Assembly: GCA_964472425.1 (NCBI GenBank)
Contig: CAYYLF010000003.1
Coordinates: 1 to 49,081 of the forward strand
Length of the DNA: 49,081 bases
Origin: an uncultured Muribaculaceae bacterium
Lineage (GTDB): Bacteria; Bacillota_I; Bacilli_A; RF39; UBA660
Direction of reading: 5' to 3'
Positions 1 through 49,081 of the stretch are shown in pieces. A program made the position numbers and the translations under genes. The notes below the pieces were generated by a model. It searched no databases. It was not told the DNA's origin and was given only the letters and a program-made list of their open reading frames with translations. Each line of letters opens with the position of its first letter. Position 1 is the first letter of the stretch.

Positions 1-97
1 CAGTGTTTGACTGGGTTTGAAAGGTTTTTTGATACAAGCAACTGCAAAACTCCGGAAGTGGAACGATACCATAGGGAAACACTTAAAAAAATAATTA

Positions 98-166
98 TCC
101 CAAAACTTGGAAGTGAAATGCCTCAAAACTTGGAAGTAAAATGCCCCAAAATCTGGAAGTGATATT
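98..166 (+). repeat. Tandem array, 3 x 23 bp (consensus cccCAAAAcTtGGAAGTgAaAT), abutting the promoter of the AAA/DUF4143 gene
   Basis: Units 98-120 tcccaaaacttggaagtgaaatg, 121-143 cctcaaaacttggaagtaaaatg, 144-166 ccccaaaatctggaagtgatatt; a degenerate copy caaaactccggaagtg lies at 45-60. Confidence 0.95.
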
Positions 167-193
167 GTAATTATCACTTTTTTAGTGTATAAT
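165..193 (+). promoter_or_regulatory. SigA-type promoter
   Basis: TTGTAA (165-170), 17-bp spacer, TATAAT (188-193); AAGGAG RBS before ATG 218. Confidence 0.75.
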
Positions 194-217
194 TATCCTA
201 GATAAGGAGAATAATGA

Positions 218-1486
218 ATGGAATATGTCAAAAGGATAGTTGATGAAGAAATAGAAAAACAGCTTCAAATCGTCGGCGCACTCGCCATTAAAGGTCCCAA
301 ATGGTGTGGCAAAACGACTACAGCCAAGCAAAAAGCCAATAGCATTTTAGAACTACAAGACCCCGATAACCAAGACAATTATCTAGAGCTTGCCGACACT
401 AAGCCCTCTCTTCTACTAGAAGGAGACAAACCACGTCTTTTAGATGAATGGCAACTTGCACCCAAACTTTGGAATGCTGTACGATACTCTGTAGACAAAA
501 TAAGTATGCCCGGCCAGTATCTTCTCACAGGTTCGGCGACTCCCAAAGAAGATGCCTCTCAACATAGTGGAGTAGGAAGATTTGCTTTTATAAAGATGAA
601 ACCTATGACTTTATATGAAAGTGGTGAATCGAACGGAAAAATATCACTTGCAGACATTAAAAACGGGCAAGTAAACATCGATGGTATTAAAACAGACTTG
701 ACATACGAAAAAATAGCTTTTGCTCTTTGTCGAGGAGGATGGCCGAACTCCATTTTTCTAAAAGAAGATTTTGCCCTCGAAATTCCTAAAAACTATGTAG
801 ATGTACTATGTGAATCAGATATCTCACGTATCGATGGTATAACGCGGAATCCGAACCTCGCACGAACTATTTTGAAAGCATATGCTAGGCAAGTCTCTAC
901 TATAGGCTCCAACCAATCATTATTTCAAGACATAAGAGCTCAATACGGAGATATAAGCGAAAAAACCATAAGTGAATATTTAGAAGTCTTCAAAAAACTT
1001 TTTATAATAGAAGAAATTGAAGCATGGAATCCAAACATAAGAAGTAAAACTTCGATTAGAACATCACCCAAAAAGAGCATGATAGACCCCTCTATCGCAG
1101 TTGCAGCTTTAGGGTGTTCGCCAAAAGAACTTATGATGGATATCGAAACTTATGGGCTTTTATTCGAAAATCTAGTTGCTCGCGATTTGAGTGTCTATGT
1201 CGACTCAATAGGAGGAACATTGAAGCACTACCGAGATAGATACCAACTTGAATGTGACAACGTAGTACATTTTAAAGATGGAAGCTATGCTTTAATAGAA
1301 ACAAAACTAGGTGGAAATAGAATAAAAGAAGCAGAAGAACATCTATTAGAACTCAAAAAATTGATACTAGAAAAGGAACCTAAAATAGGAGCTCCAGCAT
1401 TCATGATGGTTATAACGGGAACAGACCTAGCATACACAACCGAGCAAGGAATACTAGTTGTTCCAATTGGATGTCTTAAAAACTAA
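218..1486 (+). CDS. AAA_14-type ATPase with C-terminal DUF4143 (PD-(D/E)XK-like) domain
   Basis: Walker A GPKWCGKT, Walker B LLDEWQ, LTGS sensor, DPS motif, G-L-F-E-N-L-V, HYRD...ECD...IETK nuclease-like C-terminus. Confidence 0.9.
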   Translation: MEYVKRIVDEEIEKQLQIVGALAIKGPKWCGKTTTAKQKANSILELQDPDNQDNYLELADTKPSLLLEGDKPRLLDEWQLAPKLWNAVRYSVDKISMPGQYLLTGSATPKEDASQHSGVGRFAFIKMKPMTLYESGESNGKISLADIKNGQVNIDGIKTDLTYEKIAFALCRGGWPNSIFLKEDFALEIPKNYVDVLCESDISRIDGITRNPNLARTILKAYARQVSTIGSNQSLFQDIRAQYGDISEKTISEYLEVFKKLFIIEEIEAWNPNIRSKTSIRTSPKKSMIDPSIAVAALGCSPKELMMDIETYGLLFENLVARDLSVYVDSIGGTLKHYRDRYQLECDNVVHFKDGSYALIETKLGGNRIKEAEEHLLELKKLILEKEPKIGAPAFMMVITGTDLAYTTEQGILVVPIGCLKN

Positions 1487-1511
1487 AAAAAGAAAGAGTA
1501 GGTAGTTAAAT

Positions 1512-2255
1512 ATGAAAGGTGTAATTTTAGCAGCAGGAAAGGGTAAGAGACTTTACCCATTGACGAAAGGAATACCGAAAGTGTTGTTGCCGGTATACGA
1601 CAAACCGATGATATATTATGCACTCGACTTCATGAAAGAAGCTGGAGTGAGAGAAGTGATGATAGTAATAGCCGAAGGACAAGAGGCGATATTCACAAAC
1701 GCTCTCGGCGATGGAGCAGGATTCGGAGTCAAAATCACTTACCGCGTCCAACACGAAGTAAACGGCACGGCCGGAGCCCTAATCGCGACCAAAGATTTCA
1801 TAGAAGGAGAAGATATACTTCTATACTATGGAGACAACATCCTTTTAGGACCGAACCTTGCCGAACTAGCCCGCGAAGGAATTGCGAACACTCACGAAAA
1901 CTGTGCTTCGATGTTCGCTCTCGAAGTCGCCAATCCATCTGACTATGGAGTCTTAGAAATCTCGAAAGATGGGGTCATCATATCTCTCGAAGAAAAACCC
2001 GACGTGCCTAAGAGCAACTTCATTGCTCCAGGTATCTACTTCTATCCCGAAAATCTCACGAGCAAACTAGATTCGGTCGAACTATCACCTCGTGGCGAAT
2101 ATGAAATGACCGACGTCAACAACGATTACCTAAAAGAAAATGCCCTTCGCGCCATCATCCTCCCTAAAGAGACCCTTTGGTTCGATGCCGTAAACTTCGA
2201 AGGACTGCTCGATGCTTCCAACATAGTTCGCGATTTCAAAAAAAACAAACTATAA
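1512..2255 (+). CDS. Sugar-phosphate nucleotidyltransferase, glucose-1-phosphate thymidylyltransferase (RmlA/RfbA)-like
   Basis: ILAAGKGKRLYPLT, K.LLPVYDKPMIYY, GDN, EEKP, SPRGEYE motifs; C-terminus shorter than typical RmlA. Confidence 0.85.
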   Translation: MKGVILAAGKGKRLYPLTKGIPKVLLPVYDKPMIYYALDFMKEAGVREVMIVIAEGQEAIFTNALGDGAGFGVKITYRVQHEVNGTAGALIATKDFIEGEDILLYYGDNILLGPNLAELAREGIANTHENCASMFALEVANPSDYGVLEISKDGVIISLEEKPDVPKSNFIAPGIYFYPENLTSKLDSVELSPRGEYEMTDVNNDYLKENALRAIILPKETLWFDAVNFEGLLDASNIVRDFKKNKL

Positions 2256-2357
2256 AAAGCCTAATGGTATTCCCGATTATCTTATCGGGATACCCCTCGT
2301 CGATTTGACTTATTGCACAAAATATAGTATAAATATATGGGAGAATAGTGATTAAAA

Positions 2358-2939
2358 ATGAAAAAGAAATTGTTGTTTATTATCTTCATGGTCGGAGTAG
2401 TCGTCTGTCTTTCTGGATGTGGAAACAAAGACGAAGAACAAAAGACCTACAATGTCGAAATAACCGTCAAAGATATGGGAGTAATCAAAGTCGAACTCGA
2501 CGCCGAGCAAGCTCCTATTACGGTCAAAAACTTCGTAAATCTCGTCGAAGATGGCTTCTATGATGGTCTCACTTTCCATCGCGTCATCGAAAACTTTATG
2601 ATACAAGGAGGAGACCCAAATGCTAACGGCACAGGTGGCTCCGGTAAGACCATAAAAGGTGAATTCTCATCGAACGGAGTCAAAAACGAAATAGAACACA
2701 ACCGTGGGACCATATCGATGGCGAGAAGCAACGACCCTGACAGTGCCAGTTCGCAATTCTTTATAGTGCACAAAGACAGTCCGCACCTAAACGGAGACTA
2801 TGCGGCCTTTGGCCACGTGACCGAAGGGATGGACGTAGTCGACAAGATTGCTCAAAACACTCCAGTACTAGTCGGAAGAGACGGTTTAGTTGCCAAAGAA
2901 GACCAACCGATAATCGAATCGATAAAGTTGATCGAATAA
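2358..2939 (+). CDS. Cyclophilin-type peptidyl-prolyl isomerase, lipoprotein
   Basis: Lipobox LSGC; FHRVIENFMIQGGDP, SMAR, SQFFI and AAFG cyclophilin motifs. Confidence 0.93.
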   Translation: MKKKLLFIIFMVGVVVCLSGCGNKDEEQKTYNVEITVKDMGVIKVELDAEQAPITVKNFVNLVEDGFYDGLTFHRVIENFMIQGGDPNANGTGGSGKTIKGEFSSNGVKNEIEHNRGTISMARSNDPDSASSQFFIVHKDSPHLNGDYAAFGHVTEGMDVVDKIAQNTPVLVGRDGLVAKEDQPIIESIKLIE

Positions 2940-2952
2940 AATGAGGTAAAAT

Positions 2953-3381
2953 ATGATAAACGAAGTTAAAAAACTGTACAAAAAATACGAAGAGATAATC
3001 AATTACGTAATCGTCGGAGGTCTCACCACCGTCGTCAGCCTCGGAAGCTATTATCTGTGTGTCCTGACCGTGTTCGACCCCGAAAATGTCGTTCTCTTAC
3101 AATGCGCAAACATCATCTCGTGGATTCTATCTGTTACCTTCGCTTTCTTTGCCAACAAAAAATACGTTTTCAAAAGCAAAAATGCGAATGTAGCCGAAGA
3201 AGCATCCAAGTTCTATGGAGCCAGACTCGCGACGTTGGGAATCGACATGCTATTCATGTTCTTGACCGTGACGGTCCTCCACTGGAACGACAAAATCATG
3301 AAGATAATAGCGCAAGTCGTAATTCTAATACTCAACTACCTCATAAGCAAATTCATCGTATTTATCAAAAAAAGCGATTGA
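2953..3381 (+). CDS. GtrA family membrane protein
   Basis: YVIVGGLTT start, 4 TM segments, NKKYVFKS and NYLISKFIVF motifs. Confidence 0.88.
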   Translation: MINEVKKLYKKYEEIINYVIVGGLTTVVSLGSYYLCVLTVFDPENVVLLQCANIISWILSVTFAFFANKKYVFKSKNANVAEEASKFYGARLATLGIDMLFMFLTVTVLHWNDKIMKIIAQVVILILNYLISKFIVFIKKSD

Positions 3382-3467
3382 CGAAAAGACCGAAAGGCCT
3401 TTTTTCTATGAATGAAATGACCGAAAGACGCCCATAATATAAAAGAAAAGAAAAAACTTTTCAAAAA

Positions 3468-3494
3468 TTAGCACTTTATGTTGACAAGTGCTAA
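3468..3494 (+). promoter_or_regulatory. CIRCE operator (HrcA site) overlapping the -35 of the hsp20 promoter
   Basis: TTAGCACTT-N9-AAGTGCTAA; TTGACA 3481-3486, 17-bp spacer, TGgTAAGAT 3501-3509. Confidence 0.92.
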
Positions 3495-3533
3495 TAAAAG
3501 TGGTAAGATTATATCAGAAAGGTGATGGAAAAT

Positions 3534-3926
3534 ATGAATTTAATTCCTAGAAAATATTATTTTGGAGATGATTTCTTTGACGATTTCTTTGAACCTGCCT
3601 TAAAGGACCAAATGAAATGCGACGTATATGAGAAAGATGGAAATTACCACATCGAGTTGGACGTTCCAGGATACGATAAAGAGGACATAAACCTCGAGTG
3701 TGACAATGGTTACCTCACTATTTCGGCAACTAAAACTTCCGAGGATAACGACGAAGGCAAAAACTACATTCGTCGCGAAAGAAGAATGGGAAGCTTCAGT
3801 CGTTCATTCTACGTAGGAGACGTCGAGCCTGAGGAAATAGAAGCCGAATTCAAGAAGGGTACTTTGACAGTAGTCGTTCCTAAAATCGACGAAAAACCTA
3901 CCAAAAAACAAATTACGATTAAATAA
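3534..3926 (+). CDS. Hsp20/alpha-crystallin small heat shock protein
   Basis: DVYE...ELDVPG..KEDI, RRER..GSFSRSF, AEFKKGTLTVVVPK; start placed at ATG 3534 after the AAAGGTG RBS. Confidence 0.93.
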   Translation: MNLIPRKYYFGDDFFDDFFEPALKDQMKCDVYEKDGNYHIELDVPGYDKEDINLECDNGYLTISATKTSEDNDEGKNYIRRERRMGSFSRSFYVGDVEPEEIEAEFKKGTLTVVVPKIDEKPTKKQITIK

Positions 3927-3927
3927 G

Positions 3928-3954
3928 AGAAAAGTTCCGAAAGGGACTTTTTCT
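3928..3954 (+). terminator. Intrinsic terminator of hsp20
   Basis: aaaagttcc-gaaa-gggactttt hairpin with T-run. Confidence 0.8.
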
Positions 3955-4018
3955 AATGCGCCACTTCGATTTGCAAATCTCCAAAAAATTGTTTTTATAT
4001 TTGACGTATAATTTATAG

Positions 4019-4136
4019 AAGAGAAGGCCATAATAAAAATGTAGATAAGTTAAGTATCTACACTCGGCTTCAAAACCGTTTCATTTGGCTCTTATGCCAC
4101 GAGTAAAGAGGGACACGAATTTGTCTCTTTTTACTT
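4019..4136 (+). ncRNA. Candidate structured small RNA of unknown family
   Basis: TATAAT at 4007-4012, hairpin tgtagata/tatctaca (4040-4062) and terminal hairpin agtaaagagggaca/tgtctctttttact; no ORF; lies between the hsp20 terminator and the tsaE promoter. Confidence 0.3.
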
Positions 4137-4219
4137 ACCAAAATAATTTACAAATTCGTAGTAAAAGATGTTGACCTTTATACAGAATATTGTATATAAT
4201 TGTTATAGGTGAGTAAAAA

Positions 4220-4681
4220 ATGGAAACAGAATATAAATACACTAGTCATAATGAACAAGATACTATGGAACTAGCTCAAAACATGGAATCAGAAAAATTT
4301 CCGAATATGGTCATCTGCTTGAAAGGTGAACTCGGAAGTGGCAAAACGGTCTTTGTCAAAGGGTTTGCTCAATCTTTGGGAATAGAAGAAAACATCACGA
4401 GTCCGACATTTACTCTTGTTAAAGAATATCACACCGGTGAAATGCCTCTATTCCACATGGACGTCTATAGACTCGAAGACGGTGACGACGGCTCTATAGG
4501 ACTTCAAGATTATTTCACTAAAGGCGGAGTAACTATTATAGAATGGTCCGACCTCATCAAAGACTCTCTTCCAGATGAAAGACTCGAAATTAAGTTCAAA
4601 GTTATCGATGAAGAAACGAGAGTACTAATCTTCACTCCATATGGAGAACAATACGAAGATTTACTAAGCGCCGTATTATAG
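4220..4681 (+). CDS. tsaE: t6A biosynthesis ATPase TsaE
   Basis: GELGSGKT, ITSPTFTLV, HMDVYRL, IIEW motifs; operon with tsaB/rimI/tsaD. Confidence 0.96.
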   Translation: METEYKYTSHNEQDTMELAQNMESEKFPNMVICLKGELGSGKTVFVKGFAQSLGIEENITSPTFTLVKEYHTGEMPLFHMDVYRLEDGDDGSIGLQDYFTKGGVTIIEWSDLIKDSLPDERLEIKFKVIDEETRVLIFTPYGEQYEDLLSAVL

Positions 4682-4741
4682 AGTTTACTCTATTTTTTTT
4701 TGTCGAAATGCGATATAATATAGGCGTTTGGAGGGATAATT

Positions 4742-5305
4742 ATGCCTAAACTTTTTATAGACACCCACAGTGAGATGGTTACAATAGCTATTGCAAAAGA
4801 TGATGAGGTACAAAAGATAGAAAAGAAAAGTGAACGTAGCCACAGTGAAGTCGTCGTCCCATCGCTAGACGAAATACTCAAAAAATCCGAAATCGAACTA
4901 TCCGACCTCGACGAGATAATCGTCGTAAACGGTCCAGGAAGCTTCACAGGCGTGAGAATAGGTGTGACCATTGCCAAAACCATCGCTTACAGTCTTTCGA
5001 TTCCGATTAAGACCATCACTTCGCTCGAAATGTATGGAGTATCGGCAGACGAAGACTTCGACCTCGTGACAATCGAAGACTCCAAAGGCGTCTATTCGGC
5101 CCACAAAATAAACGGAGAATACGTCGAATACATGTATCTAAGACGCTCCGAATTTGAAGAATATGTTCAAAAAAACAGATTTACCATTTTGCCTAAACGA
5201 CAAATAGACATACCTAAAATAATCGAATATGCCAAAATCAAAGAATTCACCAACCCACACAAAGTAAATCCTATATACATAAAGGAAATAGATGCATTGA
5301 AATGA
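4742..5305 (+). CDS. tsaB: t6A biosynthesis protein TsaB
   Basis: LFIDT, HSE, GPGSFTGVRIG motifs. Confidence 0.95.
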   Translation: MPKLFIDTHSEMVTIAIAKDDEVQKIEKKSERSHSEVVVPSLDEILKKSEIELSDLDEIIVVNGPGSFTGVRIGVTIAKTIAYSLSIPIKTITSLEMYGVSADEDFDLVTIEDSKGVYSAHKINGEYVEYMYLRRSEFEEYVQKNRFTILPKRQIDIPKIIEYAKIKEFTNPHKVNPIYIKEIDALK

Positions 5306-5712
5306 TAGAAGAACTCTCGATTACTCATAAAGACCGCATAAATGCCCTCGGCAAAACTTTGAGTCCTACCTACGATATTTCCAAAAGAGGAGAACTCGAA
5401 CGAATCCTCGTCTATACCAAGCAAGACGAAGCGATAGGATTCGTTCAATACTCGAAAATTTACGAGACTATCGACATCCTCTACATAGTAGTCGATTGCC
5501 ACTACCGAAGACTCGGCATAGGTAGAGAACTAATCGAACACTTAGAAAGAGACCTCGACGTCGAACACATCATGCTAGAGGTTCGCGTCACGAACGCCGA
5601 AGCCATATCTTTCTACGAAAAACTCGGATTCAAAAAAATTAGACCTATCCCCAACTACTATAAAAATGGCGAAGATGCCCTTGCTATGGGAAAAGACATC
5701 GATAGAAAATAA
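5302..5712 (+). CDS. rimI: RimI-like GNAT acetyltransferase
   Basis: RRLGIG acetyl-CoA motif, LEVR..N..AI.FYEKLGF, NYY..GEDA; sits between tsaB and tsaD. Confidence 0.85.
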   Translation: MIEELSITHKDRINALGKTLSPTYDISKRGELERILVYTKQDEAIGFVQYSKIYETIDILYIVVDCHYRRLGIGRELIEHLERDLDVEHIMLEVRVTNAEAISFYEKLGFKKIRPIPNYYKNGEDALAMGKDIDRK

Positions 5713-5721
5713 CTGAAAGGA

Positions 5722-6750
5722 ATGAACCTTATGAAAAAAGATACATACATACTAGGAATAGAATCCAGTTGTGACGAGACGAGCATCTCGATTGTCAAAA
5801 ACGGATGCGAAGACATTTACACCTGTGTCGCAACTCAGATGGACACGCACGCCGAATTTGGAGGAGTCGTTCCCGAAATCGCCAGTCGCATGCACACCGA
5901 GAGTATCACTTTCGTTCTCGAAGACGTAATCAAAAATTCTGGCATAACATGGGACGAGATAGATGCCATAGCAGTCACTTATGCACCCGGTCTCATGGGC
6001 TGTCTATTGGTCGGTCTCGAATTCGCGAAAACCTTAGCCCTCATCCACCAAAAACCGCTCATAGGAGTACACCACATAGCAGGTCACATATATGCGAACA
6101 ATCTCACAGAAAAAATAGAATTTCCATCGCTCGGACTAGTCGTAAGTGGAGGTCACACCGAACTGATTATCATGAAGGATGATTACGACTTCGAAGTGTT
6201 GGGCACGACTCTCGACGATGCGGTCGGAGAATGCTTCGACAAGATAGCCCGCGTCATCGGACTAAAGTATCCCGGTGGGCCGAACATCGAGAAACGCGCT
6301 AAAGAGGGAAAGCACACCTACGACCTTCCAGTGCCGATGAACGACGACTCTTTAAACTTCTCCTATAGTGGTCTCAAAAGCTACATCATAAACCTCGTTC
6401 ATAACGAAACGCAAAGAGGAAAAAAAATAAATGTCGAAGACCTCGCTTGTTCTTTCCAAGACGTTGCCGTCGACGAACTCGTTCGAAAAACCGAGCTAGC
6501 TATCGAACGTTATGACCTAAAACGCCTTATAGTCGCCGGTGGAGTGAGTGCCAACAACTTCCTCCGCGAAAAACTGTCCGAAATGTGCAAACGACATGAG
6601 GTGCATCTGTCCGTTCCGCCTTTCAAATACTGCACGGACAATGCGACCATGATTGCGGCTGCCGCTTATCCCTTATATCAAAAAGGCAACTTCGCCGACT
6701 TTTCGTTAAACGCCAAAAGCCACGAATACTTTTTCGACAAAAAAGACTAA
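5722..6750 (+). CDS. tsaD: t6A N6-threonylcarbamoyltransferase TsaD
   Basis: LGIESSCDET, GGVVPEIASR.H, HHIAGH, VSGGHT, DDAVGE.FDK, GGVSAN, TDNA.MI. Confidence 0.97.
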   Translation: MNLMKKDTYILGIESSCDETSISIVKNGCEDIYTCVATQMDTHAEFGGVVPEIASRMHTESITFVLEDVIKNSGITWDEIDAIAVTYAPGLMGCLLVGLEFAKTLALIHQKPLIGVHHIAGHIYANNLTEKIEFPSLGLVVSGGHTELIIMKDDYDFEVLGTTLDDAVGECFDKIARVIGLKYPGGPNIEKRAKEGKHTYDLPVPMNDDSLNFSYSGLKSYIINLVHNETQRGKKINVEDLACSFQDVAVDELVRKTELAIERYDLKRLIVAGGVSANNFLREKLSEMCKRHEVHLSVPPFKYCTDNATMIAAAAYPLYQKGNFADFSLNAKSHEYFFDKKD

Positions 6751-6787
6751 TTGCATTAACGTATAAAATATAGTAAAATTACGATAG

Positions 6788-7324
6788 GTGAAAATGATGG
6801 ACGATAAAAACTTTTTCGTAGTAGCAGTCACCGTGGCGTTCGCCGTACCGGTTGTTTTTGGGGGACTGTACTTTTGTAGTCTCGCTAACACTAGCAATGC
6901 GAACGACCACATAGCCAAACTAGAAAATCGAAGGGAACTCCTTTTCTTCGGAAAAGACACCATCGCCGACGTGTCAAACGAAATTATTTCGGATGGCGAC
7001 TACGAAACAGCAAACTACATCGATTTCGAAATAGACTATGCCGCCGGCCCCGAAGATGCGACCACGTACAGCCTCGTCCTCAAAGACATCGAAACTGCGA
7101 AAAGAATCGACAAAAAAAACTACACCTGGCGACTGACTCAAAAAAATGAAAAAACGAATTTTTACGACCTCGTCTCGTTTGGAACCTTCTCACCGACGAA
7201 TTCTCACATCACCCTAGGGACATTCCAACTGACTAAAAACGAATCCCATAACTTCAGAATATATTATTATCTCAATTCGGAAGTTACCAAAAACGATTTG
7301 GTAGCCCAAATCGCAATAGAATAG
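6788..7324 (+). CDS. Hypothetical exported or membrane-anchored protein (beta-rich)
   Basis: N-terminal hydrophobic segment, host-like codon usage, RBS AGGTG; exact start uncertain (6788/6794/6797). Confidence 0.7.
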   Translation: MKMMDDKNFFVVAVTVAFAVPVVFGGLYFCSLANTSNANDHIAKLENRRELLFFGKDTIADVSNEIISDGDYETANYIDFEIDYAAGPEDATTYSLVLKDIETAKRIDKKNYTWRLTQKNEKTNFYDLVSFGTFSPTNSHITLGTFQLTKNESHNFRIYYYLNSEVTKNDLVAQIAIE

Positions 7325-7336
7325 GAGTACATTTAT

Positions 7337-8071
7337 ATGGCATTACTGACAAACCTCATTGCAGGACTATTTTTCTCGGTCGGCGCCTTCTTGGCCCTCT
7401 TCGAAAAGAAGAGAAAAGGCCTCGTCGAATTTAGCATCGGTCTATCCTTCAGTGTGATGGTTCTCCTCTTGGCTTTCGATATAGTGCCAGAGATACTAGA
7501 ACTATTAGAAGAAAAAGGGACCATCTTCATGTACGTATTCATCGTAATCGGAATAGTCATGCTCAAACTCATCGACCTTCTCGTTCCCCATCACGACCAT
7601 GACCGCGAAATTCACGACCACCACCGTCATCTGAATCACATAGGTATCATAAGTGCCCTTGCCCTTATCGTCCACAACGTAATCGAAGGAATAGGCATCT
7701 ACAATATCGCTCTCTACGACTTCAAAGCTGGGCTACTGATGGCCATCGGAGTAGGCTTACACAACATTCCATTTGGAATCGAAATAACCGCGACTTTGAA
7801 CGAGACCAAAAAAGACAAAAAATACATCTTCCTGAGCATTTTGCTACTGACTTTGAGTACAGTTTTGGGAGGACTCATCATGATGATATTTAAGTCGATA
7901 AACGATTTCGTTCTAGGCTCTCTCATGAGTCTTACGGTCGGAATGATAATCTATCTCGTTCTATTCGAATTGCTAATCGAACTCGGAGCATCAAAAAATA
8001 GAAAATATTCGGTCGCCGGATTGCTTACCGGTATAATCTTGATGTTCGCAGTATTTATAATTGGAGGGTAG
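7337..8071 (+). CDS. ZIP family divalent metal (Zn) transporter
   Basis: His-rich loop HHDHD..IHDHHRH, HNVIEG and HNIPFG metal-site helices, multiple TMs. Confidence 0.9.
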   Translation: MALLTNLIAGLFFSVGAFLALFEKKRKGLVEFSIGLSFSVMVLLLAFDIVPEILELLEEKGTIFMYVFIVIGIVMLKLIDLLVPHHDHDREIHDHHRHLNHIGIISALALIVHNVIEGIGIYNIALYDFKAGLLMAIGVGLHNIPFGIEITATLNETKKDKKYIFLSILLLTLSTVLGGLIMMIFKSINDFVLGSLMSLTVGMIIYLVLFELLIELGASKNRKYSVAGLLTGIILMFAVFIIGG

Positions 8072-8074
8072 TAT

Positions 8075-8980
8075 ATGAAAGATGTATTGATAACGGGCGG
8101 AGCCGGAAAAATAGGCTTCGACCTCGTAAACAAATTGGTAGATAGCAACTGCAACATTACCGTCCTCGACTTGGAAAGCAAGGCGAGTATCAAAAAACTC
8201 GCGCCTATAAAAGACCGAGTACGCATAGTCTATGGCGATGTCGAGGACGCCAACCTGATTCGCGACCTAGTCAAGAGAAACGACATAGTAATAGACTATG
8301 CTGGAATTATGCCTCCGCTCGCCGACCTTAACGAAGAAATAGCCAACGCTACTAACTTCAATGGAACAAAAAACATCGTAGACGCGATTAAAGAACTCAA
8401 CCCCGACTGCCTCTACATCTATATGTCGTTCATATGCGTGTACGGGACGACCGATAAAAAGGTGCGAAAACTTTCCACAGAAACCGAGAGTACTTACCCG
8501 GACGACTACTATTCCGTAAGTGTCATCCGCAGTGAAGATTACATAAAGAACAACATCGAAAAATATGCGATTCTGAGAATGCCAATAGTCATCACTAACA
8601 ACAACTATTTTCTAAAACACATGAAACTAGATCGAACTATGGATTTCATAACCAAAGAAGACCTAAACGACCTAATTCTATCCGCGATGAAATCTCCCAA
8701 GATTGTCGGAAAAACCTACAACATAAGTGGCTTCAAGGCCAAAAGTAGGGGAGTCGCGGAAAGACTTTTTAAGGCAACTGGAAAAATTGCCATCTTCGGA
8801 CGAAATCTCTATTATGGAGAATACGAAGATGCCCACGACATAGATAAAATTGCCAAGATAAAGTATACGAGCCTAGATGAATGTATAGAGGACATCGAGA
8901 GAAACACTCCAGCCTGGAAAAGAAGAATGTGCAAGGTATTCAACTACATAAAATATGCTATATTCAAGAAATTAAAATGA
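8075..8980 (+). CDS. NAD-dependent epimerase/dehydratase (extended SDR)
   Basis: TGGAGKIG Rossmann motif, N..GT.N; the catalytic YxxxK reads YSVSV, so it may be atypical. Confidence 0.8.
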   Translation: MKDVLITGGAGKIGFDLVNKLVDSNCNITVLDLESKASIKKLAPIKDRVRIVYGDVEDANLIRDLVKRNDIVIDYAGIMPPLADLNEEIANATNFNGTKNIVDAIKELNPDCLYIYMSFICVYGTTDKKVRKLSTETESTYPDDYYSVSVIRSEDYIKNNIEKYAILRMPIVITNNNYFLKHMKLDRTMDFITKEDLNDLILSAMKSPKIVGKTYNISGFKAKSRGVAERLFKATGKIAIFGRNLYYGEYEDAHDIDKIAKIKYTSLDECIEDIERNTPAWKRRMCKVFNYIKYAIFKKLK

Positions 8981-8986
8981 GACGTG

Positions 8987-9013
8987 AACTATTGCAAATC
9001 TAGCAATAGTTTT
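8987..9013 (+). terminator. Intrinsic terminator
   Basis: aactattgc...gcaatagtt followed by T-run. Confidence 0.7.
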
Positions 9014-9018
9014 AATTT

Positions 9019-9110
9019 TTAAAAAGTGTTCAGCAGAACTCTTAAAAAGTGTCCAATGAAAATCTTAAAAAGTGTTCAGTGAAATTCTTAAAAAGTGTCC
9101 AACAATTATT
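9019..9110 (+). repeat. Tandem array, 4 x 23 bp (TTAAAAAGTGTyCAr...), abutting the promoter of the second AAA/DUF4143 gene
   Basis: 9019 ttaaaaagtgttcagcagaactc; 9042 ttaaaaagtgtccaatgaaaatc; 9065 ttaaaaagtgttcagtgaaattc; 9088 ttaaaaagtgtccaacaattatt. Confidence 0.96.
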
Positions 9111-9137
9111 GAAAACAAATTAAAAATATGCTATTAT
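9109..9137 (+). promoter_or_regulatory. SigA-type promoter with extended -10
   Basis: TTGAAA (9109-9114), 17-bp spacer, TGcTATTAT (9129-9137). Confidence 0.75.
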
Positions 9138-9153
9138 AACGGTAGGTGATAAA

Positions 9154-10434
9154 ATGAAACTGACTGAAAAAGGCTACAAAAAGAGACTTGTAGATGATAA
9201 AGTAGGACGATACCTAGAAGTCTTTGGAGCAGTGTGCATCGAAGGACCCAAATGGTGTGGTAAAACGTGGACTGCCCTAAATCATTCTCAAAGCGTATCC
9301 TATATCACAGACGAAACTACCCAACGTCTCGCACTCATAGACCCCAAAAATATTTTTGAAGACGAAAAACCTCAACTGATTGATGAATGGCAAATCGTCC
9401 CCCCGATTTGGGATACTGTAAGACACGAATGTGACCGTGGTCACGAAAAAGGAAAGTTCATTCTGACGGGCTCCACCACACTCAAAAAAGATGAAGGAAA
9501 AAAGAAAGTACATCACTCAGGTGCCGGACGAATTGCGCGTCTCAAGATGCAAACCATGAGTCTATATGAGTCTGGAGATTCGACTGGCGAAATAAGTATT
9601 CGCGATATGTTAGAGCAAAAAGAAATACACAAAAGTACTGGAACAGTCGAATTGAAAACTCTAGCCGGCCTCATTGTGAGAGGTGGCTGGCCAGAAAGCA
9701 TAACTGCAAAAGCCGAAAACTACTCCCTGATTTCCAAATCCTACATCGATTCCATACTTAACATCGAAATCGAAGATGACGAAAAAGTCCGCGACAAAAA
9801 TAAAATGTTGATGTTATTAAAATCACTCGCTCGGAACGAATCGACAACCGTTAGCAACAAAACGATACTGAAAGATATCGAAGAAAACGAAACCGAAAAA
9901 GAAATCCTCGCCAGTCGTACCACTTTGCTCGATTACCTCGATTTTTTAGAAAGACTACACCTAATCGAAAACGAACCTGCCTACAGTGCTAACTATCGTT
10001 CACCTGAAAGGGTAGGTAAGGCATCCAAAAGACATCTTACAGACCCCTCTCTTGCCTGTGCCTGCCTCAATATGAATCGAGACAAATTGATGAAGGATTT
10101 GAACACATTCGGATTTCTTTTCGAAGCCTTAGTAGAAAGAGACCTTCGAATATATGTAGATTACCTAGACGGAAAACAATTCCATTTCCGAGACAACGTA
10201 AATGGACTTGAAGTTGACTCCATTCTAGAATTCGAAGACGGCGAATACGCAGCCATCGAAATAAAACTTGGCTACAACGAAGTCGATACGGCTATCGCAA
10301 ACCTTCTCGATTTTTACAAAGGAATGGTCAAAAAACCAATCTTCATGTGCGTAATCGTAGGTGTTTGTCCGAGTGCATATAAAGACCCTGAAACCGGGAT
10401 TTATGTAGTCCCCATCACCGCTTTAAAACCGTAG
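9154..10434 (+). CDS. AAA_14-type ATPase with C-terminal DUF4143 domain (paralog of 218..1486)
   Basis: GPKWCGKT, LIDEWQ, LTGS, HSGAGR, RGGWP, DPSLA, GFLFE, HFRD...EVD...IEIK. Confidence 0.9.
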   Translation: MKLTEKGYKKRLVDDKVGRYLEVFGAVCIEGPKWCGKTWTALNHSQSVSYITDETTQRLALIDPKNIFEDEKPQLIDEWQIVPPIWDTVRHECDRGHEKGKFILTGSTTLKKDEGKKKVHHSGAGRIARLKMQTMSLYESGDSTGEISIRDMLEQKEIHKSTGTVELKTLAGLIVRGGWPESITAKAENYSLISKSYIDSILNIEIEDDEKVRDKNKMLMLLKSLARNESTTVSNKTILKDIEENETEKEILASRTTLLDYLDFLERLHLIENEPAYSANYRSPERVGKASKRHLTDPSLACACLNMNRDKLMKDLNTFGFLFEALVERDLRIYVDYLDGKQFHFRDNVNGLEVDSILEFEDGEYAAIEIKLGYNEVDTAIANLLDFYKGMVKKPIFMCVIVGVCPSAYKDPETGIYVVPITALKP

Positions 10435-10499
10435 TGAACCACCAGTACGTTTAAATTACCTCTATAATGTGATATTATTCTTCTAGAAAGAGGGATATT

Positions 10500-11006
10500 A
10501 TGGACCAAATTAAAATAGGAAAATTCATAGCAGAACAAAGAAAAAGAGAAGGACTTACTCAAGAACAACTGGCCGACCAACTAGGCATAACCAAAAATGC
10601 CGTCTCGAAATGGGAGCGAGGACTCAGCCTCATGGACCTATCCTTACTAAAACCGCTCAGTAACATTTTGAACGTATCCGTAAACGAAATACTCTCCGGT
10701 GAAAAAATAGAAAAAGAACGAGCTCTAGAAAAGAGTGAAGAGACTATAATCGCTCTTTCCGAATTGATAGAACTTCGTACGATGAAGTATGGCATCATAG
10801 GAATGGCAGTCTTCTTCATGATATTGGTACTCATCTCGGTCTGTAAAGACGTCAACCCGGCTGCCCTCGTGAGTCTCATCTGTGCTTACAATGCCGTAAC
10901 CTTCATCACCCGCTATAACCTTAGAAAAGACAAAAGCGACCTCATCGCCGGTGTTCTATTCCTTCTTGCCGTCATGTGTAATACCATCTCCTTCATCGTT
11001 ACCTAA
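10500..11006 (+). CDS. XRE-family HTH regulator with C-terminal TM helices
   Basis: IGKFIAEQRK..GLTQEQLA..LGIT..AVSKWERG; three hydrophobic segments at the C-terminus. Confidence 0.88.
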   Translation: MDQIKIGKFIAEQRKREGLTQEQLADQLGITKNAVSKWERGLSLMDLSLLKPLSNILNVSVNEILSGEKIEKERALEKSEETIIALSELIELRTMKYGIIGMAVFFMILVLISVCKDVNPAALVSLICAYNAVTFITRYNLRKDKSDLIAGVLFLLAVMCNTISFIVT

Positions 11007-11098
11007 AACTACACAAACTTTTGTAATAGTTTTTTCACCTTCAAATTTGACAAACCGAGAAAAATATTCTATATTGGAAATGAAGAGGTGATAATCCC

Positions 11099-11872
11099 GT
11101 GGAAATTAAAAACTACAAAAAACTGAAAGGCAATCTATACGAAGTAATCCTCGACGATGGAAAAGCGTACAAACTGTACGATGACATAATCTTAAAATAC
11201 GAACTGCTACTAGACAAAAAAATCGAACCTAAAAAACTAGATAGAATACTTGAAGCCAATGCCGAGATAGATGCCTACTTCAAGGCCCTCAAATACATCG
11301 GTCTTCGCATGCGTTCCGAACTCGAAATACGCCGTTACCTAAATAAACACGAAATCCCCAAAAAGGCCATAAACTCTGCGATATATAAACTTAAAAATGA
11401 CGGCTACTTAAATCAATCCAAATATACTCAAGCCTACATAAACGACGCCCTAAACCTTAGCTTAAATGGCCCGCGCAAAATAAAAGACGACCTTCAAAAA
11501 CTCGGAATAGGGGAAGACTACATCGATGAATACTTGAGCACGATACCCTCACAAACGTGGCGCGATAGAATAGAAAAAATACTTGCCAAAAAATCCCGCA
11601 CGAACAAGGCCGGACTAGCCTTCTTCAAAAACAAATCCTATGGCGAACTCTCCATTCTCGGCTACGACGGCGAAGACATCAAAACGGTCCTAGATGACTG
11701 GAAACTCGACACATCCGAAGTCTTCGAGCAGGTTGCCAACAAAACCTACGAAAAACTGACGATGAAATACGATGGAACAGAACTGGAATTGCGATTCAAA
11801 TCTAAAATGTTCGCGAAAGGTTTCGAATCCGAAAAGATAAGCGATTACCTACGAAAAAGACGAGAAGAATAA
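11099..11872 (+). CDS. recX: RecX regulatory protein
   Basis: ALKYIGLRMRSELEIR.YL, L...GYLN...Y, GPRKIKDDL..LGI, C-terminal KGF repeat; Firmicutes-length RecX. Confidence 0.88.
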   Translation: MEIKNYKKLKGNLYEVILDDGKAYKLYDDIILKYELLLDKKIEPKKLDRILEANAEIDAYFKALKYIGLRMRSELEIRRYLNKHEIPKKAINSAIYKLKNDGYLNQSKYTQAYINDALNLSLNGPRKIKDDLQKLGIGEDYIDEYLSTIPSQTWRDRIEKILAKKSRTNKAGLAFFKNKSYGELSILGYDGEDIKTVLDDWKLDTSEVFEQVANKTYEKLTMKYDGTELELRFKSKMFAKGFESEKISDYLRKRREE

Positions 11873-11898
11873 ACTCGTCTTTTCTGTATTCAAAACGC

Positions 11899-11938
11899 AA
11901 GTGAACAATTTTAGGGAGTTTTCAAAAATTGTTCACTT
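11899..11938. repeat. Palindromic element TGAACAA-N20-TTGTTCA, copy 1
   Basis: Perfect 14-bp arms aagtgaacaatttt / aaaattgttcactt. Confidence 0.9.
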
Positions 11939-11945
11939 CGCACAA

Positions 11946-12350
11946 TTACTCATCCAATGAATTTATTGCCAAAAAATCTTTCAACTTCAAATGCTCTACG
12001 ATACTCGTCGAATAATCCAACTCGTCATTCGTAATAAGAATTTTCTTTGAAGTATTGTCCGATATGCTATTAAAAGCTCTAAACTCTCTTTCGTACGCCT
12101 TCTCCTCAACCACGCTATAGGCGACTTGAATATAATACTTCTTGTTATCTTTAAAAGCGACGAAACCTATCTCTCTCTCGTTATCGTTAAACACTGTCAC
12201 ATTGTATCCCATATACAACAACTCATTATATACGATATTTTCTAAATTGTGAGTTATGTCGTATCGATTATCTATTCTAAAAATAGAGTTAAATGCCACG
12301 TCCGCATCGTACACTTTGTAATAATATGCCAACTCTTTCTTTTGTCGCAC
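11946..12350 (-). pseudogene. C-terminal (DUF4143) remnant of an AAA_14/DUF4143 gene
   Basis: LENIVYNELLYMGY.V....REI(G)FVA.K....YYIQVAY...ERE..AF..I.DN..K.LIT matches the family C-terminus; ATPase domain absent; no convincing start or RBS; conserved EID reads EIG. Confidence 0.8.
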
Positions 12351-12377
12351 TAGAGTAAGGTTTAATCTTATCGATTA

Positions 12378-12458
12378 TATACTGAACAATTTTACAAACA
12401 TCAAAGAAATTGTTCAGTATAGTGAACAATTTCAGTAAAATGATAAGACTTGTTCACT
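12378..12458. repeat. Palindromic element TGAACAA-N20-TTGTTCA, copies 2 and 3 in tandem (40-bp period)
   Basis: TGAACAA at 12383 and 12423, TTGTTCA at 12410 and 12450; copy 2 has 15-bp perfect arms tatactgaacaattt/aaattgttcagtata. Confidence 0.9.
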
Positions 12459-12518
12459 CAATTATACTTTCATAAGCCCTATGGACCTTAAATATAGAAA
12501 CTAAGAAGATAGAACATA

Positions 12519-13449
12519 TTATCCGGGTTCTCGGATAATAGATTCTGGAAATTCGAGTATACTTTTCTTTATCTCGTTTATTTTTTCTAGGGATAACCCT
12601 GTGATGTCTATTATATCTTCTATTTCAAATTTTCTCATGAGCATCTTGCGAGCACTTGCTATTTTTTCTCTTTCTTGGCCCTCTGATAGACCTTCTTGTC
12701 GACCTTCCTCACGGCCTCTTTCTTCTCCTTCTTCCTCGCCGATGGCCTTCATCATGTCGTCGTGACTGTATATCAGGTATCTGTCCGCACTCTTCTCTAA
12801 GTTGTACGCCTTTTCTAATACTATTTTCATAATTTCACTTCCTTCGTATATTTCGTCTAATTCTTCGTGATTACTACTCGCGAATATGTACAACAAGTAC
12901 TCGAGCGAATCCTTCTTCTCTTTGATGGTATTATAATCCATTTTGAACAATTTATCTATGTCTATGTCTATAATGTTTGCCAAGTCCGTTCTAGGAAGTC
13001 GTAAGTCCTTTTCCATGATGGCCGAGCCGGCCTGCTCCGAACTGGTCATAAAGATTCAAACACACTTGATATACTCCTTTTATGTTTTGATAATCCGTCT
13101 TACTTCCATTTTCGGTTTGTCTCATGATGAGGTTACAGATATAGGAGGTATTCTTCTTTATTATGTACTTCCTGTTCGAACGATTGGCTTCTATGTTGAA
13201 GATATACTCGTCGCACTCGGCAATCAAGTCGACTTCTTCGTCTTTAATGCCGCTCGCCTTACTTATCTTTATGTCGAGAAGTCTGAAGTTTTTTTGAATC
13301 TTCTCGAGAATTACACCCGTCGCCTTATGTAGAATCAATTGGAGATAATCCCTCAAACTCTCGTCTCTCAACAGTTTAGTGACGAAGAAGTTGTGCAAAA
13401 ACTTCGCCTGTACGACTTTCTCATTTTCATTGTTCAACCTTATCACCAC
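12519..13449 (-). pseudogene. Frameshifted Rpn/PD-(D/E)XK nuclease-family (transposase-like) gene
   Basis: ORF 12991..13449 has D-L-I....NIEAN and QVCLN motifs; ORF 12519..13049 has the EEG-R-EEG repeats and IARKML...I..ITGLS tail; frames switch near 13020-13030. Confidence 0.8.
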
Positions 13450-13613
13450 CCTGCGACGTGGAAACTACATGAGTACCTTCACCATCTAAGCTCAGTATAA
13501 AACACGAGACGAAGAAAAGCCACAAAAAAGTACCAAAAATTTGACAAAAGTTCGTAAATTTTTGCAAACAAAAAGTGACTTCTACCAATCACTTTCCAAT
13601 TCCAAAATCATTC

Positions 13614-13997
13614 CTACTGAATAAACTTATTCTGACTGTTCGGTTGCTCCGGAATATCTACTGGCACGTCGTTGCGATTATGCTTCGTCATATCGACTCC
13701 GAACGGATTCGACTTCTGCTCTTGGGAAATAACTTGACTAGTCACGACATTCACCTGTTGAGCATTTGAAACAAAATTTTCCTGCGGAGCTGGATTCTTA
13801 AATTCGATATTCTTCTTATCGTCCAAAACGTTCATCAAGGACTCTTCTTCGACGAGAGTTGATGGATCGAAAATAGTCTTGACCTTCTTTTCTCTTTTCC
13901 TGTTCATCAAAAAAATGATTAGGAAATACACCAAAAAGATGGCAATAATACTAGACAACACGACTATAACAAAAAGCAATATTTGATTGATATCCAT
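13614..13997 (-). CDS. Hypothetical single-pass membrane protein
   Basis: ATG 13997 after AGGAGAG RBS; N-terminal TM followed by a basic stop-transfer stretch. Confidence 0.75.
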   Translation of the reverse strand: MDINQILLFVIVVLSSIIAIFLVYFLIIFLMNRKREKKVKTIFDPSTLVEEESLMNVLDDKKNIEFKNPAPQENFVSNAQQVNVVTSQVISQEQKSNPFGVDMTKHNRNDVPVDIPEQPNSQNKFIQ

Positions 13998-14065
13998 ATT
14001 ATATTCTCTCCTATCATAAACAAAATTATAACACATTCGAACCTAAAAAAAAACCACAATCGTGG

Positions 14066-15097
14066 TTAATTTGAAGATGAATTAGAATTCTGCTGACGAA
14101 CACTAGTCATCCAATTGTCCATATATCTCTCAATATCGCGTTCAATTTCTGTATCTACGACGTCGACTCCATATTTCTTGCGTAAATCTTGAATGACTGT
14201 AATTTGCAAAGTCGCATCGTCGGTCAATTTTTTAGTCGCAAGTGCGTCCTTGATTTCATCTTTTGCATCGACCAAAGACTTTTTATCTTTCTCTTCTTTG
14301 ACGTATACGACTTCGTATCCTGAGCTCGTCTTGACTGGAGTATTCGAAAACTCTCCGACTTTCAAAGCGTATACTTCCTTGTCGAAGTCATCGCTCCCGT
14401 AAGTACCCTTATTGATGAAACCTAAGCTTCCACCTTTCTCCTTGGTCGCCTCGTCATCCGACAGCTCTTTCGCCAAATCTTCGAAAGATTCTCCCTTTTT
14501 GAGTCTGGTGATGATATCCTTGGCCTTATCCAAAGCGGCATTCTCGGCTTCGGTTTTCTCCGTATCGGTCATCGTAGATTTGACCTCTGGAATGATTTGA
14601 ATGTGATACACATCCCGGTCTCCGACTATCTCATCTTTGTAATAGTCCTCGATTTCCTTATCTTTCAAATTGTCTTTGACATATTTCTCGATGGATTCCT
14701 GACGAAGATAACTCAATCGTGCTCTCTCCTCGAGTTCCTCTAGTGAAGAAATCCCCATCATCTGTTGCAAATAATTGATCAATTGAGATTCACTATAATT
14801 TCCGTCTTTGTCGTATCCGTAATACTGTTTTGCAGACTCGACGTAATTCTTCGCGTATTCCTTCGCATCGTCCAATTTGTCGCCGCTTTCTCCTTCGTAG
14901 ATTTTCTTATCTATCATATCCATCAAAGTAGAAAACGCAGTTCCTTTCATCTCGTTATATAAATCGTCGACGCTTATCATAGAACCATCTTCGAATTGCA
15001 CGACGGCCTGTTTACCATCTTCCAAAGTCGGAATAGTCTTTCCACATCCGGTGAGCATGGTTGCCATCAACACTGCTAAAATTATTTTTTTCTTCAT
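14066..15097 (-). CDS. prsA: PrsA-like parvulin foldase lipoprotein
   Basis: MKKKII...LTGC lipobox, HIQI, F.DLAKELS.D.ATKEKGGSLG, PVKT..GY; start at ATG 15097 after GGGAGG. Confidence 0.88.
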   Translation of the reverse strand: MKKKIILAVLMATMLTGCGKTIPTLEDGKQAVVQFEDGSMISVDDLYNEMKGTAFSTLMDMIDKKIYEGESGDKLDDAKEYAKNYVESAKQYYGYDKDGNYSESQLINYLQQMMGISSLEELEERARLSYLRQESIEKYVKDNLKDKEIEDYYKDEIVGDRDVYHIQIIPEVKSTMTDTEKTEAENAALDKAKDIITRLKKGESFEDLAKELSDDEATKEKGGSLGFINKGTYGSDDFDKEVYALKVGEFSNTPVKTSSGYEVVYVKEEKDKKSLVDAKDEIKDALATKKLTDDATLQITVIQDLRKKYGVDVVDTEIERDIERYMDNWMTSVRQQNSNSSSN

Positions 15098-15158
15098 TAT
15101 TTCCTCCCTAACAATAAATATCATAACATTTTGAGAAATAAAAAACAAGTAAATGAGA

Positions 15159-15186
15159 ACATTTGGGTGATTTTTACCATACAATA
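15159..15186 (+). promoter_or_regulatory. Sigma-K-like sporulation promoter
   Basis: ACA (15159-15161), 16 bp, CATACAATA (15178-15186). Confidence 0.6.
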
Positions 15187-15215
15187 CTATGAAAAGATAA
15201 AAAGGAGGGGTAAAC

Positions 15216-15323
15216 ATGAATCAAGGATGCGGATATTCTAACAACTACAATGGCGTTACTGGTGCAGCATTTATCTTAGTTTTATTCATTTTATTGGTTA
15301 TCATAATCGGTGCAGTTCTTTAA
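15216..15323 (+). CDS. YjcZ/SscA-family small sporulation peptide (35 aa, below the ORF-track cutoff)
   Basis: MNQGCGYSNNYNGVTGAAFILVLFILLVIIIGAVL; strong AAAGGAGG RBS; FxLxxLFILLVII signature; adjacent to prsA. Confidence 0.85.
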   Translation: MNQGCGYSNNYNGVTGAAFILVLFILLVIIIGAVL

Positions 15324-15378
15324 TCGAGAACGAACACACGAAAAAACATTTATTCTTCTATCTAAAAGAAAAAGTTGC

Positions 15379-15552
15379 TTAGTCGTTAAGCAGCTTTTTT
15401 AAAGTTCTAATTTCTCTAGCACTCAAGAGCACAGTCGCACCGTTCAAAGTTACCTTTTGAAGGTTGACACCTTGTTTCTTCTTAGTCGCATTCAATGCGT
15501 GAGATCTTGCATTTGCAAAATTAGGTTTTTTTCTAGTTAATTTAGTTGCCAT
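15379..15552 (-). CDS. rpmB: 50S ribosomal protein L28 (57 aa, not in ORF track)
   Basis: Hand translation MATKLTRKKPNFANARSHALNATKKKQGVNLQKVTLNGATVLLSAREIRTLKKLLND with RSHA.N.TK and NLQKV motifs; AAGGAGG RBS. Confidence 0.92.
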   Translation of the reverse strand: MATKLTRKKPNFANARSHALNATKKKQGVNLQKVTLNGATVLLSAREIRTLKKLLND

Positions 15553-15623
15553 GATATTCCCTCCTTAAACGTAAATTGCCTCTCAATTATAGCATTTAAA
15601 AGGCTTTGTGTCAAATTTTTTGG

Positions 15624-16799
15624 CTAATTTTTGGGCGATTTTCTCACAAACTCGTGCTTTTTGCCCTCATTACCCATTCTGAGTCGTACATTCACGCTTT
15701 CTATGAGTGTTTCATAAAGCGCATAATAATCGCGAGACTCCTCTTTGCCATCCGCTTTATCCATGTATTCCGCCCAAGCGGTTTGAGCTTCGAGCAAAAT
15801 CTCGAGCCATCTATCGACAGCATATAAAAATTCCAATACATCCAAACTTTCGCTCAATCCCAAAGATTGCAAAAACTCGCCACTGCTCTGCCAATCGAGT
15901 AAAGTATCGTACTTGCCGTTCGCACATTTCTCGATGACGGACATATATTCGCGAATGAATTCGATAAAGTCTGCCGCAAATCGCATCTGCACGGTACAAA
16001 AATCTTGCTCTCTCAAATTATCGAGTTCATCTCTCACAGCCTTCAATTCTTTATTTAATTCTTCGACACTTGCCGGCGACTTGTCGCGACTCACTATGCT
16101 CTCGGCCGCCGCCTGTAACCTATATAAAACGTGCGACAACTCATGGTGACTGACCGGTACGGGGTCATTCTCATGATACGCGACTCGCTTTTCGTTCAAT
16201 CTACACATAAAACCATTCGCGACATTCGAAAATGGCGACATAGTCTGCTCGTATCTATACGATTTTAACTCCTCCCGAGCCTTCACAAGCGACGAGACAC
16301 TCACCTCGTCGAGTGAAATACCTACGAATTCGAGAGCCTTCAAAATCCTACAAACCGTCGAGCTTTCGTACGTCTTTGAAGAATGAGCACAACTCTCAGA
16401 AATGTACTCTTTCGCTCTACTCACAAGTACATCCATTTCTTCATCACTCAACGCACATTTCCGTTTTCCGTTCAAGCCTATTCCGCCCCGATACTCCAAA
16501 CAAAACTTTTCGGCATACTCATCATTCTCAAAGAGAAAACGCCCTACGTCGAACCTTTGAACTTTAACTATGTGCGACCCATCCATCTCGGCCGTATAAC
16601 CTAAAGGCTCCCAATTCACACGAAAATCTTTGATATCGGCTGGAACAGTATAGAATCCCGCTGTCAAACCTAGCCCAGGATAAAAATCTTCGAAAAATTT
16701 GAGCAATGACTGCTCGCGAGCAACCACCCCTTGTTCGTGTTCTTTCATATCCACCTGTGACCCACTTCCTTTCTTATATATTTTAAATTTGATTTTCAA
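15624..16799 (-). CDS. Hypothetical protein
   Basis: 391-aa ORF with no recognised motif; true start may be the internal Met (MKEHEQ). Confidence 0.7.
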   Translation of the reverse strand: MKIKFKIYKKGSGSQVDMKEHEQGVVAREQSLLKFFEDFYPGLGLTAGFYTVPADIKDFRVNWEPLGYTAEMDGSHIVKVQRFDVGRFLFENDEYAEKFCLEYRGGIGLNGKRKCALSDEEMDVLVSRAKEYISESCAHSSKTYESSTVCRILKALEFVGISLDEVSVSSLVKAREELKSYRYEQTMSPFSNVANGFMCRLNEKRVAYHENDPVPVSHHELSHVLYRLQAAAESIVSRDKSPASVEELNKELKAVRDELDNLREQDFCTVQMRFAADFIEFIREYMSVIEKCANGKYDTLLDWQSSGEFLQSLGLSESLDVLEFLYAVDRWLEILLEAQTAWAEYMDKADGKEESRDYYALYETLIESVNVRLRMGNEGKKHEFVRKSPKN

Positions 16800-16817
16800 T
16801 CTTTACCAGAAGAATAA

Positions 16818-17405
16818 TCAAATACCTTTCTTATAATATGCAGGCACCTTCGTATGGAGCCACTTCCCGATTCTAAGAGGGGGCGAATCGTCGAAGTCTC
16901 CAGTCAAAATCTGAGACTCCAATCCTTCTTCGCTTATCAACAATTTATCTAGATTCGATTCGAAGCCGAAATAACCGAGAGTTTTCAACAAAATTTCCAA
17001 GTTGACCAAAAAACTGCGATGAAAATACTCGACCCCGTCAAAATACCTTATAGAAATCGAGTTGACGCCGCTCAAAACATCAGCTAAAGTAATAATTCGA
17101 CCTTTCTGTGTTCTCAATCGCGCATCGACGACGTATCCTAAATCGATATCCAAACCGAAAGAATTCGCGTCGCCTCGAACGGCAGTTTTTTCCTCTAAGT
17201 CTAGAATGAAATCCAATGCCTCGCTCGTTGCCACTCTCTTCATGATTTCTTCTCGACTATAATCGATACAAGAAAAGATGTTCGCAGGCACACGCGCATT
17301 TTCATCCCCACCCATCGTAAGAAACGGTATATAAATCACGTAAGTACGTCTCTCGATTGACTTTTCCAAAAACTTCTTTTCACATTTTTTATCTAAATTT
17401 CCCAT
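16818..17405 (-). CDS. Hypothetical protein
   Basis: 195-aa ORF with AGGAGG RBS; no recognised motif. Confidence 0.75.
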   Translation of the reverse strand: MGNLDKKCEKKFLEKSIERRTYVIYIPFLTMGGDENARVPANIFSCIDYSREEIMKRVATSEALDFILDLEEKTAVRGDANSFGLDIDLGYVVDARLRTQKGRIITLADVLSGVNSISIRYFDGVEYFHRSFLVNLEILLKTLGYFGFESNLDKLLISEEGLESQILTGDFDDSPPLRIGKWLHTKVPAYYKKGI

Positions 17406-17665
17406 AAACCCTCCTAAGCACGTTTTCTATTCTACCATAGTGAGAATTTTTTTCAACCAAAACCCTCATCTTACCTTCAGCAAGCCCGATAAATACCAGG
17501 TGATAATAAAAATATATCGCGGTCGGTATAGTAATATTTCTTCATTTATTGTATAATTTGGATAGACGACATATCGACCTGGAAAAATTGAAAGACGGCA
17601 AGATATTTGCGGGCATTTTTTCGGCAAAACGATTAGAAATCCAGTCGACAAAAAAAAGGAGCATT

Positions 17666-20548
17666 ATGAATTACGTACCGATAAGTTTTAAAACCGATTA
17701 TTCTCTACTCATGAGCACCCTCAAAATTGAGGATATCATTTCCTATGCTCAAAACCGTGAGACCAAATACGTAGGCATTTTAGATGACAATCCCTATGCG
17801 ATTATGGACTTCTTCGACAAATGTCAAAAATGCGACCTCAAAGGCATATTTGGCATGATTGTGAAAATAGGAACGAACAAAATATACTTGTACATCGAAA
17901 ACTACGAAGGCTACAAAAACATCATCAAAATAAACGAACTAGCCGGCGAGAACAAACTGACTATCGACGCCCTCATCAAATACAATGCGGGTCTTTTGTG
18001 CGTCCTTCCTTACGGGCAATACCATCTCTACAACAGATTCACTTCTGCTTTCCGCGTCTATTTGGGTTATGCAAACCAAGCCGAACTTCGTGGAGCCATT
18101 CAAATAACCGACCGCGTACTTTTCGTAAACGAGATAACCTACATCCCGAAGACGGACGCACCACTAGCCAGAATGCTCGCCAAAATTGCCGGATACGAAT
18201 ACGTCGAAGGCGAAAACTACGTCCTCGACGCGACCGAATACGACATAGAAACCATCGACAACTTCGCAGCTTTATGCAACTTAGAATTCGATTTTGGCCG
18301 ACGTTACATCCCCAAATTTTGTGCGACCGGAGAAGAATCGAAAAAACTTCTCTATACTCTTGCCAACAAAGGCCTCGCCAAAAGGCTAGGGGGACAAGTC
18401 CCTAAAAAATATAGTGATAGACTCGCTTACGAACTCGACATCATAGACCGCATGGGATTCGTCGACTACTTTTTGATAGTATACGACTACGTCAAATTTG
18501 CCAAGAAAAACGACATATACGTGGGACCGGGTAGGGGAAGTGCGGCTGGTTCCCTCGTCTCGTATACCCTCGGCATAACCGAAATTGACCCTATCGAATA
18601 CGACCTTCTCTTCGAACGCTTCCTAAATCCGGAACGTATAACCATGCCGGATATAGACATGGACTTCGAGGACATAAAGAGAACAAAAGTCATAGACTAC
18701 GTCAAAAACAAATACGGTAAAAAAAGAGTATCCTTGATAGTAGCCTACGGAACTTTCGGCTGCCGCCAAGCCGTGCGAGACGTCGGCAAAATCTTCGGCA
18801 TAGAGGACAAGGTGATAGGCGAACTTTCGAAAAAATTGGATGTCAAAAAGACCCTCAAAGAAAATGCGAGCAATCCTGAAGTCAGTTCCTTCGTGAAGAC
18901 TCACAACCTCGAAAAGATTTACAAACTTTCCATGCGCTTAGAAGGCCTAAAGAAAAATACGACCATCCACGCGGCCGGAGTAGTCATATCTTCGGAAAAC
19001 TTGGACGAACTCATTCCGACTTTCGAGACGGGAGCCGGCATTTTGACCGGATTTACCATGGAATACCTAGAAAAACTCGGTCTTCTGAAGATGGATTTCC
19101 TCGCCATCCGCAATCTGACCACGATTCACAACACGGTGAGACTCATCCACAAAGTGCATCCGAACTTCGACTTGAAGAAAGTTCCTTTGAACGACGCAAA
19201 AACTTATGCATCCATCTTCAAAAGGGCAAACACCGACAACGTTTTTCAGTTCGATACTCCTGGTATGAAAAATTTCCTTCGTAAACTCGAACCCGAAAAC
19301 TTCGACGACTTAATCGCCGCCATCGCCCTTTTTAGGCCGGGTCCTATGCAGAACATCGACGAATACATCGCGAGAAGAAAGGGACAGAAAAAAGTCACTT
19401 ACCTTCATCCCGACCTCGAACCGATTCTCAAAAGTACCTACGGCATAATCATCTATCAAGAGCAGATAATGCAAATACTATCGACGATGGGCGGATACTC
19501 CTATGCCGAGGCCGACCTCATTCGCCGAGCGATGAGCAAAAAGAAAAAAGAAGTCATGGTCGACGAACGAATCAAATTCGCTAATCGTTCTTGCGAAAAA
19601 GGATACGCCCGCGACCTCGCCGAAAAAGTGTACGACCTCATCTTGCGCTTCGCCGATTATGGATTCAACAAATCTCATTCGGTCGCCTATGCTATAGTCG
19701 CCTACCAAATGGCCTATCTGAAAGCCAACTACATGGAACAATTTCAAGTCAATACCTTAAACATGAATTTAGGAAGCGAAAAAAAGACCAAAGACGTCAT
19801 AGACGACGCCCGCAACAAAGGTCTCAAAATTGCTCGCCCGAACGTCAACACGAGCAAAAAAGAATACGTCATCACGGAAGGGAAAGTCATTCTTCCTCTC
19901 ACCTCCATAAAGAACATCTCTTCTGCCCAAAGTCAAGCCGTAGTCGATAACCAACCTTACGAAGACTACTTCGACTTTTTCAAAAAGACCTATCAGAAAG
20001 GCTTGAACAAAGTGGCTATCGAAAACCTCATCAAAGCAGGCGCACTGGAAGACTTTAGCTCATCCAAAAACACTCTTCTTTCCAACATCGACACGGCGAC
20101 GACTTATATAGAACTGATTAACAGCCTAGACGAATCCCTGATAATGAAACCCGAACTGGAAATTTCTACGGAACCCGACGAAGAATATTCCGAATTGGAA
20201 ATATTCGGTTTCTACGTATCTGGCCATCCGGCGAGCAAATATCAGAAGAAAGGAATCATCAAAATTGTCGATTTTGCAAAATACATGAATAAAAGAGTAG
20301 AAGTCGTCGCCCTTGTGGATAAAGTCAAAGTTATCGACACCAAAAAGGGAGAAAAGATGGCTTTCGTTCAATTGAACGACGAGACGGGCTCGATAGATGC
20401 CGTCATCTTCCCTAAAAATAACGACATGATAGAAAAGATAATTTTAGACAATCTAAATAGATTCACTGCCACGATAAGTAAGCGAAACGACGAAATACAA
20501 CTGATACTCGAAAATATCAAAGACTTAGACGAACCGAACGCCGAATGA
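17666..20548 (+). CDS. dnaE: DNA polymerase III alpha subunit DnaE
   Basis: GPGRGSAAGS, LLFERFLNPER, PDIDMDF, HAAGVVI, GLLKMDFL, YGFNKSH and C-terminal OB fold; ATG 17666 after AAGGAG. Confidence 0.97.
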   Translation: MNYVPISFKTDYSLLMSTLKIEDIISYAQNRETKYVGILDDNPYAIMDFFDKCQKCDLKGIFGMIVKIGTNKIYLYIENYEGYKNIIKINELAGENKLTIDALIKYNAGLLCVLPYGQYHLYNRFTSAFRVYLGYANQAELRGAIQITDRVLFVNEITYIPKTDAPLARMLAKIAGYEYVEGENYVLDATEYDIETIDNFAALCNLEFDFGRRYIPKFCATGEESKKLLYTLANKGLAKRLGGQVPKKYSDRLAYELDIIDRMGFVDYFLIVYDYVKFAKKNDIYVGPGRGSAAGSLVSYTLGITEIDPIEYDLLFERFLNPERITMPDIDMDFEDIKRTKVIDYVKNKYGKKRVSLIVAYGTFGCRQAVRDVGKIFGIEDKVIGELSKKLDVKKTLKENASNPEVSSFVKTHNLEKIYKLSMRLEGLKKNTTIHAAGVVISSENLDELIPTFETGAGILTGFTMEYLEKLGLLKMDFLAIRNLTTIHNTVRLIHKVHPNFDLKKVPLNDAKTYASIFKRANTDNVFQFDTPGMKNFLRKLEPENFDDLIAAIALFRPGPMQNIDEYIARRKGQKKVTYLHPDLEPILKSTYGIIIYQEQIMQILSTMGGYSYAEADLIRRAMSKKKKEVMVDERIKFANRSCEKGYARDLAEKVYDLILRFADYGFNKSHSVAYAIVAYQMAYLKANYMEQFQVNTLNMNLGSEKKTKDVIDDARNKGLKIARPNVNTSKKEYVITEGKVILPLTSIKNISSAQSQAVVDNQPYEDYFDFFKKTYQKGLNKVAIENLIKAGALEDFSSSKNTLLSNIDTATTYIELINSLDESLIMKPELEISTEPDEEYSELEIFGFYVSGHPASKYQKKGIIKIVDFAKYMNKRVEVVALVDKVKVIDTKKGEKMAFVQLNDETGSIDAVIFPKNNDMIEKIILDNLNRFTATISKRNDEIQLILENIKDLDEPNAE

Positions 20549-20576
20549 TGATACGAAAAGAAAGGTAGAAAACGAT

Positions 20577-20936
20577 ATGAAAAAAATTCTAATAATAATT
20601 TGTCTTGCCATTACATTGTGCGGATGTGCCAAAGAAAACACTCAAAACCCCAAAGATACATCTACTCAAACTATTGAAAAGATACTCGCCGAAGACGACT
20701 ATGTCGTCGTCGATGTTCGAACCAAAGAAGAATTCGACACTAGTCACGTAGTCGGCTCTCTAAACATACCGTACGACAGTATCGACGAAAACGTCGAACT
20801 CGATAAAGAGAGAACCATTTTGGTTTATTGCCAAAGTGGTCGTCGAAGTGCCATCGCTGCCAAAACATTAAAAAACCTAGGTTACGACGTCTACGACCTC
20901 GGAGCCTACGATTCCATAACACTAGAAAAAAATTAA
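20577..20936 (+). CDS. Rhodanese-like domain lipoprotein
   Basis: Lipobox LCGC; VDVRT.EEF...HV.G, YCQSGRRS active loop. Confidence 0.9.
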   Translation: MKKILIIICLAITLCGCAKENTQNPKDTSTQTIEKILAEDDYVVVDVRTKEEFDTSHVVGSLNIPYDSIDENVELDKERTILVYCQSGRRSAIAAKTLKNLGYDVYDLGAYDSITLEKN

Positions 20937-20999
20937 AATGCCGTTTTGGCATTTTTTTCGACTGTTTTCCATATTAGTTAAAGTACTTTTTGAATACGT

Positions 21000-22115
21000 T
21001 TATTCATCGATGGATTCTTCAATGGATTTCATAACCAACGTCTTGGACCTATGCGAGTTGTAGCTTTTAGTAAAAAAGTAGACATCCTTAAATAATTGTG
21101 AAACTCCAGCAAATGGATTTTTATCTAGGTCCTGTCCTTCTTGCCCTGGATAATAACTGTCCAAATAACTTGCTAAACCCTTTGCTAAAACATCGCCATT
21201 TTCTAAAATGACTAACCCATCTACGAAAGATGACAACCACTCGTGAACGGGAGCAATTCTGAGGCAGCCCTCGAAAAGATTGGCTACCTCGGCAAATTGC
21301 ATTTCGCTCTTTTCTATTTCCGCTAATCGGCTTGTCACATAATCGCGTATCTCAAAAGGCAATTCGATTCCTTTTTCTTGTATGATTGTCAAGACATTTC
21401 GTGCTCGTTCTTTTGCAGCCCAGCTACCACACTCCAATAACGTTTTGAGAGAATCTTCATCTAAATATTTTGCTCCTGCCTCGATATGCTGACGAATTCT
21501 ACTCTCAAAAGAACTATCGCCCTTTGCCACTCTCCCTATATATTCGTTCAAAAGATACGTATGTTCTTCCTTTGGCAAAGACTCATTTCCAAAAAAGTAT
21601 GCGTCGTAAAAATTGACGTACGGACAACCCATAATATATTTGCTAACACTAGAAGACCTGTCGTACTTCGTCTTCTTGAGCAACTCACAAATTTTTTCGC
21701 TCAGTTTTCTTTTGTAATCTTCCGACAACAAATCTCCACAATCGCGGAAAAATTCGATGAGTTCTATGCTGAGAGGAAGCAAATTTGCACAACATCCTCC
21801 CATGACTGACACTCGCTCGAGCATTCTTTCGAAAGACACTTTCATCTCGGGATAATCGTTCGTCAAGATTCTAATCGAACCCGTACTTATCGACAAACTA
21901 GACAAATCGACTAACCCCTCGTCCGCTGCGTCTTCGATGCGGTCTATCCTGTCACATATATGCTGGCACGTCTCTATGTACTTACCAAAATTCCCTCTAT
22001 CGACAACTGCTCCAAAAACACTCGCGCGATTTCTTCTCAAATCGAAAATCAAATCGAAGATATCTCCCTCGGCACATATCGTTTTATATTCCATCCTATT
22101 TTCTAAACATTCCAT
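21000..22115 (-). CDS. Hypothetical helical protein
   Basis: 371-aa ORF with AGGAGG RBS; no recognised motif. Confidence 0.75.
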   Translation of the reverse strand: MECLENRMEYKTICAEGDIFDLIFDLRRNRASVFGAVVDRGNFGKYIETCQHICDRIDRIEDAADEGLVDLSSLSISTGSIRILTNDYPEMKVSFERMLERVSVMGGCCANLLPLSIELIEFFRDCGDLLSEDYKRKLSEKICELLKKTKYDRSSSVSKYIMGCPYVNFYDAYFFGNESLPKEEHTYLLNEYIGRVAKGDSSFESRIRQHIEAGAKYLDEDSLKTLLECGSWAAKERARNVLTIIQEKGIELPFEIRDYVTSRLAEIEKSEMQFAEVANLFEGCLRIAPVHEWLSSFVDGLVILENGDVLAKGLASYLDSYYPGQEGQDLDKNPFAGVSQLFKDVYFFTKSYNSHRSKTLVMKSIEESIDE

Positions 22116-22203
22116 TTTTACCTCCTGAATTATACATTCATTGTAACATATAACCGTCCTTTTGAAAAGAAAAAAAGTCCATTAATAGGACTCTCCAATT
22201 CGA

Positions 22204-22743
22204 TTAATAATTCGTAGCTTGTAATTCCATGTAAGACTCGGCATGCTTGCAAACTGGACATATCTTCAACGCGTCTTTACCGTAGTAAACGTGTCCACAG
22301 TTGCGGCAAATCCAAACCTTGTCCTCGTCCTTGTGGAAAACTTTATCTCCTTCCACATTTCCGAGCAAAGTTAAATATCTCTCCTCGTGATGTTTCTCGA
22401 TTTCTCCGACCATTTCGAAAAGTCTCGCGATTTGGTCGAAACCTTCCTCTTTAGCAGTCGCTGCGAACTCTTTGTACATATCTGTCCACTCGTAGTTCTC
22501 GCCCGCGGCCGCATCCTTCAAATTCTCGATAGTAGAAGGTACAGCCCCACCGTGCAATTCTTTGAACCACATCTTCGCGTGCTCTTTCTCGTTGTTTGCA
22601 GTCTCCTCGAAAATGGCCGCGATTTGCTCATAACCATCCTTTCTTGCCTGACTAGCATAATAAGTATACTTATTTCTAGCCTGTGACTCGCCTGCGAATG
22701 CTGCCATCAAATTGGCTTCTGTCTTGCTTCCTTTTAGTTCCAT
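22204..22743 (-). CDS. rbr: Rubrerythrin
   Basis: [22 protein letters not shown] diiron ligands; CRNCG...CPVC rubredoxin domain. Confidence 0.95.
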
Positions 22744-23056
22744 AAATAACTTCCTTTCTTTTCACTATTGTTTCAAGTGATTACGAAATAAAGTATACCA
22801 TAAGAGCGAGAAAATTCAAGAGGATTTTAATGTTTAAAATAGTTTGTTCTCATATAGCTCCCCAAAAATCATCACAGCACCGTACTTTTTTGGAGTTATC
22901 TATGAGTTCTTATGAATTTTTCTCAAGAAAACCTCGATAAATCCTGATGAATAAAACTCAAAATAGTCGGACTTTTATCTAAAGATGGTTCTTTTCGACA
23001 AAAGTTACTACCACTTTTCCACATTTTCCTGTATAATTGAAGACGGGTGAAACATT

Positions 23057-24367
23057 ATGTTTGAATATATGGGAGACCGAATTAACAATGCGATAAAAAA
23101 TATAAGGGGCTTAGGCAAAATAACCGAAGCTAACATCGACGAGGCAGTCCGCGAAATACGGATGGCCCTTTTGGAGGCCGACGTCAACTTCGAAGTCACG
23201 AAACAATTCGTTGCCAACGTCAAAGAAAAAGCTCTCGGCATGGAAGTCGGCAAAAGCATCAAACCGGACGAGCTGTTCATCAAAATAGTGCGAGACGAGC
23301 TCGTCGCTCTTCTAGGTGAAGAAGAAACTCCACTAGTAACTACCAGTAATCCTACTATCATAATGATGGTCGGTCTTCAAGGTAGTGGTAAGACTACGAC
23401 GAGCGGGAAAATTGCCAACTATGTCCGCAAAAAATGTGGAAAAAAGCCACTCCTCGTCGCCTGCGACGTCTATAGACCGGCCGCGATTGACCAATTGAAA
23501 TCTTTAGGAAAATCTTTGAACATTCCGGTATACGATGAAGGTACGGATAAGACGCCAAACGAAATCATTGCGAACGCTCTAAACTATGCCAAAGAAAACT
23601 CGAACGATTTCGTCATCGTAGATACGGCCGGACGTCTTCAAATAGATGAACATCTCATGGACGAACTCGTCGGCATAAGCGAAAACTTCCATCTCGACGA
23701 AATCCTACTCGTCATAGATGCCATGATGGGACAAGATGCCATAAATGTGATAAGAGGATTCGACGACAAATTGAAACTCACGGGAGCCATTCTAACCAAA
23801 ATGGACGGAAATACCAAGGGTGGAGTCGCACTTTCCGTAAGACACCTCACCAACGTACCTATCAAATTTATAGGTGACTCCGAGAAAATGGACGGACTCA
23901 CGTCCTTCGACCCAAAACGGATGGCCGACCGCATTCTCGACATGGGTGACATCCTCTCCATTGCTGAGAAGGTCGAAGAATCGATAGACATCGACGAAGC
24001 CACCGACCTCGCCAAAAAGATGCAAAAAGGCAAATTCGACCTCGAAGACTTCTTGAATACCATGAAACAAATCAAAAAACTTGGTCCTCTCGAAAACCTA
24101 TTGAAGATGCTTCCAGGTGCTCGAAATGCGGGGCTGGCAAACGTCCAAATAGACCCTAAAGAAATGGCTCACCTAGAAGCCATCATCCTCTCGATGACCA
24201 AATACGAAAGACGTCACCCCGAGGAAATAAAACACTCCCGCAAGCAGAGAATATCCAAAGGATGCGGTCGAAGTGTCGAAGAAATCAATAGACTCCTCAC
24301 TCAATTCGAGCAAATGAAAAAGATGATGAAACAGATGACCAACGGAAATATGAAAATGCCATTTTGA
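23057..24367 (+). CDS. ffh: Signal recognition particle protein Ffh
   Basis: ALLEADV, GLQGSGKTT, DTAGR, TKMDG..KGG, Met-rich M domain. Confidence 0.97.
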   Translation: MFEYMGDRINNAIKNIRGLGKITEANIDEAVREIRMALLEADVNFEVTKQFVANVKEKALGMEVGKSIKPDELFIKIVRDELVALLGEEETPLVTTSNPTIIMMVGLQGSGKTTTSGKIANYVRKKCGKKPLLVACDVYRPAAIDQLKSLGKSLNIPVYDEGTDKTPNEIIANALNYAKENSNDFVIVDTAGRLQIDEHLMDELVGISENFHLDEILLVIDAMMGQDAINVIRGFDDKLKLTGAILTKMDGNTKGGVALSVRHLTNVPIKFIGDSEKMDGLTSFDPKRMADRILDMGDILSIAEKVEESIDIDEATDLAKKMQKGKFDLEDFLNTMKQIKKLGPLENLLKMLPGARNAGLANVQIDPKEMAHLEAIILSMTKYERRHPEEIKHSRKQRISKGCGRSVEEINRLLTQFEQMKKMMKQMTNGNMKMPF

Positions 24368-24680
24368 CTATACGCATAACGCAAGACCAAAACAGGTCTT
24401 TTTTTCTATTGTTTAGTTCCCTCAACCGAGCAAAAAAAACGATTAAAAACCCAAATAAAAACTTATACAAAAATCTTCTTTTTGCCAAATCGCGATTTTT
24501 GCAACTTTTTCTTTTATTTACAGGGACTCACACGTGTTGACAAACCCTATGTGATGTATTTTAATATTAACTCGAAGAGACATTCCTTCTGGTCGTTTAG
24601 CTTATCCTTTTATATGAGAAAAATCTCAGGAGGATTTTGGAAACAAAATTACAAATTAGAAATAAAAGGAGTTGTTAGGT

Positions 24681-24758
24681 ATGAAAAGAGAAACTTTCTA
24701 CCGCACGGTCATTTTCCTACTTCTATGGGCAATCATATTGCTCGTCCAAGCAAGGTAA
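24681..24758 (+). CDS. 25-aa single-TM peptide, candidate type I toxin
   Basis: MKRETFYRTVIFLLLWAIILLVQAR; AAGGAG RBS 24666-24671; TTGACA at 24537 implies a ~110-nt leader. Confidence 0.65.
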   Translation: MKRETFYRTVIFLLLWAIILLVQAR

Positions 24759-24764
24759 AAAGCC

Positions 24765-24861
24765 AAAACAAAAAGCAACGACTAGACTCCTAAAGATTCT
24801 AGTCTCTTGCTAACCCACTAAGGAAAGCAACGACCTCGATAGGTGTGCGCTTCCTACTTAC
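24765..24861 (-). ncRNA. Candidate convergent antisense (antitoxin) RNA
   Basis: Minus-strand TTGTTA (24897-24892), 18 bp, TATAAT (24873-24868); hairpin 24774-24811 followed by a minus-strand T-run. Confidence 0.45.
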
Positions 24862-24953
24862 GATTACATTATAATTTGATACGAAATACGATAACAAAAG
24901 ATTGCACTTTTCTCACTTTAATTTTATAATGAATATACGAGGAAGTGTAGACG

Positions 24954-26084
24954 ATGAAGAAACAGGATACAGAAATCAAAAAAGAAAATGTAAAAGACAA
25001 CTACAACTATGGCGTAGACATTTTGAAAATAATCGCCACATTCATGATAATAGGAATGCACATTCTCGGCCAAGGCGGCCTAATCGGAGGAACCACCGTA
25101 GGAAGCGCCAACTACTACATCGTATGGATAATCGAAGCAATATGCTTCGGAGCAGTCAATCTGTACGGGCTCAGCACGGGCTACCTGTGCGTAAAAAAAG
25201 ATGTGAAAACTTCCGGCCTCATAAAACGCTGGCTCCAAGTCTTCTTCTACACCGTATTTTTTACAGCCTTGTTCGCCATTCTCATGCCGGGAGTCGTCTC
25301 TTTAAAGTCCTGGATAAAAGCCATCATCCCCGTGACAGCTAATCAATATTGGTACTTCACTCAATACTTCATGCTCTTCTTTGCCATTCCTGGACTCAAC
25401 AAGATGCTTAAGAACATGGACCAAAAGAGCATCAAAAAACTCATCCTTGCCATCCTCTTAGTCCTTTGCCTCATTCCATCGATAAGACAATTTGACCTCT
25501 TCTTGACGGGATTCGGCTACTCGGGACTATGGCTCATTGCCATGTACATTATAGGAGGATACTTCTCACTTTACAAAGATGAAATTTACTACTCGAAAAA
25601 GGGCCTCTGGATAACTTTGATTGTATGTAACGTCCTCACCATCGCAAGTAAATACATCGTCGACATAATCTTGCACGTCGAAATAAACGACTTCTCTCAA
25701 CTCGCCCTCATCAGTTACACATCCGTCACAGTCGTAATCGCATCTATCGCGATACTTCTCCTTTGCACGAATCTAAAAATAGAGAAGGGCAAAAAACCTA
25801 TAAAATTCTTGGGAAAACTCACCTTCGGAGTATACCTCTTCCACGTAAACGCGTTCATCTGGAACCACATTCTAAAAGAACTTTTCCTACCTTTGAGTAC
25901 TTGGAATCCGGTTCTCATGATTCTTGGAATCGTAGGCGGTGCACTTGCCATCTTCGCAGTCGCGGCCATCTTCGAATACCTAAGAATAAAATTCTTCGAG
26001 GTCGCGCGTTTGAACAAACTGGGAGACTGGTGTGGAAACAAGATAGACTACGTTTTAGACAATTACATTTTGAAAAGACTGTAA
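24954..26084 (+). CDS. Acyltransferase family 3 (OafA/WecH-like) membrane O-acyltransferase
   Basis: N.G.DILKIIA.FMII.MH, AVNL....TGY, YWYF..Y, YIIGGY, TFGVYLFH; ~10 TMs. Confidence 0.88.
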   Translation: MKKQDTEIKKENVKDNYNYGVDILKIIATFMIIGMHILGQGGLIGGTTVGSANYYIVWIIEAICFGAVNLYGLSTGYLCVKKDVKTSGLIKRWLQVFFYTVFFTALFAILMPGVVSLKSWIKAIIPVTANQYWYFTQYFMLFFAIPGLNKMLKNMDQKSIKKLILAILLVLCLIPSIRQFDLFLTGFGYSGLWLIAMYIIGGYFSLYKDEIYYSKKGLWITLIVCNVLTIASKYIVDIILHVEINDFSQLALISYTSVTVVIASIAILLLCTNLKIEKGKKPIKFLGKLTFGVYLFHVNAFIWNHILKELFLPLSTWNPVLMILGIVGGALAIFAVAAIFEYLRIKFFEVARLNKLGDWCGNKIDYVLDNYILKRL

Positions 26085-26153
26085 TTGTTTTTCTTTGACT
26101 TAATTGTCTTTATGATGTATTATAATACCCAGAAATCGAAAAGGGGGAAAATC

Positions 26154-27002
26154 ATGAAAGAAGAACTATTACTCAAAAACTCGAAAGTCCCAACTTTAGA
26201 AGTGGACAAATTCCGAAAAGAATTCTTATACGACTACCAAGGCTCTGGCTCCGAAGGATACGTTTACGGCTATGACAAGAAGACTGCTTTCAAAATATTC
26301 TTCCCGTTCACCAGTCTTCAAAAACGCATCCTAAAACTTCGCAAAATAGAACTCATGTGTTCGCTCAAAGATGAATCATTCGCCTTTCCGCAGGGATTTA
26401 CAGGATTTCAAGACGGTTTCAAAGAGGGCTACTTCATGCCAAGAATACATAAAAACGAACAATATCCGACCTTCGCGGAAGCGAGAACAGACGATGACCA
26501 AACCGAAAGAATCAGTCTCATCATGAAAGGAGACGCGGCCGTCCAAAGAACACATCGAAAGGGTGTAATAATAGGCGACATCAAAGAAAACAACATACTA
26601 ATAGACCGGGAATGGAACCCCGTATTCGTCGATACGGACAACTATGTGTACGGCGACTATGGCTTCGACCTAAAATTCGAAAGAGCATCTTGGCCCGTCA
26701 AACTATACAAAAAACCGTTCTCGCCGATGGACCGCGATAAGTTTCTCTACGCACTAGTTTCTATCAAGTGTTTACTTCGCGACGTGCATATAATTGAATA
26801 CGAAAGCCCCGAATTCTTTCGAGAACTGATTTCTGCTTTAAATGTAAGCAAAGAAGTCAAAAATGGACTAACTGCTATCTTCTCGGACAGCAAAGGCAAG
26901 CCCTACATCGGTTCCATCCTCGAAGAAATCGATTCGAATACGCGACTCCTATCCATGAAATCAATCAAAAAATTGAATATGAAACCGAAGGCAAATACCT
27001 AA
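26154..27002 (+). CDS. Stand-alone protein kinase-like protein
   Basis: Gly loop GSGSEGYVY, AFKIF, H..GVIIGDIKENNILI, VDTD in place of DFG; ATG 26154 after a GGGGG RBS. Confidence 0.8.
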   Translation: MKEELLLKNSKVPTLEVDKFRKEFLYDYQGSGSEGYVYGYDKKTAFKIFFPFTSLQKRILKLRKIELMCSLKDESFAFPQGFTGFQDGFKEGYFMPRIHKNEQYPTFAEARTDDDQTERISLIMKGDAAVQRTHRKGVIIGDIKENNILIDREWNPVFVDTDNYVYGDYGFDLKFERASWPVKLYKKPFSPMDRDKFLYALVSIKCLLRDVHIIEYESPEFFRELISALNVSKEVKNGLTAIFSDSKGKPYIGSILEEIDSNTRLLSMKSIKKLNMKPKANT

Positions 27003-27029
27003 CCATTTTCGAGTATGAGACATAAGATA
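27002..27029 (+). promoter_or_regulatory. Sigma-K-like promoter
   Basis: ACC (27002-27004), 16 bp, CATAAGATA (27021-27029). Confidence 0.55.
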
Positions 27030-27053
27030 CACTAGAAAGGAAAGTGTATTTTT

Positions 27054-27383
27054 ATGTTTAGAAATAGATGTTGCGATAGACCGATGGGAAATACTTTCAA
27101 TGGCGGAAACTATGCAAATCAAAATGCGGCGACTATGGAATACCCTGCAGCTATGCCTATGATGAACGCCGGTGGATGTGGATGCGACATGCCACCTGTT
27201 CAAGAATGCCCTCAAGAGAGAGTTTGCCACCGAGAAATCGTCTGTAACGTCCCTCACATCGTGCCTATAAACACGAGAATAATCAATCATTACATCTACA
27301 AACACACCTATACTCCTTGCTATACTTGCTGCGAGGAAAACGAAGTCACGAACGTATACGACAATTGTCCAAACAACTTCTAA
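27054..27383 (+). CDS. CotD-like Cys/His/Pro-rich spore coat protein
   Basis: VPHIVPINTRIINHYIYKHTYTP resembles the CotD core; Cys-rich; GAAAGGA RBS. Confidence 0.7.
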   Translation: MFRNRCCDRPMGNTFNGGNYANQNAATMEYPAAMPMMNAGGCGCDMPPVQECPQERVCHREIVCNVPHIVPINTRIINHYIYKHTYTPCYTCCEENEVTNVYDNCPNNF

Positions 27384-27461
27384 AGCGATTGACCGGCCGA
27401 GCCGGTTTTTCTATGAAAATGTGACAAACAAAAAGAACAAACCTGCTTTTTGCCGAACTAC

Positions 27462-28187
27462 TCATTCTGCAAGTTTGCTCTCTCCGGTCTTATAATCGAT
27501 CGAGATACCATCTTGAACATTGTAGAGATACACGTTAAATTTGATTCCAGACCCGGCATCCTCGACCGAATATCCTTCCAATAAAATTCCGCTCGCGACT
27601 GCATTGTCCTCATCAAAAATGGGTGTCGACCTATAGAGAACGTGATTCCCTGTTCTCTTTATATAGTCGGCAACTTCGTTTTCGAAATCGAGCATGGCAC
27701 CCGTATTCACTTGCCTTGTGCATGTAATCAAATTCTGCTCGTTCGCATTCTCCCCGGTCAATTGATATCCGATTAAATGGCAACGGTTATAAAGATACTT
27801 GCCATTCACCACATCGTACTTGACCGTCTGCCAACCGCTCGGTTTGACCATCCCTATACTTCCTCGTTCCTCGGTAGGCATGGTCTCAAGTCCCACATTC
27901 GCGAAAGCTCTCGTACAACGACCAAGCTCATCCAATTCTCCGTAGACTTCGAACGATGTGGTAGTCTTGTATTCGTCGTCGAAATCGGGTTCACCTCCAT
28001 TCACGACCACGTAAGCCTCTCCACTGTATGGTGGGATGTTAGATAAGTCGTAGCTCGTAAGTTTTTCTTGTCTTTCATAAGCATAGCTATTTACCAAAAT
28101 TCCGGCGAACAATCCCCCCAAAACGATTGCCAAGGACATAATCGATTTTATACTCTTTCTACGATATCTTTTTGCCACGGATAACAC
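27462..28187 (-). CDS. Membrane-anchored DNA/RNA non-specific endonuclease (EndA-like, His-Me finger)
   Basis: LDELGRC..A.A, KPSGW, YNRCHLIG.QL.GE, NLIT.TR..N, YR.TPIF; N-terminal TM. Confidence 0.9.
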   Translation of the reverse strand: MLSVAKRYRRKSIKSIMSLAIVLGGLFAGILVNSYAYERQEKLTSYDLSNIPPYSGEAYVVVNGGEPDFDDEYKTTTSFEVYGELDELGRCTRAFANVGLETMPTEERGSIGMVKPSGWQTVKYDVVNGKYLYNRCHLIGYQLTGENANEQNLITCTRQVNTGAMLDFENEVADYIKRTGNHVLYRSTPIFDEDNAVASGILLEGYSVEDAGSGIKFNVYLYNVQDGISIDYKTGESKLAE

Positions 28188-28350
28188 CTACTTCTATAAT
28201 CTAATTATACCATCACGTTCAAAAGAAAGAAAGCAGATAAAATTGCAACAAACGTCCGTTCGGCTAATTCGTCAAATTTTTAAAATTCAAAAATGACTTT
28301 TCGCTTTACACAAACTTGTTCTCATGATATAATTTCTATGGTGATAAGAT

Positions 28351-29088
28351 ATGGCAACTGATAAGAATAAGAAGGCAAATACTAGTAAAAAGACTAAAAC
28401 GACGGCAAATGCGAGCAAGAAAACCACGCCCGATACGACTACCAAAAAGGTAACTCCAACTAAAACAGCAAATGCCAAGACGACTTCAAAGCAGACTAAA
28501 ACGACGACGACAACTACGAAAGCAGTAAAACCGGAAAATAAAAAATCGACCCAATCAGCTGCCCAAAAAACTACAAATTCCAAGACGATAAACGCCAAAA
28601 AGAAAACTGCGAATACCAAGGCTAAGTCGACTTCTTCCAAAACGTCGACCAAAACGAAAACTCAACCGAATAGAAAAAAGGCGACCGAAGACACTTTGAA
28701 AGAAGTGACAAAACCAGAAGCAATCGCCGAATTGCACGTCGAAGAAGAAGTAGTCGAAACCGTTCCGGAGACTACGATAGAAACTTCTTCCAATGAATTC
28801 GAAATCCATTCGTTCTTGGGAGTCGAACTACCTACTACGAGAAGTAAAGAAGCCAAAAGAGTTCGCAAGAGTCACTACGTAAAAGATGCATGTTTCTTCG
28901 CGACTGTCGTTTCGATTTTAGATTTGTTTGCCATGATATTCATCAAAGGTTACCCTAAATTCTTAAACGACACGCCTCTTGCCAACTATACCATCACAGT
29001 AGTTATCGACTTCATCATGATATTCCTTGCGACTTACGCTATAGATTATTTTATAGTCGAACACGAAATCAAGAAAAATAATAAATAA
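28351..29088 (+). CDS. Hypothetical protein: K/T/A-rich low-complexity N-terminus, acidic linker and two C-terminal TMs
   Basis: Composition of the translated ORF. Confidence 0.75.
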   Translation: MATDKNKKANTSKKTKTTANASKKTTPDTTTKKVTPTKTANAKTTSKQTKTTTTTTKAVKPENKKSTQSAAQKTTNSKTINAKKKTANTKAKSTSSKTSTKTKTQPNRKKATEDTLKEVTKPEAIAELHVEEEVVETVPETTIETSSNEFEIHSFLGVELPTTRSKEAKRVRKSHYVKDACFFATVVSILDLFAMIFIKGYPKFLNDTPLANYTITVVIDFIMIFLATYAIDYFIVEHEIKKNNK

Positions 29089-29126
29089 AAATTGTAAAAC
29101 TGTCCATCATATAGATAAGGTGGAAT

Positions 29127-29849
29127 ATGAAAACATTTACTAAAATTTTGAGAGGTACCATTACTTCTCTTTTATTTTTGACGTTGACACTAGCTATTCT
29201 AGTGCAATTCATCTTCACGAACGTTCACTTGAACTATGCCAATTTGCCGAGCATGATAGATAGAAAAGAACTCCTTGCGACTGCTCTAGATACCCCGATA
29301 GAAGATGAAACTATCTATCGCGTGGCCGAAAGATACCTCGACGATTACATAAATTATATTTTCCACAAGAGAAGTTTCCCGAGCCTTCAAACGGTGGATT
29401 ACTCCGAAATTTCCGAAGAACAAATCCAATCGGCCAAAGAAGTCGTATCACACCTGAGCAAAAACATCAATCTCGAATATGCCGAGGTGACCGACCTTCG
29501 CGACCTAAACAACGTACTTTCGAATCGTGCCATCTTTCTGCTCGTAAACATTGGGGTTTTCCTCATATATGTAGTATCCTCCATCGTTCGAGGTAACTTC
29601 AAAAAGGGAACCCGCCTGCTGGCACTTTCACTAGTAGCAAATTCTCTGATATCTCTCGTTGCCAGTCGCATCTTGATTTCTAAATTACCCGACCTCGTAA
29701 GTCCCCATCTCTATACGTTTCTCTCCGCCATCGTAAACGCCCCTTTGAAATCGCAACTCACAAATCTAGCTCTCATCTATGGTGGCCTCGGCCTTTCTAT
29801 ATATATACTCATATTCTCGTACGACAGATTCCTGAAACCTCGAGATTAA
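29127..29849 (+). CDS. Hypothetical membrane protein
   Basis: One N-terminal and three C-terminal hydrophobic segments; AAGGTGG RBS. Confidence 0.75.
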   Translation: MKTFTKILRGTITSLLFLTLTLAILVQFIFTNVHLNYANLPSMIDRKELLATALDTPIEDETIYRVAERYLDDYINYIFHKRSFPSLQTVDYSEISEEQIQSAKEVVSHLSKNINLEYAEVTDLRDLNNVLSNRAIFLLVNIGVFLIYVVSSIVRGNFKKGTRLLALSLVANSLISLVASRILISKLPDLVSPHLYTFLSAIVNAPLKSQLTNLALIYGGLGLSIYILIFSYDRFLKPRD

Positions 29850-29914
29850 TCACCCGAACTTTTTTATACTAAATTTCGAACTCTAAAATATAATTATTTA
29901 GAAAGGAAGTTTTT

Positions 29915-30946
29915 ATGAAAAAGTTTAAGTTTTTATTGGTCATCGTGGCGGTTTTAACTTTCTGTGGATGTGGAAAGGCCAAATCGACTAATATCATAGA
30001 AAAGTTCAAAGATAAGGTAAATAGCACCAAAAGCTACCAAGTCACCGGTTCGATGGAGATAGTCTCGAACGAAGAAACCTTTACTTACGACGTTAATGTC
30101 GATTATAAATACGACGAATTCTACAAAGTCACTCTTCTCAACAAGACGAACGACCACGAACAAGTCATCTTAAAAGACGGTGAATCCGTATACGTCGTGA
30201 CTCCCGCTCTCAACAAAAGTTTCAAATTCCAAAGTGAATGGCCTGCTAACTCTAGCCAAAGCTACCTCTTAAAGTCTCTGCTTCAAGACATCGAAAAGAC
30301 CGAAAAACCGACTGTAGACGAAAACGACGACTACTACATAGTGAATGCGAATGTTAACTATCCGAACAACAATAGTCTAAAAACGGAAAAAATCTACTTC
30401 GACAAAAATGGCGAATTGAAAGAAGTGCAAATACTCAATTCCGACGGAAATGCCATCATCCGCATGAAATTCACCACCATCAAATACTCGGTAAAATTCG
30501 AAGACGACCACTTCTCGCTAGACTCCCTAATCACAAATTGTGAAGACGAATCTAGCTGCAAGACGACCGATGACTCCCAACAGACGAGTGCTCTTAAAGA
30601 CATCATCTATCCGCTCTACCTCCCAGAAGACACGCACCTTTCGACCAAAGACACAGTTCAAACTGATGCCGGAGACCGTGTCATCATGACTTACGCCGGT
30701 GCCAAACCGTTCATGATTATCGAAGAAGCTACCAAAGCTTCGAAAGAAATGCAAATCACGAGCGTTTACGGCGACCCTCTATTCTTGAGCACGGCTGTCG
30801 GTGCGATGGGTTCTAACTCCCTCGAATGGCAAAGCAACGATATGAACTATTACATCACGAGTTCCTACTTGACTCAAGACGAGATGAGAACTATTGCCGA
30901 ATCTCTAAACACCGCATCGGTAGTCGAAATTCAAAACGTAAAATAA
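29915..30946 (+). CDS. YdcC-like sporulation lipoprotein (LolA-like plus DUF4367-like)
   Basis: Lipobox FCGC; EQVILK...VYVVTPALNKSFKFQSEWP.NSSQ.YL matches YdcC; PLYLP C-terminal domain. Confidence 0.82.
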   Translation: MKKFKFLLVIVAVLTFCGCGKAKSTNIIEKFKDKVNSTKSYQVTGSMEIVSNEETFTYDVNVDYKYDEFYKVTLLNKTNDHEQVILKDGESVYVVTPALNKSFKFQSEWPANSSQSYLLKSLLQDIEKTEKPTVDENDDYYIVNANVNYPNNNSLKTEKIYFDKNGELKEVQILNSDGNAIIRMKFTTIKYSVKFEDDHFSLDSLITNCEDESSCKTTDDSQQTSALKDIIYPLYLPEDTHLSTKDTVQTDAGDRVIMTYAGAKPFMIIEEATKASKEMQITSVYGDPLFLSTAVGAMGSNSLEWQSNDMNYYITSSYLTQDEMRTIAESLNTASVVEIQNVK

Positions 30947-31077
30947 AATATATCGCTTAACTCCGATATATTTTTTTGGTCATTGCCGATTATTGAGAAT
31001 TGAAGAATTTACTAAAAACGTAACTAGCAAGTGTTTACTTTTGACCGTTATTAATATATAATTATAATGAAACGGAG

Positions 31078-32667
31078 TTGATAAGAGTGATACTAAAAAA
31101 GCCCTATGCTTTTCTCATAAAAAACTTCCGGTTTATCCACCTGATTTTGACCGGATTGATTGCCTATTTGCTCTTTAGAACTTACAACCTCTACAGCTTT
31201 TTTAGTAGATACGTTGGAAATGTCTACACTTCCTTAGGCGGAGCTCCTAGTAACTACATAACCATCTTCATGTTTCTAATCGCGATTATCATCATAGTAT
31301 TCTCGCTTGCGATGTACTTGCTCATGAAGAAAAAGGAAAAACCGAAGAATCTGTACATCGGATTGAGTACTTATTATATTCTGTACTTCATCGGTCTGAT
31401 ACTTTATTTCGTACTCTTCAAATCTATGGAGACGAGTCAACTTACCATTAGAAATGCGATGGTCATCCGCGATGTGACGTTCATCATCATGTTCCCACAA
31501 GCCTTACTCTTAGCCTTGAGTCTCATTCGCGCAGTCGGATTCGACATCAAAAAATTCAACTTCTCGAAAGATTTAAAAGAACTGGATATTTCGGAAGAGG
31601 ACAACGAAGAATTCGAATTCGTCCTCGGTGTAGACTCCTACAAATACTTCCGTTATCTGCGAAGAAGAGTACGCGAATTCAAATACTACATACTAGAAAA
31701 CAAATTCATGTTTACGATTCTGATGGGCCTCACTTGCTCGGTACTTTTGATACTGACCATTCTGAACTTCACAGTCTACAACAAAACGTACAACAAAAAT
31801 CAAAAGATTCATGCGAACAATCTGACTTTGGAAGTCAACAACTCGTATCTTACAAATGTCGACTACAAAGGCGAATCTATCACGGACGATAAATACTTCC
31901 TCGTCGTAAACATCACCTTCACGAACGACTCGGGATACTCGACCGTCTTGGACCTTCCTAGCTATGTCCTCGAGACCAAATCGGGTAAGATAACGCCGAC
32001 TCTATCTAGGAACTCCCATTTCGTCGATTTCGGAGCAGGCTACTCCAAAGAGAAAATCGAAAACGGCAAGACAGCTAACTACATTCTCGTCTACGAATTC
32101 GACAAAAGGGATGTCGCCAAGAAATATACCCTCCGCATAATCGACGAGGTCGAATACAAAGCCGGCACGATGAATTCCAAAGAAAAAGTAGTCGCCCTTA
32201 AACCGCTTTCGTACGTCGACCAGGAAGATGTCGGAACCTACAAAACGGAAGAACTGATTACCATGTACGACTCGATTCTAGGAAACACATCTCTGCTCAC
32301 CACTTCGTACGAATTTTCGAACAAAGTCACTTACAAATACGAAGCTTGCATTCGCGCCAACTGCCAACAAGTCACCGACGTCGTGACCGCGGACGTGGCC
32401 AAATCGAAAAAACTACTCGTCCTAAAGGGCCTTCTAACCTTAGATAACAGTTCGACCTTTGCCCGAAATGCCAAAACGTCGATGTCCTTCTTCGAAGCCT
32501 TTGCCGAAATCAGATACGACGACAAAATTGCTCCGGTCATAGACGCAACACCTCGTTCCATCTCCGAACAGTACATTCTTCAAATAGACGAAAAAGCCGC
32601 GACTGCCGAACACGTAGACTTGATATTCACAGTCCGCAACAAGAAATATACACTCAAACTAAAATAG
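31078..32667 (+). CDS. Hypothetical multi-pass membrane protein with extracellular Ig-like (DUF4352-like) domain
   Basis: 5 TMs, then FLVVNITFTN.S...I.NG.T...ILVYE beta-sandwich pattern. Confidence 0.75.
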   Translation: MIRVILKKPYAFLIKNFRFIHLILTGLIAYLLFRTYNLYSFFSRYVGNVYTSLGGAPSNYITIFMFLIAIIIIVFSLAMYLLMKKKEKPKNLYIGLSTYYILYFIGLILYFVLFKSMETSQLTIRNAMVIRDVTFIIMFPQALLLALSLIRAVGFDIKKFNFSKDLKELDISEEDNEEFEFVLGVDSYKYFRYLRRRVREFKYYILENKFMFTILMGLTCSVLLILTILNFTVYNKTYNKNQKIHANNLTLEVNNSYLTNVDYKGESITDDKYFLVVNITFTNDSGYSTVLDLPSYVLETKSGKITPTLSRNSHFVDFGAGYSKEKIENGKTANYILVYEFDKRDVAKKYTLRIIDEVEYKAGTMNSKEKVVALKPLSYVDQEDVGTYKTEELITMYDSILGNTSLLTTSYEFSNKVTYKYEACIRANCQQVTDVVTADVAKSKKLLVLKGLLTLDNSSTFARNAKTSMSFFEAFAEIRYDDKIAPVIDATPRSISEQYILQIDEKAATAEHVDLIFTVRNKKYTLKLK

Positions 32668-32696
32668 ATTACTCGACAAACGGGTAATCTTTTTTT
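32666..32696 (+). terminator. Intrinsic terminator
   Basis: agattactcg-acaaa-cgggtaatct plus T-run. Confidence 0.8.
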
Positions 32697-32709
32697 GACG
32701 ACGAATGGC

Positions 32710-32804
32710 AAATCGGCCAATCGGACGCCTATCGGCCACTAAACGACCGATTTTTTGGCCGATAAATAAATGTACACAAAAAAATTGGAAAGATATCCAA
32801 TTTT
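32710..32804. repeat. Direct repeat copy A: 54-bp dyad element plus terminator hairpin
   Basis: 32710-32763 matches 34163-34216 at 50/54 positions; followed by aaaattgga-N6-tccaatttt. Confidence 0.93.
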
Positions 32805-32814
32805 ATCCGAAGTA

Positions 32815-34104
32815 CTACGCATTTTCCACCTTCAATTTATACTTAGTAGAAGGTCCATTACCTACCTTTTCTATAACTCCATCATCTAAAAGTTCACTCA
32901 AAATGTTTTGGATGCTAGTCTTTTCTTTCTTTACGACATCTTTGAGCTCCTTACTGGTCGCAACCCCACTTTTTCTAATATAATCGACAACCAGCTTTTT
33001 GTCGCTAGTCGCATTACTCGGAGTTATACAAGGAATAGTGATGATAAACGAAGAAGCCAAAGCCTTGATTTCGACCTTGAGACCTCTCTCTTTATAGAAT
33101 CCCATTATTCTTCGCAATCCGCTTCCTATACAATCCACCCGTTTCAAACGCAAAAAGATTGCCTGTAAATATTTATTTCGCGAATACGAGACACCCGAAA
33201 GAGCATCCTCTAGACTGATTTTATAAAGCCCACCCAAACTGATAAATTCTATTTTGTTATTCTTATATATATTGATGATGCTCGGGCCATCCATCTCCAT
33301 AGACCTATGTATACACATGTTGAATAAAATCTCGCGCAAAATTGACTCGGGGAATTCCTCTATGTCCGTTCTCTCTGCATTGGCGACCATGCCATAAGTA
33401 GAAGAATTGAGTTTCAAATAATCGACTGTTTTATCGTACACCTCGAATATCGAGCCGGTAAATTCTTTGATATCCAAGAAGTTTTGCTTTAATTCGTCCT
33501 CGTACACGGCCACCCTAATAGGAAAATCATTTTGGTCGGACAACACTTTAGCTAAATTCGTATAATTGTTGTTCAAATCTCTCAAATGTAACGTCTTTTG
33601 GACGGACTCATTCTCGATATCGATAGATGCCTTATCGAACACAGGCTTTGCGTAGTTGAAAGTTAAATTCGCATCTGGACATATTGCCGTTTCGAACGAC
33701 AATTTCTCCTTATCTAACAGTAACTTTTGTATTATTTGAGGACTAGCTGGCATACTGCAACTTCCCGTTCGTACGTACACTCCTTCGTATCCTTTAGCTT
33801 TTAAATAGTATACATCGACTCCCTTAGAAACCTTTACTATGAGATACTCCTTACCAGAATCGGTCTTCTTTGGCTGAACCGAAATAAACATCGATGCATC
33901 CGGTGCAATCAGATTGTGAATTTGATTAGAAACCTTTTCCTCGACCTTTTTGGCATCTGCCAATCCCACGACATTCCCGTCGTCGTCCATCCCGATATAA
34001 ATCGTCCCACCGACACTCTCGTCACTGTTCAAAAAGGCGATTATTTCCTTGATTATTCCATCCGTATACTCCCTTTTAAATTCAGTCTGCTCGTCTTCTA
34101 TCAT
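32815..34104 (-). CDS. AlbA_2 (Schlafen-like) + HATPase_c_4/RecG-C-like + C-terminal wHTH protein
   Basis: EFKRE, IIAFLN...GGTIYIG.DD.G, Y.R.GS, LREILFN.CIHR, SRN..L..IF, GSGL.RI, IEKVGNGPSTKY; ATG 34104 after AAAGGAG. Confidence 0.88.
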   Translation of the reverse strand: MIEDEQTEFKREYTDGIIKEIIAFLNSDESVGGTIYIGMDDDGNVVGLADAKKVEEKVSNQIHNLIAPDASMFISVQPKKTDSGKEYLIVKVSKGVDVYYLKAKGYEGVYVRTGSCSMPASPQIIQKLLLDKEKLSFETAICPDANLTFNYAKPVFDKASIDIENESVQKTLHLRDLNNNYTNLAKVLSDQNDFPIRVAVYEDELKQNFLDIKEFTGSIFEVYDKTVDYLKLNSSTYGMVANAERTDIEEFPESILREILFNMCIHRSMEMDGPSIINIYKNNKIEFISLGGLYKISLEDALSGVSYSRNKYLQAIFLRLKRVDCIGSGLRRIMGFYKERGLKVEIKALASSFIITIPCITPSNATSDKKLVVDYIRKSGVATSKELKDVVKKEKTSIQNILSELLDDGVIEKVGNGPSTKYKLKVENA

Positions 34105-34162
34105 TGCCAATTCTCCTTTCATATACGACAATTGTATCACAAAAAAATATAAAAATAAACAA

Positions 34163-34259
34163 AAATCGGTCAATCGGACACCTATCGACCACTAAGCGAC
34201 CGATTTTTTGGCCGATTTGTGATCGAAACAATAAATAAAAATTGGATACTCTCCAATTT
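34163..34259. repeat. Direct repeat copy B: 54-bp dyad element plus terminator hairpin
   Basis: aaatcggtcaatcggacacctatcgaccactaagcgaccgattttttggccgat, then aaattgga-N5-tccaattt. Confidence 0.93.
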
Positions 34260-34625
34260 CTACTTCTTGAGTTCGCTAGGGCGATAGATTATTTTCTCGT
34301 CGAACTCGACATAATCCAAATAAATCATCGGGACCAAAACCCAACGACCGTCGTCCAGACTCATGACCAAATGGTCCCGCCCGGCTTGTTCGATGATGCC
34401 ATCGAAAATCTTATCCTTCCAATTGACCGAATCCGGAAAAGATATATATGCCTTCGCATGACTGCCGCGGTTCAAACGCAAAATATTCTCGATGTAACTC
34501 TGTTCCATCGGCAGATTGCTCGACTGGTCGTCCACGTTTACGATATTCGATGTATAGTTGTTCATAGGTGGCATATTCCCTTCTTCCGTAGGAAACGTCG
34601 GGTTCTGATAGTAAGTACCATTCAT
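34260..34625 (-). CDS. gerQ: Spore coat protein GerQ
   Basis: EQSYIENILRLNRG, F.G.IE.AGRDH, MIYLDYV.FDE; ATG 34625 after AGAGGTG. Confidence 0.92.
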   Translation of the reverse strand: MNGTYYQNPTFPTEEGNMPPMNNYTSNIVNVDDQSSNLPMEQSYIENILRLNRGSHAKAYISFPDSVNWKDKIFDGIIEQAGRDHLVMSLDDGRWVLVPMIYLDYVEFDEKIIYRPSELKK

Positions 34626-34647
34626 AAAATTTTCACCTCTCTTTACA

Positions 34648-34676
34648 ATATTATTCACGCGAGTTCCAAAATAAGA
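34648..34676 (-). promoter_or_regulatory. Sigma-E-like promoter of gerQ
   Basis: Minus strand TCTTATT, 14 bp, AATAATAT. Confidence 0.5.
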
Positions 34677-34727
34677 CTTATTTTTCGTATCTCTTAATCT
34701 AAAATGGTTCGTGAAAGGGAGATTAAT

Positions 34728-36851
34728 ATGAAAAATAATTTTGACTTAGAAGTTAAAAAAATACTGAAACAAGCCGAGAACGAAATGTTCGCCCTCAACC
34801 ATCCCTACGTCGGAAGCGAACACATGCTTTTGGCCATTTTGAAAATGAGTCGATTGAAAGACCTTCTTGCCGATTACTCGCTCACCTACGACCTTTTCAA
34901 AACGGAACTCGTAAACATCGTAGGAACATCTCGCAAAAAAAGTGAACTAGCCCTCTATACGCCCCTTCTAAAAAGGATTATCACGGATGCGATAGACGAA
35001 GCTAACGAAACGGCCGGAGGTATAGTACAACCAGAACACCTCCTTATCGGCATGCTCGAAGAAGGTGAAGGCGTAGGAATTCGCATACTCATGAACATGG
35101 GCATAGACCTCGAAAGCATCTACAACGACCTCATCCACAAAAGTTCGCCCGATAAAAGACAAAAGACTTCCATTCTCATGGAAATAGGTAAAGTCTTGAA
35201 CACTTCGCCGGACGAACACATCTACAAAAGAGAAAAAGAAATATCTTGCTTGATAGAAATACTTTTGAGAAAAAACAAAAACAACCCTCTCTTGCTCGGC
35301 GAAGCTGGGGTAGGGAAGACTGCCATAGTCGAAGAATTTGCTCGTCGAATCGAAGCCAATCGTGTCCCGGATGCTCTTTCGAACTACAAAGTAATCGAAC
35401 TCGACACGGGAAGCCTCATCTCGGGCACCCGTTATAGAGGAGAATTCGAAGACAGACTCGGCAAAATAATCGCCGAAGTCATTGCCGAAAAGAACATCAT
35501 TCTTTTCATCGATGAGATACACACGCTCGTAAATTGTGGAGGAGCTGAAGGGGCGATAGACGCCGCGAACATCCTAAAACCTTACATGGCAAGAGGCAAC
35601 CTCAAAATAATAGGCGCGACGACTCTCAAAGAATACAAAGCCACCATATATAAAGATAAAGCCCTCGACCGCCGTTTCCAAATCGTAAACGTCGAAGAGC
35701 CATCTCTCAAGGATACCGAATGCATTCTAAAGGGCATTGCCCCCAACTACGAAACTCACCATAACTGTATAATCTCGGATGAAAACATCAAAGACATTCT
35801 CCGTCTTTCCGAAAAATACATCTTCAACCGTTACAATCCCGACAAGGCTATCGACATTCTCGACTCCGTATGTGCCCACGTCCAACTAACTCGTCCCAAC
35901 AAGAAAAACGCCCTTTCCGAACTTAACAAAAAGAAAGAAAAATTTTTGAAGAACAAAAAATACAAAGAAGCACTCGAAGTCGAACTTCGCATCAAAGACC
36001 TTCAGGAAAACACGAACAAAATACAGATAACGAAAGCCGACATTCAAAAAGTCGTCGAATACCGTGCCAACATCCCCGTCCTCGACACCTGGACCGAGAA
36101 CATCGTAAAACTTCCATCGACCATCAAAGCTCACGTCTACGGCCAAGACGAAGCGATAGACAAAATATGCGAATCCCTCAAAGAAAAATATCTCGTCGAC
36201 AACACCAAGCCCCTCTCCATCCTTCTAGAAGGACCTTCCGGAGTAGGGAAGACTTACCTCGCCAAAGAGATTGCCAACAACCTCTTCGGTACCAAACAGT
36301 TCCTTCGTCTCGACATGAGCGAACTCGCGAGTGAAACTTCTTTGAACCGTCTCATAGGCTCACCTCAAGGCTATGTCGGATACGAAGATGAATGCTTACT
36401 TGCCAAACTCAAAGATTATCCTTATTCTCTCATTCTTTTAGACGAAATCGAAAAAGCTTCTCCCAAAGTTCAAAAACTCTTTTTAGAAATCCTCGACAAT
36501 GCTTATGTCCGCACGAACAAGGGCGAAACCATTCACTTCGAAAATGCGACTTTCATCATGACCTCGAATACTTATTCCTCCGAAGTCATAGGATTCAATG
36601 GAAACACTAAAGAAGAGAAGAACACTTCGTACGACGAACTGAAAGCTCGCGTCCAGTCGATTGTCACTCTAAACCGCACGGATGAAGCTTCGGCCCGCAA
36701 ATACATCCGCCGCGAAAGCACGGGACTCGATCTCACCAAGTCGGATATCGACGACCTCATCGCACGAGCTCACATCGACACGCTCGGTTTCCGAGGACTT
36801 CAAAAAGAACTCAACAAGTACAAAATTAGTAAACTTCTCTCAAAAGTATAG
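34728..36851 (+). CDS. clpC: ClpC-like ATP-dependent Clp protease subunit
   Basis: Clp-N repeats (EHMLL, EHLL), KNNP.L.GEAGVGKT, FIDEIH, second AAA GPSGVGKT/LLDEIEKA, IGF ClpP-binding loop; short C-terminus. Confidence 0.88.
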   Translation: MKNNFDLEVKKILKQAENEMFALNHPYVGSEHMLLAILKMSRLKDLLADYSLTYDLFKTELVNIVGTSRKKSELALYTPLLKRIITDAIDEANETAGGIVQPEHLLIGMLEEGEGVGIRILMNMGIDLESIYNDLIHKSSPDKRQKTSILMEIGKVLNTSPDEHIYKREKEISCLIEILLRKNKNNPLLLGEAGVGKTAIVEEFARRIEANRVPDALSNYKVIELDTGSLISGTRYRGEFEDRLGKIIAEVIAEKNIILFIDEIHTLVNCGGAEGAIDAANILKPYMARGNLKIIGATTLKEYKATIYKDKALDRRFQIVNVEEPSLKDTECILKGIAPNYETHHNCIISDENIKDILRLSEKYIFNRYNPDKAIDILDSVCAHVQLTRPNKKNALSELNKKKEKFLKNKKYKEALEVELRIKDLQENTNKIQITKADIQKVVEYRANIPVLDTWTENIVKLPSTIKAHVYGQDEAIDKICESLKEKYLVDNTKPLSILLEGPSGVGKTYLAKEIANNLFGTKQFLRLDMSELASETSLNRLIGSPQGYVGYEDECLLAKLKDYPYSLILLDEIEKASPKVQKLFLEILDNAYVRTNKGETIHFENATFIMTSNTYSSEVIGFNGNTKEEKNTSYDELKARVQSIVTLNRTDEASARKYIRRESTGLDLTKSDIDDLIARAHIDTLGFRGLQKELNKYKISKLLSKV

Positions 36852-36896
36852 TCATTACCGCACATTCTGTGGTAAAATCGAAGTGGAGGGACAAAT

Positions 36897-38300
36897 ATGA
36901 AACTATACAACACTTTAACTCACAAAATCGAAGAATTCATACCGAATACGCCCGAGGTCGTGAAGATGTACACCTGTGGTCCCACGGTCTACCACTTCGC
37001 TCACATCGGGAACCTTCGGACCTATATATCCGAGGACGTACTCGAAAAAGCACTCAAATACACGGGCTACTACGTTCAAAGAGCGATGAACATCACGGAC
37101 GTCGGACATCTCACTTCTGACTCCGATTCCGGAACCGACAAGATGGTCGACAGTGCCATCAAAGAACACAAAACCGTCTTGGAAATCGCCGAATACTACA
37201 CGGAAGAATTCTTCAAAGACTGTGAACGACTGAATATCCGCAAACCGGACATAGTCTCGAAAGCGACCGACAACATCGACTTTTATATAAAGATAATCGA
37301 AACACTTCTAGAAAAAGGCTATGCCTACCAATCCTATGGCAACATCTACTTCGACATCACCAAACTAGACGACTACTACAAACTTACGAACCACAAAGCT
37401 GACGACATGGTCGTCGGAGTTCGCGAAGGCGTTGAAGAAGACTCTGGAAAACGCAACCAAGGCGACTTCGTTCTTTGGTTTACGAAGAGTAAATTCCAAG
37501 ACCAAGAATTGAAATGGGATAGCCCCTTCGGAGTCGGTTACCCCGGTTGGCACATCGAATGTACCGGCATAAGCATCAAAAATTTGGGCGAATACTTGGA
37601 CATCCACTGTGGTGGAGTAGACAACATATTCCCACATCACACGAACGAAATAGCCCAATCCGAAAGTTACCTCGGACACAAATGGTGCAACTACTGGTTC
37701 CATGGCGAACACTTAAACATCAAAGATGCGAAGATGTCGAAGAGCAAAGGAGAAATCATCACAGTCTCGACCCTCATCGAAAAAGGATACAAACCGCTTT
37801 CCTATAGATATATGTGCTTAAACAGCCACTACCGTAAAATACTCGAATTCACCTTCGATTCTCTGAAGGCAAGCGAATCAGCCTACTTGAAACTCTTAAA
37901 CCGCATCTCGATGATAAAGTCCGAAGGCGACTTCCAAGACTCTGCCTTCAAAGACTACAACGACAAATTCATGGACGCTTTAAAAGACGACCTCAACACG
38001 GCCAATGCCCTCACGGTCCTTTACGACGTCCTCAAAGACGAGGCCATAAATGGTGCAACCAAACTCGAACTCATTAGAAGCTTCGACAAAGTACTCGGCC
38101 TCGACCTCATAAGCGAATACCACGAAGCTCAACATCCTCAACACGACGAGATAATGGCTCTTATAGCCAAGCGCGCCGAGTTTAAAACTCAACACAAATT
38201 TACCGAAGCCGACGGCATAAGAGACGAACTATCCGCCCGAGGCATCGAACTCGTCGATACGAGAGAAGGAACCATTTACAAACTCAAAGACGTAGATTAA
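36897..38300 (+). CDS. cysS: Cysteine--tRNA ligase
   Basis: CGPTVY..AHIGN, PGWHIEC, FPHH.NE, KMSKS, DDLNT. Confidence 0.97.
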
Positions 38301-38324
38301 ACGACCCGACCAGGTCGCTTTTTC

Positions 38325-38355
38325 TTGACAAAAAATGGGGAGGGGGTGCTACAAT
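38325..38355 (+). promoter_or_regulatory. SigA-type promoter with G-tract spacer (19 bp)
   Basis: TTGACA-aaaaatggggagggggtgc-TACAAT. Confidence 0.6.
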
Positions 38356-38479
38356 AGAAGCACAGAAGACTAGGAACGAAAAGTATCTATTAAAAAAAGA
38401 AAAGCTTTCGTTCATCATCAAAAAGAAAAAATACGAGAGCGAACCGCCAGTCTTTTATATGCCTTAAAAAAGAAAAGAG

Positions 38480-38866
38480 ATGACCTTCATGGACCAAGAC
38501 ATCCCGAGAACTAAACTGCAGAAAAGAAAAAAAGAAAACCTGAAAGGAAAGATAATCGCGATAATCGCTCTTACCCTAGTTACAACTTCGGCTATCACAT
38601 ATGGTTTCTTCTATCCGAACAAAAGACAAACTGGTCAAAACAACTTAGTCTCCGAATGTTTCAATATCGAATTCACTAATGAGTCTGAGTCTATCGCTCT
38701 AACGAATGCTTATCCAGTCTCGGATGAAGAAGGCAGGAAGATTACTCCATACTCGTTTACCATCACGAGCACTTGTGACCTCGCCACTTCTTACCACATA
38801 GTAATAGATACCAAAACCGGTTCCTCGACTTTGGCCATTTTTCTTGTCTTACATCTTCTCTCATAA
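38480..38866 (+). pseudogene. Probably truncated exported protein with a SipW/TasA-type signal-like N-terminus
   Basis: Basic N-terminus, hydrophobic stretch ending TYGFF, then NAYPVSDEEG..ITPYSFTIT..C; ends abruptly in an unrelated tail followed by degraded sequence. Confidence 0.5.
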
Positions 38867-39175
38867 GATGTTATAATCGAACTACAAAACCGAAAGAAGA
38901 TTGAACCTATGAAACCCGTGCACTTAACCGATTTACACATCGGAAAAGTCCTTCTAGAACAATTCTTTTCGAAGGCCAAGAATACATACTCGACCAAATC
39001 ACCCAAATCGCCATCGAACCCATCCAAAGACCAACTCACCTGTAACTCATTTCTGTCACACCACTTCTCGACCTAAGAAAAATCAAAAGAGAACTGAACT
39101 CTAGACTCTTCAAAATCTTATATATCCGCCGTACAGACGAACTATGGCCAATAAAAAACACCAAAATAATTCCTC

Positions 39176-39223
39176 AAAAAAAAATCGCATCCAGTAGCAT
39201 TGCAAACTACATATGCGATTTTT
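39176..39223 (-). terminator. Terminator of the jet operon
   Basis: aaaatcgcat...atgcgatttt stem with a minus-strand T-run, immediately after the jetD stop. Confidence 0.7.
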
Positions 39224-40465
39224 CTATTGTCTTTCGTTCTCGATAAAAAGAGTAATTCTATCTATATTGTTCTCTTGGTACCCGCACTTTCGTTCCTTTG
39301 TAAGCAATGCCTTGATTGTAGATAAATTTTCACAATCGACATTGTTCAACTTCTTTATCCGTGAGTCGTTCAAAGTATTATCTCTAGACATCGTCTTGCG
39401 ATAATCCTCCTCGTCGTAACAAAACAAAGAGAGTAGGGGATACCGTTTTTTCAGATTGTTCGCAATTGTCAGGCCCTCCGGGTCGAAGTCGCCGTTATAA
39501 TATATTCTAGTTCCAGATTCGACCAACTTATCGAGTACCTTATAAACTGCATAATTCGGAATGCCCGAAGTTATCAGGATAGGTACATCCAAATGCATGA
39601 GTTTAGACAAAATCGAAGGATTTTCGAAGACGAACACTTTCTTTGCATCGGCCGACAAATCGTCTATCTTAGACAAATTGTGAAGATTCAAATTCAAAGG
39701 TTCTCTCGCTTTCTTGAATTCGTCGACGAAAGAAGAACTGCTGCCCAAAAGATAAGTTATCACATAGTTCGACAAATCGTCGACTCCTATTCCGAACTCG
39801 GCTAGAAAGGCGATTCTCTCCTGATTCGTCTTGGGTTCTTCATAACCCCTATACTTAGCCAACAACTTGATGAACAAACTACTATTCTGTCCGTTCATAT
39901 CGAGAAAATGCGGATTACCCGATGTGGCCGCCAAAACCGGCAAAGTGGTCGGCACTAGTTTTTCGAGATTATCTACGATGTCCAATATATTTCCCAATTC
40001 TGTTCTAAATACTTTCGCCTCTCTATGATACCTCTTGATTATCACTTGATACAAACTATCCTTCGCTTGCACGACTTCCAAGACAAACTTGCGAAGCTCA
40101 TCGGACAGCCCAGAAGTGACACCTTCGAAAAAGGCAATCTCTTCTTCCTGTGCCAATCTCTTGACTTCGTTCTTGGAAACGGGATGAGTCCCAAAATAAT
40201 TTGTGAACAACTCTTCCCAAGTAAAATCTTCGTATATGGTATTCTTCAGTCGTCTTTCTACCTTGCCAAACGAAATTCTAAACGTTTGCCCTTCGACCAA
40301 CCTTTGCCCGAAAAAGCGGGATAATTCCTCAGCCTCGAGACTCGTCAAATTATCGAGTTCCACGATGCCACTGTAACGTCCCAACGAAACGTACTTATTC
40401 TTGAGTCCTTCGAGCATTCTCGCGAAGCCCTTGTGCTCTTTAAAATAAGTCCAAAGTTTCATCAC
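39224..40465 (-). CDS. jetD: Wadjet type II TOPRIM nuclease JetD (TIGR02679-like)
   Basis: VFVFENP (catalytic Glu) and YNGDFDPEG (DxD) TOPRIM motifs, GYQE; last gene of the 4-gene operon. Confidence 0.88.
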   Translation of the reverse strand: MMKLWTYFKEHKGFARMLEGLKNKYVSLGRYSGIVELDNLTSLEAEELSRFFGQRLVEGQTFRISFGKVERRLKNTIYEDFTWEELFTNYFGTHPVSKNEVKRLAQEEEIAFFEGVTSGLSDELRKFVLEVVQAKDSLYQVIIKRYHREAKVFRTELGNILDIVDNLEKLVPTTLPVLAATSGNPHFLDMNGQNSSLFIKLLAKYRGYEEPKTNQERIAFLAEFGIGVDDLSNYVITYLLGSSSSFVDEFKKAREPLNLNLHNLSKIDDLSADAKKVFVFENPSILSKLMHLDVPILITSGIPNYAVYKVLDKLVESGTRIYYNGDFDPEGLTIANNLKKRYPLLSLFCYDEEDYRKTMSRDNTLNDSRIKKLNNVDCENLSTIKALLTKERKCGYQENNIDRITLFIENERQ

Positions 40466-43400
40466 TAGACACCTGTTTCTGTACCACTTCTTTTACTAAT
40501 CCGTTCCAATGGTAACGGCGAATTCCTACGACAGACGAATTGTTCGGTCTCAACAACTCCGATATTCCGAGTTCCTTGATGGTGTCGAAATCTCCCCATA
40601 GAGCCTGCGAAGTGAGAATATAATCGAGATTTAAAGAATCCATTATGCCGAACATCTCTCGTATGTTCGCATCGTCCACCCCGGCAAAAGCTTCGTCGAG
40701 CGCAACCAATCGAGGAGCATTATCCCTGGCACTTTGTAACTTCGCGCATACGGCCGTGAACAATGGCAAATACATCGTCTTGGCCTTCTCGCCGCCACTG
40801 AAGACGGAGAAAACCTTGTCCGTAAGTTCGCGCCGATTCTCTCCGGCCCTCGTATAATACATCTTAAATTGAAACCACGTACGATAGTCGAGTATCTCAA
40901 AAATGATATCCGAGTAACTCTCGTGTGCTTCCTCGTCTATTCTGCCCTTCAACTTCGACCGGAAATGTTTGATTAACTTGTCGCTGTCGGAAGGCTTTAT
41001 CATATCTGAACTTACATTGAACAATCTTACGAGTTCTCTCGTATCGATTTCGTCCAACGATTCTTTATCTTTAGGATGCCATTCGAGCTGAAAAGACAAA
41101 GCACTGGACATTTGCATATCCTTCATTATCTGATTGATAGATTTGACCCATTTTCTGGCCTCTTCGATGTGGTCTCGTATCTTGTTGCCGACCGTCTTTA
41201 AAAGAATTTCCTCAAATAAGTTTCTGTCTTGGTCACTTATGATTTGCTCGTTTTCTACAATCGAATCGTTCATCTCTTTTTCCAAAGAGAACAAATTGAC
41301 CGGACGACCTTGATAGATGGCTACATAATCCCATCTGACCGCCGTATCGTAGACCTCTTTCAACTGCTCATCTTCCTCGGCATACTCGAAGATGGTCTTA
41401 TACGCCAACTTATACTCGCTCAACTCATTTCGATACTTGTTGTAATTCTCGATAAAATTCTCGTATAAGTCGCGAGGGTTGGAATCTTTTTTCGAAATCA
41501 ACTTATCGAGAACTATTCTTGCCAGTTCCAAATCGTCTTTCTCTTCGTCCATGACGTAATGTAAATCGTATTCGCGTCTGAAAATCTCCCGATAGACTCT
41601 CGTCTCTTTTTCTTTCTGAGAATGCATCTCGCGATTATTCGCAAGTCGTTCTTCCAAAGTCGACAAGTCCGACAACAGAGTTCCCTTTTCCTGCATGAGA
41701 CTCTCCCTCTTGCTTGGAATAGTCTCTATCTTCTCATTCAAAGTGCGAATCATCGAACTCAACTTCTTCGTCTCTTCGGAATTCAAAATCTCTTGAATAT
41801 TTGACCTAGTAACCGACAACTTTTGAACAGATTTTTTGTTCTCGCTCATCTTGAAATAGACTTCGGCGATAGAGTCTTCTATCTCCTCGAGCCTATCTTC
41901 GACTATTCTTTTGCTCTCTCTATTTTGAGTTAACCTTTGATAATCGCTCTTAAAATCGTTTATCTCGTCGACGAGCACGACGACCGTCGAACTCGCTTCA
42001 CCGATAGCTTCCAAAGACATAGGTAAAGAGACAACATCTTTGAAATCGTTTATTTCTCTATATAGAGCTCCTAAAGCTTCGTTCAAGGTACTCCTCTTTT
42101 TCTCTGCAGCAATAGAGTTATTCTTGTTGATGTCGAGGCGAACATTTATCTTATCTTCCTCCGCGAGCACCGCTTCGGCCTCATCGGACGATGGGAATGA
42201 CACTTTTTCGTGTTCGATTTCTTGCAGCTCCGACTTCTTCTTTTCTAACATCTGTTCCAATTGACTCTTGCTATCTTCCGACTTCGCAATTTCGGCTTCT
42301 TTTTCTTCGATTTTCCTCTTGTGAGCCAATTCCCTCGCGAGAATTCCGATGAATTTTTGAGATTCGATTCTAGAACCGTATCCGTATATATTGTCTATTT
42401 TATACGAAGACTCACCGAAAGATATACGCTCCGCGTCGTCGATGCTCAAAGACTCCAACACCGCTTGAACAGCTTTTCTATCGAAATCGACATCCTTGGC
42501 ACACTCCAAGTACTTCGAAAGATTGTTCTTTTTGGGACTGCCTGGCACTATAAAGGTACCTTTGCGACCGGCAACATTCTTCAAATCCTTAGCATCTATC
42601 ACCAAAGCATTCAAAATACCCGCCTTGAGCAATGTCGCCTCGAGATGGTTCTTAGTCTCCGAAGACAAGCCTCCCTTGAACTCGACAGCCTTGTAGAAAG
42701 GAACATATGCTACTCTTTTCTCGTCCAAGAAAGCAATCGTTTCTTTCTCCTCGTCATCCGCGACCATCTCTTCCTCTTTTTGAGTTTTCAATGCTTCCAA
42801 CTCGGCTTTTTGTTCCTCTAAAAGATTCGCCACGTCTTTCAGTTTTCCTTCGATGCGATAAAATTCTCGATTCGCATCCTTATAATATGCGTCCGCAAGA
42901 TTTTGGTAAAAATTCTTTGCTTCCTCGTAGGAAACTTTCGAAAAGTTGAAAGTAGCTTCCACGAGCCTCTTCTTTTCGTCCTCGTTCACTTTAACTTGTC
43001 GGTTTGTCTTGGCAAGCACGAGTATCTTATCGCGCATCGTCTGCAAAGCATCTTCCAAAGAAGCTTCACAATCCTCCAAATCCTTGAGAAGCCTACTTTG
43101 CTCCTTTTTGAATCCTTCGAGTTCGCTTTCGACGTCGCCGAGAGCTTTCTCTTGAAGACTTTTTTCTCTCAATTTAGAGAGAACTTGCGACAATTTCTGC
43201 GAATAAGCTCTCGTCCTTTGTAACATCGATTCGAAATCGACTGGTGCATTCCAATCCTTTTGAAAATCTTTCAAGAGAATGACCGGTTCTTTGAATGCGA
43301 CTTCTTCGCACAACGAATCTATCGAATTCATCGTCTTTGAAATGCTTCGCTCGAGATTCGCGTACTCATCCTCGTACGATTTCCTCTTACTTTCGGCATC

Positions 43401-44498
43401 TATCCTTTTATTTTCCTGTTCACTTTGTCGCGCGGAAAGATTTTCTAGTTCCTTATTCAACCTGTCGATGGACTCGCCAAGCTCCTTTTCCTTCTGGATG
43501 TTGCTCTCTAAATCGTTACTATTCAACTCGGCCAAGCTCTTACGCGCGGCCTCCAATTCGACCTCGAGATTTCCGAGCTCTCTTTCGATAGATTCGCTTC
43601 TACGCTTAGAACTCTCGATGAGACCCTCGGTCTGTACGAGCTCGTCTTGAGACTCTTCCTCGGCCTTGACACTATCGACGAAGCTGCGAGCTTTTCTAAA
43701 CAAAATCGCTTCGTTGTAATTGCGATAAGACTGCATCAAATAAGACAACTGTTTCAAATGTTTCTTCAACTGCTCGATTTTCTCTTTCGTATTGTCCATT
43801 TCCTCGACGGCATCCGAAAGTGGTCTCAAATCTTCTTCCGAAAGGGGTTGCAGGACCTTCCCCAATATTTCCATCAAAACGGTAGGCTTATATTCCTTCG
43901 ACAACTTAGGGCTTCGCAACTGAATCAAGACGTTTATGAACTCGTCGTAATCTTCGATATTTTGAAATCCGAAGAGCAAATTGTTCACCATCTTCTTGTA
44001 CTCTTTGGTCGTATCGACGAGCATGTTCGCTGGCCCCAAATTTGTCCTCAATTCGTTCTTGCTGAGAGGGACCTTTTGAACTCGATTCTTGTAAAGGAAA
44101 ATATCTCGATTTACTCGTCTTCCATCCGTTATCGAAAAACCCCAAAAGTCGACAGGGCGTCCTTTCTTGGCATGGAGACCCATGCCGATAGTCACATACT
44201 TGAGAGTCGACTCTTCGTAAAACTCCATGTAGAGATAACCGGTCGCCTCGTCCTTCTGCTCGGTGTCGTATCCGCCTAAGAGGTAAGCCTCGATATGTTT
44301 ATCGGTACTGCCGAAAGGGTCCAACCGCTTCGGAGACTTGTTTCCATCCAAAATGAGTGGAATAAAAGACTGCATCGTGACCGACTTACCACTTCCGTTC
44401 TCTCCGCGAAGCAACAGCTTGCCATCGGCAAAATCGAACTCCTCGTCGTCGTACAACCAAAAATTCAAAAGTCCTATTCTAGTAGGTTTATAATTCAT
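40440..44498 (-). CDS. jetC: Wadjet type II SMC-like ATPase JetC (TIGR02680-like)
   Basis: R.GLLNFW.Y, Walker A GENGSGKS, long coiled coils, LDYR.WF, signature FSGGEK, Walker B/D-loop LDEAFAGVD; start placed at ATG 44498. Confidence 0.92.
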   Translation of the reverse strand: MNYKPTRIGLLNFWLYDDEEFDFADGKLLLRGENGSGKSVTMQSFIPLILDGNKSPKRLDPFGSTDKHIEAYLLGGYDTEQKDEATGYLYMEFYEESTLKYVTIGMGLHAKKGRPVDFWGFSITDGRRVNRDIFLYKNRVQKVPLSKNELRTNLGPANMLVDTTKEYKKMVNNLLFGFQNIEDYDEFINVLIQLRSPKLSKEYKPTVLMEILGKVLQPLSEEDLRPLSDAVEEMDNTKEKIEQLKKHLKQLSYLMQSYRNYNEAILFRKARSFVDSVKAEEESQDELVQTEGLIESSKRRSESIERELGNLEVELEAARKSLAELNSNDLESNIQKEKELGESIDRLNKELENLSARQSEQENKRIDAESKRKSYEDEYANLERSISKTMNSIDSLCEEVAFKEPVILLKDFQKDWNAPVDFESMLQRTRAYSQKLSQVLSKLREKSLQEKALGDVESELEGFKKEQSRLLKDLEDCEASLEDALQTMRDKILVLAKTNRQVKVNEDEKKRLVEATFNFSKVSYEEAKNFYQNLADAYYKDANREFYRIEGKLKDVANLLEEQKAELEALKTQKEEEMVADDEEKETIAFLDEKRVAYVPFYKAVEFKGGLSSETKNHLEATLLKAGILNALVIDAKDLKNVAGRKGTFIVPGSPKKNNLSKYLECAKDVDFDRKAVQAVLESLSIDDAERISFGESSYKIDNIYGYGSRIESQKFIGILARELAHKRKIEEKEAEIAKSEDSKSQLEQMLEKKKSELQEIEHEKVSFPSSDEAEAVLAEEDKINVRLDINKNNSIAAEKKRSTLNEALGALYREINDFKDVVSLPMSLEAIGEASSTVVVLVDEINDFKSDYQRLTQNRESKRIVEDRLEEIEDSIAEVYFKMSENKKSVQKLSVTRSNIQEILNSEETKKLSSMIRTLNEKIETIPSKRESLMQEKGTLLSDLSTLEERLANNREMHSQKEKETRVYREIFRREYDLHYVMDEEKDDLELARIVLDKLISKKDSNPRDLYENFIENYNKYRNELSEYKLAYKTIFEYAEEDEQLKEVYDTAVRWDYVAIYQGRPVNLFSLEKEMNDSIVENEQIISDQDRNLFEEILLKTVGNKIRDHIEEARKWVKSINQIMKDMQMSSALSFQLEWHPKDKESLDEIDTRELVRLFNVSSDMIKPSDSDKLIKHFRSKLKGRIDEEAHESYSDIIFEILDYRTWFQFKMYYTRAGENRRELTDKVFSVFSGGEKAKTMYLPLFTAVCAKLQSARDNAPRLVALDEAFAGVDDANIREMFGIMDSLNLDYILTSQALWGDFDTIKELGISELLRPNNSSVVGIRRYHWNGLVKEVVQKQVSSDETLDLF

Positions 44499-45681
44499 CA
44501 AATTCACCTTCATTCGTCAATTGTTCATATTCACTTTTCTTACCTTCACTCGCCTTGCCAACGAACCTGCTTACCGTCGGATACACGACGACTTGGTCAC
44601 CCCGACACATCACGAAATGATAAGATTCCATCGCCTCATATATATCCTCGAGCAGTTTTTCCATCGGTATATCCGTATATTTTTTGCTGAAATACTGACT
44701 TTTCTCCATCCTCGCCGTCCCCACGACCAGTTCGAACTCGCCGCGCGACAAGGTGAACGTCTCATCTTCCGCCAAGGGAATGAGTTTATTGTTTCTATAT
44801 TCGAGGAGCATCTTGTTCACGAGCAAGACTATGTCGCTCATATTCTTAGTGTTAGGAAAATAATCCTTATGAACGGAATACTCGTCCGCATACACCATAA
44901 ACAAGTTCTTAGTTATTTCCACTTCCATGCCCATCTTATCTTGGAGTTCCTTTTCGATGGCCTTGTGCAGATGCTTGACATAATCCTCTTCGCCCCAGGA
45001 CAACTCGTCCTTCGTCGTCGCCGGTGCGTAGAGTAAATGCCTATATACCTTATATTTTCGCACTTCGCCCTTTTCAAAATCTTGACCTAACCACTCCAAA
45101 TCGAGAAAATCTTCCGGAGTTTTAGACTCATATATGTCGAAATCGAATGACGGCACGACATAATTGGCGAGCCCCGTCGCTTCGTACAGAGCGTCCGCGG
45201 AAGCATTGTCCTGAAAGCTTCGGCTATCCTGGTCTCGCAAGAAAATGACATCGAGTAGGATGAGATAATCTATGACGCGAATGAGACTTCGCCGGTCGGT
45301 CGCATTGTCCCAATTCGGAATGTGTTCCAACTTCAAAGTGACAGCCGTATTCTTGATGTATTCGATTAACTCGGACAATATGAACTTGTCTCCCCGAGTC
45401 TTATCCTCTAAATACAAAAGCATGATGAAGAAAATGACGTAATCTAACACCTTCGAAAAGCTGGTTACTCCGAATTCTTTACGGGCATTCGCCGGAATCT
45501 TTTCGAGTTTGATAAACCGGTCGTGAACAATCAACTTGTTGCCGGCCGTCCGATGCATAAAGTCTCGTATTTTATCCTGATTCTTTTTGAGAAGATAATA
45601 ATTGTCCTTGTCGTCATCCTTCGTAATCCAAAAATTGTTCAAGAGCAAATTCATCTCTTTTTCGATTGATACTTCTTCCAT
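44488..45681 (-). CDS. jetB: Wadjet type II JetB (TIGR02678/DUF2398-like)
   Basis: LL.NFW, KLEKIP, F.LSEL.E, W....DRRSL.RV, LYE.TG, VYR.LL..P; position in the operon. Confidence 0.85.
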   Translation of the reverse strand: MEEVSIEKEMNLLLNNFWITKDDDKDNYYLLKKNQDKIRDFMHRTAGNKLIVHDRFIKLEKIPANARKEFGVTSFSKVLDYVIFFIMLLYLEDKTRGDKFILSELIEYIKNTAVTLKLEHIPNWDNATDRRSLIRVIDYLILLDVIFLRDQDSRSFQDNASADALYEATGLANYVVPSFDFDIYESKTPEDFLDLEWLGQDFEKGEVRKYKVYRHLLYAPATTKDELSWGEEDYVKHLHKAIEKELQDKMGMEVEITKNLFMVYADEYSVHKDYFPNTKNMSDIVLLVNKMLLEYRNNKLIPLAEDETFTLSRGEFELVVGTARMEKSQYFSKKYTDIPMEKLLEDIYEAMESYHFVMCRGDQVVVYPTVSRFVGKASEGKKSEYEQLTNEGEFDEL

Positions 45682-45682
45682 T

Positions 45683-47155
45683 TTACCCTCCGAACACTAT
45701 TTCGATGGCATCCATTTCGAATGTTCCATCCACAGCCACGAGGCGACAACGGCCATCGATATAAGTAATCGTATACTTTTTCCCAAATACGGGGTCAATG
45801 CCTGTAAACACATTTCTGTCCGAATGCCTCTTCGCTTTTTCTAATAGTCTAAATATATACTCGCGTTCTTCCGGCAAAACGTCTACTTCGGCAGTCAAAT
45901 CCTTTTTGCCAGTCTTTATGAATTCAGTCAAAATTTCTCTTCTTCGTTCCTCTTCGCGTTTAAATTCTTCGAGAAGGATTGCTTTCTCTCGACTCTTATC
46001 TCGAATGGGCTCCTTCGTCCCCTTACTCTTCATTCCACGTTTGACGGGTTCGACCGCGATTTCGATAGAACCGGCCGATAAACTTGGGACGATAGAATCG
46101 CTTTGAAGTGGACTAGTTCCTTTAAAATGCCGAACGACATCGACTCCCAAGACTGCGCTTGCAAGTTCGTGTGCTTCCTCGATGGAGCTTTGCTTATCGA
46201 AAAGGCCACACAAGTACTTATAATCTTCTTTTCTGTTTATCATGTTGCCGTGCAACTCGATTAAACTAGACGCATACTTCGTTATCTTCGATATGATGTT
46301 GTTGGTGGCCTTCAAAAGTCGTTCGCCTTCGCTCGGACCTTTAGAACTTATGAACCATTTGTACAAACTGGCCCATTTGCCCATGTTCACTTGTCTCAAA
46401 TAGTCGTAGTCGAAGTCGGGTCTAATCTTAGGGGCTTTCCTTTGATAATTCACGAGATTGTCCATGAGAGTCGCGACGTTTTCATCGCTTATCGAATAAA
46501 GGACCTCCCTGATTTCCTTACTATGCCGGATGTACTCCTTTATGAAATCCTCTAAGTAATGAACTAATTCGTTCTTCTTGGCTATGAAGCCCTCGCTTTG
46601 TAACAATTCTTCTGTCTTTACCTCGTGAAACTTTTTGATAAAATCTTGATAGTTGGAAGTCAGATTCTGAAAATCGGTCGTCAAATCTCCCCAAAGCTCG
46701 TAAGTATCTCCTTCGGACAACTCAGCTATATTTACAATCTTCTTAAGCTTGGACTTTATCCTTTCGAACAAACGCGGCTCGAGCGAGGCGACTTGGACGA
46801 CGAGTTCTTCTAGACGAATCGTCATTCGCTCTATCTCGATGGCATAATCCGTCATTTGGTAACGAACATTTTTATACTTGAATTTATCCAAAGTCGTGGC
46901 GTTCTCCGTATCTTGTACGGTGGTAAGAGACTGCTTGGACACCAAAAAGTCCAAGTCCCTTTGGCACTCGTCTATCGTATAATCCGGTATGTGAGGTGCG
47001 AGCTCATCGAATACGTCTTCTTTGTAAAGCCAGTTCTCGGCCTGTTCGTGCTTTTGATAGAAGAAGCGCATGATGGGCCTATACCTAGGCGTATTTTCCT
47101 GGTTTAAGTAAGCCGTCTCGGTTATTTCTTTTACTAGTTTATCGGTTATCTCCAT
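45683..47155 (-). CDS. jetA: Wadjet type II kleisin JetA (TIGR02677/DUF2397-like)
   Basis: YL..EN.PRYR.IMR.FY, QD.....T...F....RYQ.T....EIER, F...K..L..YL..FI, W..L..WF. Confidence 0.87.
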   Translation of the reverse strand: MEITDKLVKEITETAYLNQENTPRYRPIMRFFYQKHEQAENWLYKEDVFDELAPHIPDYTIDECQRDLDFLVSKQSLTTVQDTENATTLDKFKYKNVRYQMTDYAIEIERMTIRLEELVVQVASLEPRLFERIKSKLKKIVNIAELSEGDTYELWGDLTTDFQNLTSNYQDFIKKFHEVKTEELLQSEGFIAKKNELVHYLEDFIKEYIRHSKEIREVLYSISDENVATLMDNLVNYQRKAPKIRPDFDYDYLRQVNMGKWASLYKWFISSKGPSEGERLLKATNNIISKITKYASSLIELHGNMINRKEDYKYLCGLFDKQSSIEEAHELASAVLGVDVVRHFKGTSPLQSDSIVPSLSAGSIEIAVEPVKRGMKSKGTKEPIRDKSREKAILLEEFKREEERRREILTEFIKTGKKDLTAEVDVLPEEREYIFRLLEKAKRHSDRNVFTGIDPVFGKKYTITYIDGRCRLVAVDGTFEMDAIEIVFGG

Positions 47156-47220
47156 AAAGCACCCCTTTGACGCCGTTATTGTATCATCTTTTGGTAGAAA
47201 TTGAAAGATAATTCGACTAT

Positions 47221-47457
47221 TTAATCGTCGTAATCGAAATCTTCTTTATAGTACTCGTCCTCTTCGGTGTATTCATCTTCTGGATACGATGGGTCTGTGT
47301 CGAAATCCCACGGCATATACTCACCCTCTCGAACGAGCTCTTTTTCGTTTTCTTCGAGTCCATATTCGTCCATTTCTTCTTCTAGTTCTTCATCCTTCTT
47401 CTTCTCTTCTTTTTCTTTTTCTTCGTTGAGCATCATCAAAAAATGTAAAAGTCCCAT
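47221..47457 (-). CDS. Small highly acidic hypothetical protein
   Basis: 78-aa ORF with GGAGG RBS, very Asp/Glu-rich. Confidence 0.7.
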   Translation of the reverse strand: MGLLHFLMMLNEEKEKEEKKKDEELEEEMDEYGLEENEKELVREGEYMPWDFDTDPSYPEDEYTEEDEYYKEDFDYDD

Positions 47458-47939
47458 AGTATACCTCCAAAATTAATTTAACTTAAATCTATTATACTAT
47501 TTAAAAAGGGAAAAATCCAACTGTATGAACATCTACAAAAAGCGATTCAATACCTTCGAAAAAGAATCCTAAACGCTTATGGACATAGTAAAGATGTAAT
47601 AATCTTATCTAATCACATAACGCAAGAGAGTAATATATATTTTGAATTAAAAGTTATTGTGCATAATCGTTATAAACTTTCTGAAATTACTTAAATTGGA
47701 TTTTAATTTTAATCAAAATAGTATATAATATTATTTGTGTGAAGTTAATCTCATGAAACAGCTTAATTTGCATATGTTTGTAGGTAAAACTAGAGAATTT
47801 GAATTTGCAAATGATAATTTGGATATTTATGATATATTATTCACATTCCATGAACAAGATAATGATTTTAACATCGATTAGTGGCATTAAATAAAGTTCA
47901 AAAACTTGCAATAAAGTGTAATATGATAAGGTGTGCAGT

Positions 47940-48347
47940 ATGAAAAAAATAAAATTAGATGATGTTATTGATGCTTTAGAGTTTGTGAATAGTGGTATGG
48001 ACTGTAATGTCTATTACGATGATAAAACAAATAAATTTATTTATATCGGAGATTATTCAGACATGACTAGCGCGGAACGAGAAGATGTTTATGATAATTG
48101 TATCGAACTACCTACGAAATATTATATAGATGAATATAAGATGATGGAAGAATTTATAGATACAATAGAAGATGTAAATATTTATAATAATCTGGAAATA
48201 GCCATTTCTGGCAAAGGAGCCTTTCGAAGATTTAAAGACACATGTAATCGCCACGGAATAGAAAGTACTTGGTATAAATTTAGAGATGAAAAATATAAAG
48301 AGATAGCCATAGAATGGTGCAAAAAAAATAATATTAATTTTGAATAG
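47940..48347 (+). CDS. UPF0158 family protein
   Basis: IELP....IDEY.MME.FI, L..AI.GKGAFRRFKD, W..FR.......AIEWC..NNI. Confidence 0.88.
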   Translation: MKKIKLDDVIDALEFVNSGMDCNVYYDDKTNKFIYIGDYSDMTSAEREDVYDNCIELPTKYYIDEYKMMEEFIDTIEDVNIYNNLEIAISGKGAFRRFKDTCNRHGIESTWYKFRDEKYKEIAIEWCKKNNINFE

Positions 48348-48349
48348 AG

Positions 48350-48958
48350 GTGTTAAGAATGGATAAAGTATTATCTTTTAGAATTGGAATAGAGGGATTA
48401 GAAAATAAAATATGGAGAGAAATTGAAATACCCGATAGAAGAACAGTGGCAGATTTAGCATACACAATACTTGCGTCGTTTAACTCTCTTGCTTATCATT
48501 TATATGATATTACCTATAAGAAAAAAGTATATGACTGTTGGGTATGTATAGAAGATGACCATAGTTTTGTGCCACCAATCAATGCAGTTATTACTAAATT
48601 AAGTGATTTAAATTTAGAAGTAGATGATACTATGAAAATGGAATATGATACAGGCTCGCCGACATCATTTAATATTACTTATTTAGGTTCAAGAGAATTA
48701 AAAAATTACAGAGAGCAAGAATCGTATCCCATTGTTATAAATGGTGAAGGATTAGGAATGCTCGACGATATGTGTGATTTTGAATTAAAAGATATTGTTG
48801 ATGATATTGATAAACTAGGAGTTTCTAAACATTATTTTACTCCAGGATATGAAACTAGTAGAAAATATGATTACAGAAAGTATAACATTAAAAAAGACAA
48901 CAGAGAGTTAAAAGGGAAAATATTGGCAATTAAAAATGGTTACGAAGTTGGTGAATAG
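48350..48958 (+). CDS. pRiA4b ORF3-like protein
   Basis: IWREIEIP...TVADL...IL..F....HLY, L..L.L.....M..EYD.G, YP....GEG. Confidence 0.75.
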   Translation: MLRMDKVLSFRIGIEGLENKIWREIEIPDRRTVADLAYTILASFNSLAYHLYDITYKKKVYDCWVCIEDDHSFVPPINAVITKLSDLNLEVDDTMKMEYDTGSPTSFNITYLGSRELKNYREQESYPIVINGEGLGMLDDMCDFELKDIVDDIDKLGVSKHYFTPGYETSRKYDYRKYNIKKDNRELKGKILAIKNGYEVGE

Positions 48959-49081
48959 CATAGAAAAATTAATAGACTTGCTCAGAAATTAACTTTAAGG
49001 GGATTTTCAAAAACAAGTCTGAACATGCTTTGACTTTTCTCCAAGAACAATTAATAGAATGACTAACTGCATTTATCGAAT

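Follow-up and report, generated by a model that had tools for sequence, protein, structure and literature searches.

Repeat arrays abutting the promoters of AAA_14-DUF4143 genes as probable cognate binding sites of the proteins encoded beside them

The presence of short, regularly spaced DNA repeats beside single genes raises the question whether these repeats are read by the proteins encoded next to them. The window analysed here, a 49,081-nt stretch of contig CAYYLF010000003.1 from a 1.5 Mb genome, contains four such repeat sets, which are genuine and non-random. Three of them fall in one family, AAA_14-DUF4143, in which they follow a family-wide rule, and the fourth, a 54-bp element around an AlbA_2 gene, is a separate single-locus case and not a family trait. 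The first-pass annotation of this DNA had suggested that each neighbouring protein has a co-evolving cognate array, an idea that was supported for the three DUF4143 items and not for the AlbA_2 gene. No Rfam family matched over the arrays in the window at gathering thresholds. With a probability of about 0.68, the repeats adjacent to DUF4143 genes would be cognate binding sites (putative auto-operators or docking sites) of the protein encoded beside them.

The first two sets are direct repeats of 23 bp on the plus strand, and the earlier count of three and four copies was confirmed. Array 1 (98..166) comprises three units of CCCAAAACTTGGAAGTGAAATGC, which are visible in the sequence in register and called by TRF as a 23-bp unit with 2.8 copies and 85% matches at 99-162. 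Its final unit runs into the -35 box of a promoter-like site (165..193, plus strand; TTGTAA, 17-nt spacer, TATAAT; found by consensus scan only), which is followed by DUF4143 gene 1 (218..1486, plus strand, 422 aa), recognized by Pfam, PADLOC (PDC-S01) and an AF2 model and belonging to the 23-bp clade A. Array 2 (9014..9110) comprises four units of TTAAAAAGTGTTCAGTGAAAATC in register; TRF reports a 23-bp unit with 3.5 copies at 9019-9098, and a repeat search places the copies at 9014, 9037, 9060 and 9083. It precedes a promoter-like site (9109..9137, plus strand; TTGAAA, 17-nt spacer, TG-TATTAT) and DUF4143 gene 2 (9154..10434, plus strand, 426 aa), also of clade A and recognized by Pfam and PADLOC. 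Both arrays abut the -35 boxes of their genes. At one end of contig 14, array 1 and its promoter recur as an identical stretch of 138 bp, but without the gene.

Membership of both genes in the family is supported by Pfam scores of 51.1 and 46.3 bits for PF13173 (AAA_14; gathering score 27) and of 101.8 and 98.1 bits for PF13635 (DUF4143; gathering score 28.1) for genes 1 and 2, respectively, and by matches to the PADLOC profile PDLC04790 (E 4e-57 and 4e-60). The AF2 model of the gene 1 protein (pLDDT 92.6) places a predicted winged helix (residues 209-290) after the AAA+ domain and before the nuclease domain. Among 80 clade-A sequences G26, G31, K32, D76, E77, E317, E345 and K363 are invariant and D290 is conserved in at least 90%, while 16 paralogues of the genome share G26, G31, K32, D76, E77, D290, E317 and E345 as invariant residues, K363 being absent from those lists. 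This set covers the Walker A P-loop and acidic and Lys residues which, as assigned with the model, would form the motif of a PD-(D/E)xK nuclease. The nearest folds in Foldseek are archaeal AAA+/winged-helix ATPases and Cdc6/Orc1 (including 1fnn and the DNA-bound 2qby), the latter at TM scores of 0.26-0.31, and a sequence search of the PDB with the DUF4143 protein returned no relative. The window genes thus belong to PDC-S01/COG1373, a single-gene phage-defence candidate whose profile HMMs they match. PDC-S01 was described as a highly abundant, experimentally unvalidated ATPase fused to a PD-(D/E)xK nuclease and as the fourth commonest defence candidate in prokaryotes with about 39,000 copies, the accessible text of this 2026 survey giving neither experiment nor mechanism (PMC12988326). 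Flanking repeats, a repeat-reading winged helix and autoregulation are not mentioned in the accessible parts of the PDC-S01/COG1373 literature (PMC12988326, 10.1101/2024.01.29.577857, PMC3424549, PMC4406477, 10.64898/2026.10.19.760177), in which no published description of the arrays was found.

The third repeat set surrounds an open reading frame at 11946..12350 (minus strand, about 134 aa), for which the Pfam search gave no hit. It matches a profile of the genome's paralogues (E 8.8e-23) and the PADLOC profile PDLC04787 (E 4e-31), and it is 67% identical to residues 263-395 of an intact paralogue on contig 34; judged by sequence similarity, it is a true remnant of the C-terminal (nuclease) part of a clade-D DUF4143 gene. 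The sites TGAACAA-N20-TTGTTCA reported around it were located at 11902-11935, 12383-12416 and 12423-12456, where 0.02 would be expected by chance and none of 100 shuffles reached three; a single further, looser match exists in the 1.5-Mb genome, on contig 12. The site downstream of the remnant is a palindrome of the form TGAACAATTTT-N12-AAAATTGTTCA (11902..11935), and the other two form a tandem pair just upstream (12383..12456), a layout equal to the operator-like region of the intact contig-34 paralogue. Tandem 38-bp palindromes characterize clade D, being found in 20/29 upstream regions vs 6/29 downstream regions, and they reach the -10 box. Next to the remnant, the broken Rpn-like gene noted before was recovered as two overlapping frames (12519..13449, minus strand; TIGR01784, E 4.5e-12).

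A survey of homologues showed that the arrays follow the gene. Repeat period and position, which the first-pass annotation had asked to be compared, are conserved across phyla together with polarity, while the sequence of the unit varies. The clade-A homologues (45-77% identical; from MAGs and genomes of Firmicutes, Bacteroidota, Spirochaetes, Actinobacteria, Verrucomicrobia and Fibrobacterota) carry a TRF array upstream in 69/74 cases vs downstream in 9/76 (Fisher p 3e-26). Their best upstream self-match has a lag of 23, 46 or 22 bp in 74/74 loci and likewise in 38/41 further loci, the copy number has a median of 3.2 (range 2.0-7.7 in 77 loci), the array ends a median of 56 bp ahead of the ATG, and its polarity is identical in 63/63. 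In clade B, whose period is 33 bp, the best lag is 32-34 bp in 68/79 loci and TRF arrays occur upstream in 42/79 vs downstream in 5/75, one locus having 8.7 copies. The genome itself contains 20 AAA_14-DUF4143 paralogues; paralogues are 15-48% identical to one another, and contig 8 carries an array of 19 copies. The earlier remark that housekeeping genes have no comparable repeats holds within the window by TRF but not genome-wide, where htpG on contig 11 is preceded by a 33-bp array of 3.6 copies, which is clade-B-like and orphan, and followed by a 36-bp array of 3.2 copies.

Moreover, the arrays are specific to their genes. The units of the seven clade-A paralogues of the genome differ from one another, and the core of each is essentially confined to its own promoter. 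Between clade-A arrays, unit positions 8-13 hold almost no information and the family-conserved positions correspond to two A-tracts, which could act via DNA shape. Within arrays, minority bases make up only 3-7% at positions 11-14, a lower share than at positions 17-20, the A-tract conserved in the family. Mutual information between protein columns and unit bases peaks at residue 249 (1.28 bits, with bases 11-12), which model topology puts at the beginning of the predicted recognition helix. Across bases 11-13, Lys goes with GG in 13/16 cases, Asp with CCG in 6/8 and Arg with TG in 4/4; DUF4143 gene 1 has Lys at this residue and GGA at these bases. For Lys/GG, an independent-pairs test found six phylogenetically independent supported pairs (p 0.031), of which an average of 5.7 showed a concordant shift of the DNA trait and none a discordant one. 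At a neighbouring helix position of clade B, Arg or Lys occurs with G (13/13) and Thr with T (20/21), a covariation behind which there may be few evolutionary events. The proposed covariation of unit and winged helix was supported for the recognition-helix residue and replicated only in part on a more distant hold-out set, for which the residue-to-base rules were correct in 6/19 cases vs a baseline of 14/133 (p 0.022), with 0/6 for Pro and 1/3 for Lys. In Mantel tests at the domain level the winged helix did not stand out, and unit base 4 correlates with many protein columns through shared ancestry alone. Since the predicted recognition helix changes along with the repeat, the gene that encodes a DUF4143 protein is probably also the place where this protein docks.

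From these patterns we infer how binding, oligomerisation and regulation might be linked. In the predicted order of AAA+ ATPase, lid, winged helix and PD-(D/E)xK nuclease, the winged helix would read a single unit of the repeat and touch bases 11-13 of this unit through the beginning of its third helix, and protomers would assemble head-to-tail on successive units at a pitch of 23 bp in clade A and 33 bp in clade B, pairs of 38-bp palindromes taking the place of direct repeats in clade D. As the -35 box is where the array stops (in clade D it extends to the -10 box), its occupancy should set transcription of the protein's own gene. Most likely the protein, a potentially toxic nuclease, would thereby repress its own synthesis, and the AAA+ domain may provide cooperativity or an ATP-dependent switch. 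A more far-reaching and tentative version, which we regard as doubtful, is that DUF4143/PDC-S01 proteins are sequence-programmable AAA+ nucleases, in which a head-to-tail oligomer sits on a private array of 23- or 33-bp pitch with about the same rotational step, the array serves both as operator and as self-DNA dock, and the nuclease stays silent until infection. Specificity would here be reset by one or a few residues of the recognition helix, and a cell could therefore maintain at least a dozen protein-array pairs that are orthogonal to one another.

Three known systems help to place this proposal. Archaeal Orc1/Cdc6 proteins recognize repeated elements, the origin recognition boxes, adjacent to their own gene, and they share with DUF4143 proteins the succession of an AAA+ domain and a winged helix. 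This likeness is at the level of the fold only, with neither a Cdc6-type AAA or Cdc6_C winged-helix family among the Pfam hits nor a sequence match, and DUF4143 differs by its extra nuclease domain, its head-to-tail, fixed-period repeats against a promoter and its many paralogues per genome; nothing suggests that the arrays are replication origins. In iteron plasmids an autoregulated Rep protein is associated with direct repeats of about 22 bp. Both have a direct-repeat array, with units about two helical turns apart, directly upstream of the gene of the putative binder, a likeness that leads one to expect autoregulation, but DUF4143 genes belong to no Rep family in Pfam, are chromosomal and rare on plasmids, and encode an AAA+ ATPase-nuclease. 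Regulators of the wHTH/WYL type such as BrxR and CapW are winged-helix proteins that bind promoter repeats and control a defence locus; there a separate regulator gene supplies the protein that binds an inverted repeat, whereas in DUF4143 the presumed DNA-reading domain lies inside the effector itself and two clades use direct-repeat arrays.

The leading rival, which we nevertheless consider unlikely, also has the array bound, but mainly as a self mark or as a platform for ATP-dependent loading or parking rather than for transcription control, so that the ATPase-nuclease would be held on its own DNA as an inactive oligomer until a trigger such as infection. The AAA+/winged-helix architecture resembles initiator-type loaders, the family figures among defence candidates as PDC-S01, copy numbers of up to 7.7 in clade A, 8.7 in clade B and 19 on contig 8 exceed the need of a simple operator, and periods of 23 and 33 bp, about one helical turn apart, would give protomers a similar rotational offset. 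However, a strict placement at the -35 box and a fixed distance to the start codon are needed by an operator and not by a parking site, and clade D has ordinary palindromes reaching the -10 box.

A role of the repeats as sites of recombination or mobility, by which the genes would move as cassettes, is very unlikely, as is one as iteron-like origins of replication, and the earlier suggestion of recombination sites fits poorly with arrays that are upstream-only and abut a promoter. Insertions do exist: the comparison of filled and empty sites showed that related species lack one DUF4143 block as well as the AlbA_2 cassette. The former (8981..11098, plus strand, approximate boundaries) is missing from three related species and includes a terminator, array 2, DUF4143 gene 2 and an XRE/DUF6442 gene (10500-11006); the orphan copy on contig 14, the 205-bp flank repeats of one AlbA_2 homologue and the 20 paralogues, one directly after nusG, could also be taken as signs of movement. 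Nevertheless, the DUF4143 block extends past array and gene, its far end lacks a further array, the DUF4143 arrays are one-sided with fixed polarity (downstream in only 9/76 and 5/75), and homologues are rare on plasmids (9/72,556 records) and in viral contigs (12 loci). Furthermore, the paralogues are old at 15-48% identity and so do not stem from a recent transposition burst, and no integrase or transposase is found among the Pfam hits adjoining the modules, as had been stated. A DUF4143 transposon or cassette with terminal sites was rejected, the arrays lying upstream only and no recombinase being adjacent.

The AlbA_2 gene (32815..34173, minus strand; real start probably an ATG near 34105-34123) is part of an insertion. 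Its product has the AlbA_2 (Schlafen-like) and HATPase_c_4 domains of COG2865-type proteins with a C-terminal wHTH, here a weak Lrs14-like HTH match. The 54-bp element reported on both sides is a direct repeat of 93% identity (32710..32763, downstream of the gene, and 34163..34216), with no other copy in the genome; the ATCGRNC heptamer occurs five times in each copy, three times in forward and twice in reverse orientation, which is why the element had been labelled a dyad. Both copies and the gene form a 1.59-kb cassette (32668..34258). In at least seven related species the genes that flank it are present without the cassette between them, the empty sites showing no att-like copy and the cassette itself no recombinase. 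Since the right copy overlaps the promoter-like -35 box TTGACC (34173-34168), the element is plausibly an operator that arrived with the cassette. Placing this gene under the DUF4143 rule was not sustained, flank repeats occurring in only 2/19 homologous loci, one of them with 205-bp repeats; in COG2865-type proteins the 54-bp repeat is no family feature, and here it marks an insertion.

That the arrays are not read by their neighbour at all, being generic promoter architecture (phased A-tracts, UP-like curved DNA) or sites of another host regulator that look gene-specific as slippage keeps units alike, draws on the two conserved A-tracts, the variable copy number suggestive of slippage and the weak hold-out test, but is highly improbable, for the feature travels with the gene over at least six phyla, which no one host factor covers, and three clades of differing architecture, paralogues in one cell carry differing units, within-array conservation peaks where arrays differ from each other, and the residue-base covariation is chemically sensible in two clades.

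A near-universal, gene-specific cis-element at the promoter provides the first concrete handle on the DNA role of PDC-S01 proteins. For annotation, the arrays mark true starts and help to spot dead copies. Together with their proteins, they offer a natural set of putative orthogonal protein-operator pairs, and they may help to explain how 20 paralogues coexist in 1.5 Mb without cross-talk.

The four sets of repeats claimed in the first-pass annotation are all present where it had placed them, as judged from TRF, a repeat search and shuffles, and Pfam agrees with its description of the genes, with AAA_14 and DUF4143 in 218-1486(+) (gene 1) and 9154-10434(+) (gene 2) and AlbA_2 and HATPase_c_4 in 32815-34173(-); the Rpn-family identity of the broken gene neighbouring a DUF4143 remnant was upheld as well. 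The array preceding gene 1 (array 1; 99-162 in TRF) comprises 2.8 copies of a 23-bp unit and the one preceding gene 2 (array 2; 9019-9098) 3.5 copies, and for the latter the repeat search returned four unit copies from 9014 with a spacing of exactly 23 bp. A consensus scan places the -35 box of gene 1 at 165-170, where it shares bases with the end of unit 3 of array 1, and its -10 box at 188-193; the boxes of gene 2 lie at 9109-9114, 4 bp past unit 4 of array 2, and at 9132-9137. Array 2 is placed between the terminator of the epimerase gene (8986-9012) and the gene 2 promoter, and no Rfam family matched over the arrays. A pattern search recovered TGAACAA-N20-TTGTTCA three times (11902, 12383 and 12423), with 0.02 copies expected by chance and three copies reached in 0/100 shuffles. 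Finally, a 54-nt direct repeat, 93% identical, occupies 32710-32763 and 34163-34216, and a genome-wide search found two copies, both at this locus.

The source genome (G000; an uncultured gut Firmicute, 1.50 Mb, 103 contigs, 41.6% GC), of which the window is contig 3, contains PF13635 matches at 20 places, 18 of which have open frames of ~400 aa or longer, and the remnant in the window is a further DUF4143 copy beyond these. The paralogues are old, with 15-48% identity to gene 1, and split into four clades, each with its own site type. Clade A comprises seven genes including both window genes (contigs 3 (two), 17, 76, 8, 18 and 5) and has 23-bp arrays, detected by TRF on contigs 3 (two), 17, 76 and 8 and seen by eye as two imperfect units on contigs 18 and 5. 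Clade B, with five genes on contigs 97, 21, 24, 22 and 2, has 33-bp units (contigs 97 and 21 from TRF, 24 and 22 by eye), and its copy at contig 2:23767 has three similar short sites, seen by eye and without a period figure. Palindromes were seen by eye in clade C (contigs 13 and 2) and, within clade D (contigs 25, 9, 22 and 34), on contigs 22 and 34, with less regular short repeats on contigs 25 and 9. In an automated count, arrays lie upstream of 4/17 DUF4143 genes versus 30/1163 other ORFs (odds ratio 11.6, p 0.001), a count which relied on crude ORF starts and therefore underestimates the DUF4143 genes; the repeats at the 30 other ORFs are mostly low-scoring or coding. The contig 8 array (G000:C8:20256-20700) reaches 19.4 copies of 23 bp with an alternating 46-bp super-unit, and the clade-A gene downstream of it (locus L004) has an N-terminus that seems frameshifted at the P-loop. 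On contig 21 (G000:C21; L005:105-2139), a clade-B gene and its 33-bp array are located directly 3' of nusG (Pfam NusG/KOW).

Genuine exceptions to the association with DUF4143 are found on contigs 11 and 37: a 33-bp x3.6 array precedes htpG (G000:C11:12335-12454), a 36-bp x3.2 array lies 3' of it (G000:C11:14526-14639), and contig 37 carries a 38-bp x3.2 array. The unit of the array before htpG is similar to clade-B units (CGAAAAAATG core), with no DUF4143 gene adjoining. Moreover, window positions 56-193 are identical over 138 bp to the end of contig 14 (G000:C14:~140-277, reverse strand). The shared segment comprises the final 39 bp of an ORF along with array 1 and the promoter up to the -10 box; on contig 14 it is located directly 3' of a glycosyltransferase gene and is followed by a terminator-like hairpin, the DUF4143 gene being absent. 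For this copy, an assembly join and strain variation are possible explanations, as is an orphan array.

The interpretation of the repeats as cognate arrays passes, for the DUF4143 genes, the comparison of homologues that had been proposed together with it. A search of species-representative genomes with a 6-sequence clade-A alignment, the 16-paralogue alignment being too diverse, yielded 594 relatives, of which the best 80, with 45-77% identity to gene 1, form the clade-A set. The titles of these best 80 of 594 include Clostridia, Bacilli, Bacteroidales, Prevotella, Spirochaetia, Treponema, Propionibacteriaceae, Verrucomicrobia, Victivallis, Hallerella, Dialister and a Methanobrevibacter MAG. 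Within this selection, 74 loci had 150 bp or more of upstream sequence, and at 69 of them TRF found an array within the 350 bp preceding the start; downstream, the count is 9/76 (p 3e-26). Together with three loci of the source genome, the period is 22-24 in 72/77 loci (exactly 23 in 70), the copy number has a median of 3.2 (range 2.0-7.7) and the distance from array end to ATG a median of 56 bp (10th-90th percentile 32-75). A threshold-free lag spectrum gave a best self-match lag of 23, 46 or 22 bp in 74/74 upstream regions and scattered best lags in downstream regions. Lags of the 23 type recur in 38/41 further loci; viral contigs supplied 12 of the 41 and a phylum-wide sampling of genomes 29, with some loci coming from genomes that read TGA as Trp. 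Nine clade-A homologues (L289, L291, L293, L294, L296-L298, L301 and L302) contain 3-8 in-frame TGA codons, their genomes apparently reading TGA as Trp; 8/9 keep 23-bp arrays with very AT-rich units, the exception being L297 with a best lag of 18. For clade B, 80 metagenome loci were retrieved, in which the best lag is 32-34 bp in 68/79 and TRF arrays occur upstream in 42/79 and downstream in 5/75. Clade-D palindromes with 10 or more matches over 11 arm positions were found upstream at 20 and downstream at 6 of 29 loci (p 5e-4). Arrays with a period of 22-23 bp also lie downstream of certain clade-B or clade-A genes (L172, L174, L176 and L086), which suggests a second DUF4143 gene in tandem.

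In a common register, the clade-A unit reads C-g-C-[A/C]-A-A-A, six variable bases and A-A-Y-R-A-A-A-t-a-C. The coding strand is always A-rich, with A versus T at 699 versus 256; all 63 units (63/63) score higher in gene orientation on a profile derived from these same units, the base asymmetry being the independent part. Between arrays, unit positions 8-13 hold 0.05-0.21 bits, and within arrays, counted with exclusion of the promoter-proximal unit, minority bases amount to 3-7% at positions 11-14 versus 8-17% at the family-conserved A-tract (17-20). Such a pattern, conserved within and variable between arrays, is the signature of array-specific recognition and not of generic A-tract architecture. 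The unit cores (at most 2 mismatches) are essentially confined to their own promoter, with array 1 additionally matching the contig-14 copy.

An AlphaFold2 model of the gene 1 protein based on an 80-sequence alignment (pLDDT 92.6, pTM 0.91) predicts an AAA+ core (residues ~1-160), a helical lid (161-208), three helices with a beta-wing (212-288) and an alpha/beta domain with conserved acidic and Lys residues (291-422). With the predicted topology as the sole basis, we assign a winged helix to residues 209-290 and, within it, the role of recognition helix to helix 248-260. The best Foldseek matches were archaeal AAA+/WH ATPases (2fna, 2qen), Cdc6/Orc1 (1fnn and the DNA-bound 2qby), clamp loaders, ORC and NLRs; a search of the PDB by sequence returned no relative. 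Mantel and partial Mantel tests by domain gave rho 0.19-0.26 for all domains, and the partial correlation of the winged helix with the variable hexamer (0.117) is just slightly above that of the other domains. Column-wise mutual information (MI) was mostly driven by shared ancestry at unit base 4, and residue 249 with bases 11-12 alone stood out: this second residue of the predicted recognition helix has MI values of 1.28 and 1.13 bits with unit bases 12 and 11, the highest of 4811 pairs tested. The resulting associations with bases 11-13 are chemically sensible. Lys249 occurs with GG(A/T/C) in 13/16 cases, the remaining three having CGG or CGA, and the window's own genes conform, gene 1 having Lys249 and GGA; Asp249 goes with CCG (6/8), Arg249 with TG(A/C) (4/4) and Pro249 with nAA (9/10), and the five Asn249 cases have ATC, CAC or CCA (5/5), with no single triplet.

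On a tree built without the recognition-helix columns, a minimum of 10 changes was counted for Lys249 and of 11 for GG. Of the independent pairs, 6 were well supported, and the DNA trait followed the residue in 5.7 of these on average and never ran counter to it (median p 0.031). Asp/Glu with CC (4 same way, 0 opposite, 1 unchanged), Arg with TG (2 and 0) and Pro with AA (2.1 and 0.3) offer too few pairs for significance. In clade B, residue 271 of the contig-97 protein (in G-x-S-x-x-Y) corresponds to the neighbouring helix position, and Arg/Lys goes with G at unit base 17 in 13/13 and Thr with T in 20/21 cases, an association that may rest on few evolutionary events; the clade-B MI scan had no single clean top column, this pair having the second highest z score. 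Four rules set in advance were tried on 38 hold-out loci, mostly just 44-51% identical to any training protein, and were correct in 6/19 cases, versus 14/133 for a rule used on loci that carry another residue (p 0.022). The Pro rule succeeded in 0/6 and the Lys rule in 1/3 cases, and Asp occurred with CCG or CGG in 7/9, a grouping noticed post hoc. Because the rules were only partly successful on the hold-out, residue 249 is part of the read-out and not a complete code.

The remnant, an ORF at 11946-12350(-) with no Pfam match, matches the profile of the own-genome DUF4143 paralogues over the last 130 residues of these paralogues (E 8.8e-23) and shares 67% identity with the C-terminus of the intact contig-34 paralogue. 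Located 5' of it in gene orientation are two 38-bp palindromes, 3 nt apart, with arms AGTGAACAA... and ...TTGTTCACT, followed by TATATAAT. The contig-34 paralogue shares this layout, built on a half-site of its own (AGTGAAAGATTTT, 12 nt, AAAATCTTTCAGT, then TATAAT), and the two-palindrome layout recurs in homologues elsewhere with other half-sites, the clade-D homologue at L243 having exactly the window's TGAACAATTTT. Since the contig-34 paralogue and these homologues show the same layout, the two upstream palindromes are putative operator-type sites of a clade-D gene that has lost its first ~260 codons. The third palindrome (11902-11935) is the most perfect, with 14-bp arms, and lies downstream of both the remnant and recX; the contig-34 paralogue has no counterpart of it.

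In three related species (G011, G003 and G015), recX directly follows the epimerase gene with gaps of 120-180 bp, and in the window this interval of ~2.1 kb contains the terminator, array 2, gene 2 and an XRE/DUF6442 gene. Both the filled and the empty state retain a recognisable recX promoter (TTGACAAA), and no second array or direct repeat was found at the far boundary of the gene 2 block. The further gene of this block, an XRE-type HTH fused to DUF6442 (10500-11006(+)), shows weak similarity to families of phage repressors and antitoxins. Relatives likewise lack, in the interval from the DUF4352-like gene to gerQ, the segment 32668-34258, which carries the AlbA_2 gene and the two 54-bp copies. 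All seven junctions read (G011, G015, G003, G007, G012, G009 and G006) are empty and contain just one terminator hairpin, the 54-bp element being absent from all of them. The duplicated unit exceeds 54 bp, a similar AAATTGGA...TCCAATTT hairpin following each copy, and part of the right copy coincides with a promoter-like -35 box (TTGACC, 34173-34168). The comparison covered 19 loci, namely 16 intact homologues from the same taxonomic class, two own paralogues and the window, and the expectation that flanking repeats accompany AlbA_2 genes did not hold as a general rule. Because they occur at just 2/19 loci including the window, the 54-bp element is a trait of this cassette and not of the AlbA_2 family; it is real and plausibly an operator. 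The sole other case, L142 (G144:C39), is a homologue with a 205-bp flanking direct repeat of 97% identity. Elsewhere in the window, a four-gene DUF2397/DUF2398/SbcC-like ATPase (1357 aa)/DUF3323-DUF2399 cluster (39224-47155(-)), which also matches JetD_C, is a Wadjet-like system, and it is followed by a UPF0158 gene adjoining a PRiA4_ORF3-like gene (47931-48958(+)); a 28-bp x2.4 repeat at 48116-48186 is coding.

We consider it probable, at roughly two chances in three, that each DUF4143 protein binds the array abutting its own promoter via its internal winged helix and thus controls itself, in which case cooperativity or an ATP switch would come from the AAA+ domain. That the protein binds the array in a mainly non-transcriptional role is unlikely. 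PADLOC assigns the window DUF4143 genes to PDC-S01. According to its source, PDC-S01 is an ATPase fused to a PD-(D/E)xK domain, with validation pending and 9986 archaeal and 29,494 bacterial copies (PMC12988326); DUF4143 is described as a PD-(D/E)xK family of unknown function (PMC3424549). Homologues are rare on plasmids (9/72,556 records) and in viral contigs (12 loci). A CRISPR-like array was rejected as spacers are absent, a coding repeat as the arrays sit between terminator and promoter, and a dispersed element of the REP/MITE type as the units are unique to their own promoter. Literature queries on DUF4143, COG1373, PF13635, PDC-S01 and repeat-type terms returned no account of these arrays, and the main text of the preprint defining PDCs mentions neither S01 nor repeats; supplements might differ. 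The DUF4143 gene family is already known; the cis-element, with a geometry that differs by clade (23 bp, 33 bp, palindromes), and the link between residue and base appear to be new.
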